Shown here: in pieces, positions 1 to 64,000 of the stretch | Position numbering within the stretch: position 1 is the stretch's first letter | How the letters are laid out: each line of letters starts with the position of its first letter | IMG/VR virus record: IMGVR_UViG_3300032770_000017 | Location: 1 to 64,000 of that record | Direction: 5' to 3' (one strand) | Length of the DNA: 64,000 nt | Source of the DNA: a virus | Made by a program: the position numbers and the translations under genes | The notes under the pieces: model-generated | The model's database searches: none | The model's input: only the letters and a program-made list of their open reading frames with translations | Told to the model about the DNA's origin: nothing

Positions 1-4
1 GGCC

Positions 5-1234
5 GTGCGCGACCTGCTCAGGGAGCACCAGGGCGTCCTGCGGTGCTCGCTGCGGCGTGACCAGCAACGGCAGGACCGGTTCGTCACCACCGCGGGCGGC
101 GGGGTGCTGGCGGCAGGGATCATGTCGGGCATCACCGGTTTCGGCGCCGACGGGGCCATCGTCGATGACCCGTTCAAGGACTGGCAGGAGGCCCACAGCC
201 AGGGCCGGCGCGACCTCGTCTACAACCAGTACCGCTCGGTCATCCGCCTGCGTCTTGAGTCCGAAGCCGCGTGGGTGATCGTGGTCCAGACCCGCTGGCA
301 CGAGGACGACCTCTCCGGGCGCCTGCTGCAGGCCATGGAGGATGGCACCGGTGAGGACTGGGAACTGGTCCGCATCCCCGCCCTAGCCGAAGCGCCGGAC
401 CCGGCATCGACCGACCCCCTCCGTCGCCTGCCGGACCCGCTCGGCCGCGACCCGGGTGAGGTGATCGAGCCCGAACGGTTCAGTGCCGAAGCCGTACGGC
501 AACGCCACGTCGCCCTTGGATCCTACCTGAGCGCCGGGCTCGAACAGCAACGTCCGGCACCCGAGGAAGGCGGCGAGCTGAAACGGGCGTGGTGGCGGCT
601 GGAAGACGCCATGCCCGAGAAGGCCGACCAGTGGCTGTCCTCGTGGGACATGAAGCTGAAGGACAAGGAGACGGGCGACTACGTCGTCGGGCAGGTATGG
701 GCGCGCACGGGCAAGGACTGTTGGCTCGTCGACCAGATCAGGGGCCAGTTCAACTTCGCCACCACCGTCAATGCCGTGGCCCTGATGCAGGTGCGCTGGC
801 CCCAGTGCCACCGCCACATCATCGAGAACGCCGGCAACGGGCCTGAGGTGATGCAGGCACTGAAGTCCTCGGCGATGGGCTACGACCTGATGGAGGAGAT
901 GGCCGGGCAACTCGCCATGACCGCCGACGAAGTGCCGAAGGTCCAAGCGCTCCGGCGCCGGGGGATGGCCGGCATCCTGCCCAACCCGCCGAAGGGCTCG
1001 AAGATCAGCCGAGCCCGGGCCGTGGCGCCGTACATCGAAGCCGGCGACGTGCACCTGCCCCGCCATGCCTCATGGCTCGGTGCCTTCTTGGACGAGCACT
1101 CGGGCTTCCCGAACGGCACCCACGACGATCAGGTGGACGCCACCTCCCAGGCCCTGGCCCACATGCACCATTTCGGGCAGATGGGACCGCGCCGCCTGAT
1201 GGGCCAGGTGACCGAGGGCCTCGGCTTGACCTGA
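5..1234 (+). CDS. terL: Terminase large subunit (5'-truncated by window edge)
   Basis: Walker B-like AIVDDP, coupling motif QTRWHEDDL, nuclease motifs SWD and HDDQVDATSQAL. Confidence 0.93.
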   Translation: MRDLLREHQGVLRCSLRRDQQRQDRFVTTAGGGVLAAGIMSGITGFGADGAIVDDPFKDWQEAHSQGRRDLVYNQYRSVIRLRLESEAAWVIVVQTRWHEDDLSGRLLQAMEDGTGEDWELVRIPALAEAPDPASTDPLRRLPDPLGRDPGEVIEPERFSAEAVRQRHVALGSYLSAGLEQQRPAPEEGGELKRAWWRLEDAMPEKADQWLSSWDMKLKDKETGDYVVGQVWARTGKDCWLVDQIRGQFNFATTVNAVALMQVRWPQCHRHIIENAGNGPEVMQALKSSAMGYDLMEEMAGQLAMTADEVPKVQALRRRGMAGILPNPPKGSKISRARAVAPYIEAGDVHLPRHASWLGAFLDEHSGFPNGTHDDQVDATSQALAHMHHFGQMGPRRLMGQVTEGLGLT

Positions 1235-1263
1235 GAACTTCACCGCGGTTAGGATGAGGAGCC

Positions 1264-1569
1264 GTGGCTACACCTCCGGCGGTGGTCGTTGGTTCAAGGG
1301 AGATCGAGGGCGGCGGCTGGGAGATCGACGTCTCCATCGGCGACGCCATCGTCACCATGGAGTACCGCGACGGTGCTCTGGGCGCGGTCCCCGGCCCTTT
1401 CTGGCTGGAACCTGGGACTGTCGTCACGGAAGTGTCGAGAATGAGCCAATCCGGGGCGGTGGTCCTTTATCCGGTTGACCCGCCTTTCCGTGTCGATGCC
1501 ATGGGCTATTACCGGCCTCGCTTCGAGACGGATGGGACGGCGACCCTTGTCCCGGTCGCGGGGTCGTGA
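1264..1569 (+). CDS. Hypothetical protein
   Basis: ORF downstream of TTGACC/TAGGAT promoter; stop overlaps next start. Confidence 0.55.
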   Translation: MATPPAVVVGSREIEGGGWEIDVSIGDAIVTMEYRDGALGAVPGPFWLEPGTVVTEVSRMSQSGAVVLYPVDPPFRVDAMGYYRPRFETDGTATLVPVAGS

Positions 1570-1757
1570 TGGCTACAGGCTGGGACGCAGTCAACGAAAC
1601 CCTGGCCCGCGACGGTCTCGAACAGGTCGGTTGGTGGCACGACGAGCCCAAGGTGTGCAATCACTTCGCCTATGCGCAATTCGGCGAATGCGGGCGTGAA
1701 TCGGGAGAATGGAAGCCCGTCTATGTGCGGCGCATTGTGAAAGCGCGACGAAAGTAA
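1566..1757 (+). CDS. Hypothetical protein
   Basis: Coupled small ORF. Confidence 0.45.
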   Translation: MMATGWDAVNETLARDGLEQVGWWHDEPKVCNHFAYAQFGECGRESGEWKPVYVRRIVKARRK

Positions 1758-1973
1758 ATGCCCCGCCTGCGCATGTCCCAACTGATCGCCCGCACGCGTC
1801 GCGCCAAGCGATTGAGCCCCGAGCGCCAGGTGATCAAGGCAGCCGAGGACCGGGAACGCAAAGAGAAGGCCAAGCGCATGGACCGCGACGCCCGCATCCC
1901 TCCCGAAGCGGAGAAGTTCGGCCTCGCGCCCTATGCCGGCCGACCGTTGCCGCCCATGTACCCCGAGGACTAG
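1758..1973 (+). CDS. Small basic hypothetical protein
   Basis: ATG directly after previous TAA; GC3-rich. Confidence 0.5.
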   Translation: MPRLRMSQLIARTRRAKRLSPERQVIKAAEDRERKEKAKRMDRDARIPPEAEKFGLAPYAGRPLPPMYPED

Positions 1974-1987
1974 AGGAGGTCGCCCGA

Positions 1988-2932
1988 ATGAGCGAGATGG
2001 AGGAGTTCCCGCCCTTCACGAAGGAGGAGGCCCGCGAGCACGTTGAGTACCTGAAGGAGGCCATTGAGGCGATGGGCGAATCCATCGCCGATGGGCTATC
2101 CGAGGCATATGAGCGGAAAGCGCACGTCGCGCTGGGCTACTCCTCGTGGGAGGCCTTCGTCGAGACCGAGTTCAAGATGACCCGGCGCAACGCCGGCTAC
2201 ATCCTCGACCGGGTCCGTCTGGCCCTCACTGTGACCGCGGAATCGCAGGGGGGAAACGCGTTTCCCCCCGAGGCTCTGTCCACCCGCGCGGCCCAGGTGC
2301 TCAAGGGTGATCCCGAAGCCCCGGCTGAGATCGCGGCGGCCATTGACGCCGGAGCCCAGCCCGCCGCTGCCGTGAAGGCGGCAGTGGAGAAACGGGCGAA
2401 GCCGAAGAAGCAGGCGCCCGTCGTCATCCCCGCCAACGCCACGGTGAAGCCTGACCAGGACGTCTTGAAGCGGATGAAGGAGGAGATCGTCGCGGTCAAT
2501 GCCGAGAACCACCAACTCAAGAAGGATCTGGCCGACGCAGAGAAGCGTGTCGCCAAACTCGCCGACATGGTCGAGAAGGTCACCAAGGAACGCTCGGGCA
2601 TGAACCGCCCGGCGCCGGTCCACCCGCTCGTGGCGTTGAGCGAGATGAAGGGCGCGGCCCTCGCCACCGAGTTTCGCCACAAGGGAGGCATGGAACTGCT
2701 CAGGAAGGCCCGGGGCGTCCTCGACGCCATGGCTGTCGCCCTGGGCTCTGAAACGGCCCCACGGGCGCCCAAGGCGGCCTCTAACGGCGAATGCCCGCAC
2801 GGCAAGACCCACCAGCAACAGGGGGCGTTCGGGGTGATGGTGGTGTGCGACCAGTGCGACGCCCGGTTCACCACGGAGCAGTGGCGGGCCCGTCAGGCGG
2901 CGATGAGGGCCGCGGCGGTGCAGGGGGCCTAG
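1988..2932 (+). CDS. Putative DNA-binding/coiled-coil phage protein with C-terminal Cys/His motif
   Basis: GAGGAGG RBS before ATG 1988; LGYSSWEAFVETEF..TRR HTH-like segment, coiled coil, CPH..CDQC. Confidence 0.65.
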   Translation: MSEMEEFPPFTKEEAREHVEYLKEAIEAMGESIADGLSEAYERKAHVALGYSSWEAFVETEFKMTRRNAGYILDRVRLALTVTAESQGGNAFPPEALSTRAAQVLKGDPEAPAEIAAAIDAGAQPAAAVKAAVEKRAKPKKQAPVVIPANATVKPDQDVLKRMKEEIVAVNAENHQLKKDLADAEKRVAKLADMVEKVTKERSGMNRPAPVHPLVALSEMKGAALATEFRHKGGMELLRKARGVLDAMAVALGSETAPRAPKAASNGECPHGKTHQQQGAFGVMVVCDQCDARFTTEQWRARQAAMRAAAVQGA

Positions 2933-2941
2933 CCTCACGCC

Positions 2942-3088
2942 ATGGGCCGTCTCCTGCTCCCTGACCGCGCCCTGCGCTGGGGCCTCAACCGACCTCTGGC
3001 CGCGGGCGACGTATGGGTCGGCATGCGGTGGATCAGGCGCGGCTTCTACCGTTTCGATGGTGACGACTGGTACTTCGTGAGGTACTGA
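2942..3088 (+). CDS. Small hypothetical protein (48 aa)
   Basis: ATG 2942 to TGA 3088, overlapping next ATG; below ORF-track cutoff. Confidence 0.4.
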   Translation: MGRLLLPDRALRWGLNRPLAAGDVWVGMRWIRRGFYRFDGDDWYFVRY

Positions 3089-3234
3089 TGGCCACCAAGC
3101 GCCCAGCGCGCCCCAAGGTGAAGAAGGTGGCCAAGCCGAAGATCGCCAAGGCCAGAGCGCCCAAGGTGGCCAAGGCGAAGTCCCACGTCCCCCGCCCGGC
3201 GAAGAAGGAAGCCCACATCCGCCGCCTGCCGTGA
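3088..3234 (+). CDS. Lys/Ala/Pro-rich histone H1-like basic peptide (48 aa)
   Basis: Manual translation MATKRPARPKVKKVAKPKIAKARAPKVAKAKSHVPRPAKKEAHIRRLP; TGATG coupling; GC3-rich codons. Confidence 0.65.
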   Translation: MATKRPARPKVKKVAKPKIAKARAPKVAKAKSHVPRPAKKEAHIRRLP

Positions 3235-3238
3235 GGGC

Positions 3239-3273
3239 TTGACGCCCATCCTAATATCTGTTAGGATCAAGCC
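3239..3273 (+). promoter_or_regulatory. Sigma70-type leaderless promoter with palindrome
   Basis: TTGACG-17nt-TAGGAT, 6 nt to ATG 3274; ATCCTAA-N6-TTAGGAT. Confidence 0.75.
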
Positions 3274-3474
3274 ATGAGCAGCTTCGATGTAGTCGTCGAA
3301 TGGCCCGGCCCGATCTACCGCGTCGAAATTGACGGGGAGACGCTGATGGGCGCCTTCGCCACCCGTGAGATGGCCGAGCGCACCTGCGAGCGGATGCGCC
3401 TCGAAGAGATGCGCGACGAGGCCTACGCGGTCGAGCAGCGCGGCTGGCGGTTCACCCGTCCGGAGACGCAGTGA
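3274..3474 (+). CDS. Hypothetical protein
   Basis: Leaderless start; coupled to next ORF. Confidence 0.6.
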   Translation: MSSFDVVVEWPGPIYRVEIDGETLMGAFATREMAERTCERMRLEEMRDEAYAVEQRGWRFTRPETQ

Positions 3475-3728
3475 GCCTGGACGAGGCCTACCGCCTCCAG
3501 GTCGACAACGACGAGCGCATTGCCCGACTGGCCAAGCAGGGCGTGGGCGTGGACCAGGGCACGATCGAGATGCTCCGCTTCCGTGCCTACCTTGAGGTGC
3601 TCCTCGGCGATCAGTTGCCCGAGGGGCTCCTGCGCTTCCAGCAGGGCATCGCCGAGGCGCTGACGGGCGTGGAGTCCCAGGTCACCCGGGCCAAGTTGCT
3701 CGGTGGCGGCCCGAACGGCCCGCGATGA
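3471..3728 (+). CDS. Hypothetical protein
   Basis: GTGA/ATGA overlaps on both sides. Confidence 0.6.
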   Translation: MSLDEAYRLQVDNDERIARLAKQGVGVDQGTIEMLRFRAYLEVLLGDQLPEGLLRFQQGIAEALTGVESQVTRAKLLGGGPNGPR

Positions 3729-4324
3729 GCCGGCTCTGCTTCATCGACACCGAGACCGTCGGGCTCGATCCCGACGCGCACCCCATCTGGGAACTGGCGC
3801 TCATCATCGACGACCTCGAATACCTCATGCGCTTCGACGTGGACCCGAATGTGGGCGATCCGATCGCGCTCAACCTCTCTGGCTTCCATGAGCGGCACTG
3901 GCGAGGCAATCACGGTGGTGGCAAATGGATGGCGTCCTCGCCTGTTGTCGTTGACCGCTGGGAAAGCATTGACGCGGCCGAGACCTTGAAGGCGGAGGAT
4001 CCTGTCCCGCGATTCGGATCAGCCAAATCGGCTCTACAGACCATTGCCAGCCTGACGCACGGCTGCCATCTCGTCGGCGCCGTCGTGTCCTTCGATGAGG
4101 AACGCCTGCGCCGGTGGATGCACCGCGAGGGCGTTGTCCCATCGTGGCATTACCACCTGATCGATGTGGAGGCGCTCGTGGTTGGGCGTCTCGGGACGGC
4201 ACCGCCATGGGATAGCCAGTATCTGAGCACGTCCGTCGGCGTTGACCCAGACCGGTTTGATCGCCACACGGCGCTCGGGGATGCACGGTGGGCCAAGGCG
4301 CTGTACGAAGCGGTGATGTCGTGA
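3725..4324 (+). CDS. DnaQ-like DEDDh 3'-5' exonuclease
   Basis: FIDTETVGLD (ExoI), SFD (ExoII), HTALGDA (ExoIII). Confidence 0.85.
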   Translation: MSRLCFIDTETVGLDPDAHPIWELALIIDDLEYLMRFDVDPNVGDPIALNLSGFHERHWRGNHGGGKWMASSPVVVDRWESIDAAETLKAEDPVPRFGSAKSALQTIASLTHGCHLVGAVVSFDEERLRRWMHREGVVPSWHYHLIDVEALVVGRLGTAPPWDSQYLSTSVGVDPDRFDRHTALGDARWAKALYEAVMS

Positions 4325-4683
4325 CTCTGTTCGCCTTCACCCTGCTCTCTCTGGCTGCCTGGCGCGTGGCGATGATCGTCTCCGTGGATTCGATCGGCGA
4401 CCCCTTCCGTCGCGCCGTAGCCCTGCGCTGGAAGCCCGTAGAGGTGCCCCTGCGCGACGGCCGCGGCGACGAGGTGGTCGGCACAGCCACCCTCAGGCCG
4501 GCGTGGGTCACCGCCCTGGTGAACTGCCCGAGCTGCACCGACGTATGGACGGCAGGCGCCGGGGTGTTGCTCCTGCACGCGGCGGGACTGTGCGACCAGT
4601 GGCGATGGGTGGCCCTGGCTTGGCTGGCCGCGGCCGGTGTCGGTGTGCTGCTGTCCGATGTGAGCGAGAGGTTGAGCCGGTGA
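4321..4683 (+). CDS. DUF1360-like membrane protein
   Basis: LAAWRVA..VS.DSI..PFR and LVNCPSCTDVW motifs; TM segments; GTGA overlap start. Confidence 0.7.
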   Translation: MTLFAFTLLSLAAWRVAMIVSVDSIGDPFRRAVALRWKPVEVPLRDGRGDEVVGTATLRPAWVTALVNCPSCTDVWTAGAGVLLLHAAGLCDQWRWVALAWLAAAGVGVLLSDVSERLSR

Positions 4684-4955
4684 CCGCCGAACATCCGCAA
4701 CGCCACCGCTGCCCGACCTGCGACCATTTCCGCGCCCTGCGCGACGCCAAGGCTGCCCTCGCGACCTTGGAAGCGGCTGCAGACGCATGGCTCGATCAGT
4801 GCGCCGACCATGAGGGCGGGGAGTATTTCTACCGCGACGTGCTGTGGGAGATCCGAGAGATCCTCGCTCAGCCCACGACCAGCGCGGTGATGATCGACGG
4901 CATCAAGGCGGCGATGCGGTACGTGCCGGTGAAGCCCGCAGACAAGGAGGGCTAG
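4680..4955 (+). CDS. Hypothetical protein (CxxC)
   Basis: GTGA overlap start; GC3 bias. Confidence 0.5.
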   Translation: MTAEHPQRHRCPTCDHFRALRDAKAALATLEAAADAWLDQCADHEGGEYFYRDVLWEIREILAQPTTSAVMIDGIKAAMRYVPVKPADKEG

Positions 4956-5203
4956 GTGACCAGCGCCGCCCTGACCAAGATGGAGGCCACCCAACAGATG
5001 GTCATCCTCGTGGAGCGCTCCTTCCGCAAGCACGCCGACGGCGACGACGTGCTCAGCGACCTCACGGCGTGGTTGCAGGCCAGAGGGCTGGTGCTGACCG
5101 GTGAGGGCGTCAAGCGGCTGAAAAAGGGCCGGTGATGACCATCGAGCAAGCCAAGGCGGTCGGCAATCTCGCGTCGATGGCCGAGGCGTGAGAGGAAAGG
5201 TCG

Positions 5204-5407
5204 GTGACCATGGCGAATAACCCGCTAGACGAGGTCTGCGCCAACTGCGGCCACCGCTGGGGCGAGCATGGCGCCGTGCGTGACGAGTGCCCCGGCAGCC
5301 GCAGCTTCGTGCCTACTGGCCGCTACGCGAGCGACCTGGAAGACATGGACCCATTCGCCATGGCCGACCTGAGCCAGCGGAGCCAGACCGACATGGAGAA
5401 GTCATGA
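5204..5407 (+). CDS. Small Cys/His hypothetical protein
   Basis: CANCGH..EH..C motif. Confidence 0.5.
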   Translation: MTMANNPLDEVCANCGHRWGEHGAVRDECPGSRSFVPTGRYASDLEDMDPFAMADLSQRSQTDMEKS

Positions 5408-5559
5408 GGGGTCGGGGAGGTAAGTGATGGCTGAGAAGGTCATCTGTCGCCTCGTCGGCTGCACGAGCGTGTTCGCACGATGGTGGCGGTGGCCGCACGA
5501 GTTGTGCTCCTGGATGGTCGATGTGACGGGCTCGCTAGAGCACCGGGGGGAGGTAGCTG

Positions 5560-5955
5560 ATGACTGAGCAACGGTCGGACTGCCCGCTGATGCAGACGTG
5601 CGAGTACCCGCTTGTTGGTTACGGCTGCGAGTTCGCCATCCGTTGCGGCCGCATCCGAGACAAGCTCGACGCGTGGGACCGGTACGCCAGCTTCAAGCTG
5701 TCAGACCTCGTCGGCATTGAGTGCCCGTCGTGCCACTTCGACCTCGGTGACCATACGGCCGCCGAGTTCGAAGGGGCCAGCGTGAGGCCGAACACGACAG
5801 GAGATGGATCGGCAGCGAGCCGGGTCCGGTGGCGCCTTCGCGCTCGGACGTTTCGCGCGACCCCACCGGACCCACGGCGCAGGCTATCGGGGCGCAAACT
5901 GACTGAGGAGCCCAACCTCCCACCACCCCCGGCGGTGCCGCTCGCTGACACCTGA
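5560..5955 (+). CDS. Cys-rich hypothetical protein
   Basis: GGAGG RBS before ATG. Confidence 0.45.
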   Translation: MTEQRSDCPLMQTCEYPLVGYGCEFAIRCGRIRDKLDAWDRYASFKLSDLVGIECPSCHFDLGDHTAAEFEGASVRPNTTGDGSAASRVRWRLRARTFRATPPDPRRRLSGRKLTEEPNLPPPPAVPLADT

Positions 5956-5964
5956 GCGCCTCGC

Positions 5965-8022
5965 GTGGCAGGCTATGGCGCGATGCCCCGCCGCGCCCCG
6001 ACGCCAACCGCGCCGGTCGCGGCCCGTCCCGCCGCCCGCAGGCCCCCGGAGACGCCCCTTCAACGCCGGGCCCGGCTGAAGTCCGAAGCGGTCGCCAGCG
6101 CCCGCAACACCAAGCCCTCAGGCGCCCGGGCGCTGCTCAAGGCCAGCCTCAACACCCAAAGCCTGACGGCGGCTGCCATGGTGCTCGACGGCGGATTAGA
6201 CGGGCTGGAGGCGCCGCTGCCCAATGCCGTCACCCGTACCTGGCAGTGGACAGCGACATCATTTTTGGACACTGTGCCCGAGTTGTCCGCTGCTCGCATG
6301 TATGTCGGAAATGCTCTGGCCAGGGTACGGCTGAAGGTGGGCAAGCGCAACCCGGACGGCACCGTGGTCGACGCCTTTGACGGGGCCGAGCCGGTGGAAG
6401 GGCTCGACCAGGCGATCGCGGATGAGGCGGCCGACATCATCGCCACCATCCGCACAGAGATCGGCGGGCAATCGGAGCTGATGCGGTCCTATGCCCAAAA
6501 GATGTTCGTCAACGGCGAGCTTTATTTAGTGCCGCGCGACTCACCAGCGGGGATGACATTCGAGGTGCTCTCGACCATGGAACTGCTCCGGTCGGGCAAT
6601 GACTTCACCATCTTCCGAGGGCCGGGCTTCCCCACCGAGCCCCTGGACCCTAACGTCACGCCCATTCGGATCTGGCGGCCAGACGACCGCTACAACTTCC
6701 TGGCCACGTCCTCGGTGCGGTCGTGCCTGGGGATCCTCTCGGAGCTGGACGTGCTCACCCGCCTGGTGATGGCCTCCAGCCTCTCGCGTATGAGCCTGTC
6801 GGGCATGATCGTGCTGCCGGACTCGGCCGACTCGCCCATTGACGACGGCACCGGGGAGGACGGCCAGACCTCCGAGCAGATGAACCCGCTGCTCGCCGAC
6901 ATCATCGTGCAGGGGTGCAAGGCAGTGGACGACCCATCGTCGCCGGCGGCCTTCATGCCTTATATCGCGCAGGTCCCGGATGAGGCTGTGAACCTGATTC
7001 ACCACGTCCCATTCCAATCTTCTGGCGTTGAGCACATGGACCAGCGCGCCGAGGCCATCGGGCGATTGGCAATGGGACTGGACCTGCCGCCGGAAATAGT
7101 GCTAGGGCATAAAGATTCCACTTTTACAAATGCGATCCAGATCAGCGAGGACACCTTCAAGGTCTATTTGCTGCCAATGGTGCAATTGCTGGTCGACGCG
7201 GTGACCATCGCGGTGCTGTGGCCGGCAATGGCGAAGAACCGCGGGCTCGACCCGGACCGCGTCAAGGCGGCGGGCTATCCCGAGGAAATCCTGACCGTCG
7301 CCGTACACTACGACGCTTCCGACCTGATCTCCCACCCGGACAAGTCCAAGGAACTGGCCGACCTCTACGTCAAAGACCTCACCTTCTCCGCGGTCAGGAC
7401 GTCCGAGGTGCGGATGGCGTACGGGCTTGACCCGACCGAGACAGTGGACGACGACGAGAAGTCGGCACGGCTCGACACCTACCAGCGGGCCCACATCCGG
7501 GAGACCATCACCCCGCTGCCCGGCGGTCAGGTCGACCTCTCCCTCGGCGCGCAGGGAACCTCCATCGTCACCGGTACCACCGGGGCCACTGGCCCGGCGG
7601 AGGAGCCCCAGGGCGTCACCGCGGCCCTGGCGTCACAGATCGCCGGGGCGGCCGACCTGCTCATGGAACGCGTGGCCGAGCGACTGGGGTCCAAGGTTCG
7701 CTCGGCGGTGCGCAACAAGCCCGATGTGGCCGAGTTCTCAGTGATCGGCGGCGTCTCGAACGAGAACATCACCCGCGTCCTCGGGCGGGCGTCAGTCGAG
7801 CGGTTGGTGACCGATCTGCCGGCCATGCTGCGCACCGAGCTGGACGGGTTCGCACGGGCGGTGACGAAGATGGCGGCACGCGCCGGGCACCCATCGCCGA
7901 AGCGGCTGGCCGAGCATCTGTCGCTCAAGCTGGCCGACATGCTCGACGCCCATCTCTACGGGCAGGGCAAAGAGGCGAGCCCGGACGTGTTCGCCCCTCT
8001 GGTCGACGCCTCTCTCGCCTGA
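5965..8022 (+). CDS. Portal protein (cluster-B-mycobacteriophage-like)
   Basis: Motifs DTVPEL..YVGNALARVRL, RIWRP..SSVRSCL..L.EL, EAIGRLAMGLDLPPE.VLG; position after terminase. Start uncertain (5965/5983). Confidence 0.85.
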   Translation: MAGYGAMPRRAPTPTAPVAARPAARRPPETPLQRRARLKSEAVASARNTKPSGARALLKASLNTQSLTAAAMVLDGGLDGLEAPLPNAVTRTWQWTATSFLDTVPELSAARMYVGNALARVRLKVGKRNPDGTVVDAFDGAEPVEGLDQAIADEAADIIATIRTEIGGQSELMRSYAQKMFVNGELYLVPRDSPAGMTFEVLSTMELLRSGNDFTIFRGPGFPTEPLDPNVTPIRIWRPDDRYNFLATSSVRSCLGILSELDVLTRLVMASSLSRMSLSGMIVLPDSADSPIDDGTGEDGQTSEQMNPLLADIIVQGCKAVDDPSSPAAFMPYIAQVPDEAVNLIHHVPFQSSGVEHMDQRAEAIGRLAMGLDLPPEIVLGHKDSTFTNAIQISEDTFKVYLLPMVQLLVDAVTIAVLWPAMAKNRGLDPDRVKAAGYPEEILTVAVHYDASDLISHPDKSKELADLYVKDLTFSAVRTSEVRMAYGLDPTETVDDDEKSARLDTYQRAHIRETITPLPGGQVDLSLGAQGTSIVTGTTGATGPAEEPQGVTAALASQIAGAADLLMERVAERLGSKVRSAVRNKPDVAEFSVIGGVSNENITRVLGRASVERLVTDLPAMLRTELDGFARAVTKMAARAGHPSPKRLAEHLSLKLADMLDAHLYGQGKEASPDVFAPLVDASLA

Positions 8023-8029
8023 TTGCCCG

Positions 8030-8064
8030 TTTACCCTCGTCCTCATAAAGGTTAGGATGAGGGC
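8030..8064 (+). promoter_or_regulatory. Leaderless promoter with inverted repeat
   Basis: TTTACC-17-TAGGAT, 6 nt to ATG 8065; CCCTCGTCCT..AGGATGAGGG inverted repeat. Confidence 0.65.
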
Positions 8065-8391
8065 ATGGCAACCCAGAAAATCACCATCGTCAGTTGCGAC
8101 CTGTGCGCCCAAGAAGGATCGCCCCACGCCGTCACCTTCGACGGCGACAGCTTCGAGATCGACCTGTGCAAGAACCACGGCGACGGCCTGGCCGAAACGC
8201 TCGCATCGTGGGCGGCGGCCGGTCGCCCGGTGGCCAAGCGCGCCCCCCGCGCCCCTCGCCCGCGCCCGGCACGCCCCGACAACAGCGCCATCCGAACGTG
8301 GGCACGCTCCGAGGGCCACGACATCTCCCCCCGTGGCCGCGTCCCGGCTGAGATCGCCGCCGCCTACGAGGCCGCCCACGCCGTAGCCTGA
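8065..8391 (+). CDS. lsr2: Lsr2-family nucleoid-associated protein
   Basis: VTFDGDSFEIDL dimerisation motif; AIRTWARSEGHDISPRGRVPAEIAAAY DNA-binding domain with RGR AT-hook. Confidence 0.93.
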   Translation: MATQKITIVSCDLCAQEGSPHAVTFDGDSFEIDLCKNHGDGLAETLASWAAAGRPVAKRAPRAPRPRPARPDNSAIRTWARSEGHDISPRGRVPAEIAAAYEAAHAVA

Positions 8392-8395
8392 GGGC

Positions 8396-8572
8396 ATGGC
8401 CCGCAGGCGCGCCACCTACCGCCACGGCGAGCGGCGCACCTACTGCGCCCTCGGCTGCCGCTGTGTGCGCTGCAGGGCCGCCAACGCCAAAGCCTCCCGC
8501 CACTACCGGGCAATGGCCCGGAGGCGCCAGCGGGCGCTACAGGGGGCTCTCACACTGGACCTGACGGCATGA
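8396..8572 (+). CDS. Small HG..Y..GCRC..C zinc-finger-like protein (58 aa)
   Basis: Manual translation MARRRATYRHGERRTYCALGCRCVRCRAAN...; ATGA overlap with next gene. Confidence 0.6.
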   Translation: MARRRATYRHGERRTYCALGCRCVRCRAANAKASRHYRAMARRRQRALQGALTLDLTA

Positions 8573-8838
8573 CCAGACGCGCCAAGCCTGACCGGCTGCT
8601 CGATGTGGACGCCATTGAGCGCGACCGCTGGCAGGGCTCACGCGAACTGGTGCGCATCGGCGAGGTCTGCCCCGAGGGCCACGGCCCCTTGTTGGCGGTC
8701 TCCACCATTCAGGGCGTGCTCATCCGCCACGGCGGCTACGGGGCCCCGGTACGCACCACGGAACTGATCTGCCCGGAATGTTTCTGGTCAGTCGTCTCGG
8801 CAGTGTCCGAAGTCCATCCGCGCGAGTTCGTGGCGTGA
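8569..8838 (+). CDS. Hypothetical protein (CPEGH..CPEC)
   Basis: Coupled ORF. Confidence 0.55.
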   Translation: MTRRAKPDRLLDVDAIERDRWQGSRELVRIGEVCPEGHGPLLAVSTIQGVLIRHGGYGAPVRTTELICPECFWSVVSAVSEVHPREFVA

Positions 8839-9653
8839 AGCAACGTCTCGTGGCCCAGGACCATGTCGGCCAGTGGTCGGCCGAGGTCAGCAAGGCCATG
8901 CACGCGGCCTCCGACCGCATGCGCCGCTCGGTAGGCCAGCAGTTGACCGCCCACGGCCTCACTTGGGACACGCCGGTCCGTTCGAGTCCGGCGACGTTGT
9001 TCGATCCGAGCGCCTGGGCTGCGGCGGTCAACGCGGAGGTTGTCCCAATCGCGCAGAAGGCGGCACGTGCCACGTGGAACGCGGCCAGGGGCAAGCTCCC
9101 TCAGCGGGCGGTGGCGGGCGCGCCCAACCCAGTCGACCGCCTGACGGCCATGATCGTCGACCGGGCCATGCAGGGCGGCTCGGGCATCTCCCGGCGCATG
9201 GGCACGCTGGCAGTCACGGCGGCAGGCGTGGACATGGACGCCGTGCGGGCGAAGATCAACGCCGCGCCCACGTTGCCGCTGCACCCGACCAACCAGCCGA
9301 CCGTCGGGACGGCCTATCAGCAGGCCTACCAGGCGCTGGACCAGCTCGTGGCCAGCACCACCGCCCACCTCTCCGACGCGGCCACTGCCATCTTGGGCGA
9401 GACGGCTCAGGCGAATCTCGGCGCCACCGTCACCCACACCTGGAATACGCAAGAGGACGACAAGGTGCGCGACTCGCATGAGGTGCTCGACGGCGTGGAC
9501 GCCGACGCTGGCGATTCGTGGACCAGCGGGCTCGGCAATGAACTGATGTACCCGGGTGATGGGCCGGATGAGGACGCCTGCAATTGCCGCTGCTTCCTGT
9601 CCACGAACGTGCTCGATCAGGCTGGCGAGGTCGAGTCCTCCGACGTGGCATGA
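8835..9653 (+). CDS. Phage head morphogenesis (MuF/gp7-like) protein
   Basis: C-terminal W.TQEDDKVRDSH..LDG...LMYPGD..CNCRC; GTGA overlap start. Confidence 0.8.
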   Translation: MKQRLVAQDHVGQWSAEVSKAMHAASDRMRRSVGQQLTAHGLTWDTPVRSSPATLFDPSAWAAAVNAEVVPIAQKAARATWNAARGKLPQRAVAGAPNPVDRLTAMIVDRAMQGGSGISRRMGTLAVTAAGVDMDAVRAKINAAPTLPLHPTNQPTVGTAYQQAYQALDQLVASTTAHLSDAATAILGETAQANLGATVTHTWNTQEDDKVRDSHEVLDGVDADAGDSWTSGLGNELMYPGDGPDEDACNCRCFLSTNVLDQAGEVESSDVA

Positions 9654-9874
9654 GCCTCGGCCGCAAGGTGGCGCGCCGCATTCAGCCCGGCCGCGCCAAG
9701 CGCTGCCCGTGGTGTGTGCAGTGGATGACCCATTCGGTCCTCTCGTCCACCGGCCGCGTGCTGGCCGAGGGATGCGCGTTCCATTGCCGGGCCTACGCAG
9801 CAGGGGCGAAGATGCCGCCGTTGATGGCTACCGGACCCCGCTCCGTGCCATAGGCGGATAGTCCTTCGGGCCTA

Positions 9875-9903
9875 TTGACTCCCATCCTAACCGAGGTTAC
9901 CGT
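9875..9903 (+). promoter_or_regulatory. Putative promoter with ATCCTAA half-site
   Basis: TTGACT-17-TACCGT; spacer begins CCCATCCTAA, as at 3245. Confidence 0.55.
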
Positions 9904-9944
9904 CCCACGGAGCGTGGTGACGACCACGGTAAGAGAGGGGGCCA

Positions 9945-11303
9945 ATGGCGCCGCGGCACAGCAAACGGCAGCGAGCACGCGAGCGCTCCCGCCAGGCGCG
10001 GGCTGCGGCCCAGGCCATCGAACGGGAGAAGTGGGCCAACGGTGAGATCGACCGCCGCAACTCTCGCCTGCCCGCCCACTGGTCGCCGTGGGCCAAACTC
10101 CTCGGCGCCACCGCGGTGCCTGCCACGGTCGTGTTCGGCATGGCCGCGGGCGCGGCCGCGTCACCGACGGTGCAGATCGCGGCCTGCACTACGGTCAAGG
10201 CCCAACCGGGCGACACGGTCGCCGGGCTCGTCTATTCGTGGGGCCTCGACTGGCGGAACATGGGCGACGTCTGGCAGGTGGCACAGGCCAACCCGGCCAT
10301 GGCCGACCCCAACGTCCTCGCCGTGGGCCAGACTGTGACCGACTGCCCGGGACCGGCGCCGAGCGGAGTCGGTACCGGCCCGGGCATCACGCTCACTCCC
10401 GGGCAGTCGCTGATCACGCTGGAGGACGCGGCCACAGGGCACTGGACGTGGCCCATTCCCGTGTGGCACCTGGCCCAGCTCAATCCCGGGCTCATCGCGC
10501 CCTTCGGCCTGCCCGCGGGCACGGTCGTGCACCTGCTCGACGCTCAGCCTGCGACGAACTTTGCCCCGAGCACTTATAAGCCTCCCGTGGCCGCTCAGAT
10601 CGCCCCCAAGCCTGCGCCCACGCCAGTTCCGGCGCCGCGGCCTGTCCCTGCCCTGCCGCCTGCCACGCTGCCGCCTGATCCTCCCAAGATCGTGGCCGAG
10701 CCCGAGCAACCGGCCCCGCCACCGGTCGATCCGCCGACGACGCCTCCCCCCACGTCGCCGACCACCTCCGCGCCTGTCGCTGCCGTCGCCCCCTCCGGCG
10801 TGGTCGCGGCAGGCGCGGCGCCCACCTTCGGCGCTGAGCACCCCTCGGTGGCCGCACTGGGCGCCATGATCCATTCGGGCTACGCCGGCAATCCCGACCC
10901 TGCCAACCCTGCCGTGGTCGCCCACGACTTCGCCCAGATGGCCGTGGACGACCCCACGCTCACGGTCAAGGGCGACGCCTGGCTGATCGGCGGCTTCATC
11001 CAAGAGTCCGGCCTGTCGCCGGCCGCCGACAACCCCCGCGAGGGCGCGCACGGGCTCGGCCAGTGGCGTGATGCCTACGGACGCCACTGCGGTGACTCGG
11101 CCGATGGTGACGCCCAGTTGGCCTGTGCGGCCACGGAACTGGAGCTGCACTACCCGACCGCCCAGGCGGTGCTCAGCGACCCCAACGCCACGCCTGAGGC
11201 CCTCGACGGGGCAGAGAAGACGTACGAGGGCTACGGCAAGGCCGGGCGCCGCGGCGAGTACGCCCGGGGCATCGCCGGCCAGATCCTGGGGGCGCAGCCG
11301 TGA
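9945..11303 (+). CDS. Exported LysM-domain protein with C-terminal phage-tail-type lysozyme domain
   Basis: TM/signal segment, LysM (QPGDTV..QANP..DPNVLAVGQ), Pro-rich linker, G.FIQESGL.P...GAHGLGQWR. Confidence 0.8.
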   Translation: MAPRHSKRQRARERSRQARAAAQAIEREKWANGEIDRRNSRLPAHWSPWAKLLGATAVPATVVFGMAAGAAASPTVQIAACTTVKAQPGDTVAGLVYSWGLDWRNMGDVWQVAQANPAMADPNVLAVGQTVTDCPGPAPSGVGTGPGITLTPGQSLITLEDAATGHWTWPIPVWHLAQLNPGLIAPFGLPAGTVVHLLDAQPATNFAPSTYKPPVAAQIAPKPAPTPVPAPRPVPALPPATLPPDPPKIVAEPEQPAPPPVDPPTTPPPTSPTTSAPVAAVAPSGVVAAGAAPTFGAEHPSVAALGAMIHSGYAGNPDPANPAVVAHDFAQMAVDDPTLTVKGDAWLIGGFIQESGLSPAADNPREGAHGLGQWRDAYGRHCGDSADGDAQLACAATELELHYPTAQAVLSDPNATPEALDGAEKTYEGYGKAGRRGEYARGIAGQILGAQP

Positions 11304-11524
11304 AGCACCGTCGCCGCGACGACGAACTCGACGAGGCGCTCGACGTGCTCGGCGACGACCGGCCGCTGTTCGCCCATCACACGCCCGAGCCCCGGCCCAC
11401 CGAGCCCGAGATGATCCTGCCCGACCTGCCGCCGCCGCACGGCCGCAAGGCCCACCGCCGCAAGCGCCGTCTCGGCGACCTGACGATCCAACTGGGCGAC
11501 ACGCTTCGAGGAGGCCAACGATGA
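11300..11524 (+). CDS. Hypothetical protein
   Basis: Coupled on both sides. Confidence 0.5.
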   Translation: MKHRRRDDELDEALDVLGDDRPLFAHHTPEPRPTEPEMILPDLPPPHGRKAHRRKRRLGDLTIQLGDTLRGGQR

Positions 11525-12291
11525 GCACGATCCCCTACGCCGCGGGCAAGCGCGGCCTCGGCCTGGGCGTCAAGGTCGCCGCGGTGGCGATGGCCGGGCT
11601 GGTCGGCTTCGCCGGGGTGGACAAGCTCACGGGCTGGAGCCCGGTGCACTTCGGCTCGGTGCACGTCCCGGTTCCCCACCTGCCGCCGCTGTCGCACACG
11701 ACGCAGGGGCCGACCAAGATCGAGATCGCCCTCCAGCAGGTGCGCAACCTCCACGACCTGTCGGTGTTGTCGGCGAGCTACGGCTGGTCCGAGGACGTCT
11801 CGTCCAGCCACCAGACGCTCGGGATCACCACCGGCCATTCTCGCCACCACTTCGCCGTGTCGGGCTCGGCGACGTTCTCGGTCGACTTCGACCAGGCGGC
11901 GTTCTCCTCGGGCCCGCAGTCGGTGACGTACTACCTGCCCGCGCCCGTCCCCGGCCCGGTGGCGATCGACCCGACGAGCGTGAAGGAGATCAACTCCTGC
12001 TCGCACGACCTCGGGCCGGCGCACATCAGCCGCTCGTGTGGCGTGGACCCGGTGGCGCTGGAGGAGCAGGGCCAGGCGTCAATGGCCAAGACGGCAGCCG
12101 CCGACACCGCCCGCATCGACCAGGCGCGCGGCGACGTGGCCACCCTGCTCGCCTGCATCGTCCAACCAACAGGCTGGAGCGTCTCGGTGGCCTGGGACGA
12201 CCAGACCAAGCCGCCCGCCGCCGCCTCGTGCAGCAAGCCCCTACCCCAGCGCCTTGTTCCCTACGCGCCCACCACGACCGGAGCACCGTGA
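11521..12291 (+). CDS. DUF4230-like membrane-anchored protein
   Basis: GAGGAGG RBS; N-terminal TM; LQQVRNL.DL....Y, G.A.FSVDF, LPAP motifs. Confidence 0.65.
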   Translation: MSTIPYAAGKRGLGLGVKVAAVAMAGLVGFAGVDKLTGWSPVHFGSVHVPVPHLPPLSHTTQGPTKIEIALQQVRNLHDLSVLSASYGWSEDVSSSHQTLGITTGHSRHHFAVSGSATFSVDFDQAAFSSGPQSVTYYLPAPVPGPVAIDPTSVKEINSCSHDLGPAHISRSCGVDPVALEEQGQASMAKTAAADTARIDQARGDVATLLACIVQPTGWSVSVAWDDQTKPPAAASCSKPLPQRLVPYAPTTTGAP

Positions 12292-12872
12292 CCATCTACG
12301 ACCAGGACGAACCGACGATCGCCTACTGGGAGGAGTGTGACTTTCCCGGTAATAATATTCGGGCAAAAGTCACACCCCGCTCTGGCCAGCACTTTCGCGG
12401 CCAATCGCGCCATCCGCTGGCCAAGGGCGTCGCCATCGGCCTCCTGATCGCCGTAGGGCTGGCCGGGCTCATGTTCGGCGCCGTCTACGCCGTGAGGCCC
12501 CAGCACCCGGCTGTGGTGCGCCTCAGGGCCGTCTCAACGCCTCCTACGACTATCACCCCTCCCACGACCGCCGCGGCGCCCACGACGGCCGTACAGGCGG
12601 CTACCACGACCACTGTGCAGCCCGGGCCTCCGATGACGATCATGGCCAGCGCCCAGGCGGTGCCCAACCCGGTGATGACCAAGGTCCCCGGCGTGATCTA
12701 CACGGCCCAGGTCTACCCGGGCGCGCCGCAGATGGGCTTCGTGGCTGGTGACCACCCGGGCGTGGTGGACCCCGATGGCCGGAGCGTCTCGCAGTACCTG
12801 GCGGCCATGGGCCTGCCGGCCGGGACGCGGGTGGCCGTGGTGGGCTCGGTGGTCGTCGGCTACGTGCCCTGA
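12288..12872 (+). CDS. Membrane protein with Thr/Pro-rich stalk
   Basis: GTGA overlap; TM helix then PTT repeats. Confidence 0.6.
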   Translation: MTIYDQDEPTIAYWEECDFPGNNIRAKVTPRSGQHFRGQSRHPLAKGVAIGLLIAVGLAGLMFGAVYAVRPQHPAVVRLRAVSTPPTTITPPTTAAAPTTAVQAATTTTVQPGPPMTIMASAQAVPNPVMTKVPGVIYTAQVYPGAPQMGFVAGDHPGVVDPDGRSVSQYLAAMGLPAGTRVAVVGSVVVGYVP

Positions 12873-12915
12873 GATTTCCCCTCAAGTCCACGCCTGGCCG
12901 GACGATAGATAGGGC

Positions 12916-13146
12916 ATGACCCTCACCCGATTCCTCAACCGCCGGGACTCGTCCTTCGACACACAGGACGGCCCCCTGACTCAGCGTGACCTCGCCAGCC
13001 GCGGCTTCGGTTCGCTCGACGACCGCCTTGCTCCGGTGCTGCCCGAGTCCGTGCGCCTCGACGATGCCATGGCATCCGAGGAGCCCATGGACCTGTCCGT
13101 GATCGTGCCCCGTCCCGCCGGCCGCCACTACCGGACCGAGTCATGA
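12916..13146 (+). CDS. Hypothetical protein
   Basis: ORF coupled to next. Confidence 0.45.
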   Translation: MTLTRFLNRRDSSFDTQDGPLTQRDLASRGFGSLDDRLAPVLPESVRLDDAMASEEPMDLSVIVPRPAGRHYRTES

Positions 13147-13340
13147 CACTTCAGATCACGACCGATATGTCCGAAGGCAAGCGCGCTTGCCTCAAGGAAG
13201 GCCCGAAGGCGATCTGCCCCGGTTGCCGCACCGGTGTGCCCCTGCGCGACCACGTTGGCGCCGTGGGTTACGCCGTCTTCTTCTGCCCGAACGGGTGCGA
13301 GCCATTCGGCCCGGGCGTCGAGCGGCGTAAGACCCCTTGA
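13143..13340 (+). CDS. Small CxxC/CxxxC protein
   Basis: ATGA overlap; CPGC..CPNGC. Confidence 0.45.
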   Translation: MTLQITTDMSEGKRACLKEGPKAICPGCRTGVPLRDHVGAVGYAVFFCPNGCEPFGPGVERRKTP

Positions 13341-13364
13341 CTTATTCCTAATAATCGTTAGGAT
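13337..13364 (+). promoter_or_regulatory. Promoter with TCCTAA-N6-TTAGGA palindrome
   Basis: TTGACT-16-TAGGAT upstream of GTG 13374. Confidence 0.7.
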
Positions 13365-13373
13365 CAGTGCTCC

Positions 13374-13559
13374 GTGACCACATTCGCATTCGAGCACCAG
13401 GGCTACCGCTTCCGCGTGAGCCCGCAAGGCCAGGACGGCCTACGCGTCGATGTCTGGCGCGAGGACGACGGCCACAAAGGCGCGCATTGGGAGCGACTGC
13501 CCGAACTGCGCCCCGATGCAGCAAGCGCCGTGGAAATGGCGCGCAAGTCAGTCGCATAA
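13374..13559 (+). CDS. Hypothetical protein
   Basis: Follows promoter. Confidence 0.5.
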   Translation: MTTFAFEHQGYRFRVSPQGQDGLRVDVWREDDGHKGAHWERLPELRPDAASAVEMARKSVA

Positions 13560-13587
13560 TCACCCAGCCAAGGATTGGAGCCTTTCA

Positions 13588-14352
13588 ATGCACTTCCCCC
13601 GTACCCTCGCCCGTCTGGCCCTGGTCAGCGGCCTCTCACTGCTCGGCCTGGTCATCGCCACCGCCGGCCCGGCATCTGCCCACATCGGCCAGATCACCAT
13701 TACCTGCGACACCATCACCGTCCACTGGTTCAATTTCCCGGGCGGCGCCAACTCGGCCACGGTGACGATCAACGGCACGCCCCAGACGGTGGGCTGGAGC
13801 GGCTCGTCGGACACGTTCAGCACCTCCCGGCCGCCTGTAGCGGTCACGGTGTCCTCGGCGTGGACAGCCGACGGCGGCGGCTCGGCTGGCCCGGTGAGCA
13901 ACTCGGGCGACGACTGCCACTTCCCCACGACCACCACCGCAGCACCCACCACCACGGCCGCGCCGACGACAACGACTGAGGCGCCGACCACAACGACCGA
14001 GCAGGTGACCACCACCACCCAACCGGCCGGCTGCGACGACGAGTGCCCCACGACCACGCTGGCGCCTCCTGCGGGCTGCGCGCATGATGAGGTCTGCCCG
14101 GGCACCTGCATCGGCCCTCCGGTGGCCTGCAACCCTCAGCCGACCACTACCATGCCTCCCACGACCGCGGCACCGACCACCCAAGCTCCGACGACGACCA
14201 AGGCGCCTGCCGTGCTCGCCATCCAACCACCCGCTGGTCCCGCCCTGCCGATGACCGGGAGCAGCCCTGTGCTGCCAGCGGTCGGTAGCGGGCTGGTGGC
14301 GTTGGGCCTGATCTCGCTGGGCGCGAGCAAGATGCGGCGGTCGAAGGCGTGA
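13588..14352 (+). CDS. Secreted Thr-rich surface protein with LPXTG sorting signal
   Basis: Signal peptide ending ASA, PTTT repeats, Cys-rich patch, LPMTG + hydrophobic helix + KMRRSKA. Confidence 0.8.
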   Translation: MHFPRTLARLALVSGLSLLGLVIATAGPASAHIGQITITCDTITVHWFNFPGGANSATVTINGTPQTVGWSGSSDTFSTSRPPVAVTVSSAWTADGGGSAGPVSNSGDDCHFPTTTTAAPTTTAAPTTTTEAPTTTTEQVTTTTQPAGCDDECPTTTLAPPAGCAHDEVCPGTCIGPPVACNPQPTTTMPPTTAAPTTQAPTTTKAPAVLAIQPPAGPALPMTGSSPVLPAVGSGLVALGLISLGASKMRRSKA

Positions 14353-14618
14353 TGACTGAGCCGTGCAGGCGTGACTGTTCGTCGTTCCGAGGATGGACGA
14401 TTGAGCACTACCACGCCACCGACCGGCCATCGATCGTGGTGTTCCACACGCCCGAACAGCCGGGAGTGCTCGCAACCATGCACGAGGCGTGGGGCACTGA
14501 CGCCTGTGGCGAGACGGCGGTGTTCCCTACGGCAATAGAGGCCGTCAGGCACGCCAAGCTCCGCTATGGAGCGACCGTGACTCTCGCGGAGGAAGGGCCA
14601 CTTCCTGACCTGACCTAG
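14349..14618 (+). CDS. Hypothetical protein
   Basis: Coupled ORF. Confidence 0.4.
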   Translation: MMTEPCRRDCSSFRGWTIEHYHATDRPSIVVFHTPEQPGVLATMHEAWGTDACGETAVFPTAIEAVRHAKLRYGATVTLAEEGPLPDLT

Positions 14619-14642
14619 TCGCACGGCGTACGCTTCCCGAGC

Positions 14643-17186
14643 GTGACCCCTCGCCCAGGAGGCCAGATGCGACCGTCCCGCTGGCAGCGCCCGATCTTCG
14701 GGCCGTTCCGGAGGCAGGCCCACACGGGCGTGCCAGCCGATCACTTCCGACCCGCTGCGGAGATGACCGCCTATGGCGATGGGGTCAACGTCCTCGTCGC
14801 CCACGGTGAGCATTCCCTCGCCTCACTGGTGGCAGCGGCCTCAGGCGGCACCGACTGGCCGATTGCGGATCGCGATACCGCTTGGGATGGCGCAGCGGCA
14901 GCAAAGGATTGTCAGAAGTGGGCTTCTTCCGATGGCTCCGGTGACAAGGACAAGATCGATTTCACGAAGCTGGGCCGGTGCTTTTTCTGGAAAGACGACT
15001 CCGACGGCGACCCCTCCAATCTTGGAGATTTCAAGCTCGGCTTCGTCGCCAACGATGGCGGGACGATGAAGGCCATCCCCAAGGGCATCTTCGCCGTGGG
15101 CGGCGTCCTTTCCGGGGCGCGCGGCGGTGCCGACCTCGGGGGCGACGAGACGGCGGTCAAGGCCAAGGTGGCAGCGTGGTACCGCAAGCTGGCGGCCAAA
15201 TTCGATGACCCGTCGATCAAGGCCCCGTGGCTGCCCGACAAGGAGTCGAGCGCCAAGAGCAGGATCCTCGCCGCAGTGGACGTGCTGCCAGGCTTCCAGG
15301 CCTCCGAGGCGGCCACCAGCCTGATCGTCGCCATCGACGCGGCGGTGGACGAGCTGATGGAGGAACTGGGCATCGGGGACGACGACGGCGAGGACCAGAT
15401 GTCCGCGGCGGCCGCCGTGGCGCTGCGCCGGGCCCAGTTGGCGTTGGCCAAGGCCGAGATGGGCCCCGACCCCCTCGCGTCGGTGCACCCGCCCTTCACC
15501 GGCCGCCACAGCCATCCCCACTCGGCGTTCGGCCAGCAGGGCGGCGACGCCACCCACAGCCACAGCCACTCCCACAACGGCGACGCCACCCACGTCCACG
15601 CCCACGGGGCCATGGCGGAACTGCCGGAACGGTCAGGGCCGTCGCTGCACAACCTGAGCATCGAGGAGCGCCGACGGGTTGACGGGTCCAATGAGATCAC
15701 CGACCCTGCGGAGTTGGCCGCTCTCGTGGCGAGCGCCTTTGAGGCACGCGGCGGTATCGAGGCATGGTCGGCCCTACGTGCCTCTCTGGGACTCACCGCG
15801 GCGACCGGGGCGGACGGCAAGGTAGTCCCTGCCGCTTGGCACGGCTATGACGCGGTCGAGGGCATTCGCACTGACGATGGCCGAGAACTGTGTGCGGAGG
15901 CGTGCCTGTTCCCTGACCTGCCTGTGAGCATCCGGCTTCTCCTCGAAGATCAGGGCGGCCACTGGGGTGCGGTCACAGCGGGCCGCGTGGACACGATGGA
16001 ACGGGTGCCGCTCGGTCCTATCAGTGCGATCTACTCCGAGGGCATGTTCGGGTCAGACCCGAATGGGCAGCTCGCCGAGTTGATGGTGGCGGAACAGACG
16101 CAGCGGTTCCTTTCTATTGACCCTCGGCCTGACTTCGTCGGCGAGGTGGTATCGGTCACGATCTCAACCGGCGATGGCGATGGGTATTTCGGGGAACTGG
16201 ACGATGTGGCGGTCGACACCTGGCTGCGGATCCAGTCCTGCACCATCGGGGCCGTGACCATCGTCCCCATCCCGGCCTATCCCCAGTGCGTCATCACGCT
16301 TGCCGATCAGGCGCTCCCAGAGGCTCCCATTGCCATTGCGTCGGCACCTCCCGGCTTGCCGGCGGTGACTGCCGCTGGAGGCCCTGTAAGACCCTCTCGC
16401 AAGGCTTTCGACAACCCCGGGTTCTATGTGGGCGATCCTCGTCTGGTGCGCCAGAAGTCTGGCGACTACGCGTGCCCAGCCACGGTCAGCGAGGACGGCT
16501 CGCGCTGTTGGGGCCATCTTGCTGCCTGGAAGACGGCGCATACGGCCGGCGTGCGTGACGAGTACGGCCAACCACGCAAGCCCCCTCGCTCCAAGACCAA
16601 CTACGCCTACTTCCTCACAGGCGTTGTCGTCTGCGAGGACGGTAGCGAGGTCCCCGTGGGCAATCTGACCATGGGGACCGGACACGCCAGTGTGTACGCG
16701 CCGCTCCCCGACGTGCTCGCCCACTATGACGGCGGTTACGGTGCTGTATGCGTTGCGGACGTGACGGTGGGTGAGGACGATTTCGGCATTTGGTTCGCAG
16801 GGGCCATGCGTTCGGAGCTGACCGATGAGCAACTCAGGGAGTTCAGAGCGACGAACCTGTCGGGGGACTGGCGCAACCTTGGCGGCAACCTCGAACTGGT
16901 GGCCGTGCTTGCTGGCGTCCCTTCCCCCGGGTTCCCGATCGCGCGCCGAGCGGTGACGGCCGCTGGGACTCCCGTTTTCGCAGATGGCGAGGCGATGATC
17001 GCGGCCATGAACGGCGATCGCTGCCTCGCTCTTGTGGCGGCAGGGGTGGTGCAGAGGATCGATCCGTTGGAGCGACTGGCGGCTTTGGAGCGGGCCCATG
17101 AAATTCTATGGGCCGATTACCAGTCTCTCGCGGCTCGGGTACGCCCCATCGAACTGGAGCGATTGCGGGCTCAGTCGGGTCTGTGA
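14643..17186 (+). CDS. Capsid maturation protease/scaffold-associated multidomain protein
   Basis: N-terminal WDGAAA..FKL..GARGG domain; C-terminal GEDDFGIWFAGA..LSGDWR..LELVAVL..PGFPIAR, as in cluster-B-type maturation proteins. Confidence 0.75.
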   Translation: MTPRPGGQMRPSRWQRPIFGPFRRQAHTGVPADHFRPAAEMTAYGDGVNVLVAHGEHSLASLVAAASGGTDWPIADRDTAWDGAAAAKDCQKWASSDGSGDKDKIDFTKLGRCFFWKDDSDGDPSNLGDFKLGFVANDGGTMKAIPKGIFAVGGVLSGARGGADLGGDETAVKAKVAAWYRKLAAKFDDPSIKAPWLPDKESSAKSRILAAVDVLPGFQASEAATSLIVAIDAAVDELMEELGIGDDDGEDQMSAAAAVALRRAQLALAKAEMGPDPLASVHPPFTGRHSHPHSAFGQQGGDATHSHSHSHNGDATHVHAHGAMAELPERSGPSLHNLSIEERRRVDGSNEITDPAELAALVASAFEARGGIEAWSALRASLGLTAATGADGKVVPAAWHGYDAVEGIRTDDGRELCAEACLFPDLPVSIRLLLEDQGGHWGAVTAGRVDTMERVPLGPISAIYSEGMFGSDPNGQLAELMVAEQTQRFLSIDPRPDFVGEVVSVTISTGDGDGYFGELDDVAVDTWLRIQSCTIGAVTIVPIPAYPQCVITLADQALPEAPIAIASAPPGLPAVTAAGGPVRPSRKAFDNPGFYVGDPRLVRQKSGDYACPATVSEDGSRCWGHLAAWKTAHTAGVRDEYGQPRKPPRSKTNYAYFLTGVVVCEDGSEVPVGNLTMGTGHASVYAPLPDVLAHYDGGYGAVCVADVTVGEDDFGIWFAGAMRSELTDEQLREFRATNLSGDWRNLGGNLELVAVLAGVPSPGFPIARRAVTAAGTPVFADGEAMIAAMNGDRCLALVAAGVVQRIDPLERLAALERAHEILWADYQSLAARVRPIELERLRAQSGL

Positions 17187-17252
17187 TATAAATGGACCGG
17201 GCGGCGCCGCGAACGCCCCCGGTCCTGGCCGATCCTCTGTGGAAGGAACGAC
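17184..17252 (+). promoter_or_regulatory. Promoter plus conserved two-hairpin leader (copy A)
   Basis: TG.TATAAA; GGACCGGG-C-GGCG/CGCC-CCCGGTCC; CGATCCT/AGGAACG over RBS. Confidence 0.7.
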
Positions 17253-17927
17253 ATGGTTCACGGTACCTGCTCTGTGCCAGATTGCACCAGACCCGTTTAC
17301 GTGAGGTCCTGGTGTGTGGCCCATTACCAGCGTTGGCGCAAATACGGTGATCCTGCCTACCCGGTAAGAAGGACGGTGCAAAACCTCGGTTTGCCATGCA
17401 ATGTGGCCGGATGTAGCCGTCCCGCCTTCCTGCGCGGTATGTGCGGACCCCACTACCGCAGGTTCAAGAGCACTGGGACGACCGATCTGAGCCCGAGGCC
17501 TCGACGGTCGAAGGGCCCCTCTATCTGCAAGATCGAAGGATGCGACTCGATCGTTGAAGCCCACGGCTGGTGCCGTGTGCATCACTGGCATTATCAAGCC
17601 CACGGTGATCCGCTAGCAGGCCGTTTCCATGCAAAGGCTGGCGAGGGTTGGATCAACAAGAAGGGTTATCGAATGGTCCGACGGGGCAAAGGTCGGTCGA
17701 GGCCTGAGCATTGTTGGGTCATGGAGGAAATGCTCGGCCGGCCGCTAATGGTCGGTGAAGAAGTCCACCACATCAATGGCCAGAAAGCCGATAACCGCCC
17801 GCAGAACTTGGAGTTGTGGTCAAGATCGCATCCGGCTGGTCAGCGGGTAGAGGATCTGGTCGCGTGGGCTCGGGAGATCCTGGCCCGCTACGGCGACGAC
17901 TTCGTCCAGCCCAGGTTGTTGCTGTAG
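17253..17927 (+). CDS. HNH homing endonuclease with repeated Cys/His zinc motifs
   Basis: C....C...C..HY repeats; EH..VMEE.LGR.L...EEVHHING.KADNRPQNLELW. Confidence 0.9.
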   Translation: MVHGTCSVPDCTRPVYVRSWCVAHYQRWRKYGDPAYPVRRTVQNLGLPCNVAGCSRPAFLRGMCGPHYRRFKSTGTTDLSPRPRRSKGPSICKIEGCDSIVEAHGWCRVHHWHYQAHGDPLAGRFHAKAGEGWINKKGYRMVRRGKGRSRPEHCWVMEEMLGRPLMVGEEVHHINGQKADNRPQNLELWSRSHPAGQRVEDLVAWAREILARYGDDFVQPRLLL

Positions 17928-17955
17928 GCGCCTTCACAGTGGTAAGGATGGCCGC

Positions 17956-18411
17956 GTGAACACCGGCGCAGGCGTCGAAGTGGACGTGATCACCACCTGC
18001 GACCCAGAGGGCTACGGTCACGTCGGGCTCATCCTGTTGGAGGACGACGGCAAGCACCGGTGCTCGATCTGCCATGAGGAGGCCGACCCGGGCGTGGACG
18101 ACGGCAACGTGACCATCGAAACGCGGGTGACGGGTAAGGGCGCGTTGATGCCCACCCTGCGCCCACCGTGCGAGCACACCGGCGTCACGCAGCAGGTGTT
18201 CTACGCCGTCACCCGCAATGACGCGGGCGTGGTCATCGACCGGGCGGCCAAGGTCAAGCTGAGGTGCTCGTCTTGCGGGCGACCGATGCGGTGGGTCATC
18301 CCCTCGGCGCATTTCTCCGAGGTCGACGGCGAGCGGGGCCTGGTCTGTTCGGTGGTGGCGATGACCGATACCGAGGCCGAGGATGGCTGGCAGGCGGTGG
18401 CCGAGGAATGA
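17956..18411 (+). CDS. Hypothetical Cys-rich protein
   Basis: CSIC, CSSC; TAAGGAT just upstream. Confidence 0.55.
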   Translation: MNTGAGVEVDVITTCDPEGYGHVGLILLEDDGKHRCSICHEEADPGVDDGNVTIETRVTGKGALMPTLRPPCEHTGVTQQVFYAVTRNDAGVVIDRAAKVKLRCSSCGRPMRWVIPSAHFSEVDGERGLVCSVVAMTDTEAEDGWQAVAEE

Positions 18412-19010
18412 GCGATAACGACCGCGTCGATGAGGCAGGGAATCCGCCTATCCCTCACGACGCGGACGACCATCGCATCCCCGCCCGCAAGGCCGAATGC
18501 TGCCAGGCGCACGCCGACGAGCTGGGCCGACTCCCAATAGGTTGGTGTGGGCCGGGGTGCCTGAGAAGCAGGCTGCCTGATCCGTCACCGGGCGACAAGC
18601 TGCCGTTACCCTTCGCGGCCATGCCCACTCAACCCGTTGAGCACTGGGCCTCGGAGCCCGAAGCCCACGATTATCCGGCCGCTCTCGACTACCTGACCCT
18701 GATGATGCCTGCCAAGCAGGCCAAGGCCGCGGTCAGGGCGCTGAAGAAGGCGCCGCTCAGCCACCGTAAGGCCAAAGACCTACTCAGGGCGTCCGGCTTG
18801 GCCGCGTTGCCCAAGACGAATGTGCACGTCGCCAAAGACCTCGCCAAGGTGGCGGGAGGGACGAAGTTGTCGCCCGTCCTCATTGTGCGCGACGACACAT
18901 CGGTCGGGTCATTGCTGCTTATTGCCGACGGCTACCATCGCATTTGCGCCAGTTACATAATCGATGAGAACGCCGAAATCCCCTGTCGCCTTATCTCGTC
19001 AAAGGCGTGA
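18408..19010 (+). CDS. ParB/Srx-like domain protein
   Basis: LSPVLIVR..LLIADGYHR motif; start uncertain (18408 or 18621). Confidence 0.65.
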   Translation: MSDNDRVDEAGNPPIPHDADDHRIPARKAECCQAHADELGRLPIGWCGPGCLRSRLPDPSPGDKLPLPFAAMPTQPVEHWASEPEAHDYPAALDYLTLMMPAKQAKAAVRALKKAPLSHRKAKDLLRASGLAALPKTNVHVAKDLAKVAGGTKLSPVLIVRDDTSVGSLLLIADGYHRICASYIIDENAEIPCRLISSKA

Positions 19011-19447
19011 CCTCTAACCGCGATGAAATCGTGTTTGGCGGGCTTGATGGCCTGACCAGTGCCCTCGGCGTGATGGCCGGCGCCTACCTCGCCAACGCCC
19101 GGGCCAAGACGGTGCTGATCACCGGGCTCGGGCTCGCCATCGCCGCGGCGGTGTCCATGGCCGGCGGTGAGGCCCTGAGCGACGAGGAGGCCGATGGGCG
19201 GATCGTGCGGGCGGCATACATGGGCGGCGCTACCTTGGTCGGGTCGTTCCTGCCGATCGCCGGGTTCATCTTCGACCGCCGTGCCGGGCTGGTGTTCTGC
19301 ATCGTGATCACGGTGTGCGTGGGCGCCACTGTTGCCCATCTGCGCCCCGGCGCCTGGTGGCCATCGATCGTCAAGACCTTCGCCGTACTGGCGGTGGCGG
19401 CTGGGCTATCGGTGGTGGCAGCGGTCGCGATGGGGGCCACGGGTTAG
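19007..19447 (+). CDS. VIT1/CCC1-family membrane transporter (minimal)
   Basis: DEIVFGGLDGLTS.LGV.AG and AVSMAGGEALS motifs; about 5 TM. Confidence 0.8.
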   Translation: MTSNRDEIVFGGLDGLTSALGVMAGAYLANARAKTVLITGLGLAIAAAVSMAGGEALSDEEADGRIVRAAYMGGATLVGSFLPIAGFIFDRRAGLVFCIVITVCVGATVAHLRPGAWWPSIVKTFAVLAVAAGLSVVAAVAMGATG

Positions 19448-19516
19448 GCCATCACACCCCCTCTCGTGCGCCCCGCATAGCGTTGCGGCGCCCCCTTCGG
19501 AGCGAGGAGCCCTCCC

Positions 19517-20572
19517 TTGCGCAGATTCCTACTGGCCGCCATTGCCGCTGTGCTCGTCCTCTCTGCCTGCTCGGGGGGCACGAAGGGAAAGCCGCCCGTC
19601 CCGGCTGTGTCAGGCACCGTTGTCGGCGTATCTCTTTCCGCAAATGCCGCCAATAGGTACATGGCTGCAGGCGCGGTGTGGAACGTCTTTTGCCCGAACA
19701 AGCTGACCTCCTCGCAGATCGCCTCCAATGAGGTCCACCTCGTTTGCGCCGTCCCGGCGACGACCACGACGGCGCCCGCGACCACCACAACGGTGGCTCC
19801 CACCACGACTCGGCCAGCGACAACCACGACGTTGCCCGGCGGCACGACGACCGTGCCCGCGACCACGACGACCACCGTTCCGGCCACCACCACGACGGTC
19901 CCGACCAGTGGCACCTGTACGAGCCCGGTGTGGTCGAGCAGCGACGCTCAGGCCACCGACAACACCGACAGCGCCGGGTACTGGTGGGTGAACAACGACG
20001 CCTGGTCGGGCAGCCACGGCCCGCAGACGATCAACGTGTGCAGCGCGTCGTCTTGGTACGCGGTGTCCAACCAGACCGATCAGCAAGGCGCGGTTGAGAC
20101 CTATCCCGACACCGAGTATTTCGTCGGCGGCGGCGGTGGGGGCCACACGACCAAGACCATCTCGCAGTTCGCCAGCATCACTTCGACGTTCTCCGAGGCG
20201 TTCCCCACCACGACCGGCTTGTCGTGGGACGCGGGCTACGACCTGTGGACGAACAACTGGACGAATGAAACGATGATCTGGAACCAGTGGGTCGGCGACC
20301 CGGGCTACTGGCCAGGACAGGCGACCATCGCCGTGACGCTCGATGGCGTGCCCTACCACTTCCTCGACAACGGCGGCGAGCTGCTGTTCTTCAGGGACAC
20401 GCAGGTCGCCTCGGGCTCCGTGGACATCCTCGCTGCCTACCAGTGGGAGGTCGCCCACGGCTACGCCAAGGCCACCGACATCCCGACCAATCTGGAGTAC
20501 GGCGTGGAGGTCGTGGGCACGAACGGTGCGACCACATTCCCGCTGACCGGTCTGACCTTCAGCCTGTCGTGA
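19517..20572 (+). CDS. Lipoprotein with Thr-rich linker and GH12-like glycoside hydrolase domain
   Basis: Lipobox LSAC; VNNDAW, ETYP, DAGYDLW, ETMIW and GVE motifs carrying both catalytic Glu positions. Confidence 0.8.
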   Translation: MRRFLLAAIAAVLVLSACSGGTKGKPPVPAVSGTVVGVSLSANAANRYMAAGAVWNVFCPNKLTSSQIASNEVHLVCAVPATTTTAPATTTTVAPTTTRPATTTTLPGGTTTVPATTTTTVPATTTTVPTSGTCTSPVWSSSDAQATDNTDSAGYWWVNNDAWSGSHGPQTINVCSASSWYAVSNQTDQQGAVETYPDTEYFVGGGGGGHTTKTISQFASITSTFSEAFPTTTGLSWDAGYDLWTNNWTNETMIWNQWVGDPGYWPGQATIAVTLDGVPYHFLDNGGELLFFRDTQVASGSVDILAAYQWEVAHGYAKATDIPTNLEYGVEVVGTNGATTFPLTGLTFSLS

Positions 20573-20889
20573 CCCCCTTGCGCGCCGTCGCCACCCGGGC
20601 AGTCAGTGAGCCCCGTCACTGGCCGCTGCGCAAGGTGGCGGCGATCGGGCTCCCGTTGCTGCTGCTCGGCGCCCTCGGGATCACGCTCGGCCTCCTGGCC
20701 CACGCCCACCACACCTACCGCACCGTGGTCCAGACGGCCACGGTCGGCGCCCAGCCGGCGACGGTGCACGCGGCCCCCACGGACCCGCAGAACACGATCG
20801 CTCTAGTGACCTGTGTCTGCGGCGTGGTCGCCACCCTGACCGGCGTGGGGACGTTCGTGGTCAGCCTGCGCAAGGCCCCAGCCTCGTGA
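20569..20889 (+). CDS. Two-TM membrane protein
   Basis: GTGA overlaps; hydrophobic segments. Confidence 0.55.
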   Translation: MTPLRAVATRAVSEPRHWPLRKVAAIGLPLLLLGALGITLGLLAHAHHTYRTVVQTATVGAQPATVHAAPTDPQNTIALVTCVCGVVATLTGVGTFVVSLRKAPAS

Positions 20890-21356
20890 AACTGCACCGG
20901 CCTCATCCCCATCCGGCCGTCCGGCGACCCGACCAACTGACCCGGGGCGAGCGGGCGGCCGACGTGATGAAGGGCGCGCTGGCGACCTGGGCCGCGCTCG
21001 GGTTCATGGCGGCATTCATTGCCGGGTGGATGGTGCTCAATAGCCACCTTGCGGGGCGTAGCCACCACTTCGATCCATATCCCTGGATCCTCCTGAACCT
21101 CTGCCTCTCGACCTTGGCCGGGCTGCAGTGCTTCGTGCTCCTGATCGCCAACCGCCGGGGCGAGCAGATCGCGGCCGAAATCGCCGTGGCCACCAAGAAC
21201 AACACCGACGGGATCGCGGCGGAACTGGCGGTCAATACGACCCTCACCAAGGCCGTGCAGGCCAATACCGACCAGATCGCGGAGGTGCACCGCCACGTCA
21301 CGGCCCTCACCCGGCACCTCAATGTGCCCGCCGGGCGGTTCGATCCCGATACCTGA
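20886..21356 (+). CDS. DUF1003-family membrane protein
   Basis: GERAAD..TW, FDPYPWILLNL.LS.LA.LQ..L.IANRR. Confidence 0.85.
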   Translation: MKLHRPHPHPAVRRPDQLTRGERAADVMKGALATWAALGFMAAFIAGWMVLNSHLAGRSHHFDPYPWILLNLCLSTLAGLQCFVLLIANRRGEQIAAEIAVATKNNTDGIAAELAVNTTLTKAVQANTDQIAEVHRHVTALTRHLNVPAGRFDPDT

Positions 21357-21518
21357 TCACTCCGCGCCATTGACGCGTTGTGGTATCTATCTGAGGGACC
21401 GCCCGACGTAGTTGGACGGTCGCAGCACCTCCGGTCCATAGGTGCCGGGTGGACGAGCCGACGCCGCCACAGGCAGGCGCATCCCGTTCCGACCGCGCCC
21501 AGAACCGGAGGACAACCC

Positions 21519-23783
21519 GTGGACGCACTGCACATCAACCGATTCGCTGCGTTCGCCGCCGATGGCTCGATGACCAGCCTGGTGGCCGAGGGGCTGCCCG
21601 AATGGCCCACCGACGGCGCCCTCGGAGCGATCGCCGATGCCGACCTGTACGCGATGGAGCAGGCGTACCTCGCCGAGTTCGCCGCCATCGAAGCCGACCC
21701 GTCCCGCCCGGTGGGCGACGCCGTGGCCCTCGCCGAGCACGTTCGTGCCCTGCGCGACGAGGCCGAGCGCCGTATGGCCGCCGAGCCCGTCCCTGAGCCC
21801 ACGGCCGAGGAACTGGCCGCCCAGGCCGCAGCCGATGAGGCCGCGGCCGCGCTCGCCGCCGAGCGGGAGGCCCAACTGGCCGCCCTGCGCGCCGAGATCA
21901 CCCCCGAGCCCGGTGCGGGCGAGACCATCCCCGAGGGCACGGCGTTCAGCCGCGAAGACCTCGTGGCCGCCGTCACCGCCGGTGCCGAAGCCGCGGCACG
22001 GGCCATCGTGCCCGCCGTCACCGCTGCCATCGCCCAGGCTGCCCCGGTCACCGAGCCGGCCCCTGGCGTCACGATCACCCGCATGCGGGCCCGTGACCTC
22101 GGTGGCTATCGCCCCGACCACCTCGCCCCGGCGCCAGCCAACGGCGCCGAGCGCAGCCGGTTCACAGCCAAGGTCGTCTCAGCCACCGACTCGTCCGCGG
22201 TCGGCCTCGGCGGCGAGATCCAGACCATGGACCAGCTCGTGGACATCTTCACCGAGAAGGCTCTCGCCATCGGGCGGGCATCCGGTGTGGACAACGAGCA
22301 GGTCAAGTTGGCCTCGATCAAGCTCGACCGGGTGCCGCCGGAGATGGACCTGCGCGGTATCACCGACGGCCGGGAACTGCGCCGCAAGGTGCTGTCGGTC
22401 ATCGGCCCCGAGGCCGTTGGCGTCAACCCGTGGACCGGCCGTGAGGCCCCCATCGGGCGCGGCGGTGTCGTGCACGTCGGAGAGGGCCTGGTCGCATCCG
22501 GCGGGTTGGCCGCACCGGTCGAGCCGTACTACAACCAGCTCGTCATCGCCCAGGGCGCACGCCCTGTGCAGGCGGCGTTGCCGACCTTCGTGGCCGAACG
22601 AGGCGGGATCAAGCTCACGCTGCCTCCCTCCATCGGCACGATCGCGGCGGCCACCACGCCCGGGCAGTACACCGACGGTGTGACCAACACCGATACCTCG
22701 CTGGTGTCAGCCACGGCCACCTTCACCGCCGCCGATGCCGGCTCGTACATCTCCGGCTCGCCGACGATCTTCGCCGAGGGCACGATCATCGCCAGCGTCA
22801 CCAACTCGACGACGGTGGTCCTGTCGGCGGCCACGCTCACGACCACCACGGGCGTGACCTTCGTGATCCAGCGGCGCAACCCTTACAACCTCGGGCCTGC
22901 CGTTGGTGTCGTCACCGCCGCCCAGGACGCCGCAGGGCCGCCGAACGTGATCAAGTACACCTACGACGTGCCCGTCGGCACGCAGAACGAGTACGACGTC
23001 TATTCGGTCTACACGTCGCTGCAGTTCGGCAACCTGACCGGGCGCACCTTCCCCGAGCAGGTGGAGGCCAACATCCGCGTCGCCGACGCGCTGGCCGCCC
23101 GGACCGCGGACACGCAGATGCTGAACCTCATCAGCCTCTACTCGACGCTGTTCACCGGGGCCAAGACGTTCGGCACGGCACGCCAACTGCTCGCCCAGTT
23201 GGGCCACATGGGAGCGGTGTACCGCAACTCCGAGCGTATGGACCCGAGCGCCGTGCTGCGGGTGCTGCTGCCGGCGTGGGCGATCAACGCCATGCGGGGC
23301 GACTACATCGCCTCGTTCATCGGTGGCGGCGACGCCTGGGGCCTCTCCGACGACGAGATCGCCGGGTGGCTGGCCGACAACCACTTCATGCTCAGCCTCT
23401 ACCAGGACGGCCCGACGGACATCTCGCAGCTCTTCGTCACCACCGGCTTCTCGGGGGCGACGGGCAACGGGACCACGCTCGGGACGCCGATCGCCATCCC
23501 CGACTACCCGGGCACTGGCGCGACCACCTCGTTCCGCACGCAGGTGATCTCGTTCATGTGGGCCGAGGGGACGTGGCTCGGGCTGACCACCGGGGAACTG
23601 AATTTGGGCCTAGTTCGGGATAGCATACTCAATTCACAGAACCGATACCGTCAATTCTCTGAAGTGTGGGAGACTCCCGCTTTCGTGGGAACTCGCACGC
23701 TGCGGGGAGAGCACACGGTTGCGGCAGACGGCAGCTACGGCGCCGCCGTGTCGGTCACTCTTGGGGCCGGCAACGGGCTCTAG
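21519..23783 (+). CDS. Major capsid protein with N-terminal scaffold-like region and inserted Ser/Thr-rich domain
   Basis: GGAGG RBS before GTG 21519; LVASGG.AP.E.YY, RGGIK, LNLGLVRDS.LN..N.Y..FSE motifs; strong GC3. Confidence 0.85.
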   Translation: MDALHINRFAAFAADGSMTSLVAEGLPEWPTDGALGAIADADLYAMEQAYLAEFAAIEADPSRPVGDAVALAEHVRALRDEAERRMAAEPVPEPTAEELAAQAAADEAAAALAAEREAQLAALRAEITPEPGAGETIPEGTAFSREDLVAAVTAGAEAAARAIVPAVTAAIAQAAPVTEPAPGVTITRMRARDLGGYRPDHLAPAPANGAERSRFTAKVVSATDSSAVGLGGEIQTMDQLVDIFTEKALAIGRASGVDNEQVKLASIKLDRVPPEMDLRGITDGRELRRKVLSVIGPEAVGVNPWTGREAPIGRGGVVHVGEGLVASGGLAAPVEPYYNQLVIAQGARPVQAALPTFVAERGGIKLTLPPSIGTIAAATTPGQYTDGVTNTDTSLVSATATFTAADAGSYISGSPTIFAEGTIIASVTNSTTVVLSAATLTTTTGVTFVIQRRNPYNLGPAVGVVTAAQDAAGPPNVIKYTYDVPVGTQNEYDVYSVYTSLQFGNLTGRTFPEQVEANIRVADALAARTADTQMLNLISLYSTLFTGAKTFGTARQLLAQLGHMGAVYRNSERMDPSAVLRVLLPAWAINAMRGDYIASFIGGGDAWGLSDDEIAGWLADNHFMLSLYQDGPTDISQLFVTTGFSGATGNGTTLGTPIAIPDYPGTGATTSFRTQVISFMWAEGTWLGLTTGELNLGLVRDSILNSQNRYRQFSEVWETPAFVGTRTLRGEHTVAADGSYGAAVSVTLGAGNGL

Positions 23784-24628
23784 GAGTCGTCGCCTTGTCC
23801 CTTTCGCCTCGCTCGGCTCTCTGCGGCCTGCACCCGTCGGTACTCGCGCGCCTCATCGGGCGTCAGGTCACGGCTGCGTTTGCCGAAGAGGCGAAAGGCC
23901 AGCGTTCCTCGGTAGTACTCCTCGGTGGTCTCCCGGCCATCGAGGAGTCGCTGCCGGTCGCGCTGGGCTTGGGACTTGGCTCGGTCGAAGGTTCTTCTTT
24001 CCTCCGGCGTGAGGTCACGAAGCCGCTTGCCGAACATCTGCCAGGCGGGCGTCTCGTGCACCCATCGGGAACTGGAGCCCTGAACGCGCGGGCCATGTTG
24101 GAGGAATGCAGTGAGCAGTTCGTGCGCCCGTTCCTTGCGCCGGGCGCCAAGCCATGCCCAGAAAAGGCAGACGATGTGCTGGAACTCTTCGTGACTGCCG
24201 ACCTGCCAGATCAGGATCGGTTTGCGGCCACCGGGCCGTTCCTTCGGTCCAGTGATGCTGCCGACCTGCACGATGGCAGCGAAGCGCTCGACTACGTCGT
24301 AGTCGGTCATCGCCAGTGTCGCCGTTGGCCCACCGCGGCCAGGGCTCCTAGAGAAACATCCCTCTCCCTCGAAGAGCGCGGCCGCCCAAGCGATTTCGGC
24401 CGCGCTCGGCATCACGAAAGATGCTCGGATCTTTCGCACTGGGACCGGCTCCGGTTTGCGCCCGCGTTGCTTGACCACCAGGGGATCACCCCATCGGTGG
24501 TAGCGACGGGCATGCTTCCCGCAGAGCGGCTCGCCTTCGGCGCCGGTGCCGTTGGCTGCTCGTCCACAGACGACGCCATCCTCAATGACGGCGCAGGCCT
24601 TGCCGAGAACCTCGTTACGCTGACTCAT
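23780..24628 (-). CDS. LAGLIDADG-like homing endonuclease with N-terminal Cys/His motif
   Basis: GGAGG RBS before ATG 24628; EIAWAAALFEGEGCF helix, MTDYDVVERF. Confidence 0.8.
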   Translation of the reverse strand: MSQRNEVLGKACAVIEDGVVCGRAANGTGAEGEPLCGKHARRYHRWGDPLVVKQRGRKPEPVPVRKIRASFVMPSAAEIAWAAALFEGEGCFSRSPGRGGPTATLAMTDYDVVERFAAIVQVGSITGPKERPGGRKPILIWQVGSHEEFQHIVCLFWAWLGARRKERAHELLTAFLQHGPRVQGSSSRWVHETPAWQMFGKRLRDLTPEERRTFDRAKSQAQRDRQRLLDGRETTEEYYRGTLAFRLFGKRSRDLTPDEAREYRRVQAAESRARRKGQGDDS

Positions 24629-24698
24629 GTCGGACCTCCTCACAGGTTCGGCCGGGGCCGGGGGTGCGCAAACACCGCCCGGCCCTCCCATTATAGCA
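24629..24698 (-). promoter_or_regulatory. Promoter plus conserved two-hairpin leader (copy B)
   Basis: TGCTATAAT; GGGCCGGG-C-GGTG/CACC-CCCGGCCC; CGAACCT/AGGTCCG over GGAGG. Confidence 0.75.
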
Positions 24699-24714
24699 AG
24701 TGTAGGAGACGGCC

Positions 24715-26097
24715 ATGAGCGGGCCGACCATGTCGAGCGTCGTTGGGGTCGATTACACCCTGGACCCGGGACCGCCGCTCAAACTGCCGCCCCTCTCGTT
24801 GCTGTCGTTGGCATCGCCGTTGGTGGACATCGACGACCTGATTGGGCAGCAGCAGCAGGCGGCCGAGATGGTCCTGTCGGCACAAAGCGACCTGAGCGCC
24901 CTCGAAGCGCCCATGGATGCCGACGAGTCGATCGACACGCTGGAGCGCCAGCAGGCCACAGAGGCCGCGCAGAACCGCGTCCAGGAGGGCGAGGCGTGGC
25001 TGTCGGCGGTCAACAAGCGCCTGGCCGAGGTGCAGCGCTGGGAGCACGGGTTCCAGTACCTGCCCGAGTTATCCCAGTCGGCTGGCATGTCGATCTTCGC
25101 CCCCGACGGCGACCCGGCCATCACCAACCCCACCGTCGGCGCGATCAAGACGGTCGGGCCCAATCAGACGGCGTTCGCGTGGTACGACCCCTTCCAGGTG
25201 GTCGCCCTTGATTCGCGGTCGCTGTTCGGCTGGCCCAACACCGACTTCGCCTCACGGTCGCGCCGTGCCCTGCGGGCGCTGCAGAACCACGAGTCGTGGG
25301 ACGTGGAGCAGGAGTTCTGGAGCGGGAGCAGCATCCCGACGAACTACCACCTCTCCGCATCGCCCAGCACGCCGACCACATCACCGCACCGCACGGTCAC
25401 GGGTTGGCCCAACCCCACCGCCGCGTCAGGGACCACGCTTGGGACCGCGGTCGGGCTCGGTGCGTCGTTGGCCGCGCTTGACCAGTCAATCGCAGACGCA
25501 GACGCGGGCACCGGTGTCATCCACGCCACGCCGTACCTCGTGCAGCGCTGGGCGTCGGTGTACTCGTACCTGCGGGACTCCGACGGCCACGTCTACACGG
25601 TCAACCACAACCTGATCCTGGCGGGCTACGGCTACCCGGGCACCGGTCCCGACGTGGCCTCGCGCACGGTCACAGACGGTGTGCTGGCGTCGACCACCAC
25701 CGTCACGAGCGCCACCGCCAACTTCACGAACTTCGACATCGGCTCATCCATCTCCGCTGCCGACGGAAAGATCCCGGCTGGCGCCTACATCGTGAGCGTC
25801 ACCAACTCCACAACCGTGATCATCTCGGCCGCGGCCACGGCATCGGAGTCCGGGGTCACGATCACCATCGGCGCGTCGCAGGCCCACATCGGCGGCAACC
25901 GCTACCAGTGGGCCTACGCGACCGACTGGCTCTACACCTGCGCAGGCGCGGCCCAGATCTACCCGTGGGACTTCCGCCAGGGCTCACCCGACGTGCCACT
26001 CGACAACCTCGCCGAGATCCGCGTGGAGCGGAGCTGGGCCGTGCTTACGAACCAGTTGCTCAGAGCCGCCGTCCTCGTCGACACCGGCACGGCATAG
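24715..26097 (+). CDS. Capsid-associated structural protein with inserted Ser/Thr-rich domain
   Basis: Position between MCP and tail tube; PFQV, E..VEQEFW, GVIHA, GYPGTGP motifs. Confidence 0.7.
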   Translation: MSGPTMSSVVGVDYTLDPGPPLKLPPLSLLSLASPLVDIDDLIGQQQQAAEMVLSAQSDLSALEAPMDADESIDTLERQQATEAAQNRVQEGEAWLSAVNKRLAEVQRWEHGFQYLPELSQSAGMSIFAPDGDPAITNPTVGAIKTVGPNQTAFAWYDPFQVVALDSRSLFGWPNTDFASRSRRALRALQNHESWDVEQEFWSGSSIPTNYHLSASPSTPTTSPHRTVTGWPNPTAASGTTLGTAVGLGASLAALDQSIADADAGTGVIHATPYLVQRWASVYSYLRDSDGHVYTVNHNLILAGYGYPGTGPDVASRTVTDGVLASTTTVTSATANFTNFDIGSSISAADGKIPAGAYIVSVTNSTTVIISAAATASESGVTITIGASQAHIGGNRYQWAYATDWLYTCAGAAQIYPWDFRQGSPDVPLDNLAEIRVERSWAVLTNQLLRAAVLVDTGTA

Positions 26098-26109
26098 AAA
26101 GGAACGGCC

Positions 26110-27057
26110 ATGGCCAACGCTGGCGCAATCCCGATCCAAGGGTGCGCGATCGCCATCACGCAACTGCAGGCCAATGGCACCCCCGTCATCGGCTCGACGA
26201 GCTACGTGCAGGACGACAAGCCGTTCCTGAAGTTCACCGCCAAGCCGGTGATGGAGGAAGGCGTCGAGATCACGCCCAAGAGCGCATGCGGCGTGCCGAT
26301 CATCTCCTACAAGGACTTCAACTACTACAAGCGCTGGGATGTCACGCTCGACCTCGCCGACTTCGACCTGGACAAGATGTCCATTCTCGGCAACGGCACG
26401 CTGCTCACCGCCGGCTCGTCGTCGGGGCGCACCTTCACTGATGGCGTGGTCGTTACCAACTCGACGACCATCACGTCGGCCTCGTCGGCGTCCTTCGTGT
26501 CCACCGACGTGGGCCGCACGATCACCGGTGCCGATGTGCCAGCGAACACCTACATCACAGAGATCCTCGGCACGACTGGCGCGGTGATGAGCGCGGCGGC
26601 GACCGGTTCGACCGGTCCGGGGTCCTACACACTCGGCACGCTCGCTGCCCGCTCGATCGGCTACCAGTGGCCGCAGCTCATCTGCACGCCCAACACCAAC
26701 GGCGTCTCAATCGAAATCTGGATGAAGGCGATCGTGCGCTGCACCGGCTACCAGGGCACCACGCCCTACCCGAGCGCCGGTGGCACCCCGACCGGCCTCC
26801 CGTCCTCGGCATGGATCCGCTTCGGCGCCTTCCGGTGCTTCATGTACCACGCCGATATCGACATCGAGGACAAGGAATTCACCAACATGTTCACGGGGTG
26901 GGCGATCGAGAACCCGCTCTTCGGCACCGGACCGCGCAACGACTGGACGACCTCGGGCGTCTCGGGCGGCACGGCCGTGGACACCACCAAGGTCTTCGAC
27001 GCGATGTTCGATTTCCAACTCCCGTCCCCGCTCCAGGCCGGGTTCCAGGTCCCGTAG
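26110..27057 (+). CDS. Major tail (tube) protein
   Basis: QGCAI.ITQL..NG.P, EEG.EI..KSACG and IGY..P...GVSIEIW motifs of actinophage tail tubes. Confidence 0.8.
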   Translation: MANAGAIPIQGCAIAITQLQANGTPVIGSTSYVQDDKPFLKFTAKPVMEEGVEITPKSACGVPIISYKDFNYYKRWDVTLDLADFDLDKMSILGNGTLLTAGSSSGRTFTDGVVVTNSTTITSASSASFVSTDVGRTITGADVPANTYITEILGTTGAVMSAAATGSTGPGSYTLGTLAARSIGYQWPQLICTPNTNGVSIEIWMKAIVRCTGYQGTTPYPSAGGTPTGLPSSAWIRFGAFRCFMYHADIDIEDKEFTNMFTGWAIENPLFGTGPRNDWTTSGVSGGTAVDTTKVFDAMFDFQLPSPLQAGFQVP

Positions 27058-27066
27058 GAGGATCCC

Positions 27067-27549
<483 letters not shown>

Positions 27550-27574
27550 CCCTTCAGCGGCGTAGCCTGAGGCT

Positions 27575-28240
27575 GTGCGCCTTGTCTACGTCTCCCTCGT
27601 CGCTGACGCCGAGCGGTACGCGTCGGTGGCGGGGGCGCACATCCCCGAGCACGCCACCGCCGTCACGGTTGAAGGCGCGGCCTCTGCGGCGAGCGGGCTG
27701 AACCCGGTCCTCGAACGCTACGCGGCCGACCCATCGGTGGACGGCCTGGTGGTGCTGCACGAGGACGTGATCATCCGTGATCCCGAGTTCGAGCCGATGA
27801 TCGGAGCGCACCTGCGCGAGCAACGGGTGGGCCTGATCGGCGTGATCGGCGCCGTGCGGCCACCCGGGCTCAACTGGTGGGACGCCGCGGTCAAGCGGGG
27901 CGCGGTAGACGAGACACGAGGACGCATTGACTTCGGCTGGGGCGACGCCGATGTGGACGTGTGCGACGGGCTGCTCCACGTCATCGGCCGTCGAGCCCTT
28001 GACGCCGGCATCCGTTACGACGAGTGCTACGACGCCTTCCACGGCTACGACTTGGACCTGTGCCTGCAGGTGAGGGCGGCCGGGCTGCGGGTGGTCGTGG
28101 CGCCAGTGTGGGTGGACCACCGCACCCGTGGCGGCTATGGCGACGTGGACGCCTATCTGCGCGCCGATGCCCGGTTCCGCGCCAAGTGGTCAGGAACGGT
28201 GCGCGGCGACGCCGATGTTGGCGAGCAGGTGCGGCGGTAG
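27575..28240 (+). CDS. GT-A glycosyltransferase (Glyco_tranf_2_5-like)
   Basis: LHEDV, GLIGVIG, VDVCDGLL, FHGYDLDLCLQ. Confidence 0.8.
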   Translation: MRLVYVSLVADAERYASVAGAHIPEHATAVTVEGAASAASGLNPVLERYAADPSVDGLVVLHEDVIIRDPEFEPMIGAHLREQRVGLIGVIGAVRPPGLNWWDAAVKRGAVDETRGRIDFGWGDADVDVCDGLLHVIGRRALDAGIRYDECYDAFHGYDLDLCLQVRAAGLRVVVAPVWVDHRTRGGYGDVDAYLRADARFRAKWSGTVRGDADVGEQVRR

Positions 28241-28906
28241 CTCCTCGGAGATGGCGCTCAACGCGTCGATCAGCCGCGGGTCCCATTCGAGCATCATCGA
28301 ATTCGGCACGACCTTGAGGAAGTAGCCGAAGCATCGCCCAAGCCGGAACCCCGCGGTCCATAGATCGGCATGTAGCTCGTCGCGCGTGTAGACCCGCCGA
28401 TGGCCTACGAGCCTGTCCCGGTCCGAGAGTGTGTCGAGACGTGGCTGCAAGCCCATCCTCACCGCCAGGCGCCGGTGCAGTGATTCGGCGTTGGGGACAA
28501 CGACCACGATGGTCCCGTATGGCTTCAGCCACGAACGCACGGCCTGCAGCATCGTGATCGGGTGCTCGACGTGCTCCAGCACATGCAGGCAGAGCACGCC
28601 GTCATAGGGCTCGGCCGGGGTGAAGTCCTCGAACAGGGAGTGGTGCACGACGAGCCCGGGATGGCGCTCGGCCGCCTCAGCGCACAGCGCCTCCGACCCT
28701 TCGACCACCTCCACGCTGAGGCCTCGCTCGATCAACGCGGCAGTGACCGCTCCGGTGCCGTAGCCCATCTCCAGCACCCGCTCTGCTGGCCTGAGGGCGT
28801 CGAGCACCGTGGGCAGGCTGGCGAGCTGCATGGACTCCTCAATAGCGATGTCCGGCACTGACGTGTTGAGGTAGTACCCACGGGCGAAGTCGTCGAGATC
28901 GGTCAT
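28190..28906 (-). CDS. Class I SAM-dependent methyltransferase
   Basis: VLEMGYGTG, HVLEHV, VVVPNAESLHR; ATG 28906 overlaps upstream stop. Confidence 0.88.
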   Translation of the reverse strand: MTDLDDFARGYYLNTSVPDIAIEESMQLASLPTVLDALRPAERVLEMGYGTGAVTAALIERGLSVEVVEGSEALCAEAAERHPGLVVHHSLFEDFTPAEPYDGVLCLHVLEHVEHPITMLQAVRSWLKPYGTIVVVVPNAESLHRRLAVRMGLQPRLDTLSDRDRLVGHRRVYTRDELHADLWTAGFRLGRCFGYFLKVVPNSMMLEWDPRLIDALSAISEELPPHLLANIGVAAHRS

Positions 28907-30207
28907 ACCTGCTCCGCTGCCCACAGGCCCTGGGCGACCTGCTCGTTGAGGCTGTCGGCGCCGAACGCCATGGCCCCGCCGATCACGGTCACATCCTCCA
29001 GGATCGGCATGGCTTCGGTGCGGGCGGCGGCGAAGCGGCAGCGGTTGCCGGCTGTGGGCGCGGCGAAACCGGGGGCGTGCATCTCGTGCACCGGCCCCAG
29101 GCAGGCCCGCTCGCGCACGATGCCCAGTCGCTCCAGATCGGCCTGGGCGTGGGCCAGCCGTGCGCCTTCGATGCTGATCAGCCGTTCGTCCTCGTGGGCG
29201 CCTCCGTCGTTGACCCGGAAGGCGGTCACGGAAGGATCGGGCACCATCACGGTTGAGGGCAGCGAGAGGATGTCGCGCTCGGCCACCGACACCCAACAGA
29301 CCGTCAGCGGCACCCGCTCCAATCGCATGGGCGTGCCGGCAGCGGTGAACAGCGTCTCCGGGCCGAAGCCGATCACCGAGCCTTCTGGCAGGCGCACCTC
29401 TAGACGCCTCTGCCGGGCTTCCTCGAAGCGGAGAAATCCACGATCGAGCATGACGAGCGGTGGCGTCCTGATGACCTCTGCACGGCTCTGGAGCCGATCC
29501 AGCAGGCGCTTGACCACGCCATCGCCCTTGACGGTGTGGAACGGGCGCCGCGGTCGATAGGTGACGGCGTTGTTCGATGCCGCTTCCCAGACCGTCTCGC
29601 TGTGGAACAGCGGCATCCACAACTTGCGGCGCATGGTGGCAAGTACGCCCTCGGAACCCCAGCGATAGACCTTCAGACAGAACGGCTCTATGAGCAGCTC
29701 GTGGAACGTCGGACCATGCTGGCTAAGGGACGCCGCTGCCAGGGACCGACCCCAGAGATCGGCAAGGGTGCGGCCACTGTCGGCTTCTTTGGCGATGAGC
29801 CTGGCCTGCTCATCGGTGAGCGCCCCCCGCAGGCGGGTGAGGTCCACGGTGAGGTAGATGTCGGGCGCGCGCCGGCCGTTGACGAACATCTCCGGGCGTC
29901 CGGCTTCTACAAGGTCATCGCCGAGCAGGGAACGGTAGAAGGCCCGGACGTGGGCGATGTGGGGACGGTGACCGCTCATGCCCGGCACATAGGCCGAGAT
30001 GGGCGGTTCGTCGGGTGCCTCCTCGGGCCCGTAGGAGGTCTCCAACAGGCGCAGCCCGAACTGCAGGTCCCACGGCCCGAGGCGCATGGGCTCGAAGCCA
30101 CCGCCAATGCCACGCTCCGGCAGGTAGAGCGTGACGGGCTCGCCCCGTTCTGCGAGCGCGTCGGCTGCCACCAGGGCGGCCACGGTGTCACCGGCGACGA
30201 TGGTCAT
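28903..30207 (-). CDS. Putative FAD/NAD-dependent oxidoreductase-like protein
   Basis: N-terminal degenerate Rossmann IVAGDTVAALVAA..L...G..V.L....IGGGF; LIEPFC.K. Confidence 0.6.
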   Translation of the reverse strand: MTIVAGDTVAALVAADALAERGEPVTLYLPERGIGGGFEPMRLGPWDLQFGLRLLETSYGPEEAPDEPPISAYVPGMSGHRPHIAHVRAFYRSLLGDDLVEAGRPEMFVNGRRAPDIYLTVDLTRLRGALTDEQARLIAKEADSGRTLADLWGRSLAAASLSQHGPTFHELLIEPFCLKVYRWGSEGVLATMRRKLWMPLFHSETVWEAASNNAVTYRPRRPFHTVKGDGVVKRLLDRLQSRAEVIRTPPLVMLDRGFLRFEEARQRRLEVRLPEGSVIGFGPETLFTAAGTPMRLERVPLTVCWVSVAERDILSLPSTVMVPDPSVTAFRVNDGGAHEDERLISIEGARLAHAQADLERLGIVRERACLGPVHEMHAPGFAAPTAGNRCRFAAARTEAMPILEDVTVIGGAMAFGADSLNEQVAQGLWAAEQV

Positions 30208-30893
30208 GCCCGGAAGGTCAGGTAGTTCACGGCGCAGTTGTCGGGGAAGCGGTGGGCGACCAGGCGGAAGCCTTCGAGCACTTCGACGGGCAGTCTGGCC
30301 ATCTCGTCGTTGGGCAACGGCTTGAACACGATGCCCTGGCGTCCGATGAGGCTGAACCCCGCATTCACGGCCAGCGCCTCCAGTTCAAAGGCGGTGTAGA
30401 GCCGGACCGTTCCCCATTGCCGACCGCGCTCGCTCACCTCAGAGCAGTCGCAGATCAGCCCGAGGTCCAAGGCGACGAGGCGATGCACCGATTCCGGGTT
30501 CTGCGAGGCGAGGTGCAGCATCCCGTCGTGGCGCAGCAGGTGATGGCAGTGGCGCAGGAACTGGCCGGGGTGCTCCAGTTCGTGGATCACGTTGGTCACC
30601 ACGACGTGGTCATACGGCACGCCGCTGCGGAAATGGGAGACGTTGTCCTGGACGAACGAGGCACTGATCAGGTGCCGCGCTCGGGCCCGGGCCAGGTAGG
30701 CCTCCGAGCGGTCGACGCCGACCACGGTGGCCCCGGCCGCGACGAACAGCGACGACATGAGCCCCGTGGCGCAGCCCATCTCCAGCACGCGGTCACGCGG
30801 CCCGAGGTGCTCAGCGATGGCCTCACCGGTGGCGATGGTGTAGAAGCGGTCGAAGTCGGTATCGGGGTCGTAGGAGTCCGAATAGTCCGTCAT
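30204..30893 (-). CDS. Class I SAM-dependent methyltransferase (paralog of 28190..28906)
   Basis: VLEMGCATG, NVIHELEHP, NPESVHR, KPLPN. Confidence 0.88.
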   Translation of the reverse strand: MTDYSDSYDPDTDFDRFYTIATGEAIAEHLGPRDRVLEMGCATGLMSSLFVAAGATVVGVDRSEAYLARARARHLISASFVQDNVSHFRSGVPYDHVVVTNVIHELEHPGQFLRHCHHLLRHDGMLHLASQNPESVHRLVALDLGLICDCSEVSERGRQWGTVRLYTAFELEALAVNAGFSLIGRQGIVFKPLPNDEMARLPVEVLEGFRLVAHRFPDNCAVNYLTFRA

Positions 30894-31297
30894 GGCCGAT
30901 CCCCGCTGGGTAAACCGAGAGCGAACTTCGTCACGCCGTCATACTTCGTCTTGGACCGGCCGCCCAATGGGTTGCGTGTCTCGCCGTCATAACTGTGGAA
31001 CGCCTCTTCGCCCTGCATCTGAAAATCAATCGGCAGACCGGTGACATGACGGCCCCACAGGCTGATAGCCACATTCAGCGTATAAACGGCGAATGGCGAC
31101 ATCACGTCCTCTGCCCAAGGCAAGAGCATGCGCACGTCAACGTCACGCCAATCGCCACCGCGCTCGACGGAACCGACGAGGTAGGGCGTCTGCTCGAAGG
31201 CATCACGAAGCTGGCGACCCCACTGATCGAGCACAAACAACTCCGCAGGACTAAGGGTCGTACCTCGGCGTCTCGCCGTGCTAGCGGGATCCGTCAT
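30890..31297 (-). CDS. Small nucleotidyltransferase-fold protein
   Basis: YLVGS....WRDVDVR and GLPIDFQ motifs (GS..DxD..D). Confidence 0.65.
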   Translation of the reverse strand: MTDPASTARRRGTTLSPAELFVLDQWGRQLRDAFEQTPYLVGSVERGGDWRDVDVRMLLPWAEDVMSPFAVYTLNVAISLWGRHVTGLPIDFQMQGEEAFHSYDGETRNPLGGRSKTKYDGVTKFALGLPSGDRP

Positions 31298-32220
31298 GGC
31301 CGCCACACCAGATCAAGGCGTAGGGACTGGCGGGCGCCCACGCTCTGCTTGAACTGCACGAGCCCAGCATCGGCCACGCCGTCCTTGCTGGACCGGCCGA
31401 GGTCGATCGTGAGGGCGCCCTGTTCGAGGCCCCACTGCACGAGCTTGTAGGCCAGATGGTTCATCGGCGAGCACGGTAGGTCGGTGGCATCGTCGCCCCA
31501 GTACACGACGAGGAAGCGCTGGGGCAGCACGCGGTAGACCAGCGCCGCCGCGCATCGCTTGAGACCATGCACGACGGTGAACATGTGCACGTCGCCGGGG
31601 AACGTGTCGCGCATGCGCAGCACGTATTCGCGGCTGAGCAGGAGCTGGCGCCCTTTGCGTGCCCGGTTGGTCTCCAGCACGTCGTAGGCCCGTTCCCATT
31701 CCTCGTCACCGATGGCCTCGAAGAAGGCGAAGGGCTCGCGGTGAGAGCGCAGCAGGGCCTTTCGTGCCTCGCGTTTGAGGGAGACGATGTAGTCGGCGAA
31801 CGTCTCAAGGACCGCGAGATCAATGTGGTGGTTCAGATCGCACGTCTCGACCCAGAACCCGGCATTGAGCAGGGCGAACTGCAGCGCCGTCTCGTTGCGG
31901 CTGTAGAACGCTGGCTTGCACCGGATGCGCACGCTCGGCCACTGGTTGAGCCGCGCCCAGTCCATGAGGTCATCGACCAGGGAGACGACATTGCCCACGG
32001 TCTCGGGCTCGCGGACGAAGTCGGGGCCACCGAAGGGCGCCGACCAGCCCGAATCGAACCCCTCGGCGGTCAGCACCCCGGTCACCGTGCCGATGGGCCG
32101 GATGCCGCTGAGCCGGGCGTGAGGCGCCTCGAATGCCTGGAAGCGGGAGCCGCAGGTGAGGTTGCGGGCGTGATAGGCCTCGCGGTTGAACAGGGCCAGA
32201 TGATGGTCACCGCCCGTCAT
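31294..32220 (-). CDS. GNAT/FemAB-like acyltransferase
   Basis: SAPFGG, VYWGD, IDLG.SS.DG..D.GL.QFK.S.GA; TAGGAT 8 nt before ATG 32220. Confidence 0.8.
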   Translation of the reverse strand: MTGGDHHLALFNREAYHARNLTCGSRFQAFEAPHARLSGIRPIGTVTGVLTAEGFDSGWSAPFGGPDFVREPETVGNVVSLVDDLMDWARLNQWPSVRIRCKPAFYSRNETALQFALLNAGFWVETCDLNHHIDLAVLETFADYIVSLKREARKALLRSHREPFAFFEAIGDEEWERAYDVLETNRARKGRQLLLSREYVLRMRDTFPGDVHMFTVVHGLKRCAAALVYRVLPQRFLVVYWGDDATDLPCSPMNHLAYKLVQWGLEQGALTIDLGRSSKDGVADAGLVQFKQSVGARQSLRLDLVWRP

Positions 32221-32247
32221 GCTCCGTAATCCTAACCTCTGTTGCCT

Positions 32248-32664
32248 ATGACCACCACGAACAGGCCGACCGTTGACGACTGCCGCCTCGTCAACCTGCC
32301 GAAGATCGCCGACCCGCGGGGCAATCTGTCCTTCGTCGAAGGCGGTAGGCATGTGCCCTTTGAGATACGCCGTGCGTTCTGGTTATATGACGTGCCCGGC
32401 GGCGAGAGCCGGGCTGGGCACGCCAACAAGGAACTGGAGCAGTTGATCGTCGCCGTGAGCGGCAGTTTCGATGTGCAGCTCGACGATGGGCAATCCACGA
32501 AGACCGTCACTCTGCGCCGCTCCTATCGCGGCCTGTACGTGCCCGGGATGATCTGGCGGGATATCTACAACTTCTCGTCGGGCTCGGTGTGCCTAGTGCT
32601 GTGCTCGGGCCTCTACGACCCCGATGACTACTTCCGCGACTACGGCGAATTCGTGAACGCATGA
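32248..32664 (+). CDS. fdtA: dTDP-4-keto-6-deoxyhexose 3,4-ketoisomerase (FdtA/QdtA/WxcM cupin)
   Basis: DPRGNLSFVE..VPFEIRR..LYDVP..RAGHA, GLYVPGMIWR, YD.DDY.RDY. Confidence 0.9.
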   Translation: MTTTNRPTVDDCRLVNLPKIADPRGNLSFVEGGRHVPFEIRRAFWLYDVPGGESRAGHANKELEQLIVAVSGSFDVQLDDGQSTKTVTLRRSYRGLYVPGMIWRDIYNFSSGSVCLVLCSGLYDPDDYFRDYGEFVNA

Positions 32665-33746
32665 CCACGCTGACCGTGCGCGTCCCCTTCCTCGACGTGG
32701 GCGCCACCTACCGGGCACTGCAGGGCGAGATCGACCGGGCCGTGGCTGATGTGCTGGCCAGCGGCTCCTACATCCTCGGCGAGCAGGTGGCGGCGTTCGA
32801 GCAGGAATACGCGGCCTTCACCGGCGCCCGGCACTGCGTGGGTGTGGGCAACGGGCTTGACGCCCTGACGCTGTGCCTCCTGGCCCTCGGGATCGGCACG
32901 GGCGACGAGGTGATCGTGCCTTCGAACACCTACATCGCCACTTGGCTGGCCGTGTCGCGCACCGGGGCCGTACCGGTCCCGGTCGAGCCCGACTTGTGGT
33001 CGTTCAACATCGACCCCGAGCGCATCGAGGCAGCCATCACCCCACAGACGCGGGCGATCATGCCCGTGCACCTCTATGGCCAGCCTGCCGATCTCGCTGC
33101 CATCATGGCCGTTGCCGATGCCTACGGGCTGGCCGTGGTGGACGACGCGGCCCAAGCCCACGGGGCGCGCCTCGGGCCGAGCACGATGACCGGCTGGAGC
33201 TTCTACCCGACCAAATGTCTCGGCTGTTTCGGCGACGGGGGCGCGGTGACCACCGACGAGGGGGCCCTGGCCGACTCGGTAAGGCGACTGGCCAACTATG
33301 GGCGCGTGAGCCGCTACCGCAACGATGACCAGGGCATCAACAGTCGGCTGGACGAGCTGCAGGCCGCCGTCCTGCGGGTCAAACTTCCGCACCTGACCGA
33401 GTGGAACCGGCGCCGGAAGGAGATCGCGGGCCGCTACACAGCCGCTTTCCAGGGCATCTCGGGGCTGATCGTCCCTGGCGAGGTGGGGCGTTCCGTCTGG
33501 CACCTCTATGTCGTGCGCTCGTTCCGGCGCGATGCCCTGGCCCTGCATCTGAGCGGATGGGGGGTGGAGACGGCGGTGCACTACCCGGTGCCGCCGCACC
33601 GCCAGCGGGCCTACGCCAAGGCGCGCCCGGCCTACCTGCCCAACGCTGATGAGCTGGGCAAGGAGGTGCTGAGCCTGCCCATCGGCCCGCACATGAGCGA
33701 CGAGGACGTGGACGCCGTGATCGAAGCCGTCCGGTCCTTCCGGTGA
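32661..33746 (+). CDS. fdtB: DegT/DnrJ/EryC1/StrS PLP sugar aminotransferase (FdtB/QdtB-like)
   Basis: GNGLDAL, PVHLYGQ, DAAQAHGA, SFYPTK.LG.FGDGGA, NSRLDELQAA. Confidence 0.93.
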   Translation: MTTLTVRVPFLDVGATYRALQGEIDRAVADVLASGSYILGEQVAAFEQEYAAFTGARHCVGVGNGLDALTLCLLALGIGTGDEVIVPSNTYIATWLAVSRTGAVPVPVEPDLWSFNIDPERIEAAITPQTRAIMPVHLYGQPADLAAIMAVADAYGLAVVDDAAQAHGARLGPSTMTGWSFYPTKCLGCFGDGGAVTTDEGALADSVRRLANYGRVSRYRNDDQGINSRLDELQAAVLRVKLPHLTEWNRRRKEIAGRYTAAFQGISGLIVPGEVGRSVWHLYVVRSFRRDALALHLSGWGVETAVHYPVPPHRQRAYAKARPAYLPNADELGKEVLSLPIGPHMSDEDVDAVIEAVRSFR

Positions 33747-36700
33747 CCGATCACGCGGCTGCGATCGCCGAATCGGCGGCGGTCCTGGAGCGGCTGGAGG
33801 CTGACGCCGAGCGGCTGGCAGGGGCCAGCCAATCTGAGGCGGCGGCCGCGGTGGCGCAGGTCGCCGCCCACTTCGCATGGTTCAATCACCCGGGCCGCTA
33901 TGTCAGCCCGCGCCTAGAGGCTGTTCTGAGGGGCCTGTCGGGCTCGCTGGAGCCCGTTGGCAACGCCGTCGGCTCCCCGCCCCAGCGGGTCCTCCATGTC
34001 CTCACACAGGCCTACAGCACGGGAGGGCACACCCGCTACGCCAGGCGGTGGGCCGAATGGGACACGGCCCATGCCCATGCCTTCGCCCTTACGAATCAGC
34101 GCGGCGGCGGCATCCCCGAGGGGCTCATGCGTTACGACGTGCGAAGCCTCGAGGGCCCGATGCTCACCCGGGCCGCTCGCCTGCGGCAGTTGGCCTCGCG
34201 CGCCGATCTGGTCGTCTCCTTCGCCCATCCCTACGACGTGGTGCCGATGCTCGCCTTCGCCGCCTGGGAGGGCAGGCCGTCGGTGATCGTGGCTGACCAT
34301 GTTGACCATGCGTTCTGGCTCGGCGCCTCGATCGCGGACGTGGTGGCCTGCCATCGGGCCGAGGGGCGGCGGGTCGCCACCGAGCGGCGGGGCATCGAAG
34401 CCAGGCGCTGTGTGGACCTACCTATCCCCGCCGACGATTCACGCCCGTTTAGCCCGGCGGCTAAATCTGAGGCCAGGGCTGCCCTCGGGATCGCCGAGGA
34501 CGCCAAGGTGCTGCTCACCGTTGGCGATGCCTACAAGTACCTCACCGACGGCCCCGGCATCGTGGAGGTGCTCGCGCCGGTGCTCGACGCGGACCCCGAC
34601 GCTCTCCTCATTGCCGTGGGCCCGCAATCGGACGGCATGTGGGCGTCGCACCCGCAGGTGGTAGCCGTCGGGCGGGTGCCGTCGCTGGAGGGGTTCTGGG
34701 CGGCCGCGGACGTCTATCTCGACTCCTGGCCGTGCTCAGGGGCGACCTCGGCCATGGAGATGGCGGTGCGCGGTGTGCCGGTCGTGCAGTTCTGCCCCGA
34801 CCCCGAAGCCGAACGGTTCTACTACCCCGACGAGATTGGACCGCCGTCGCGCTGCCACACCGTGGAGACCTACCGGGCCCGCATCGAAGCCCTGCTCGTC
34901 AACCCGTCGCTGCGGGCCGGGCTAGGCCGCCAGCTCGCCATTGCCGCTCGGGCGCGGCACGGCAAGAAGGGATGGCTCAAGGCTCTGGGCAAGGTCTACG
35001 CCGCTGCCATCTCGGTCGGCCCCGCGCCCATGCTGGCGGCCGTCCCCGAACCGTCACCCACAGACACCGCCGATGGGTTCCTCGTCGACCTCGACGCCGC
35101 CCTCAGCCGGTTCTCGGGCCTCGGGGGCGCCATCGCCGAGCACGGCCATCTCATCCCTGCCGGCACCCATTGGAATAGCGTCACGTCGGCCATGAGCGCA
35201 TCGGTGGTCATCCCGGCGTGGAACGCCGCCGAGCAGACGCAGGCCTGCCTCGACTCGGTGCTCCCGACCTTGCGCGACGTGGACCGGGTGGTGGTGGTCG
35301 ACAACGGCTCGACCGACACCACACCTCAGATGCTGCGCAACTATGGCTGGCCGGTGTCGGTGCTGACCAACCCCGAGAACCGGGGCTTCGCCGCGGCCAA
35401 CAACCAGGGCGCCGACTTCACCGACAGCGACGTGGTCGTGTTCCTCAACTCCGACACGATCGTGCACGAGGGCTGGCTGGACGCTCTGTGCCTCCCATTC
35501 GCCGACGAGACGGTGGGTGCGGTGGGACCCCTCGGGACGAACGTGAGCGGCCCACAGGGCATCCTGGCGCCGAATTGGGAGGCCGTGCAGGTGGGAAGGC
35601 TGGTCGGGTTCTGCCTGGCCGTGCGGCGCTCGGCACTCGACGAGGTCAGCGGGTGGGACGAGGAGTTCACCGGCGGCTACGAGGATGACTGGCTCTGCCA
35701 CCGCCTCAGCGCCCGCGGCTGGCGCCTGGTCATCACCTCACAGACCATCGTGGAGCACGTCGGGCACGCGTCCTTCGATGCCAACGAGGTGGACTGGTAC
35801 GCCCGCCAGGAGTCCAACCGGCCGCTGTGGGAGGCCAGGCGCCACGAGGACATCGCCATGGTCGCCATCGTCCGCGACGAGGCGGCGGTCATCGAGCGCC
35901 TCCTGACCTCGGCTGCCCAGGTGTGCGGGCGGGCGGTGGTGGTGGACACGGGCTCGGTGGACAAGACGCCAGAGATCGTGGAGAAGGTGTGCGCCGACCT
36001 GGGCCTGGCCCTAACGCTGGAGCACCGGCCGTGGACCGACTTCGCCACCAACCGCACCGAGGCCCTCCGCATCGGCCAGGAATCAGGCGCCGGCTGGTTG
36101 CTGTTGCTCGACGCTGAGCAGACGCTCGAGGTGACCGGGCCGCTGCCGAACCTGTGCGGGGACGCCTATCAGGTGGCGATGAGCGTGGGCGGCCTGTACT
36201 ACACCAACGCCAAGCTGGTCCGGGCCCGGCGCGGCTGGCAGTTCATCGGCGCCGCCCACGAGTACCTCCACACCCTCGACGGCGAGGCCTACCAGGCCCA
36301 GCCGCTCGGGCCGTGCCTGACCGTGGTCGACCATCTCGACTCCGGCGACCGGATGGCCAAGATCGCCCGCAACCGGGTGCTGCTCGAAGCCGACCTCGAA
36401 CGGGACCCCGACAACCCGCGCACGGTGTTCTATCTGGGCGAGACCTACCGCGACCTCGGCGACCGGGAGGCGGCCAAGGCGATGTACAAGCGGCGGGCGC
36501 TGATGGAGGGCACGTTCGAGGAGGAGGGCTGGTACGCCCACTGGCAATGGGGCTCGCTTGTCAGCGAGGACGACCTGGACACCGCCTCGGTGATCCTCAC
36601 CCACGCCTTCGAGCGCCGTCCGCACCGGGCCGAGCCGCTCTGGGACCTCGGGCGCCACTACCGGTTCGCCAAGCGCTACCAGGCCGCCTACATGGTCCTC

Positions 36701-36916
36701 TCCCACGCCATCACCCTGCCGCTGCCGCCGGACACCCTGTTCGTCCACGCCGCGGTCTACGACCACCTGATCGCCTTCGAGCTGGCCATCGCCGCCTGGT
36801 GGACGGGGCGCTATGCCGAGTCCGACGGCCGGAACCGGGAACTGCTGGCCCGGGACGCGCTGCCCTCCAACATTCGCGAGGCGGTCGAGCGGAACCTCGC
36901 CATCCCGCACCCCTAA
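33743..36916 (+). CDS. Multidomain glycosyltransferase: GT-B(GT4)-like + GT2 + GT2/TPR
   Basis: Y.TGGHTR and DVYLDS.P.SG.TS.ME; SVVIPAWN..VDNGSTD..NRGFA.ANN..LNSD; IVRDEA.VI.R.L..VDTGS.D.T..LDAE..HE, then TPR-like helices. Confidence 0.9.
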   Translation: MTDHAAAIAESAAVLERLEADAERLAGASQSEAAAAVAQVAAHFAWFNHPGRYVSPRLEAVLRGLSGSLEPVGNAVGSPPQRVLHVLTQAYSTGGHTRYARRWAEWDTAHAHAFALTNQRGGGIPEGLMRYDVRSLEGPMLTRAARLRQLASRADLVVSFAHPYDVVPMLAFAAWEGRPSVIVADHVDHAFWLGASIADVVACHRAEGRRVATERRGIEARRCVDLPIPADDSRPFSPAAKSEARAALGIAEDAKVLLTVGDAYKYLTDGPGIVEVLAPVLDADPDALLIAVGPQSDGMWASHPQVVAVGRVPSLEGFWAAADVYLDSWPCSGATSAMEMAVRGVPVVQFCPDPEAERFYYPDEIGPPSRCHTVETYRARIEALLVNPSLRAGLGRQLAIAARARHGKKGWLKALGKVYAAAISVGPAPMLAAVPEPSPTDTADGFLVDLDAALSRFSGLGGAIAEHGHLIPAGTHWNSVTSAMSASVVIPAWNAAEQTQACLDSVLPTLRDVDRVVVVDNGSTDTTPQMLRNYGWPVSVLTNPENRGFAAANNQGADFTDSDVVVFLNSDTIVHEGWLDALCLPFADETVGAVGPLGTNVSGPQGILAPNWEAVQVGRLVGFCLAVRRSALDEVSGWDEEFTGGYEDDWLCHRLSARGWRLVITSQTIVEHVGHASFDANEVDWYARQESNRPLWEARRHEDIAMVAIVRDEAAVIERLLTSAAQVCGRAVVVDTGSVDKTPEIVEKVCADLGLALTLEHRPWTDFATNRTEALRIGQESGAGWLLLLDAEQTLEVTGPLPNLCGDAYQVAMSVGGLYYTNAKLVRARRGWQFIGAAHEYLHTLDGEAYQAQPLGPCLTVVDHLDSGDRMAKIARNRVLLEADLERDPDNPRTVFYLGETYRDLGDREAAKAMYKRRALMEGTFEEEGWYAHWQWGSLVSEDDLDTASVILTHAFERRPHRAEPLWDLGRHYRFAKRYQAAYMVLSHAITLPLPPDTLFVHAAVYDHLIAFELAIAAWWTGRYAESDGRNRELLARDALPSNIREAVERNLAIPHP

Positions 36917-36982
36917 CCGTCTCCGGGCGCGTCCCGTGCCCTATCATCCCGACGATGGCCGACGGCGTAGGAGGCTGAACAG

Positions 36983-37642
36983 GTGCCCTCAAGTGCCAAC
37001 TGGGTAACGCACGCCTTCGACCAGGCCTTTTCCGGGAATATCAACTGGGCGTCCGACACGATCAAGATGGCCCTGTTCACCGCGAGCCCGGGCACCATTT
37101 CCTCGGTTACGCACTATTCGGACCTGGCCAACGAGGTGCCGAACGGCTCGGGCTACACCACGGGTGGTGCCACCCTCGGCACCAAGACCCACACGGTGAC
37201 GGCGGCCAACTCGTTCGGCGTCTCCAACGGCAACTTCACCTCGGGCATCTGGATCGCTTCCACCGTGGCGGCCGTGGGCAACATCGTGCGCCCGATCACC
37301 ACCAACGGGTACCTGTTCCTCTGCGTCGCCGTGACCTCCGACGACCAGACGGGCGGCTCGGAGCCGACGTGGCCGAGCGTGCAGGGCCAGACGGTGGTCG
37401 ACAACCACGTCACATGGTCCTGCCTCGGCGAGTCCATCACGATCTGGTCGAGCGCCTCGCCGACATGGTCCACAGCCACGTTCACGGCGACGAACTACGC
37501 GATCTATGACGCGCAGAGCGGCACGGGGTCGACTGAGCCCGTGCTGGTCCTCGGCGCGCTGTCGCCCTCGCTCACCCCGGTCTCAGGGACCGCGACGGTG
37601 ACTGCGCCGGCTTTGGGTTGGGCGTGGACGACGCCGAGCTGA
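36983..37642 (+). CDS. Virion structural protein with inserted W..ST...EPTWP...VTW (CBM-like) module
   Basis: INWASDTIKMAL..NEV..GSGYTTGG phage motif; inserted module. Confidence 0.7.
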   Translation: MPSSANWVTHAFDQAFSGNINWASDTIKMALFTASPGTISSVTHYSDLANEVPNGSGYTTGGATLGTKTHTVTAANSFGVSNGNFTSGIWIASTVAAVGNIVRPITTNGYLFLCVAVTSDDQTGGSEPTWPSVQGQTVVDNHVTWSCLGESITIWSSASPTWSTATFTATNYAIYDAQSGTGSTEPVLVLGALSPSLTPVSGTATVTAPALGWAWTTPS

Positions 37643-37647
37643 GATGA

Positions 37648-40089
<2,442 letters not shown>

Positions 40090-40090
<1 letters not shown>

Positions 40091-40440
40091 TGCCCGCCAC
40101 CTATGCCATCGGCCAAGTGCTGCCTAATGGGGCCCGCGTCACGACCGACGAGGTCACGACTGCGCCCGACGGTTCCACGGTCGAGCACATCGTCGCCCAC
40201 TACCCGAACGGCGCATGGGACGAGGAGACGATCTTCACGCCCGGCCCGGGGACGCCCGAGGCGAACCGGCAGATGACTCATCAGCGCGTCCGTGACGGGC
40301 TCATTGACCATGCCACCTATCTCGCCGATCCGGCGACGACGTTCGAGGCCCTCGTTGCGCAGGTGGAGGCGTTGACCCGCCAGGTCAACCGACTGGCCCG
40401 CATCGTCCTGAACGAGCACGACACCACCGCAGGTACCTGA
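40090..40440 (+). CDS. Hypothetical fibre-associated protein
   Basis: TGATG coupling; C-terminal coiled coil. Confidence 0.6.
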
Positions 40441-40441
40441 G

Positions 40442-41950
40442 ATGGATCCGCGCGGCGTTGTCGGCCACGTCCTCCCGCAGCGCCAGGGTCCCGACCGGTT
40501 CGCGCTCAAGTATGCGCACGAATACCTGAGCACGCCACTGCCGACGCCGACCTATCCAATCGACATCACCAGCGGCCTAACCGCGTGGGGTGGGTTCGGC
40601 AACAGCGGAGAGATGCCACCGCAGTACCCCAACCCTGTCGGGGATTGCGTTGATGCGGCGAAGTACCACCTCTATATGTCAACGGCACTTGGCGCCGGGC
40701 AACCGCTGCCGGCCCTCACGACGCTGCAATGCATCACCGACTACTTCGCTCAGACAGGCGGCAAGGACACGGGCGTGCGGATCTCCGACTCGCTCCTGTG
40801 GTCCTACAACCGCGGCGACATCCTCGCCTTTGCCCCCGTTGATTACACGAACCTCGCCGTGCGTGACGGGCTGTGCCAAGCGGGCTGGGGGATCATCCTC
40901 GGCATGTGGCTGCCCACGGCCAACAACGGCCAAGGCGGCGGCCATTGCGTGGTGCTCGCCAAGGTCGTCGCGCAAGGGGGCGACGAGTTCTTCATCACCT
41001 GGGGCGACGTGGAGTCCTTCAAGGACGAGACGTACCTGTACACCATCGACGAGGCGTGGCTCGTCGTGACCCACGAGGAGCAGCTCGCCGCTTTTGAACC
41101 GGCGTTGTTGGCCGATATCACCGCCTTGGGAGGCACTGGCGGGCCGCCTCCACCGCCCCCGGTCTATCCGACCCCTATCGCAGGAGAGACCGTGCTCATT
41201 CAGACTGTCGGGACCCCTTTCGGTGGCACCCCGACCGCGGTTCAACAGGCGATCAATGTGCAGAACACCGGGGCCACCCTGCTCGCCTTCGTCTGCGGCA
41301 GCACCGCCACTTCGCCGATGGCATCGTCGGTCTCTGGAGCTGGGGCAACTTGGACGCGCCGGGGCTCGCGTTTTGACCACCCGGGCACCGTTGAGGTGTG
41401 GGAGGGGACAGGCGCGGCGGCTGGGGTGCAGACGGTTACGGCTTCGCTCGTCGGTCCGATCGCCAACTGCGCGTTCATCGTGCAGGAATGGACCGGGACC
41501 GGGTCGACCGCGCCGGACTCTGTTACCTACGGCTCTTCCTCCGCTCCTCCATCGGTGATCGTCAGCCCGCAGGCTGGGGATGGAGTGTCGGCGTTCATCT
41601 TCTGCGGCAATGGCATCATCAATGTTGCCGCACCCTTCACGGGCGAGATCACGCTCCCGATGGTGAACGTCTCATCCTGCGTTGCACCGGTTACTGGCGC
41701 ACTAGCCGCGGCATGGGTGACAGGGGGAGGGGCGTGGAACGGGCTCGCGATCGCCCTGCCAGCCGGATCGGCTCCTCCTCCTCCTCCTCCATCACCACTG
41801 CCACCGCCTTCGCCGACCTCGTTCCTGGACCACATCAAGAGCGAACTGCAAGCGCTTGACGCCACATTGCAGGCGATCATCGCTGAGATCACCGCGCAGG
41901 ACGCCGCCACGTTCGGTGGATCGTCCTACGGCGGCGGCGCGACGGGATGA
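40442..41950 (+). CDS. Papain-like Cys/His peptidase-fold domain fused to beta-rich virion-type domain
   Basis: GDCVDAA, GGHCV, ITWG; paralog of 58484..59599. Confidence 0.6.
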   Translation: MDPRGVVGHVLPQRQGPDRFALKYAHEYLSTPLPTPTYPIDITSGLTAWGGFGNSGEMPPQYPNPVGDCVDAAKYHLYMSTALGAGQPLPALTTLQCITDYFAQTGGKDTGVRISDSLLWSYNRGDILAFAPVDYTNLAVRDGLCQAGWGIILGMWLPTANNGQGGGHCVVLAKVVAQGGDEFFITWGDVESFKDETYLYTIDEAWLVVTHEEQLAAFEPALLADITALGGTGGPPPPPPVYPTPIAGETVLIQTVGTPFGGTPTAVQQAINVQNTGATLLAFVCGSTATSPMASSVSGAGATWTRRGSRFDHPGTVEVWEGTGAAAGVQTVTASLVGPIANCAFIVQEWTGTGSTAPDSVTYGSSSAPPSVIVSPQAGDGVSAFIFCGNGIINVAAPFTGEITLPMVNVSSCVAPVTGALAAAWVTGGGAWNGLAIALPAGSAPPPPPPSPLPPPSPTSFLDHIKSELQALDATLQAIIAEITAQDAATFGGSSYGGGATG

Positions 41951-41951
41951 G

Positions 41952-42473
41952 ATGCGCGTCCTCGTTCCCTTCACTGCGCGCCATATAGAGACGATCGCGG
42001 GCGCGCCCGCCAACGCTGAGTGGGTGGATGTCTCCCGATCCTCCACCGCGTACTGGGAGACGTTGTGCGAGTTCTGGAATAGTGGCGATGACCTGCTGAT
42101 CATTGAGCACGATGTGGTCTGTCGTCCTGATGTAATTGAGCAACTGGAGATGTGCCCTGAGCCGTGGTGCGCGTTCGGCTACAGCGATATGTGCCATCCC
42201 GAATGCATGGAGGCATGGGCCAACGCGTTTGGCTGCACCCGGTTCCGTAAGGAATTGATGGCCGCCGCGCCCGACGCGGTGTCCTCTATCCCCGAGGGCT
42301 ACGGCCGGGACTGGCACAACCTGTGCGACTACGTCTCGGGCATGCCTTGGCTGAACCCGGAGATGCGGCCCCAATGCCTGCGGGCGCGCGGCTTCTGGCA
42401 CCACTGGCATTACCCGGCGGTCAGGCACCACAAGATGAGCCTTGAAAGCTACAAAGCCCTGATCGGCGGCTAG
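41952..42473 (+). CDS. Small GT-A-like glycosyltransferase
   Basis: LLIIEHDV, FGCTRF, terminal H.H. Confidence 0.55.
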   Translation: MRVLVPFTARHIETIAGAPANAEWVDVSRSSTAYWETLCEFWNSGDDLLIIEHDVVCRPDVIEQLEMCPEPWCAFGYSDMCHPECMEAWANAFGCTRFRKELMAAAPDAVSSIPEGYGRDWHNLCDYVSGMPWLNPEMRPQCLRARGFWHHWHYPAVRHHKMSLESYKALIGG

Positions 42474-42477
42474 TGCA

Positions 42478-43005
42478 ATGAGCTTCGGCGGTGCGACCTA
42501 TGGCGGCCTGGCCTATGCCGGAGGCCCGACCAGTGTCAACACGACGATCAAAGCCGCTGCTGCGGGCGCCATCGCCGCCGCTGTCTCCCCCGCCGTCCAT
42601 GCCGATGCCACTGTTCTCGCCGCTTCGGCCGGTTGTCTTGCCGCCGCCCTTCCCGGTACCGCTTCGGTCACCGTCACCAGAGAGGCCGTCCCGGCCCAGG
42701 CCCTGGCTGCCGCTCTTCCCGGGCTCGGGCAGAACGAAAGTCTCTCCGAGGCCGTCCCCGCCGCCGCCCTGGCCGCGGCGTCCGGTGCCCTGCCCGAAGT
42801 CCTCCAATGCGTCCTCCCGCCCACCCTCGTGCGCCTCGACGCACCCGATCCGACAGGGTTCTCGCCAGATGACATCGCGCCGGCCTTCACGATGCTGGAC
42901 GCACCGGGCAAGGCATGTTTCGTTCCCGATCTGGTCGTGCCGACCGGGGTCCTGCTTGACGCCCCCGACCGGTCCTTTGTGGGGGCCAGTTGCGGCAAGG
43001 TCTAG
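42478..43005 (+). CDS. Ala-rich virion protein
   Basis: FGG..YGG start; LDAP repeats. Confidence 0.5.
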   Translation: MSFGGATYGGLAYAGGPTSVNTTIKAAAAGAIAAAVSPAVHADATVLAASAGCLAAALPGTASVTVTREAVPAQALAAALPGLGQNESLSEAVPAAALAAASGALPEVLQCVLPPTLVRLDAPDPTGFSPDDIAPAFTMLDAPGKACFVPDLVVPTGVLLDAPDRSFVGASCGKV

Positions 43006-43015
43006 GCTGAACGCG

Positions 43016-43363
43016 GTGACCATCGTCGAGACGCCGTTCGCCTGGCCGATGGGCCAGGGCGATACGTTGCCGGCCTTGACGGGCACCCTGATCGGCTCCA
43101 ACGGCGTCGCCGTGGACCTGACCTATGCCATCTCGGTCGTCTTCAACATGGCCTCCCGGGACGGCCGCAAGGTGGTCACCGACGGCACCGTCACCGTGCT
43201 CGACGCCATGGCGGGCCGGGTGGAGTACGCCTGGCAGGCGGGTGACACCGACATCGCGGGCGACTTCACCTACTCGTTCACGGCGACCTTCCCGAGCGGC
43301 ACGCTGACGTTCACCAACGCCGCGCCGAAGGGCATCGTGCGGATTTCGCCGAGGGTGCCATGA
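43016..43363 (+). CDS. BppU-like N-terminal domain protein
   Basis: QGDTLP.L..L...VDLT...G.VEY.WQAGDT..AG.F. Confidence 0.7.
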   Translation: MTIVETPFAWPMGQGDTLPALTGTLIGSNGVAVDLTYAISVVFNMASRDGRKVVTDGTVTVLDAMAGRVEYAWQAGDTDIAGDFTYSFTATFPSGTLTFTNAAPKGIVRISPRVP

Positions 43364-44208
43364 GCAACATGCAGGCAGAGGGCGTCATCCCCGCGAGCAC
43401 TCACACTTTGCACCCCTATTGCTCGGAGAGCGACCTTCCTGCCGAGCGCATCAAGCGCATTACCGATGTCCCGCTCGGATGGCTGATCGCGGCGGCGACT
43501 GATTTGCTCTATGTGCTGACGCAGAGGAAATACCGCTCGGGCCGGTCCGTCGTGCGCCCCACGGCCCGCTTCCCTGCCAATCAGGGCTGGTGGTACAACT
43601 ATCCGTGGTCGTCGATGAGCGGCTACGGCTCGGGCTGGGGCTATGCGGCGGGCTGGGCCTGGTCATCGGTGGGGCTCGGGTTCTGGCAGGGCCAGTCCAG
43701 TGACCTGTCCACCGTCGTACTGCAGGCGCCTGTTTTGGCTATTCACGAGGTGCTGCTGAACGGCCAGCCGCTGGCGCCGACCGATTACACGCTCTACAAC
43801 CGCCGCGACCTCGTTCTCACCATTGCCACCGAAAGCGGCGAAGGAACGGGCAATGCCTGGCCTTGGGAGCAGGTGCTGGCCATCCCGGCCACGCAGCCTG
43901 GCACGGCGCAGATCGATTACTCGTGGGGCATTGACCCGCCAGAGATCGGGCGTATGGCCTGCGCGGAACTGGCGATCCAATTGGGCCTCGCTTTCACGGG
44001 CGCGAACGACTGCCGACTCCCGACGCGCGTGCTCACCGTTGCCACCGAGGGCGTCTCGGTCGCGGTCGGAGATGCCTTGACGTACATCCGCGAGAAGCTG
44101 ACGGGCCTCCCGATTTGTGACATGTGGATCCAGGCTGAGAACCCGCAAAAGGCCCAACGTCGCTCGATGTTTGCTGGCCCCAACACGTACCTGAACCACA
44201 CGGTATGA
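43360..44208 (+). CDS. Head-to-tail adaptor
   Basis: AATDLLY.LT, Y.WG..PP..G..AC.ELA..C.LP.RV...EGVS..TG...D.WI...NP. Confidence 0.8.
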   Translation: MSNMQAEGVIPASTHTLHPYCSESDLPAERIKRITDVPLGWLIAAATDLLYVLTQRKYRSGRSVVRPTARFPANQGWWYNYPWSSMSGYGSGWGYAAGWAWSSVGLGFWQGQSSDLSTVVLQAPVLAIHEVLLNGQPLAPTDYTLYNRRDLVLTIATESGEGTGNAWPWEQVLAIPATQPGTAQIDYSWGIDPPEIGRMACAELAIQLGLAFTGANDCRLPTRVLTVATEGVSVAVGDALTYIREKLTGLPICDMWIQAENPQKAQRRSMFAGPNTYLNHTV

Positions 44209-44810
44209 CCGTCGTCACACTGACGCCCTACGGGCCGTCGTGGCTCCAGCAGGCAGACCCCGACCAGTTCAACCTCACGGCCGAGGCGATCATGAACACC
44301 GCCGTCGCCGCCTTCCAGGCCTACGGCGCGTCCGACCCCGAGACAGGCGAGCGCATCGTCTACGCCCGCCAGATCATCGGCCATGGCAAGGTGCCGATCA
44401 TCCCTGCCACCGACAACGGCGCCGGCTATCAGATCGTGCTCGGGCTCGATGACGTATCCCTCGGTGAGGCAGGCGCGGTGCAGTTCCGCTTTCCCCAGGG
44501 CTCGCCGGGCAAGTTCGGCTACGAGTTCGTCACCTACACCCTGGAGATCGCCCACCCATGGCCGATGGCGGCCGGGCAGGAACGCCTGCTCACCGACCCC
44601 GACATCATCGACAAGTGGCGCCGTCCCCTTTGGTTTAACGGGAGATTGCTTTGGATGGCCCTCAAGGCCCTGGCCCTCGGCGGCGTCTCGCCTCCTGCCG
44701 CGCCCTTACCCATCTCCAGCGACCAGTTGCATATCGGGCCGCTCAGCCCCGTCGGCCCCCGCGGTGGTACGGCAGGGTGGTCACTGCAAATCGCCGTGCA
44801 GCTCCAATGA
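44205..44810 (+). CDS. Putative tail terminator/neck protein
   Basis: Position; C-terminal P.GP.GG.AGW. Confidence 0.55.
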   Translation: MTVVTLTPYGPSWLQQADPDQFNLTAEAIMNTAVAAFQAYGASDPETGERIVYARQIIGHGKVPIIPATDNGAGYQIVLGLDDVSLGEAGAVQFRFPQGSPGKFGYEFVTYTLEIAHPWPMAAGQERLLTDPDIIDKWRRPLWFNGRLLWMALKALALGGVSPPAAPLPISSDQLHIGPLSPVGPRGGTAGWSLQIAVQLQ

Positions 44811-45004
44811 GCGCGCCGCCTCAGGGCTTCGTGCGGGTGTTGCCCCGGGTCGGCCTGCCGGGGATGGTGGCGCTTCGGTGGGCCGACGTGCGTACCACCC
44901 ACCCGCAGCTCCAGGACTGGATCGACTCGGGCCTCGTCACCACCACGGGCCTGCGGGGCGAGCCGCCGCCCGACGAGCTGCCCCGGCGCTGCTGCGGGCG
45001 ATAG
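44807..45004 (+). CDS. Small hypothetical protein
   Basis: ATGA overlap; ends RRCCGR. Confidence 0.45.
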   Translation: MSAPPQGFVRVLPRVGLPGMVALRWADVRTTHPQLQDWIDSGLVTTTGLRGEPPPDELPRRCCGR

Positions 45005-45439
45005 ATGGCGAACGTCAACGTCCGGTTCGTCGGTGTCCCGGCGCCGGTCCTGCGGGAGATCGTCAGCCTAGAACCCGGCTGGCGCACCATCGGCATGCGC
45101 ATGTACGAGCGTGCGGTGGAGACGTGCCCGGAGTCCAAAGACCTCGAAGGCGACTATCAGGGCCCGCACCTGAAGGACACGCTGGTGGTCCACTTCGTCA
45201 CTGGCACCGATCCCCGAATCCTCATCGGCTCGGAGAAGAAGGGCCAGGTGCTCTCGTGGGTCACGGACGGCACGACGCCGCATGAGATCGTGCCCGTCAA
45301 CGCCAGGGCTCTGCGCTGGACGGTCCCGGGTGGCACGGTGGTGTTCGCCCAGCATGTGAACCACCCCGGGACCAAGCCCAATCCGTTCCTGCTCGACGCC
45401 GTGCGGGCAATTGCCCAGGAGACGACAATCGCGGTCTAG
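45005..45439 (+). CDS. HK97 gp10-like tail completion protein
   Basis: GT.PHEI.P.NARALRW...VFA..VNHPGTKPNPFL. Confidence 0.75.
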   Translation: MANVNVRFVGVPAPVLREIVSLEPGWRTIGMRMYERAVETCPESKDLEGDYQGPHLKDTLVVHFVTGTDPRILIGSEKKGQVLSWVTDGTTPHEIVPVNARALRWTVPGGTVVFAQHVNHPGTKPNPFLLDAVRAIAQETTIAV

Positions 45440-45957
45440 GCCGCCGGCTTGCCCCTCGTCGTATGCGGTAGCAGCCCAAGATCATGGCGGGCAACCATCA
45501 CCCATCGGGCAGCTGTGCTCTTGGATGTCATCCACGTCTCGCGGATCACCGCCAAGGGGTCGGCGCCGATGGCCACGGCTTCCCTGTAGACCGTCGCTAC
45601 GGCCCCGTAATGGCCGCGTGGGAACCGATGAGGCCAGGTGGCCCTCAGCGCCTCCACGGCGCCTAGAGCGGCCTCTCGTCGGTCGCCTTCGGCTTCGAGC
45701 GCCTCGGCTTCGAGCGCCTCAGCCATCTGGGCTCGTGCCTGGGCGGCAATGCGGTCGAGCGGGAGATCGCGCAGGGCGCTGGCCGGGAGCGGTTCTGGCG
45801 GCAGCAGTAGACCAGTCAGCGAGCCGGCGGCTTCGGTGCGGATTTCGACTCCGATGAGCGCGGCCGCCCTACCTGCCATGGTCAGACCGACATGGAGGGG
45901 ACCATCCTCGGGGTCGGGCCAGCGGAGCCAGACGGTCCATTCCGGGTTCAGCCCCAC
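45436..45957 (-). CDS. Putative HTH regulator (DUF6214-like)
   Basis: VA.VYREA......V......S.STAARWV..AR..GLL; leaderless TAGGAT promoter at 45969-45964. Confidence 0.6.
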   Translation of the reverse strand: MGLNPEWTVWLRWPDPEDGPLHVGLTMAGRAAALIGVEIRTEAAGSLTGLLLPPEPLPASALRDLPLDRIAAQARAQMAEALEAEALEAEGDRREAALGAVEALRATWPHRFPRGHYGAVATVYREAVAIGADPLAVIRETWMTSKSTAARWVMVARHDLGLLPHTTRGKPAA

Positions 45958-46047
45958 GACCAGATCCTAAGGTTCCGAAAGCGTGGCGGCGAAATGACAA
46001 CGTTTGGGCACCCACGGAAGGCGGCCGAGGTGCCACGCTCGGGGCCG

Positions 46048-46359
46048 ATGACCGCACGCACCTACTCCTCGGCCTCCTATGCCGCCAACGACCTCCCGGT
46101 TGAGATCACCATCGACGAGACGACGTGGAAGGCCTATCCCCAGCGCTGCCCCGCCTCGGTGGTGCTCGACTTCAACCTCTCGGAGCTGAGCGACACGACC
46201 AACCCCACCCGCGATTTCTTCGCCGCGGTGATCGAGGACTACGACGGCTTTGCGGCCTTCCTGCGCGAGCGCAAGGTGCCCGCGGCCATGCTCACCGACA
46301 TCGCCCGGGACCTGCTGGAGGAGACGACCGGGCGCCCTACGCAGCCGTCCAGGCCCTGA
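46048..46359 (+). CDS. Tail assembly chaperone
   Basis: Upstream of TMP; ends ...TGRPTQPS. Confidence 0.7.
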   Translation: MTARTYSSASYAANDLPVEITIDETTWKAYPQRCPASVVLDFNLSELSDTTNPTRDFFAAVIEDYDGFAAFLRERKVPAAMLTDIARDLLEETTGRPTQPSRP

Positions 46360-46652
46360 CGGGCTGGGCGGTCGAGAACTGGCTCCTGGTCGACGGCCGA
46401 TGCGCTCTCGCCGGCTTCGACCCGTTGGCGCTCCCGGCGCGCCGGCTCATCTCAGTGCTGTACTGCATGCTCGTGGACCAGCCGGTATTCACCGAGGAAG
46501 CGGAGAAGCACCGCCAGGACATCATCATTGCCTTGGAATGGCCCGAGGTCGGCGAACAGATGCAGCTCGAAGCCGACGACAAGCAGGCGCGCGCCGCGCT
46601 GGCACAATTCGGCATTTCCCTGCCAGTCGGTATCGAGTTCGTACCGGAATGA
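46335..46652 (+). CDS. Tail assembly chaperone extension (probable -1 frameshift product)
   Basis: -1 frame open through CGCCCTAC: PYAAVQALTGWAVENWLLVDG...; no convincing start of its own. Confidence 0.6.
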   Translation, partial: PYAAVQALTGWAVENWLLVDGRCALAGFDPLALPARRLISVLYCMLVDQPVFTEEAEKHRQDIIIALEWPEVGEQMQLEADDKQARAALAQFGISLPVGIEFVPE

Positions 46653-46661
46653 GCGCCTGAG

Positions 46662-49307
46662 ATGCCTTCGATCATTGGCACGGCCTTTTTGGATGTGCGA
46701 CCCGAGACGACCAACTTCGAGTCCGATCTGAAGAAGAAGATCTCCGGCTTCGGCGGCATCGCCCCCGTCATCGGCACCTTGGCCGCCGCCGGTGTCGCAG
46801 TGGGCGGCGCGCTGTTCGACATCGGCTCCAAGTTCGAGGATGCATTCAACAAGATCAAGGTGGCCACCGGTGCGACCGGCTTGCAACTGGCCGGGCTCGG
46901 CGTGTCATTCAAGGACGTGTTCTCCAAGAGCGCGTCGTCAATGACAGATGTGGCCACCGCTATCTCCGAGGTCTCGGTCCGCACCCATCTGACCGGTACT
47001 GCGCTCGACGACCTGTCCAAGAAGTTCGTCGACCTGAGCCGCATCACAGGCACCTCGGTGGCGACGAACGTGCAGACGGTCACGGCGCTGTTCAACAACT
47101 TCGGGGTGGCGACAAAGAACCAGTCGGCTGAGCTGGACGTGCTGTTCAAGGCCGCCCAGCAGTCAGGGGTGGGCATCGACAACCTCGTCTCCTCGGTGCA
47201 GGCGGCGACGCCCACCGCCCAGACCCTCGGGCTCAACATCAACCAGACGACCGCGCTCGTCGCCCAGTTGACCCAGGCGGGATTACCGGCGACCAAGGTG
47301 ATGATGGGCCTGGGCATGGAGTTCGCCAAGGCGGCCAAGGCCGGGCAGGACCCGACCTCAGTGATCGCCAAACTGGTCGCCGAGATCAAGGCGGCACCGA
47401 ACGCTACCGACGCGGCGACGTTGGCGGTCAGAAACTTCGGCGTGAGCGCGCGCCAGGCGGCCACGCTGGTCGATGCTGTGCGGGCGGGGACCCTGAACTT
47501 CGGCGCCACGCTTGCGTCAATTACGAGCGGTGGCGGGGGGATCGAAGCGGCCACGAATGCCACCTTGACCCTCGGTGACAAGTTCAAGATCCTGCGCAAT
47601 ACCGCGCTCACCGCGTTGGAGCCGATCGCCATGAAGGTGGTCGACTTCGCCAACTTGCTTGCCGACAGGATCCCGGGCGCCATCCGTACGACTGTCGATG
47701 TGATCAAGGGTGCTATCGGCGGCCTTGTCGGCGGCTTCAGCGGCCAGGCACTCGCCGCCTCTGGGTTCGTGCGGGTATTCGGTGAGATCGGCCGCACGGC
47801 CCGCGACATCTTCGACTTCATCCGTGCCCACAAGGCCGAGGTGCTCGGCGCGCTCGCCGGTATCGGTGCGATTGTCCTCAGCGCAGTGATCCCGGCCTTT
47901 GTCGGTTGGGCTGCCGCCGCGGGTGCCGCTGCTGCCGCGACCATTGCCGCCGCTGCGCCCTTCATCGCCGCGAGTGCCGCTGCCGCCGCTGTGGGCTACG
48001 GCCTCGTCTACGCCTACACACACTTCGTGATCTTCCGCGACATCGTGAAGGACGTTGCCAAGGTCATCGTGGACGTGGCGGTGTTCGCGTTCCGTCAGGT
48101 GCGGTTGGAGATCGAGACGGTCGTCGCCGTGTTCACCGACCTGATCAAGTTCTTCTCTGATGTCTTCCAAGGCAAGTGGTCGGCAGCGTTCAAGGCGCTA
48201 GAGGACATTCCCAAGCGACTCTTCGAGTACGTGCGGGATACGGTGGGCAACATCGTCAAGCTGTTCGAGAGCCTTCCCGCTCAGGTGCTTGGCGGGATCG
48301 AATCTCTCGGCGGCGCGATCGGCCGGTTCTTTGAGGGGTTACCTGCGGATGCGGTGACTGGGCTCAAGACGCTCGGCAGCGCCCTGTTGACCGCGTTCAA
48401 GAACGGCATCGTGGCACTCGTCACCGGGCTACCGGGCCTGCTCATTGACGTAGCCGTGTTCTTCGAGGTGAAGCTACCGCTGCTCATCCTCGAATGGACC
48501 GCCAATGCTGCTGTGTGGCTTGCCGGTGTCGGGGTGAAGTTGATCGTCGGGTTCGTCTCCGATCTCATCTCGGCGCTGCCCACCGTGGCCAAGTTCTTCC
48601 TGGACCTGCCGGGCGAGATCCTCACCTTCATCGGCAATGCCGCGCTGTGGCTCGTGCACGTCGGCATGGACATCCTCACCGGTCTGTGCAACGGGCTTAT
48701 CGCCACCGTGCCCGCGCTGTTCCGGTTCTTCACCGGCCTACCGAGCAAGATCCTCGACCTGCTCAAGGACGCGGGGACATGGCTCGTCAAGGTGGGCCAG
48801 GCCATCATCGACGGGCTGATCAAGGGCATCGGCAACGAGGCCGGGAAACTGGAGTCGAAAGTCAAAGATTCGATCCTCGGGCCGATCAAGAAGATCCCGA
48901 TCGTCGGTGGCCTGATCGGTTCACCGTCGCCCTACTTCACGACCGTCGGCGAGGCCATCGTGCAGGGCCTGGCGCTCGGCATCGCCAACAAGGCGAACCT
49001 GCCGCAACAGGCGTTGGCCGGCGTGAAGATCGGCGGTCCCACTGTCGCGCCGGTCGGCCTCGGGACGCCATCGGCGATCGCAGCGGCAGGCCCGACGGCC
49101 GCGACCACCGCGACGACAACGGCGCTGGCGACGCAGACCAAGGCCACGATGACAACCAATGACATTCTCAAGGAGATCCTCGCTTTCATCCGAGAGCAGG
49201 CGTTGACCGCCAACGCTGCCGTGACCCAGAACACGCAGGCACTGAAGGCTTCGACGACGGAGTCGATCCTGGCCCTGCGCGCCGAGCAGGTCCAGAGAGG
49301 CCGCTGA
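46662..49307 (+). CDS. Tape measure protein
   Basis: IGTAFLDVRP start, long Ala/Gly helical repeats, I.SPS motif. Confidence 0.9.
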   Translation: MPSIIGTAFLDVRPETTNFESDLKKKISGFGGIAPVIGTLAAAGVAVGGALFDIGSKFEDAFNKIKVATGATGLQLAGLGVSFKDVFSKSASSMTDVATAISEVSVRTHLTGTALDDLSKKFVDLSRITGTSVATNVQTVTALFNNFGVATKNQSAELDVLFKAAQQSGVGIDNLVSSVQAATPTAQTLGLNINQTTALVAQLTQAGLPATKVMMGLGMEFAKAAKAGQDPTSVIAKLVAEIKAAPNATDAATLAVRNFGVSARQAATLVDAVRAGTLNFGATLASITSGGGGIEAATNATLTLGDKFKILRNTALTALEPIAMKVVDFANLLADRIPGAIRTTVDVIKGAIGGLVGGFSGQALAASGFVRVFGEIGRTARDIFDFIRAHKAEVLGALAGIGAIVLSAVIPAFVGWAAAAGAAAAATIAAAAPFIAASAAAAAVGYGLVYAYTHFVIFRDIVKDVAKVIVDVAVFAFRQVRLEIETVVAVFTDLIKFFSDVFQGKWSAAFKALEDIPKRLFEYVRDTVGNIVKLFESLPAQVLGGIESLGGAIGRFFEGLPADAVTGLKTLGSALLTAFKNGIVALVTGLPGLLIDVAVFFEVKLPLLILEWTANAAVWLAGVGVKLIVGFVSDLISALPTVAKFFLDLPGEILTFIGNAALWLVHVGMDILTGLCNGLIATVPALFRFFTGLPSKILDLLKDAGTWLVKVGQAIIDGLIKGIGNEAGKLESKVKDSILGPIKKIPIVGGLIGSPSPYFTTVGEAIVQGLALGIANKANLPQQALAGVKIGGPTVAPVGLGTPSAIAAAGPTAATTATTTALATQTKATMTTNDILKEILAFIREQALTANAAVTQNTQALKASTTESILALRAEQVQRGR

Positions 49308-49308
49308 C

Positions 49309-49833
49309 ATGGCTGGCCCCACCGGTGCGACCGGCACGACCGGATCGGTCACGCCTTCGAGCGGCCGCCTGTGCCCGGACCTGTCGATGGGCACGCTCAC
49401 CATCTCGGGCGTGGAACTGGTCAACACCTATGCCTGGTCGATCACCGACCTGCGGCCCCTGTGGGACTCGGCCGATGTACGTGGCACCGACCGCATCCTG
49501 CCCGGCGTCATTGGCGTGATCCCCTATCAGCGCCGCTGGACGGTGACGAAGATTAACCTGCCCATGGTCATCTCGGGCTACGTCGACCAAGCCGGGTCGA
49601 TCTATGACAACCCCTTCGTCGGGCTGCAGGTCAACCAGGCGTACCTGCTCGACAACGTCGTCGCCCCCGTCGGTTCCAACCCTGGCACGCGCCCGGCCGT
49701 GCTCACCATGCCTGACACCACCACGCGCTCGGGCGACGTGACGGTGGAGACGCTCAAGTTCGGGCCGATGGCCGGCGCCATCTCCTGGCCCTGCGTGCTC
49801 GTGATCAGCATCCCTGGAGGGATGCTGACGTGA
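49309..49833 (+). CDS. Distal tail (Dit-like) minor tail protein
   Basis: Immediately after TMP; RG.DRILPG..G. Confidence 0.6.
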   Translation: MAGPTGATGTTGSVTPSSGRLCPDLSMGTLTISGVELVNTYAWSITDLRPLWDSADVRGTDRILPGVIGVIPYQRRWTVTKINLPMVISGYVDQAGSIYDNPFVGLQVNQAYLLDNVVAPVGSNPGTRPAVLTMPDTTTRSGDVTVETLKFGPMAGAISWPCVLVISIPGGMLT

Positions 49834-49845
49834 GGCGCGGAAGGG

Positions 49846-50263
49846 GTGACCCGCGATCAACCAAGTAACACCCTTCTGCAGGCAGGAGTTCCTCGCCGCC
49901 GCGGCCAACTGGCAGTCCGACACATTCCGCATCGTGGCGGTGTCCTCGGGCTACTCGTTCTCCACGAGCGACCACTACCTGTCGGCCATCTCCGGTGGGG
50001 ACATCATCGCCACCTCGGCCGCGCTCACCAGCACCGACCCCACCGACGGCAACGCTTCGGCCGATCCGGTGGTGTTCTCCTCGGTCGGCGCGGGCTCGAC
50101 CATCGCCGGGTTGTGGCTCTACCGCGACACGGGATCGAGCAGCACGTCGCAACTGCTGGTGTGGTGGGACCAGGACGCCACCAACTTCCCGTTGGCCATC
50201 GTCACCAATGGTGGAGATATCACGTTGACGTTCCCAAGTGGGGGGACCTTATTTATACTATGA
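49846..50263 (+). CDS. Virion protein, paralog of 36983 family, with apparent +1 frameshift after codon 2
   Basis: Frame 49853-50263 reads AINQVTPFCRQEFLAAAANWQSDTFRIVAV...NGGDIT; RBS and GTG at 49846 are one base out of frame. Confidence 0.65.
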
Positions 50264-50292
50264 CGTCGCCCTCGTTTGCTATGATGTTGTCC

Positions 50293-50955
50293 ATGCGAAC
50301 CAAATCTCCGCTCGTTTACGAGGATGAGCATGGGCAGTGGTGGTACAAGACGGCGACCGGTGCTCGGCAGCGCGCTGTGATACGGAATTGCTCCACCTGT
50401 GGTGAGCAATTCGTGTGCAGGTCAACAAAGGCGAGCCCCTTCTGTTCGGAGGCATGCTGGCGACGTACATGCCTGACCTGCAACACGGTGTTCACCCCAT
50501 CAACGACACGGCAGCAATATTGCAGCTACAAGTGCCGGCGCGGGACGCGCACCTGTATCGAGTGCGGACGTGTGTTTATTACCGTGGCAAACAGCCATGG
50601 GAAATATTGCTCGCAGGAGTGCCACTACAACCACAAGGTGCCGGTTGGGTCCGTCCGGTTACTCAAGCGAACCGGTTACACCATAATCAAGCTCCCCTTT
50701 GGCCGCTATGGCGGGGCAGGTGGCAAATATCGTCGTGAGCATTGGATGCTAGAGCATCGATACGTGATGGAGCAGATAATTGGGCGACCACTTCTCCCGT
50801 CCGAGCATGTTCACCACAAGAACGGCGATCGCGCGGATAACCGTCCAGAGAATCTAGAGCTCTGGAAGAACAAGAGCGGTAAGGGCGGGCATCCCTACGG
50901 CGTTCGTCTTGACGATTATCACTGTCCCGGTTGCCGATGCGGGGAAGATCGATGA
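50293..50955 (+). CDS. HNH endonuclease with tandem CxxC...CS..C zinc ribbons
   Basis: EHRYVMEQ.IGRPL...EHVHHKNGDRADNRPENLELW; TGCTATGAT 7 nt before ATG 50293 (alternative start 50260). Confidence 0.9.
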   Translation: MRTKSPLVYEDEHGQWWYKTATGARQRAVIRNCSTCGEQFVCRSTKASPFCSEACWRRTCLTCNTVFTPSTTRQQYCSYKCRRGTRTCIECGRVFITVANSHGKYCSQECHYNHKVPVGSVRLLKRTGYTIIKLPFGRYGGAGGKYRREHWMLEHRYVMEQIIGRPLLPSEHVHHKNGDRADNRPENLELWKNKSGKGGHPYGVRLDDYHCPGCRCGEDR

Positions 50956-50992
50956 CGTTCCCGAGCGGCGGGACCTTGTTCGTTCTTTAGCG

Positions 50993-51292
50993 ATGCCGTC
51001 CTCCACCGTCGCCGCAGCGCCCGCTCAGAGCCTCACAGAGGCCCCCATCTCGTCGTCGAGCTACACGGTCAACACCGTCTACCCGCCCGCCTCTGGCGCC
51101 CTTGCAGCGGCCCCTATCGCCCTCGCCGCACTGGACACCGTCACCGGCGCGCCGGCTGTGGCTCTAGCCGCGGCCGGAGTGCCACCGAGCCCCAACTCCA
51201 CCACAGCGGCCGTAGCTGCCGGTGCGCTCAGCGCCACGCCTGGGCCGACTGTCGTGACGCCGACCTCCTACGTGATCGGGACGGCGACATGA
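50993..51292 (+). CDS. Ala/Pro-rich small virion protein
   Basis: ORF coupled to next gene; start uncertain. Confidence 0.45.
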   Translation: MPSSTVAAAPAQSLTEAPISSSSYTVNTVYPPASGALAAAPIALAALDTVTGAPAVALAAAGVPPSPNSTTAAVAAGALSATPGPTVVTPTSYVIGTAT

Positions 51293-52575
51293 CCGGCGCG
51301 GTGGCCTTCGGGCCCACGATCACCCAAAGCGGCATCACCCCGCCGCCTGTCTACACACCGGCGATCACCTGCGGGGTCTACGACCGCTCGGGGACGTTGC
51401 TCAAGGCGCTCCCCAACTCCTACAACCGCCACTGGCAGGACCAGCTCAATGTGGAGGGCACCGGCTCGGCGGTGGTGCAGATATTCGACCCGACCACGGA
51501 ATTGATCGTGTCGTGCGACATCCCATGGCGCTCTATCCTGATCTTCTCGATCGACACCATCCCTCGCTACGCCTCGATCATCGAGCACATGGTGGAGAAG
51601 CTCGTCGCCCAGGGCGAAGAGGTGGACGAGACGCTGGAACTGTCCGGGCGCGGGACGTTGGCGCTGTTCGAGGAGGCGGTCTGCTACCCGGAGAACGGCC
51701 TCAGCCGCCAACCCTTCACCGACACCCGCCTGTTCTCCTACGCGTCGATCGACTTCGATGACTCCATGTGGGCCTCGGCCGTGCAAGTCAAGCTCCAATC
51801 GGACCCGACCTCGGGCCTGCCGTGGGACGGGGCGCCACAGGACTGGCCGGACCACAACGCCTATTGGATCTGGGACCGCGCGGTCACTTCCGCCACGCCC
51901 TGGCCGACGGGCAATGTGTACTTCCGAAAGCAGATCACCATTCCCTCCGGTGGCGATGTGGTGCGGTTCTTCATCACCGCCGACGATGGTTTCGAGTTGT
52001 ACGTGGACGGCGGCCTGCTCCAGAGCGACACCGAGGCGTACCTGTGGGGGGTGACCAGACAGGTCGATCTCTTCCTCGACAGTGGGACTCATCTCGTCGC
52101 GATCAAGGGCACGAACCTGTCGCGGGCCTCGTCGAGCACGAACTATGCCGGCATCATCTGCTCGATGTACGTCGCCAATGGCGACGGCTCGCTGGGCGGC
52201 CTCATCGCCCACACCGACTCGTCATGGAAGATGCTTGCCTATCCGCCCAATCCGCCTGGCTACACCGTGGGGCAGATCCTGCGCATCCTCACCGAAGAGG
52301 CCCAGGCGCGGGGGACGCTATCAGGGATCAGTCTTTCGTTCAATGACACCAACGACTCCAACGGCGTTCCCTGGGCGACGCTGGCCGAGGTGCCGATACA
52401 GGTGGGCGACGACATGCTGACCACGATCAAGCAATTGGCTTCGGCCTATTGCGACGTGGCCATGGGCATCGGCACGCCCGTCCTGTTCGCCTACAACACG
52501 CGCGGCAGTTCGGTGAGCACCACCTTCTCCCGCGGCGTGAACCTGGGCGACTGGACGCAGGATGGCGCGGTCTAA
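51289..52575 (+). CDS. Minor tail protein with inserted sugar-binding-like jelly-roll
   Basis: LN..G.GS; AYWIW..YFRK...ITADDGFELYVDG insertion. Confidence 0.75.
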   Translation: MTGAVAFGPTITQSGITPPPVYTPAITCGVYDRSGTLLKALPNSYNRHWQDQLNVEGTGSAVVQIFDPTTELIVSCDIPWRSILIFSIDTIPRYASIIEHMVEKLVAQGEEVDETLELSGRGTLALFEEAVCYPENGLSRQPFTDTRLFSYASIDFDDSMWASAVQVKLQSDPTSGLPWDGAPQDWPDHNAYWIWDRAVTSATPWPTGNVYFRKQITIPSGGDVVRFFITADDGFELYVDGGLLQSDTEAYLWGVTRQVDLFLDSGTHLVAIKGTNLSRASSSTNYAGIICSMYVANGDGSLGGLIAHTDSSWKMLAYPPNPPGYTVGQILRILTEEAQARGTLSGISLSFNDTNDSNGVPWATLAEVPIQVGDDMLTTIKQLASAYCDVAMGIGTPVLFAYNTRGSSVSTTFSRGVNLGDWTQDGAV

Positions 52576-52587
52576 ATGGCCCAGAAC

Positions 52588-52662
52588 GGTATGCTTGAAC
52601 GACGTTGTCCCCGCGCTGCTGGCGCAGCCGGGGACGTGCCCGAACCTTGCTGGAGGTCCGAG
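52588..52662 (+). promoter_or_regulatory. Promoter plus conserved two-hairpin leader (copy C)
   Basis: GGTATGCT; GTCCCCG-C-GCTG/CAGC-CGGGGAC; CGAACCT/AGGTCCG over GGAGG. Confidence 0.75.
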
Positions 52663-53205
52663 ATGGTCAAGCGTATATGCCTCAAGCCCGATTGTGGTCG
52701 TCCGGTGCTCGCGCGGGGTCTTTGCGGTCGTCACTATCAGCAGTACCGCAATAGTCCCGAATGGCAGCCGATGGAGCCTTTGACTGTAGAGCAACGGTTT
52801 TGGATGAAGGTCACCACGCAGGGCAGTATCCCGCCGTTCCGTCCAGACCTAGGACCATGTTACGAATGGACAGGAGGCAAAGGACATGGCGGTTATGCAC
52901 TGTTCCATCCTGTCGCGGGCGTATCCGCTCCTGCTTACCGATGGATTTATGAGCAGGAGAACGGAGCAGTCCCCAAGGGACTTGAGTTGGATCATCTGTG
53001 CCGAAACCCTGGTTGTGTGCGTCCATCGCACTTAGAGGCCGTCACTCACCTGGAGAACGTTCGGCGTGGGGTTGATGCCTACGAACTGAAGGACACCTGT
53101 CGACGTGGTCATTCCATGATTGGAGTGACTCCGTCGAGCGATGGCTACCGCCATTGTCTTGCCTGTCGCCGATTGACGTGGCGTGCGAGGAGGGGAAGGA
53201 CATAG
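52663..53205 (+). CDS. HNH homing endonuclease
   Basis: RFW.KV, C.EWTG, LDHLCRNPGCVRPSHLEAVT..ENVRRG, C.RGH; GGAGG before ATG 52663. Confidence 0.9.
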   Translation: MVKRICLKPDCGRPVLARGLCGRHYQQYRNSPEWQPMEPLTVEQRFWMKVTTQGSIPPFRPDLGPCYEWTGGKGHGGYALFHPVAGVSAPAYRWIYEQENGAVPKGLELDHLCRNPGCVRPSHLEAVTHLENVRRGVDAYELKDTCRRGHSMIGVTPSSDGYRHCLACRRLTWRARRGRT

Positions 53206-54026
53206 CACAGAACGTTCTGACGAGCCTCTTGATCCGATGGGCCGGCGGGTTCACCTCGGTCGATGATGCCGATGGGATCGCGTCGTTCGGCGTGATCGAA
53301 GGGTTCCTGTCGCTCGGCAACGTCATCGACGAGGCCACGGCCATCACGTTGGGGAACGCAGTGCTCGCCGATCAGGCATCAGTGCAGCTCACGCAGACGG
53401 GCACCATTCAGCCCGCAGGGAGTAGCGATACGCCGTATGTCGGTTTCAACGTGGGCGATGTCGTCACTGCGCCCGACCTCTGTCTCGAAGAGGACGTGTT
53501 CCGCGTCCAGACGATCCAGGTGCAGGAGGACCAGGAGGGCAACCCGATCTACCCGGTGCAGGTCGGCACGCAGCAACAGATCCGAGACGTGCGCATCCAA
53601 TCGTGGCTGCAGCGGATGAACGCCGGCACGCTGGCGGGTACTGCGCAGTCGGCCGCCCCGGCTTCCGGTTCCACACCGCCTGCGGCCACCACGCAGGGGA
53701 TCCAGAACGTCTGGCATATGCCGGGCTCGCTCACGGTGATGACCTCCGACGATTGGTCGCCGCCGCGCTCGGGGACGATGATCCGCCTCGACCTGCGCCT
53801 CACCACGGCCGGGTCAACGGCGACCACGGTCATCCTGTCGATCAACCACACCACGGTGATCGGGTCGAGCACGATTGCCGCTGGCCAGAACATCCCGACG
53901 ACGCCCTTGCTGCTTGACACGCCCGTACTCGGTGTGGGTACGCCGAACGCGACGATCATCAACCTCTACGTGATGACGGCGGGGACTGGCGCGGCCGGGC
54001 TGGTGATGACGCTCACCATTCTCTAA
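53202..54026 (+). CDS. Minor tail protein (possible ATA start)
   Basis: PYVGFNVGD.V motif; GGAGG 8 nt before ATA 53202; alternative GTG 53178. Confidence 0.65.
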   Translation: MAQNVLTSLLIRWAGGFTSVDDADGIASFGVIEGFLSLGNVIDEATAITLGNAVLADQASVQLTQTGTIQPAGSSDTPYVGFNVGDVVTAPDLCLEEDVFRVQTIQVQEDQEGNPIYPVQVGTQQQIRDVRIQSWLQRMNAGTLAGTAQSAAPASGSTPPAATTQGIQNVWHMPGSLTVMTSDDWSPPRSGTMIRLDLRLTTAGSTATTVILSINHTTVIGSSTIAAGQNIPTTPLLLDTPVLGVGTPNATIINLYVMTAGTGAAGLVMTLTIL

Positions 54027-56242
54027 TGACGGCGAACTCGGAAATCTATGCATCACCGGATGGTGTCACTTGGACGTTGATGGCTGGCCCTGGCGATAGC
54101 GGAGGACTTGCACTTACCTCGATCGCATGGGACCCCTCATCTGGGGTGTTCACCACAAGCGGGTCGAATAACGTTTACTCAACCGATGGTGTGACCTGGA
54201 CGCTGGTCAGCAACGTGACCAGCCTCTCAAATGTTACGCAGCGTGTGACCTACTCACCGTTGTTCGGGCTTCTCGTTGCGAACAACAACGGCACCGGTGG
54301 CATCACGCCGATGATCGCCACAACATCGGATGGCCACACGACGACATCGCGTGCCCACTACACGGGCGGATCGACGGGAAGCCACACCTTCCGAGACTCG
54401 GTGGACAACGGGTCGATCCTCTGCACAGTTGGGCGGAACCAAACCGGCCTCACCGGGCCAGTGCAAATCAGCGGCTTGGGAACGGTCTACACCGTATCGG
54501 TGGCCACGGGGACGTGGACCGCCAACACGACCAATTCCCCCTTCGGTGCGAACTCCGTCACGAACTCGCCCTTCGGTGACTACACGGCCTCTGCACCGGG
54601 CTCGATCCAGGCGCTCGGTACGGCCATTGGGTGCGACGGGACCACGTTCGCCGCGGCAGGGACCGTCAATGCCAGCAATGGCAGCCGCACCGGTCTCGGG
54701 TTCATCTATACAACGAGCCCCTCCGGATCATGGTCAGCAGGGACCTCTCCCTGGGACTCAAGCACGGTCGCCGTCGTCAACCGTATCGCCTGGGGATCGG
54801 GCGCCGGATGGGTAGCTGTCGGGACGAACGGGCTAACGGGCGCGTCATGCAAAGTCTTATTGACCTCATCGGACGGGCACACATGGACGCAGCAGTCGAC
54901 TCCGATCGATGGCAGCACCAGCGCCGTGCTGAAGGATGTCGTCTGGTCGTCTGCCCTCAGCCTATGGACAGTCGTTGGCAGCGATGGTGCGGGTGACGCA
55001 GTCGTCCTGACATCGCCTGACGGCGCGACTTGGACACGGCGGGACAACGGCGACTCTGGGGTCTGGAACGGGATTGCCTGGTCATCGTCCCTAGGTTTAT
55101 TGGTCGCCGTCGGTCATGTCCTCATTCCTACTGGGCCAGCAATCTGGACGAGCCCTGACGGTTCCACATGGACACAGCGGAGCACGCCCGCCGGTTGGGC
55201 CACCACCGGTGCCGGTGTCACGGTGGAATGGGCGAACTACACCAACGGCAGCGGGACGGTGCAAGAGTTCGTCGCGGCTGCCACGACGACGAGCACGACG
55301 ACCGGCCTCCACCTTGCTCGCAGCACTGATGGCATCAACTGGACCGATGTAACAGGACCACCGACCACGGACAACCCCCAGGCCATCGGCGTGCCCTCCC
55401 CTGGGCTCAGCCTTGGCTCGGCCTTAGCACTTATCACAGATTTCAGCCTGTCAGGTCCCCTCACGATTTACGGCAGTAATGATGGGGTGACCCTGACGTT
55501 GTATTCGGCCACTGATGCCCATGGGCTGATAGCAACCGCCGCGGCCGGACTGATCTATTCGACAATTTCGGGCAAGTGGGTGTTCTCCTCTAATGGCAGT
55601 AATGTGGTCGCGACATCACCTGATGGGCTCACCTGGACGAGCGCCAACCTGACCGGGCTCCTCCAGTTCACGCACTTCAACGCGCTGGCAACGGACGGTT
55701 CCACCTACGTCGTCGGCATGGGCCAGACATCGGGAGGCGGGTCAAACTCGGCGACCGGTTATTCGACCGATGGCGGTGTGACGTGGAATTCGACCAATGA
55801 CTTCGGCCTCAGTGACGTGTGGCATGACTGCGCGTATTGCGGTGGGACCATCGGGTTCGTTGGCGTCGGGACAGCGAACCTGTCTGGCGTCGTTGCTGCC
55901 ACGCTCACCGGAGCAGGTGGCGCAACGTGGTCGGCGCACAATCTGAGCGCCACGTTCGGGAACATCATCGCGCTGGACTATGCGCCCTCGCTCGCGAAGA
56001 TCGTCATGTTGGGCAAGGCGCCCCCGGAGTCCTCCGCGGCCGGCAACCGTGTCGGGACGAGCACCAACGGCACAACCGCCTCAGTCACCGGTTTCGAGAC
56101 AGCCAACCCGTATGCCACCGTCTATGACGTTGCCTGGTCGCCTCAGCTCGGTCTGTTCGTCATCGTCGGATCAGGACCGCCAGCCCCGGCGCCCTCTGTT
56201 CCTTCTTTCATCGTCGGTGAGATCCGTATGCAGGCGGCTTAG
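54026..56242 (+). CDS. Asp-box/BNR repeat beta-propeller fibre or receptor-binding protein
   Basis: Many S.DG.TW repeats; Ser/Thr/Gly-rich; lower GC3. Confidence 0.8.
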   Translation: MTANSEIYASPDGVTWTLMAGPGDSGGLALTSIAWDPSSGVFTTSGSNNVYSTDGVTWTLVSNVTSLSNVTQRVTYSPLFGLLVANNNGTGGITPMIATTSDGHTTTSRAHYTGGSTGSHTFRDSVDNGSILCTVGRNQTGLTGPVQISGLGTVYTVSVATGTWTANTTNSPFGANSVTNSPFGDYTASAPGSIQALGTAIGCDGTTFAAAGTVNASNGSRTGLGFIYTTSPSGSWSAGTSPWDSSTVAVVNRIAWGSGAGWVAVGTNGLTGASCKVLLTSSDGHTWTQQSTPIDGSTSAVLKDVVWSSALSLWTVVGSDGAGDAVVLTSPDGATWTRRDNGDSGVWNGIAWSSSLGLLVAVGHVLIPTGPAIWTSPDGSTWTQRSTPAGWATTGAGVTVEWANYTNGSGTVQEFVAAATTTSTTTGLHLARSTDGINWTDVTGPPTTDNPQAIGVPSPGLSLGSALALITDFSLSGPLTIYGSNDGVTLTLYSATDAHGLIATAAAGLIYSTISGKWVFSSNGSNVVATSPDGLTWTSANLTGLLQFTHFNALATDGSTYVVGMGQTSGGGSNSATGYSTDGGVTWNSTNDFGLSDVWHDCAYCGGTIGFVGVGTANLSGVVAATLTGAGGATWSAHNLSATFGNIIALDYAPSLAKIVMLGKAPPESSAAGNRVGTSTNGTTASVTGFETANPYATVYDVAWSPQLGLFVIVGSGPPAPAPSVPSFIVGEIRMQAA

Positions 56243-56253
56243 GATCACTGGAC

Positions 56254-57054
56254 GTGACCGAGACGTGGATGCCCGGGGTGACCATTGAGCGCGGCCCATT
56301 CGACAACGGCGCCCATGGTGGCCCAGTGACGGCCCACAACGGCATCGTCGAGCACGTCACCACCAACTGGGCCGACCCGGGCCCGTACTTCTCCCAGCCG
56401 ATCAATCAGGCCTCGTCGCATTTCTGGCTGCGCCAGAACGGGGAGATCGTGCAGTTCCTGCCGCTCGAAGTGGCCTCATGGGCACAGGCCGCCGGCAATT
56501 ACTCCTACGTGAGCGTGGAGACCGACGGCGTACCTGAGGTGGCGCTATCGGATGCCCAGGTGCTGGCCTTTGCCGCCGTCTACCGGTTCGTGGAAACCGC
56601 GGCCGGGCTCGGTGGGTTCGGTTACCGCGTGGCCGAGGTGCCAGGGCAGCCCGGGCTCGGCTGGCACGGCATGGGCGGCGCAGCGTGGGGTGGCCACCTT
56701 CAGTGCCCTGGGGACGTCAGGAAGGCCCAGCGGGGCGCCATCCTGTATCTCGCCGGCGGTGCGGCCCCCGCCGTGACGGTGCCGCCGGCGATCTACCCGT
56801 CGCCCACCCTGACGGCGCCGCTGGTGGACTGGCACATGACCGGGTTCTTCCCGGCCGGCGCGTTGCTGCTCACCCAGGACGGCGCGATCTGGACCTTGGG
56901 CAATGCCCAGTACGCCGGAGGCGCCAACACCCTGCCCGCCTTCGCCGGGCGCACAGCGGCCCGGTTCGGCGCGCTCACCGATGCCGAGGTGGCGGCCAAG
57001 AAGCTGTACGTTGTCCTTGACACGGTCGCGGAACGGTACGCTTTCCCTGCCTGA
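56254..57054 (+). CDS. Endolysin, N-acetylmuramoyl-L-alanine amidase
   Basis: EHVT, ASSHF, SWAQAAGN..VSVET, H..CPG zinc amidase motifs. Confidence 0.85.
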   Translation: MTETWMPGVTIERGPFDNGAHGGPVTAHNGIVEHVTTNWADPGPYFSQPINQASSHFWLRQNGEIVQFLPLEVASWAQAAGNYSYVSVETDGVPEVALSDAQVLAFAAVYRFVETAAGLGGFGYRVAEVPGQPGLGWHGMGGAAWGGHLQCPGDVRKAQRGAILYLAGGAAPAVTVPPAIYPSPTLTAPLVDWHMTGFFPAGALLLTQDGAIWTLGNAQYAGGANTLPAFAGRTAARFGALTDAEVAAKKLYVVLDTVAERYAFPA

Positions 57055-57100
57055 CGCCATTCCGCGCGCGGAGAGGGACGGTCAGTAGGGTTAGCCCGCA

Positions 57101-57319
57101 ATGGCCTACGTCCCGTCCCTTGAGGAGCGTAGGGCGGATTTCTGCTTCCTCGTCCGTTCCGTCTTGCCGCGATCCATGGCTGACGCCGTCACCGACCGTG
57201 ATATCGACGAGGCGCTCGACGAGGCGCTGTGGGGCGTCCCCTTTGAGCGGGTCGCCACCGATCGGCTGGGCCCGCTCGCCGATGTGATCGCCGTGCGGCT
57301 GCGGGTGAGGTTGGGGTGA
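57101..57319 (+). CDS. Hypothetical protein
   Basis: Coupled ORF. Confidence 0.5.
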   Translation: MAYVPSLEERRADFCFLVRSVLPRSMADAVTDRDIDEALDEALWGVPFERVATDRLGPLADVIAVRLRVRLG

Positions 57320-57615
57320 TCGCGCTCGTCGCCCAGGTGGGCTCGGCGAGTTATGACCCCCTCGGCATCGGGGTCGTGGGCGTGCTGTTCGTCTCGTTCG
57401 TCGGGTTCTGGTTAGGGGGCAAGATCATTTCGGGTAGGGAGTACGAGCGTGTGCTCCAGATCAACGACAAACTGTCAGCCGATAACGACCGCCTGCGGGA
57501 ACGGTTGATCGACTCGGCAGACAGACGCGAGGAGAACGCCACGGCGCTGAGAGAGACAGCGGCTGTGCTCAGGGACGTGCTGGTCGTGCTGGAGGTCAAA
57601 AGGCAGGCGGGATGA
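57316..57615 (+). CDS. Membrane protein with coiled coil (lysis cassette)
   Basis: One TM plus coiled coil after endolysin. Confidence 0.6.
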   Translation: MIALVAQVGSASYDPLGIGVVGVLFVSFVGFWLGGKIISGREYERVLQINDKLSADNDRLRERLIDSADRREENATALRETAAVLRDVLVVLEVKRQAG

Positions 57616-57806
57616 GCCTGCGCCGCCACCGGGAACCGCAGCCACCACGGGAGATCGAGCACGTCATCGATCGTGACGAGCGCGCCATCCGCGCCCAGGA
57701 GACGGCAGCCGCGCTGATGCACAACGCGCTCGAAGAGGTGCGCAGGGCGATCGAAGACCTGCAGCAGGAGCAAGGAGAGCGCCGCAATGGCACCACCCCT
57801 GAGTGA
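57612..57806 (+). CDS. Hypothetical coiled-coil protein
   Basis: ATGA overlap. Confidence 0.5.
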   Translation: MSLRRHREPQPPREIEHVIDRDERAIRAQETAAALMHNALEEVRRAIEDLQQEQGERRNGTTPE

Positions 57807-58221
57807 CATCCCCGAACTGATCGAACGGATCAACGCCGCCATCGCAGAGTCAGAACAGGCACGGGCGGCCAGTGACCGGGCCACGGAGGAACTGGCCTCG
57901 GAACGCCGCTGGCGGCGGTGGGCGGCCGTGTTCGCCGTCGTCCTGGCCGTGGTGATCATCGCCGTGGGCGTGGTCGGCGTCGTGATGATGGTGAGCGTGC
58001 GGGCCACCCAACGCGACAACCACCGGACGCTGATCGCGATCCAACAGGCCACGACGCCCTCATCTGCGCAGGTGAACACCGCGCAGTCACTGATCACGCG
58101 GGTCGTCAACGAGCCCAACTGCGGGCTACGCGAGGACATCGCGCAGGTCGTGCACCTTGCCGTGCCCTCAGTGCCCGCTGCATTGCCCGCTACGGCGTTC
58201 TGCCCGGCATTCACCCCTTGA
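57787..58221 (+). CDS. Single-TM membrane protein (lysis cassette)
   Basis: AGGAG RBS; TM helix. Confidence 0.6.
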   Translation: MAPPLSDIPELIERINAAIAESEQARAASDRATEELASERRWRRWAAVFAVVLAVVIIAVGVVGVVMMVSVRATQRDNHRTLIAIQQATTPSSAQVNTAQSLITRVVNEPNCGLREDIAQVVHLAVPSVPAALPATAFCPAFTP

Positions 58222-58258
58222 CGGGTGGGCGCGCCCCGAATGGGGTACAGATGGCTCT

Positions 58259-58444
58259 ATGGCAGCAATCCTGTTCCTGTTGGCGTTCATCCTGGCGGCC
58301 ATCCACTGGGGCGGCGGTACCCTGCTCGGCCACCATTACCTTGACGCCTTCTTCACCCTCCTGGCCGCCGGCCTATTCCTGATGGCCATGGGCTGGGGCG
58401 CCATCCCGGTGGCCTTCACCGTGAGACGCCCACCGCCCGGCTAA
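58259..58444 (+). CDS. Small two-TM protein
   Basis: MAAILFLLAFILAAI...; hydrophobic. Confidence 0.55.
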   Translation: MAAILFLLAFILAAIHWGGGTLLGHHYLDAFFTLLAAGLFLMAMGWGAIPVAFTVRRPPPG

Positions 58445-58483
58445 CCGCCGCGGCGCAGATGGCATGGCGTACCATCCGGTGCC

Positions 58484-59599
58484 ATGCCGACCGCTGGCCT
58501 ACGGGGCCGCCTTCCCAAGCGCGAGGGAGCCGACAAGCTCCCCCTGCGCTGGGCCCATGAGTACCTGACCGTTCCCCTTCCGGTGCCGAACTACCCGGTG
58601 GACGTGTCGGGCGGCCTCAAGGATTGGGGCATGCTCGGCAACGACACCTACGGCGACTGCGGGGAGGCTGGGCAACTCCACGTCCAAATGGCCACGGCCA
58701 TCGGCGCCGGGGTGCCGACGCCGCAGTTCAGCACCGAGCAGGCGGTGAACGAGTACCTCGCCTACACCGGCGGCCAGGACTCGGGCGTGGTGCTCGCCGA
58801 CTTCCTGCTCTGGCTCTACAAGAAGGGCGAGATCCTGGCCTTCGCGCCGGTGGACCACGCCAGCCGCGCCAACTGCGACGGGCTCATGGAGATGGGCCAC
58901 GGGCTGTACTGCGGCGTCAACCTCACCGATCAGGACGAGGCCGATTTCGGCGTCCGCCCGTGGGGATCGGAAGGCGACCCGAAGCCGGACAGTGCATTGG
59001 GCCATTGCATTGTGAAAATTGGCGCCGATGGGGCCGAGCAGGACGCATGGGTGACCTGGGGCGCCGTGCAGCTATCGACCACAGCGTGGACCGCGGCCTG
59101 CCTTGACGAGTCGTGGCTCATAGTTACGACCCAAGAGCAGCTCGCTAAGTTCGAGCCGTCGCTGCTCGGCGACATTCAAGCGCTCGGCGGCACCGGGGGC
59201 GAGACCGTCCCTCCCGCTCCGGTGCCGCCGGCACCCGAGCCTCCCCCCACGCCTGAGCCTCCTCCGGCTCCCGAACCGCCCCCAGAGCCGGCACCGCCGC
59301 CCGACCCAAGCCTGCTCGAACGCATCGAGGAGGAGATCGACGCGGTCATCGAGGACGTGGAGAAGATCGCCAAGGATGTGGAGCACTACATCGTCGGCGA
59401 GCCCGTCCCCGCCTTCGGGCCCGGCACCGCTCAGCGCCATATCGACTCAGTGACCGAGCCCGGCCACACGGTCGTGCACGAGGTGGCCGGGTCGGTCGAA
59501 CAGGACAACGTCAGCGGCGCCCAGGCCACCGTGCGGCGCGATCTGGACGGCAATGTGGTGAACGAGTCCATCCGTCCCGTCCCGGGCGCCGAGGGCTAG
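58484..59599 (+). CDS. Papain-like Cys/His peptidase-fold protein
   Basis: MLGND.YGDCGEA, GHCI, VTWG; Pro-rich linker. Confidence 0.65.
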   Translation: MPTAGLRGRLPKREGADKLPLRWAHEYLTVPLPVPNYPVDVSGGLKDWGMLGNDTYGDCGEAGQLHVQMATAIGAGVPTPQFSTEQAVNEYLAYTGGQDSGVVLADFLLWLYKKGEILAFAPVDHASRANCDGLMEMGHGLYCGVNLTDQDEADFGVRPWGSEGDPKPDSALGHCIVKIGADGAEQDAWVTWGAVQLSTTAWTAACLDESWLIVTTQEQLAKFEPSLLGDIQALGGTGGETVPPAPVPPAPEPPPTPEPPPAPEPPPEPAPPPDPSLLERIEEEIDAVIEDVEKIAKDVEHYIVGEPVPAFGPGTAQRHIDSVTEPGHTVVHEVAGSVEQDNVSGAQATVRRDLDGNVVNESIRPVPGAEG

Positions 59600-59602
59600 G
59601 CC

Positions 59603-59893
59603 GTGTTCAGCATCGCCTGGCTGAAGAACGCTGTGCACGTCGTCGTGCTGACCTTCGTTGCCGGTTTCGTCGGCGTGGTGTCGGCAGCGGGCGCCAACGT
59701 GCTCTCTCTGGCCACGGCCAAGGCGGCGGCGACTGCGGGCCTGATCGCAGCGGCGGCGGCCCTACAGGCCCTCCTGGCGCCTCTGATCAGCGTCCCGAGC
59801 GACAACCCGACGGCGTCGATCTTCTCGGCCATGCGGACCCGGATCGGCAACGGCGCGCCGACGGCGGGGCGCCACTTCGCTACGAGCGAGTAG
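59603..59893 (+). CDS. Holin-like membrane protein
   Basis: Two TM segments; W.K.A...V.TF start resembling r1t-type holins. Confidence 0.6.
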   Translation: MFSIAWLKNAVHVVVLTFVAGFVGVVSAAGANVLSLATAKAAATAGLIAAAAALQALLAPLISVPSDNPTASIFSAMRTRIGNGAPTAGRHFATSE

Positions 59894-59897
59894 CCCT

Positions 59898-60275
59898 ATG
59901 TGGCCGTTCGATCACCCGTTCAGCGCTTACACCTGGCCGGGGCCGTTCGGGTGGTTCGCCCGGGAGTGCCCGGGCAACATCGTCGCCGGCTTCGCCCAGG
60001 GGGCCATCGCCGCCGTAGTCGCCATGCTGCTCTGGCCGCCGACACGCCACGCCATCCACCGCTTCGTCGATGAGAAGCTCAAGCCGGTGCACGAGCACTT
60101 CGCCCGCCAGTCCGAGCACAACCGGTGGATGGCCGAGCACATGGCGCGCGTCCACCTGGCGGCGACGGGTGAGCATGCCGCCGATCACCCCGAGCACGGC
60201 GCGCTGACACACCCCGAGCCGACGCCGCCACGGTCCCACCACAAGAAGCAGGCAGTGGGCGGTGATGCGGCATGA
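59898..60275 (+). CDS. Membrane protein with His-rich tail
   Basis: GNIVA + TM. Confidence 0.55.
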   Translation: MWPFDHPFSAYTWPGPFGWFARECPGNIVAGFAQGAIAAVVAMLLWPPTRHAIHRFVDEKLKPVHEHFARQSEHNRWMAEHMARVHLAATGEHAADHPEHGALTHPEPTPPRSHHKKQAVGGDAA

Positions 60276-60808
60276 GCTTCACCCCGATCGTGCTCACCGG
60301 TCAGTGGCAGAAGCCCGACGGCTCACCGGCGGCGGGGTCGGTGGTGGCGAGCCTCACTGAGGGTCTGGTGAACACCTCGCAGCCAGCGGCGCAGATCGTC
60401 AACTTCGCCTATCTGGACGCCAACGGCAACCTGGCCATGCCCGTCTACGCGGACAACGACACTGGCACCAATCCCGTCGGTTCGCAGTACTACTGCACCG
60501 TCACCATCATCGGGTCGCCGCGCACAGCGGGCTACATCGTTGTGCCCGCGGTGCCAGCAGGATCGCGTTCCGTAACTGACGCCGTGATCGCCGAAAGCTC
60601 CACCACACTCACCAGCGCCACCGCTTCGTTCACTGGCGCGGATGTGGGGAAGTTCGTCTACTCGCCGGATCTGGTCGTCGGCACCGCGATCGCCAGCGTG
60701 ACGAACTCGACCACCGTGGTGGTGAGCCTGCCGGCCCTCGCGTCGGGCACGGGCCAGACGCTGCTCATCGGCGCCAGCGCGAGCCTGCCGGCGCTACTCG
60801 CGGCCTAG
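60272..60808 (+). CDS. Virion-type protein carrying the shared Ser/Thr-rich domain
   Basis: G....PDG.PA.G.V...LDANG...N.D....P.G..Y head; C-terminal shared domain. Confidence 0.7.
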   Translation: MSFTPIVLTGQWQKPDGSPAAGSVVASLTEGLVNTSQPAAQIVNFAYLDANGNLAMPVYADNDTGTNPVGSQYYCTVTIIGSPRTAGYIVVPAVPAGSRSVTDAVIAESSTTLTSATASFTGADVGKFVYSPDLVVGTAIASVTNSTTVVVSLPALASGTGQTLLIGASASLPALLAA

Positions 60809-61027
60809 AACGTCAGAAGCCGCCCCGATAACCTGCTCGATGGGCTGGTCGGTGTTGTCAATGGTGTCCGAACCGGAAGGCGCCCGATCAGCCCAGCGCC
60901 ATCCGCTCGCTGTTCCGTGCTTGCCAGGGTGTCCGACCGGGAACTCACACCACCGGGGCGTTCCTGTACCTGCTGGCTTCACGCTCGGACAGTTGGGGGC
61001 GTCGTCCGAGTGTTGCTCACCCATCAC
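60794..61027 (-). CDS. Small C/H-rich hypothetical protein
   Basis: C....GH.G.H.....W motif; GGAGG RBS. Confidence 0.5.
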   Translation of the reverse strand: MMGEQHSDDAPNCPSVKPAGTGTPRWCEFPVGHPGKHGTASGWRWADRAPSGSDTIDNTDQPIEQVIGAASDVLGRE

Positions 61028-61363
61028 TTACCTCCTCCGCTCGGGGTCGACGAGGACCTCGAACGATGATGATGAGGTGAGGTCAGTGTCACAAGCAACG
61101 CAACGCCACCACCCTTCGTACTCGTACGCCTCGGTGTGCGGGCACCGGAGAAGGGCTTTGAGCGCCTCAGGATTGTGCGGCAGAGGTATGGCCGAATCCC
61201 ACTCGGCCCGGACGGCGTTGAGCACGACGTCGACCTTGGCGTAGTCGTAGGCCCCCGGCTCGCAGTCGTCGCGGGTGCAGAGCACACCGTGCTGGCACCA
61301 CGACAGGTGGAGGTCTCTTGCTGCCCGCTCACGGGCGGCTTGGGTCAGAACCGCCTCAATCAC
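61028..61363 (-). CDS. Cys-rich hypothetical protein
   Basis: Coupled in the minus-strand operon. Confidence 0.5.
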   Translation of the reverse strand: MIEAVLTQAARERAARDLHLSWCQHGVLCTRDDCEPGAYDYAKVDVVLNAVRAEWDSAIPLPHNPEALKALLRCPHTEAYEYEGWWRCVACDTDLTSSSSFEVLVDPERRR

Positions 61364-61928
61364 GTTCGGTCACGTTCTCCCCAACGGGGAAGTCGCGGCG
61401 CTTGAGCTTTGCCATGCGGCCGTCCGGGTGATGCCAGACGATCCCCTCGAAGTCGCTGTCGGCCAGCCAGTCACGTAGGCCGTCGAAATCGCGCGGCAAC
61501 TCGGTGATCTCAGCGATGCCGTGACGAATCAACGAGTGGACGGTGTAACCCTCGGGGTTGCCGTTGACCCGTGGGCCGCACAGCTCATAGGTGCCAGGCT
61601 CGATATCGCCACGGTCGGTCAGCGCCTCCTCAATCCATATGGCAAACCCGGACTGCTCGGCTGGGAGCCAGCCGACCGTCTTGCCGGTCGTCTCGTCATG
61701 CTCGACCTCGACGAAGTTGGCGGGCGGCATCTTGCCGGGCTTGACCTCGCGACGGGCGTACGCCTTCACGGCGACGCCGTCGCGGCGGATGAGGACGCAG
61801 GTGCCGTCGAACTTGCGGGTCGGGACGCCTTCCCCGGCGAGCACCCACTCGCAGCCGGGGTTGACCTCGGGTATCACGTACTTGCGGTTCTCCGGGTCGC
61901 GGACAAACAGCGTCGGGATCTTACGCAC
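61356..61928 (-). CDS. DUF5565/Rlig1-like RNA ligase family protein
   Basis: KIPTLF.RD, motif I RKFDGT, TYELCGP..NGNP, EGIVWH, MAKLKRRDF. Confidence 0.75.
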   Translation of the reverse strand: MRKIPTLFVRDPENRKYVIPEVNPGCEWVLAGEGVPTRKFDGTCVLIRRDGVAVKAYARREVKPGKMPPANFVEVEHDETTGKTVGWLPAEQSGFAIWIEEALTDRGDIEPGTYELCGPRVNGNPEGYTVHSLIRHGIAEITELPRDFDGLRDWLADSDFEGIVWHHPDGRMAKLKRRDFPVGENVTERD

Positions 61929-62202
61929 TCGTCTCCTCTCCTAACCCTCAGCGACCAGACTCGGTGTCATTGGGACCGCCCGGGACGGGAACGCTGGTGG
62001 TCATCGCCCCTCCTTCCAGGCAGGCCGCCGCCGGGTGGCCGTCATCCAGTTCGGTCGGGCCATCTGGACCGGGCGAGAAACTGGACCGAAAACTACCCGG
62101 CCCAACGGACGGCGGCGGCCCGCGCGGCAGATGGTAACGAGCCTGGTCATGCATCTATCCTAACTCAAGTGAAGAACGGGGGCAAGGGGTAAGGTTCGCG
62201 GC

Positions 62203-62919
62203 GTGCCCGTGGCGCCGAGCATCACCGACAGGCTGAAGGAATTGGCCAAAGACCTCGGGCTCGACGACGGCCGCATCGAAGCCATGCTCTCGGTACTCAC
62301 CACCGACGTGGCCTTCGACGCCACGGTGCTCTACCACCAGGCCCAGCAACTGGCCCACGACGTGGTGCGCCTGGCCGAGGACGAAGAGGCCGAGCTGGGC
62401 GTGATCAGCCAGATGCAGGCCGACGTGGCCACCCTTGGCGCCGAGGTGGCCGGGCTCCAATCCGCCCTTACTGACCTCAAAGCCGACGTAGACGCCGGGG
62501 TCGCGGCCATACTGGCCGCACTCGTGGGACCGCCCGCGAGCCCCGCTGTAGCCGCTCAAATCACCTTCACAGGAGGCACCGTGCCCGCATCCATCAGCAT
62601 CGACGACACGACCGGAGCCGCCAGCCTCGAATGGCTGGACGACCATGGCGACACCGACGCCGCCGCCCCCACCGGCAACGACGGCAACCCGGTCGTGGTC
62701 ACGTTCTCCACGGATAACGCGGGCGTGGCCACCATCGACCCGTCCTCGGGCGTGCTCAGCCCGGTCGCCGAGGGCTCGGCCAACGTCCTTGTGACGGTGA
62801 CCAACACCGATGGGTCGCCGGCCGACTTCGCCAACGGCAACCCCATCACTGCCGACCCTGCGCCGTTCTCCATCGTCGCCGGTCCCGCGGACCAGTTGGT
62901 GGTCGCGGTCAATCCCTGA
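62203..62919 (+). CDS. Coiled-coil plus Ig-like (Big_2-type) domain protein
   Basis: VTFSTDN..VATID..G.L..VAEG.A.V.VT. Confidence 0.65.
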   Translation: MPVAPSITDRLKELAKDLGLDDGRIEAMLSVLTTDVAFDATVLYHQAQQLAHDVVRLAEDEEAELGVISQMQADVATLGAEVAGLQSALTDLKADVDAGVAAILAALVGPPASPAVAAQITFTGGTVPASISIDDTTGAASLEWLDDHGDTDAAAPTGNDGNPVVVTFSTDNAGVATIDPSSGVLSPVAEGSANVLVTVTNTDGSPADFANGNPITADPAPFSIVAGPADQLVVAVNP

Positions 62920-62934
62920 TCCCAGCGGGGGAAT

Positions 62935-62988
62935 GCCGACGGCCCCGGTACCTGCTCACCCCCCCGGGCAGGTAGCCGGGGCCTCGGC
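62935..62988 (+). terminator. Long GC hairpin, probable terminator
   Basis: GGCCCCGG-TACCTGCTC / GGGCAGGTA-G-CCGGGGCC directly after the stop at 62919; no U-tract. Confidence 0.55.
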
Positions 62989-63000
62989 GCGTCTGGGCCC

Positions 63001-63029
63001 TTGCCATGGACCTTCACATGGGTTAGGAT
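63001..63029 (+). promoter_or_regulatory. Promoter
   Basis: TTGCCA-17-TAGGAT. Confidence 0.65.
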
Positions 63030-63146
63030 TGCGGGCAGGCCCGTCCCATTGGGCGCATTCTTCCTGTCTGGGCGCCCACCTCCTCCGTCTGCAAGGGGGA
63101 AGGCCGTCGGAGGAGGACGGGCCCCATCCCCCGAAGGAGGCGACGA

Positions 63147-63776
63147 GTGCAGGACGAGCCATCAGGTCTGATCGGTCAAAGTCTCTGTCGCGTCCCTGGC
63201 TGTCCTCGGCCCGTGCGTGCACGAGGCTGGTGCTTCGCCCACTGGCAGAAATGGCGGAAATACGGCGATCCACTCGTCGGTAAGACACGTCTAGTCGTCT
63301 ACAGGTCTGCTGAGGAAGCATTCTGGGCGCGCGTTTGTGTTGCCAGCCCGGATGAATGCTGGCTCTGGACCGGATCCATATCTGATGGCGGCTATGGGCG
63401 GCTGACGTTCGGAGGTCGTCAACGCTACGCGCACCAATGGTGTTATGAACTGAATATCGGACCCATCCCAGACGGGTTGGTCATTGACCACCTCTGCCAC
63501 AATGCCGATCGTGATTGTATTGAGGAGAGGCGTTGCCCTCACCGGCGGTGCTGCAACCCGGCCCATCTTGAAGCGACGACTATGGCCGAGAACCTACGGC
63601 GTGGTAACGGGCTCATAGGCCAGAATAATCGTAAGACGCATTGCAAGTACGGCCACGAGTTCACGCCCGAGAACACCGCATATAACAAAGGATGGAGACA
63701 ATGTCGACGATGCGCGGCGATCCGGCAGGGACAGATAAGGATGCGGCGACGTATGTCAGCCTTGAGGAGTTCATGA
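63147..63776 (+). CDS. HNH homing endonuclease
   Basis: CWLWTG...GYG, IDHLC..RRCCNPAHLE..T..EN.RRG, KTHC..GH. Confidence 0.9.
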   Translation: MQDEPSGLIGQSLCRVPGCPRPVRARGWCFAHWQKWRKYGDPLVGKTRLVVYRSAEEAFWARVCVASPDECWLWTGSISDGGYGRLTFGGRQRYAHQWCYELNIGPIPDGLVIDHLCHNADRDCIEERRCPHRRCCNPAHLEATTMAENLRRGNGLIGQNNRKTHCKYGHEFTPENTAYNKGWRQCRRCAAIRQGQIRMRRRMSALRSS

Positions 63777-64000
63777 CGGCCGACGAACCACCCCAGCCGT
63801 TCCAAATAAGAGACCTTCGGAGTGCCGAGTGGGCGATGACGAAACTGGTCATGGCTCATCGGCGGTTGCTCGAATTTGAGCGCCAGGCCGAGGAATGGAA
63901 AGCAAAGGTGGACGCGTGGCTCGTCCAAGTGAGCGCTGCTGATGTGCAATCGTCCGAATACTTTGAGGGTTTGCTCCAGCGCTATGTGCTGGCCCTGCGC

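Follow-up and report, generated by a model that had tools for sequence, protein, structure and literature searches.

Three nuclease genes in the window, by which we mean the whole 64,000-nucleotide stretch analysed here (positions 1 to 64,000 of IMG/VR record IMGVR_UViG_3300032770_000017), are each preceded by the same two-hairpin element, and the question is what this element does and on which strand. To our knowledge, the restraint of homing endonuclease genes is understood almost entirely from T4, where it involves sense hairpins, nested late promoters and autorepression. The original prediction took the element for a portable sense-strand leader whose second hairpin occludes the ribosome-binding site, and which travels with an N-terminal zinc domain that may bind it.

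All three predicted copies were recovered where expected, at 17184-17255(+), 24701-24626(-) and 52590-52665(+). Each terminates at the ATG of a nuclease gene and scores 53-73 bits with our models R1 and R2. A fourth copy is absent from the 80,207-bp virus genome as searched with these models, the runner-up match reaching 17.7 bits. Copy 1 begins with an A/T-rich tract (17184-17193) that reads TGATATAAAT on the sense strand and AUUUAUAUCA on the minus strand, where it is the U-rich tail following P1'. This tract also contains the TGA stop of the preceding portal/protease-type gene. P1 follows at 17194-17225 (GGACCGGG, a bulged C, GGCG, a 7-nt loop, CGCC and CCCGGTCC); on the minus strand its 8 bp, single bulged base and further 4-6 bp make up the predicted terminator stem of an antisense RNA. 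The P2/P2' hairpin at 17228-17252 (5' arm 17228-17236, loop 17237-17243, 3' arm 17244-17252) encloses the Shine-Dalgarno sequence and adjoins the ATG. In copy 2, P1 lies at 24685-24655(-) (GGGCCGGG, C, GGUGU, UUGC, GCACC and CCCGGCCC) and P2 has its sense 5' arm at 24652-24644, its loop at 24643-24638 and its 3' arm at 24637-24629; the plus strand carries the corresponding P1' and P2'. In copy 3, P1 occupies 52607-52635 (GUCCCCG, C, GCUGC, UGGC, GCAGC and CGGGGAC) and P2 52639-52662 (5' arm 52639-52647, loop 52648-52653, 3' arm 52654-52662), with P1' and P2' on the minus strand. The consensus proposed for P2, CGAWCCU...AGGWNCG, was borne out, including its end 2 nt before the ATG, an A-U/U-A swap and one mismatch; in a 9-bp register the helix reaches right up to the ATG and contains two mismatches of the A.C type. 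The -10-like box claimed for every copy holds for copy 2 (TGCTATAAT; an extended -10, TGC-TATAAT, at 24690-24698(-), 4 nt before P1, with a further sense TANNNT, TACACT, 12 nt before P1) and for copy 3 (TATGCT, 52590-52595(+), 11 nt before P1). The TATAAA of copy 1 does not fit TANNNT.

The element is not confined to this virus. Our collection of 66 distinct members draws on IMG/VR contigs, on bacterial genomes from five phyla and on Gordonia and Microcystis phages in culture, and the element occurs in phages and prophages of Actinomycetota, Myxococcota, Planctomycetota, Acidobacteriota, Pseudomonadota and Cyanobacteria. Across the family, 11 of the 12 P1 pairs show compensatory changes (0/500 shuffles). 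When the opposite strand is aligned (model R2, 67 distinct sequences), 96.8% of cells are paired and 17 of 21 pairs are compensatory, again with 0/500 shuffles, and slid controls give only 30-49% paired. Covariation is strong in both helices, and the structure of the antisense strand is conserved. A search of Rfam 15 across the whole window found nothing at the gathering threshold. The best matches in E-value mode were FinP (16.1 bits, gathering 45) and PtaRNA1 (12.9, gathering 47) on the antisense strand and SymR (11.8, gathering 61) and Scr6106 (19.9, gathering 52.5) on the sense strand, all below threshold with E-values of 0.74 to 9.2. The element is thus uncatalogued. Its compensatory changes, its position at the starts of unrelated nuclease genes and its absence from Rfam support the proposal of a portable structured module.

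The two strands are, however, far from equivalent, and three independent signals (the type of mismatch, a TANNNT box and a U-rich tail) point to the antisense one. In the 9-bp register of P2 the non-Watson-Crick cells are A.C or C.A in 120-122 cases and G.U in 4-5, whichever strand is optimised, and so nearly all of the sense mismatches become G.U pairs on the antisense strand, where 95.5% of P2 is paired as against 75.8% on the sense strand. The sense P1 loop is closed by C..A in 45 of the 66 members, which is U.G on the opposite strand. That strand folds into two clean hairpins, whereas the sense P2 is weak, with two conserved A.C mismatches; in copy 2 the plus-strand P2' is an unbroken 9-bp helix, GUCGGACCU/AGGUUCGGC. 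For copies 1, 2 and 3, antisense folds of -37.4, -39.6 and -37.3 kcal/mol have z-scores of -4.63, -3.98 and -4.63 (0/200 shuffles each), compared with -2.4, -1.8 and -2.6 for the sense strand, on which the folds of the window copies are ill-defined (MFE frequency 0.07-0.13). Mean whole-element MFE is -37.6 (antisense) against -30.4 kcal/mol (sense), the antisense value being lower in 65/66 members; this difference alone is weak evidence, since the complement of a G+C-rich sequence with A-rich flanks usually folds better regardless.

Beyond the ATG, the only conserved positions are +8 A (94%), +12 T (86%) and +13 A (86%). Read on the opposite strand they form, in 60 of 65 members and across all nuclease families, a TANNNT box whose offset is fixed and which falls within codons 3-5 of the downstream gene, a region used by no search pattern nor by model R1. 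The box lies 4 nt before the complement of the ATG in 55 members and 3 nt before it in 5. Among control ORFs of the same loci the signature occurs in 72/3279 with the members themselves counted, a background of ~0.4-2%. Four of the five members without it precede ORFs without a nuclease domain, and after the fifth (L045) comes only an ORF of 14 codons. In the window the box is TACCGT at 17260-17265(-) in copy 1 (sense ACGGTA), TACGCT at 24616-24621(+) in copy 2, whose gene is on the minus strand, and TACGCT at 52670-52675(-) in copy 3 (sense AGCGTA). It would constitute an opposite-strand promoter inside the target ORF, present as a -10 motif with no clear -35; a strict E. coli-type scan of both strands at copies 1 and 2 found no two-hexamer promoter. 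The same signal could in principle reflect a constraint on the mRNA or on the N-terminal peptide.

At the other end, the A-rich tract preceding the sense P1 is, on the antisense strand, a U-rich tail following a GC-rich hairpin. The 9 nt after P1' contain on average 4.1 U, against 1.1 after the sense P1. These tails are imperfect across the family, weak in copy 2 (UCCCAUUAUAG) and poor in copy 3, and the strict scan at copies 1 and 2, which required 5 or more T in 8, found no terminator on either strand. We predict antisense RNAs at 17186-17254(-) (~69 nt, R2 73.3 bits), 24627-24700(+) (63.1 bits) and 52598-52664(-) (62.5 bits), their ends being putative. The predicted terminator of copy 2 lies on the strand that encodes the late operon, and would be costly there if efficient.

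We therefore consider it probable, if well short of certain, that the element encodes a cis-antisense RNA of the SymR or RNA-OUT kind, which covers the Shine-Dalgarno sequence and AUG and restrains nuclease production. We infer the synthesis of this RNA, its ends and its repressive action from the strand asymmetry, the fixed TANNNT box, the U-rich tail, the R2 covariation, the exceptions that lack a promoter and the precedent of SymR. Each copy would be a compact cassette that governs a free-standing homing endonuclease gene from its 5' edge by sense/antisense control. Host RNA polymerase would initiate from the -10-only promoter in nuclease codons 3-5, begin the transcript at or beside the complement of the start codon, copy P2' (a hairpin of 9 bp, two of them G.U) and then P1' (the GC-rich bulged hairpin), and halt in the U-rich tail. 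The product, ~65-70 nt long, would match the nuclease mRNA with full complementarity over a stretch that starts close to the 5' end of the mRNA, takes in the Shine-Dalgarno sequence and finishes at the AUG. As ~60% of members also have a -10 box on the sense strand, 8-17 nt ahead of P1, the two transcripts would be almost co-extensive. Contacts between complementary loops would probably start their pairing, which would block ribosome binding and perhaps trigger cleavage of the duplex. Nuclease output would thereby be kept low and tied to gene dosage, as for SymR/symE, IS10 RNA-OUT/RNA-IN and P22 sar/ant.

IS10 RNA-OUT/RNA-IN is a small cis-antisense system of a mobile element. Phages have such small RNAs in P22 sar/ant and lambda OOP (sar and OOP are listed in PMC12197685). 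RNA-OUT, sar and OOP resemble the predicted RNA in being ~68-77 nt, with a stem-loop and terminator, and in lying over the ribosome site of the element's own gene; they belong to unrelated families and hosts. We know of none that serves as a portable cassette common to many unrelated genes. SymR, a cis-antisense RNA of 77 nt from the type I toxin-antitoxin-like SymR/SymE locus of E. coli (RF01809; Kawano, Aravind and Storz 2007), faces the 5' end of the harmful gene symE, is driven by a promoter within the symE ORF, and represses translation (PMC1891008). Layout and size are alike; the present element shares neither sequence nor family with it (its 11.8-bit match to RF01809 is on the sense strand), its targets are phage homing endonucleases from six families, and its RNA is a prediction. 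An observed phage antisense RNA tied to a homing endonuclease gene, F-CphI, is CfrI of cyanophage S-PM2 (Millard et al. 2010, via PMC12197685). As summarised in that secondary source, CfrI has a length of ~225 nt and connects psbA with the endonuclease gene; it is not a 70-nt two-hairpin cassette at a start codon.

The sense strand offers an alternative that retains the hairpins of the original prediction and dispenses with the zinc domain: P1 would stabilise or insulate the 5' end of the mRNA, and P2, possibly lengthened by pairing between linker and AUG, would hide the Shine-Dalgarno sequence and start codon, with no separate RNA. Hairpins that sequester the ribosome-binding site are the established control of T4-family homing endonuclease genes, being found with nested late or middle promoters at I-TevI, I-TevII, I-TevIII, segB and Aeh1 mobE (PMC2988022). 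They limit nuclease translation through a helix that involves the Shine-Dalgarno sequence directly before the nuclease ORF (PMC2988022), and P2 likewise holds the Shine-Dalgarno and abuts the AUG in all members. A TANNNT or extended -10 box at 8-17 nt, found in ~40/66 members, would put P1 at the 5' end of the mRNA, and G.U pairs that only the sense strand allows let the linker YRUG pair with CAUG. The T-even hairpins are, however, stable on the sense strand, with an internal promoter that yields escaping transcripts, whereas here two of the nine P2 positions are conserved A.C (120 A.C against 4 G.U cells), which weakens the occluding helix. The promoter lies upstream of both arms and we found no promoter-like box between them, so that no T4-like escape transcript would arise. 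The ill-defined sense folds (z -1.8 to -2.6) count against this account, and it leaves both the fixed box in codons 3-5 and the A-rich tract before P1 unexplained. Set against the clean antisense hairpins with their -10 box and U tail, occlusion by the sense hairpin is probably not the main mechanism, and we regard this account as unlikely, though it deserves a hearing. The sense box and the YRUG/CAUG pairing indicate that the leader may have structure and function on the sense strand too.

Still less probable, in our judgement, is that no regulatory RNA is made and that the hairpins act on transcription or as DNA. They might form an insulator or terminator that keeps read-through or opposite-strand transcription out of the cassette and its neighbours, or single-stranded DNA hairpins serving homing, recombination or replication. 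The antisense hairpin with its U-rich tail is indeed terminator-like, and the G.T asymmetry would benefit hairpins of the corresponding DNA strand just as much. Moreover, the element marks the 5' boundary of the mobile cassette, similarity between related contigs starting ~15 nt ahead of the model start. A lone terminator, however, needs neither P2' nor its strong covariation nor a -10 box at a fixed offset ~70 nt upstream; no recombinase or HUH-type enzyme is common to the six nuclease families; and a role at the DNA level leaves unexplained that the element always stops precisely at the start codon.

The genes behind the element bear on its proposed link to zinc domains. In the window these are an HNH_3 gene at 17253-17927(+) (PF13392, E 3.8e-9), a nuclease-like gene at 23780-24628(-), convergent with the major head gene, and a second HNH_3 gene at 52663-53205(+) (PF13392, E 4.7e-15). 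Both HNH assignments of the original prediction hold, while the LAGLIDADG-like one is weak (LAGLIDADG_3, E 0.0099, below the Pfam cut-off). All three translations begin, as claimed, with a Cys/His motif, C..C..C..H. Family-wide, a nuclease domain passes the Pfam cut-off in 39 of 60 downstream ORFs, and these domains belong to six families (HNH, HNH_3, Endonuclease_7, GIY-YIG, LAGLIDADG_3 and T5orf172). Among IMG/VR members the domains (HNH, HNH_3, Endonuclease_7, GIY-YIG, LAGLIDADG_3, T5orf172/MUG113) were found in 17/20 and 20/29, and among copies in bacterial genomes 1/8 has a nuclease match, a weak one. Judged by nuclease domain, the cargo of the element appears to be free-standing homing endonuclease genes. 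A link to the zinc motif is not supported: the element also stands before NUMOD4-HNH_3, GIY-YIG, Endonuclease_7, LAGLIDADG_3 and T5orf172 proteins without an N-terminal zinc motif, and conversely a zinc-motif HNH_3 gene at 63147-63776 of the same genome lacks the module. Therefore, autoregulation by a common zinc domain is unlikely.

If the cis-antisense reading is right, the cassette represents a second general solution to nuclease restraint, and phage genomes gain a large uncatalogued RNA family. Synthetic biology in high-GC bacteria would also gain a small, host-independent means of repression, composed of a -10 box, two hairpins and a terminator. A bolder version, which we think rather doubtful, is a self-contained, pan-phylum governor cassette, acquired by recombination and forcing an M-x-x-x-T start on six nuclease families, whose antisense RNA acts in trans as well. 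P2 next to the Shine-Dalgarno and AUG is conserved far beyond structural need, and so the RNA might act in trans on copies elsewhere, those of a co-infecting phage among them; a rival's nucleases would then be silenced, amounting to RNA-based immunity against homing attack. The antisense promoter, if real, would account for the M-x-x-x-T start of many actinophage proteins annotated as 'HNH endonuclease'. Lastly, the cassette supplies annotators with a rule for the true start codon: that of the third nuclease gene is the ATG at 52663, not the start of the longest ORF, which runs from 52576.

Two-hairpin stretches abut three nuclease genes in this virus, whose source record measures 80,207 bp at 67% G+C, with the window covering its first 64 kb. 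The three stretches named in the original prediction are present as described, at 17184-17255(+), 24701-24626(-) and 52590-52665(+) (copies 1, 2 and 3). In every copy the first hairpin, P1, is GC-rich and comprises 7-8 bp, one bulged C and a further 4-5 bp, with a loop of 4-7 nt. It is followed by a 2-3-nt linker and by the second hairpin, P2, which runs CCGAWCCU, a 6-7 nt loop and AGGWMCGAS. The latter leads directly into the ATG of the gene at 17253 (+), 24628 (-) and 52663 (+), the longest ORF starting elsewhere in the case of copy 3. Two of the three genes encode HNH_3 endonucleases (Pfam, E 3.8e-9 and 4.7e-15), the third gives only a sub-threshold match to LAGLIDADG_3 (E 0.0099), and all three proteins carry a C..C..C..H motif at the N-terminus. 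By PHROGs matches, the preceding gene is of portal/protease type for copy 1, a major head gene on the opposite strand for copy 2 and a tail gene for copy 3. No match to cultured phages was found for 16000-19000 by megablast or for copy 2 by blastn, and no IMG/VR relatives were found of the tail gene adjoining copy 3.

The element is a large family rather than a local repeat. Scanning IMG/VR with the P2 pattern returned 40 loci, in ~28 of which a P1 hairpin occupies the equivalent position but differs in sequence. Against R1, a covariance model, members score ~50-77 bits and two divergent copies 39-40, while chance pattern matches stay below 33. A second scan, which fixed one common P1 stem (CCCCGGC...CCGGGG) together with GACATG and left P2 unconstrained, yielded ~30 further members; their P2 arms vary yet remain complementary (for example CGCCU/AGGCG, CGACGCU/AGCGCCG, CACUGCU/AGCAAGUG and CGUUC/GAACG), and in an additional copy on IMG/VR contig L027 both arms are shortened by matching deletions of 2 nt. 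True copies occur in the genomes of Chondromyces apiculatus and Kitasatospora cinereorecta and in MAGs of Polyangia/Myxococcota, Actinomycetota, Planctomycetaceae, Rhizobium and Acidobacteriota. Moreover, the element lies immediately 5′ of an annotated HNH gene in Microcystis phage MinS1 and in the Gordonia phages Horus, Asapag, Getalong, BENtherdunthat, Budski, Leroy, LitninMcQueen, Spooky, Squiddly and Malisha. Rfam 15 gives nothing at the gathering threshold and otherwise chance-level hits only. Comparison of Spooky with its relatives revealed no clean nuclease-less site, and the cassette boundaries are therefore set only by the onset of similarity between related contigs. Two IMG/VR contigs each bear two cassettes before different nuclease genes (L027:665-747 and 1851-1941; L131:631-721 and 4968-5055); the window likewise has three, and multiple copies per phage seem common.

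Pfam scanning covered 60 downstream ORFs: 3 from the window, 20 and 29 from the two IMG/VR sets and 8 from bacterial genomes. A nuclease domain was found in 17/20 ORFs of the first set (HNH_3 with or without NUMOD4 or AP2, HNH, GIY-YIG, Endonuclease_7 and LAGLIDADG_3) and in 20/29 of the second (HNH, HNH_3, Endonuclease_7 and T5orf172/MUG113), where an integrase follows the element in one borderline member. Among the bacterial-genome copies only one of eight gave a weak HNH_3 match, the other ORFs being small and without a Pfam family. The element hence shows a strong but not exclusive association with free-standing homing-endonuclease genes, which belong to six families or more. On seven bacterial contigs (L042, L044, L047, L049, L051, L054 and L055) the cassette is followed by ORFs of 71-284 aa that lack a Pfam nuclease domain, and some of the small ORFs behind bacterial cassettes resemble helix-turn-helix remnants.

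Pairing is markedly better on the strand opposite the nuclease gene. In the 9-bp register of P2 abutting the ATG, the non-Watson-Crick cells comprise 120-122 A.C/C.A and 4-5 G.U, whichever strand the register is optimised for. Since a sense A.C is an antisense G.U, the antisense hairpin P2′ is a continuous helix, GUCGGACCU/AGGUUCGGC, and 95.5% of P2 cells are paired on the antisense strand versus 75.8% on the sense strand. Similarly, the P1 loop is closed by a sense C..A in 45/66 distinct members, which corresponds to an antisense U.G closing a tetraloop. The antisense fold is the more stable in 65/66 members (mean -37.6 versus -30.4 kcal/mol). For copies 1-3 it gives z values of -4.6, -4.0 and -4.6 (0/200 shuffles; MFE frequency 0.38-0.68), compared with -2.4, -1.8 and -2.6 (MFE frequency 0.07-0.13) for the sense fold. 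Aligning 67 distinct sequences to R2, the antisense model, leaves 96.8% of cells paired over 21 pairs, whereas slid controls pair 30-49%. Compensatory changes occur in 17 of these 21 pairs, and the observed values were reached by 0/500 shuffles. Sense P1 loops in the family alignment mostly read C-G-N-N-A-A; copy 2 and loci L008 and L003 have the reverse-complement loop type (UUUGCG, AUUGCA) with the bulge side unchanged.

Candidate transcription signals also point to the opposite strand. The A-rich tract 5′ of P1 is a U-rich tail 3′ of P1′, the antisense counterpart of P1, with a mean of 4.1 U per 9 nt compared with 1.1 after sense P1; the tail of copy 3 is poor. Only three positions 3′ of the ATG are conserved, namely +8 A (94%), +12 T (86%) and +13 A (86%). 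On the opposite strand these spell the -10 consensus TANNNT, which is present in 60/65 members whatever the nuclease family, its distance ahead of the ATG complement being 4 nt in 55 members and 3 nt in 5. By comparison, the signature occurs in 72/3279 control ORFs of the same loci, members themselves counted in. No search pattern included the post-ATG region and R1 does not extend into it, so ascertainment bias does not affect the signal. The embedded box accounts for the repeatedly seen N-termini M-x-(K/E/Q/D)-x-T and for codon 4 ending in T, which is unusual in high-GC genes. A start 6-8 nt past it would coincide with either the start-codon complement or base 1 of P2′. Four of the 5 members without the box precede ORFs lacking a nuclease domain, and the other, L045, precedes only a 14-codon ORF; the box is lost in L044, L047 and L051. 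The predicted antisense promoter has no clear -35, and at copies 1 and 2 neither a strict sigma-70 two-hexamer scan nor a terminator scan (≥5 T in 8) found anything on either strand.

Taken together, the one-sided mismatches, the U-rich tail after P1′ and the promoter signature past the ATG lead us to prefer the opposite strand, and with moderate confidence we predict that the cassette encodes an antisense RNA of ~65-70 nt. This RNA would consist of the P2′ hairpin, 2-4 nt, the P1′ terminator hairpin and the U tail, and would be complementary to the entire 5′ leader of the nuclease mRNA, Shine-Dalgarno and AUG included. The -10-like box originally noted ahead of P1 stands in part: a sense TANNNT or extended -10 box occurs 8-17 nt 5′ of P1 in ~40/66 members, and at copies 1 and 2 the U tail (AUUUAUAU, UCCCAUUAUAG) makes up part of the apparent sense box. 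In members with such a box the sense transcript would start about where the antisense RNA ends; in those without (for example MinS1, Horus and copy 1) the nuclease gene would be reached by read-through from the upstream gene. As its requirements are limited to a -10 box, hairpins and a Shine-Dalgarno sequence, the arrangement could work in many phyla, fitting the observed distribution.

Initially the element had been read as a sense leader occluding the ribosome-binding site, as in T4 (PMC2988022). P2 does hold the Shine-Dalgarno sequence, and G.U pairs available only in the sense RNA allow pairing between the YRUG linker and CAUG, so that the sense leader may also matter. However, the intra-hairpin promoter that defines the T4 case and allows late transcripts to escape is absent here, and we regard a mechanism confined to the sense strand as unlikely. 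Less likely still, and in our estimation improbable, is that the element acts only as an insulator, a terminator or at the DNA level. The bulge and the loops ending in ..AAC prompted a comparison with integron attC and IS200/IS605-type hairpins; these were rejected, as neither a core site nor an enzyme fits and the element in every case stops at a start codon. Inspected by eye, the loops showed no complementarity that would let the P1 loop form a pseudoknot or a kissing contact with the ribosome-binding site. Gordonia phage Vardy has a 50-bp motif that serves leaderless genes as a promoter and differs from the cassette.

The proposal that the element travels with an N-terminal zinc domain fails, because most cassette-linked nucleases lack the zinc motif and a gene that has it lacks the element. 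The latter is the fifth HNH_3 gene of the window (63147-63776, GTG start at 63147), whose N-terminus, Cys/His...WRKYGDP, has the same motif as copies 1-3; its leader differs from the cassette and contains a long GC-rich inverted repeat at ~63040-63125. The fourth HNH_3 gene (50293-50955; PF13392, E 1.7e-11) and an HNH gene near 70.5 kb of the virus genome are also without the element. Only TTTGCTATGAT precedes the gene at 50293-50955, which has no antisense TANNNT at codons 3-5.

Cis-antisense control of the harmful genes of mobile elements is of a known kind. The predicted layout matches that of SymR, a 77-nt RNA with a promoter within the symE ORF that represses translation (PMC1891008), and RNA-OUT of IS10 and sar of P22 offer further parallels. 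CfrI is an antisense RNA that has been observed near a cyanophage homing endonuclease (PMC12197685). Weinberg et al. 2017 make no mention of endonuclease-associated motifs of this kind, and in PMC10690425 homing endonucleases occur in a reference only. Neither the high-GC cassette family nor its embedded -10 box or breadth is described in Rfam or the literature searched.

Copy 2 (24627-24714) is oriented against the late operon, so that its predicted antisense terminator falls within the operon's coding strand, in the gap that separates the major head gene from its neighbour at 24715; its weak U tail may be why late transcription gets past. In gene 31 of Gordonia phage Spooky (L186:1984-2065) the annotated HNH start, ATG 1984, is placed 5′ of the cassette, and the frame runs on through P1 and P2. 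From the cassette position the real start is predicted to be the GTG at 2063, and starts misplaced in this way may be frequent among annotated actinophages. Lastly, a motif, GTTAGGATTG, at 63018-63030 and, past the window, at 66.24 kb and 70.71 kb of the genome, recurs a few to ~120 nt ahead of gene starts. It contains TAGGAT, a likely -10, preceded at 17 nt by TTGACC at 70.69 kb, and probably marks early promoters of this phage with very short leaders.

Follow-up and report, generated by a model that had tools for sequence, protein, structure and literature searches.

The complete genome of this uncultured actinobacterial phage (80,207 bp, of which the window analysed here is a stretch of 64,000 nucleotides) encodes exactly four copies, by profile search, of a domain of about 72 residues: one inside the major capsid protein, one inside the protein encoded next to it, one inside the tail tube protein and one at the end of a small protein encoded downstream of the lysis genes. 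Structural models and profile comparisons indicate that it is an autonomous six-stranded beta-barrel, homologous to the N-terminal domain of gp7 from Arthrobacter phage Bridgette. The explanation that we favour overall, with a probability of roughly 0.55, is that a gp7-like domain was spliced into these proteins and acts as an outward decoration with an accessory, adsorption-aiding role. Accessory domains on phage surfaces affect adsorption, stability and immune recognition, and are favoured for phage display and engineering.

A profile built from the four copies gives only four matches against the six-frame translation (E-values from 6e-35 to 1e-30; 1e-35 to 1e-31 for the complete genome), the next best having an E-value of 0.66. 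All are on the plus strand: copy 1 (22656–22886, E 1e-30) lies inside the major capsid protein, copy 2 (25654–25884, E 7.5e-33) inside ORF 24715–26097, copy 3 (26419–26649, E 6e-32) inside the tail tube protein, and copy 4 (60557–60790, E 6e-35) at the C-terminus of ORF 60272–60808. A preliminary description of this DNA had placed four copies at these positions, to within a few codons. Their pairwise identity is only 26–52% in protein and 45–55% in DNA, so they are old copies and not recent repeats. In a tree of the domain the copies cluster by host protein, and the insertions are therefore old and vertically inherited; both observations led us to reject recent duplication or gene conversion. 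Serine and threonine make up 32–36% of the domain, versus 12–17% of the remainder of its host proteins, and few aromatic residues are conserved (3–5 per copy), unlike in typical carbohydrate-binding modules. There is more to the domain than a biased composition, since it is modelled at a pLDDT of 90–97 within two host proteins (AF2 models of capsid and tube) and superposes on a solved structure. No near-identical phage turned up when the capsid-tube region was compared by megablast with 50,697 phage records, and tblastn searches against phages with the isolated domain, the capsid-adjacent protein or the 60272 protein gave no match, probably because the low-complexity filter masks the domain.

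The solved structure is that of Bridgette gp7 (PDB 8ECI), whose N-terminal domain is the sole solved member of the family. Searched against the PDB, the four-copy profile recovers 8eci_1 at E 3.4e-8 (profile positions 2–68 on chain positions 8–72), and a profile of the capsid-adjacent family reaches the same 8ECI decoration protein at E 2.3e-9. Structural comparison agrees: residues 103–180 of the tube model align with 8eci over 74 residues at 1.4 Å rmsd and 49% identity (VIA-align, Z 12.2), and Foldseek matches the domain to 8ECI at E 2.3e-5 and 1.7 Å. The insertion of the Vibrio phage VP1 capsid protein (residues 62–148) is a much weaker structural match (Z 5.6, rmsd 3.1 Å, 73 residues, 7% identity). 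Bridgette gp7 is a capsid decoration or cement protein that attaches as dimers to the capsid exterior around the pentons, each dimer bridging two hexons around a penton (bioRxiv 10.1101/2022.09.09.507160; PMC13033339). The likeness lies in its N-terminal ~70 residues, and in both cases the domain belongs to proteins of actinobacterial phage virions, at the surface in gp7 and very probably so here. Otherwise the arrangements differ, for gp7 is a separate, dimeric protein of 126 residues found only around pentons, whereas here the domain is built into the capsid, capsid-adjacent and tube polypeptides, and so would be present on every subunit.

The major capsid protein (21519–23783, plus strand) has 754 residues as called in the database, the longest ORF beginning at 21378, and matches phrog_777, major head protein, at E 7.7e-39. 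It comprises an N-terminal helical, scaffold-like region followed by an HK97-fold core at residues ~331–735. The AF2 model has a pLDDT of 78.7 overall and 95–97 in the domain; Foldseek assigns it the HK97 fold (E 1e-7, probability 1.00), and VIA aligns residues 331–735 with HK97 gp5, Che8 and encapsulins at Z-scores of 14.0–15.1. Copy 1 occupies residues ~383–451 of the 754-residue form, flanked by the conserved motifs RGGI..PP and AVG..TAAQDA, and an alignment with 11 insert-less homologues opens a gap precisely there. From the aligned ranges given by VIA (model 331–734 on HK97 gp5 116–383) and the secondary structure of the model, the insertion site is probably the E-loop. A related capsid protein bears the domain elsewhere in the fold, which makes two insertion sites within one capsid family. 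An extra folded domain within a loop of the HK97 fold is also seen in the P22 I-domain, the T4 gp24 insertion domain and VP1, but each of those is specific to one capsid lineage, whereas the domain described here is a mobile module that turns up in tube proteins and enzymes as well and uses two capsid sites.

The other two insertions are equally discrete. The tail tube, or major tail, protein (26110–27057, plus strand, 315 residues; phrog_792, E 4.9e-6) is predicted to adopt the beta-sandwich fold of siphovirus tube proteins: its AF2 model (pLDDT 84.6, pTM 0.74) matches the tail tube proteins of JBD30, YSD1, Chi and Mystique by Foldseek (E 3.3e-9 to 3e-7), and VIA gives Z-scores of 10.4 and 9.2, with many others at 6–8, including Hcp and SPP1. 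Copy 3 sits between residues ~100 and ~176; the tube proteins of DSL-LC01, Mimi (gp83) and Phendrix (gp76) lack the domain and close the junction with 0–3 residues, and major tail proteins of Microbacterium phages are also without it. The capsid-adjacent protein (24715–26097, plus strand, 460 residues) matches phrog_779, of unknown function, at E 3e-8. Copy 2 directly follows the conserved motif GYGYPGTGPD, the domain is present in 64 of 67 orthologues, and what remains of the protein without it is colinear in alignment with the DSL-LC01, Mimi and Phendrix homologues. The protein may be a second HK97-fold capsid (vertex) protein, because the clusters closest to its ESM Atlas model are auto-named major capsid protein (TM 0.81–0.82 by row), with PF13252 capsid clusters (TM 0.48/0.55) also near, a reading that two other comparisons do not confirm: hhalign found no relation between this family and the capsid family (probability 0.5%), and Pfam found no capsid family over 37 family members. 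The earlier suggestion of an internal insertion between conserved motifs thus holds for the capsid, capsid-adjacent and tube proteins, whose homologues without the insert differ from them precisely at its junctions. Two sites in an HK97 capsid protein and one in a tail tube protein are naturally tolerant of insertion, and offer a ready guide to cargo display on actinophage particles.

Beyond this phage, the domain defines a large, shuffled family of surface modules without a Pfam or NCBIfam name. With a cut-off of E≤1e-3 it is found in at least 2,377 representative protein clusters, a number that falls to 727 at E≤1e-10; single proteins hold up to 9–14 copies, often in tandem. Its partners include PF18906 tail tube, PF05065 capsid, PF13472 SGNH esterase, PF12708 pectate-lyase-like and TIG domains. 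It recurs in unrelated families of capsid and tube proteins, in surface proteins of actinobacterial cells (Acidimicrobiales and Micromonosporaceae) and in tailspike-like enzymes and esterases. Complete close relatives of our phage carry four or five copies, some within tail-tip-like proteins. No Pfam family covers it at E≤1 except for a weak match to DUF6299 (E 0.038), and NCBIfam has no model for it; this large unnamed family is now defined and anchored to a solved structure. By analogy, we infer that it is a promiscuous accessory module with a role similar to that of the Ig-like domains that tailed phages reportedly carry as accessories (T4 Hoc, the C-terminus of lambda gpV, T5 pb6 and pb10). 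Those too are small beta domains, attached promiscuously to proteins of capsid, tube and fibre; they vary in copy number, can be dispensed with by the core fold and are shared with bacterial surface proteins. They differ in being terminal additions, whereas the present domain is internal and lies in loops; its fold, apparently a six-stranded barrel, is nearest to gp7, and it does not match Ig-type Pfam families (Big_2, I-set, FN3).

We propose three separate, ancient splicing events, which placed the domain in a surface loop of the capsid protein (probably the E-loop), in the capsid-adjacent protein and on the outer face of the tube, and in addition a fusion to the small 60272 protein. Each capsid and tube subunit would then carry the decoration as part of its own chain, hundreds of times per particle, and the outward domain could make weak multivalent contacts with cell-envelope polymers or other surfaces, aiding adsorption. 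Three points make an outward orientation on the virion very likely: the one relative with a solved structure is found outside a capsid, the insertion in the capsid protein falls in the E-loop region, and the folded domain cannot fit in the tube lumen. The preliminary description had spoken of a surface module in hundreds of copies on head and tail: the discrete insert and the capsid and tube hosts, which are built in hundreds, agree with this, and its surface position has the likelihood just given. We know of no binding activity for any member of the domain family.

Bracing between adjacent subunits could be a second function of such a decoration, or its main one. In the latter case neighbouring domains would pair like gp7 dimers and brace capsomer-capsomer and ring-ring contacts, replacing a separate decoration protein. 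The description of the sole characterised relative as a cement protein, a dimer that bridges hexons, favours bracing over adhesion, and the E-loop region, to which the capsid insertion maps, would extend toward adjacent subunits. We nevertheless hold cementing to be unlikely as the principal role. Bracing would be senseless in the tailspike-like enzymes, esterases and tandem bacterial surface proteins that carry the same domain; copy number differs between orthologues (one or two in the tube and capsid-adjacent proteins); 77 of 120 capsid homologues lack the domain; and the capsid family probably has its own stabiliser, since it has an invariant trio of Lys, Asn and Glu with a spacing like that of the residues that cross-link HK97. 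The outward, adsorption-aiding decoration is also to be weighed against a role as glycan acceptor, in which the Ser/Thr-rich domain would be decorated by the phage's own glycosyltransferases and head, vertices and tail would gain a glycan coat. A glycosylation island (27575–36916; identified by Pfam and PHROG matches) begins ~500 nt 3' of the tube gene, with a GT2-like protein (27575–28240, PF13712/PF13641), a FemAB/GNAT-like, acyltransferase-like protein (31294–32352, minus strand), an aminotransferase (32661–33746) and a multi-GT2/TPR protein of 1057 residues (33743–36916, PF00535 twice); a GT2 gene also adjoins the tube gene in the related phage G003. With the high Ser/Thr content of the domain, this island makes glycosylation possible in this phage. 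There is also a precedent, for mycobacteriophages glycosylate capsid and tail tube subunits, according to the account of Freeman et al. 2023 given in PMC12619734; in that account Che8, Corndog and Myrna encode glycosyltransferases in or near their structural genes and both proteins are targets. The glycans it reports, however, sit on the C-terminal tails of the subunits, whereas the candidate acceptor here is a folded internal domain.

The comparison among genomes gave the proposed link to the adjacent glycosyltransferase locus no support. Of 15 viral records with the domain, 4 have GT2 genes, versus 12 of 26 domain-less capsid relatives (counting PF00535 only, with many of the records incomplete), so that domain and GT2 genes co-occur no more than by chance in these records. 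Gordonia phage Phendrix lacks the domain, yet its structural module contains glycosyltransferases; GT2 is absent from the domain-bearing record G035, which is 100% complete; and cellular proteins and enzymes often carry the domain. N-x-S/T motifs are present in 81% of capsid copies, yet the N-S-T motif does not keep its Asn throughout the family, where it falls to 0% at that column in tube copies, and we rejected an N-glycosylation sequon accordingly. We regard a glycan acceptor as improbable, and find it harder still to believe in a portable glycosylation tag through which one self-encoded sugar pathway would coat the whole particle via hexon, vertex protein and tube. If true, this would be a modular glyco-shielding of the virion not known from any phage, and the domain in any case offers a clean test of whether a folded module is a target of phage glycosyltransferases. 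The least credible alternative is docking of the two mini-collagens encoded directly after the tube (27067–27549, plus strand, 79 and 76 residues; PF01391 Collagen, E 6.7e-7), whose bristles would then cover head and tail. They share a ~38-residue head, 66% identical between them, followed by Gly-X-Thr repeats, and the head is also present in the domain-bearing close relatives G001 and G002, in G001 again directly after the tube gene. Against this, no head was detected in the complete, terminally repeated G003, which has five domain copies, and the domain family is far broader than the head; G004, G023 and ten other domain-bearing records were negative, or the head was not expected there. This idea, also raised by the preliminary description, accordingly found no backing and seems very remote to us.

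The fourth host, the 60272 protein (60272–60808, plus strand), lies 3' of the lysis genes, and its 178 residues comprise an N-terminal part of ~95 residues and the domain. Of the four hosts that the preliminary description took for virion-type proteins, this one is only a putative virion protein, given its location and its N-terminal half without recognisable relative. The protein has no match in Pfam, PHROG or NCBIfam, and its N-terminal half has no relatives among the collected proteins, in the 64-kb window or in a pattern scan of viral contigs. An orthologue is encoded by the complete related phage G003, with 34% identity over 176 residues (E 9e-20).

The Ser/Thr-rich segment of about 72 residues that the preliminary description had placed in four putative virion proteins is found on translation in all four ORFs, which encode the major capsid protein (21378/21519-23783), a 460-aa capsid-adjacent protein (24715-26097), the tail tube protein (26110-27057) and a 178-aa protein (60272-60808). 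In an alignment of about 76 columns, 11 positions are invariant among the four copies. A profile made from the four copies, run against the window translated in six frames, matches only these places (E 6e-35 to 1e-30, the next best match being at 0.66). The entire IMG/VR record, 80,207 bp long, 100% complete according to CheckV and with the window as its first 64 kb, likewise has only four copies. The copies are 26-52% identical to one another as protein and 45-55% as DNA. The specificity of the profile and this low identity show that the repeat is real, far above chance, and old. Ser and Thr together make up 32-36% of the domain versus 12-17% of the remainder of each host protein.

The window has a G+C content of 66.9%, and the gene order we could identify runs from a portal protein (5965-8022) through a large MuF/protease-like protein (14643-17186), the capsid and tube genes, a glycosylation island (27575-36916), a head-tail adaptor (43360-44208) and a tape measure protein (46662-49307) to the tail proteins and the endolysin. 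Capsid identity to the closest cultured phages is only about 31%; these infect Gordonia, Arthrobacter, Microbacterium and one actinomycete, so that the host is probably an actinobacterium. The tube gene adjoins the capsid genes and lies about 16 kb from the adaptor, the chaperone-like ORFs and the tape measure gene (43360-49307), the interval being filled by the glycosylation island and several large ORFs; phage DSL-LC01 likewise has a capsid-X-tube-adaptor order, without the island. ORF 23666-24718 (350 aa), which separates the capsid gene from ORF 24715-26097, has no PHROG match, and the cultured relatives have no gene at its position.

In three of the four hosts the domain had been described as an insertion, and alignment with insert-less homologues bears this out for the capsid protein, ORF 24715-26097 and the tube protein. 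The domain is present in 43 of 120 capsid homologues and absent from the other 77, in which the conserved RGGIR..PP motif joins directly to AVG..TAAQDA, with the alignment gap exactly at the position of the domain. The tube protein aligns on both sides of the domain with its homologues in DSL-LC01, Phendrix and Mimi, with a junction of 0-3 residues, and the major tail proteins of Microbacterium phages match it in two pieces on either side of the insert. Once its domain is removed, ORF 24715-26097 is colinear with the homologous genes of DSL-LC01, Phendrix and Mimi, the break in the alignment falling directly after a conserved GTGPD.

The AlphaFold model of the capsid protein (pLDDT 78.7) has an HK97 core that matches HK97 gp5, Che8 and encapsulins with Z of 14-15 in VIA-align, its residues 331-734 aligning to gp5 116-383. 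The model of the tube protein (pLDDT 84.6, pTM 0.74) matches the tail tube proteins of JBD30, YSD1, Chi and Mystique (Foldseek E 3e-9 to 3e-7; VIA Z up to 10.4), and with these solved siphovirus tube structures the label of tail tube holds despite the gene adjoining capsid genes. ORF 24715-26097 belongs to phrog_779, of unknown function; the ESM Atlas clusters closest to its model bear the name major capsid protein (TM 0.81-0.82, normalised by the hit), and every family-bearing feature match in the Atlas is to a capsid family. This relation to capsid proteins was not confirmed by profile-profile or Pfam searches. The capsid gene of the cultured relatives is annotated as "major capsid hexamer protein", and a tentative lead from the model, which fits that annotation, is that ORF 24715-26097 could be a separate vertex protein. 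The 60272 protein is encoded downstream of the endolysin, and its first 95 residues have no match in Pfam, PHROG, NCBIfam, the collected proteins or the window; an orthologue with the identical two-part build is present in one complete related phage.

In both host models the domain forms a compact, six-stranded beta unit (pLDDT 90-97). On the capsid protein it occupies residues 383-451, between a short strand pair (356-367) and strands 489-503; in the HK97 alignment residue 116 of gp5 corresponds to about residue 331 of the model, whose spine helix spans 512-541, and the insertion site should be at the expected position of the E-loop hairpin. The E-loop is on the outside of the capsid. In the tube model the insert comes after one strand and the only helix; a folded unit of 72 residues cannot fit in the lumen of the tube or in the ring interfaces. 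A profile search of PDB sequences gives one clear relative, the "decoration protein" of 8ECI (E 3.4e-8), which the profile of the capsid-adjacent family also recovers (E 2.3e-9) and on which the tube copy superposes with Z 12.2 and an rmsd of 1.4 Å over 74 residues at 49% identity. 8ECI is Arthrobacter phage Bridgette, in which gp7 dimers sit on the capsid exterior around the five-fold vertices (bioRxiv 10.1101/2022.09.09.507160), and gp7 was later described as a dimeric cement protein that bridges two peripentonal hexons (PMC13033339). The E-loop placement, the lack of room in the tube and the external position of gp7 make it very likely that the domain is displayed outward. Weaker structural matches (Z 5.5-6.8) are to the small barrel domains of lambda gpJ (490-566), the C-terminal domains of two tailspike depolymerases, the tail-tip proteins of Chi, R4C and LME-1, and an insertion in the capsid protein of Vibrio phage VP1; these may reflect only a common arrangement.

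No model in Pfam, NCBIfam or PHROG covers the domain. When 1.84 billion representative proteins were searched exhaustively with the profile, 2,377 clusters matched at E<=1e-3, of which 727 reached E<=1e-10, and a single protein can hold as many as 9-14 copies. It is internal in PF18906 tail tube proteins (about residues 163-233 of about 384) and likewise in PF05065 HK97-family capsid proteins, and its further partners are SGNH esterases, pectate-lyase-like proteins and TIG domains; named members are large SBBP/TIG surface proteins of Acidimicrobiales and one Micromonosporaceae protein. P0196, a capsid protein related to that of the window (643 aa; contig of 81.8 kb), is without the E-loop insertion and has the domain at a second site instead, within a long loop in the region of the A domain, between the equivalents of window capsid residues 644 and 659, which indicates an independent insertion event. 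In a domain tree, indicative only because the alignment is short, copies cluster by host protein and not by genome, and each insertion would therefore be old and inherited with its host gene. The complete close relatives G001 and G003 have four and five copies; in these relatives, ORFs of 684 and 927 aa (loci L088, G003:C1:36000-46000, and L089, G001:C1:54000-62000) combine tail-protein-like N-terminal parts with a domain near the C-terminus, and have no BLAST counterpart in the window except the domain itself. Tube and capsid-adjacent orthologues have one or two copies. In tube orthologues P0292 and P0311-P0340 (about 385-398 aa) and capsid-adjacent P0369 and P0380 (539 aa), profile matches appear nested (e.g. 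1-49, 3-76, 48-76), as if a full domain had been placed inside another copy and separated its N- and C-terminal halves; either a domain inserted within a domain or a strand-swapped tandem could explain this.

We propose that the domain would be an accessory module, shuffled between proteins and facing outward, amounting to a decoration protein built into major virion subunits; its function is most likely multivalent weak adhesion. Phage Ig-like domains are usually explained by weak adhesion to cell-surface polymers. Our domain occurs in envelope-polymer enzymes, tailspike-like proteins, tandem arrays on bacterial surfaces and unrelated capsid and tube families, a distribution that mirrors that of the Ig-like domains of other phages, reportedly treated by Fraser et al. 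in 2006, and it is because of this likeness that adhesion is favoured. The second candidate is that the domain braces the particle, as the cementing role of gp7 would suggest; however, it is also found in non-structural contexts, and the shell appears to have its own covalent stabiliser. Capsid residues K479, N708 and E715 (754-aa form; window 22953-22955, 23640-23642 and 23661-23663) are invariant in 77 aligned homologues. Lys479 is in the putative E-loop, the Asn and Glu are seven apart, as are HK97 N356 and E363, and lie within one residue of those positions once the offset of the structural alignment is applied, so that spacing and approximate positions match the HK97 cross-link residues K169/N356/E363 and suggest an isopeptide cross-link of the HK97 type in this capsid family.

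Two other roles had been put forward, as a glycan acceptor and as a docking site for mini-collagens. The adjacent glycosylation island is real, starting about 500 nt after the tube gene, and this neighbourhood, with the Ser/Thr composition, keeps glycosylation of the domain in this phage a live minority possibility. However, there is no sign of domain and glycosyltransferases travelling together: among 31 viral records of at least 40 kb encoding a related capsid protein, many of them fragments, the one transferase family covered (PF00535) occurs in 3/5 records with the domain versus 12/26 without it, and in 1/10 further domain-bearing records from other lineages; the 100%-complete, domain-bearing G035 has no PF00535, and in Gordonia phage Phendrix the structural module includes two glycosyltransferases, yet the genome has no copy of the domain. 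An N-S-T motif is present in three of the four window copies and is not conserved across host proteins. The two mini-collagens also exist, as tandem ORFs (27067-27306 and 27319-27549) with a common head of about 38 aa that is 66% identical. This head occurs twice in G001, once right after the tube gene and once inside a 273-aa ORF, and also in the close relative G002, but was not found in G003, a complete genome with five copies of the domain, so an obligatory partnership is unlikely.

Promiscuous accessory domains on phage particles, such as we prefer to see here, are of a kind already known. New here are the domain family itself, which is large, unnamed in the databases and tied to only one structure, 8ECI, whose authors do not present the domain as a mobile module; the fact that the domain is inserted internally, in loops of an HK97 capsid protein as well as of a tube protein; and its occurrence, within one phage, in three or four different proteins. 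Past the glycosylation island, ORF 36983-37642 encodes a 219-aa Ser/Thr-rich protein from which the domain is absent; it matches phrog_644, of unknown function (E 6e-12), and more weakly the head-decoration phrog_20658 (E 9e-6), and may be a separate decoration protein.
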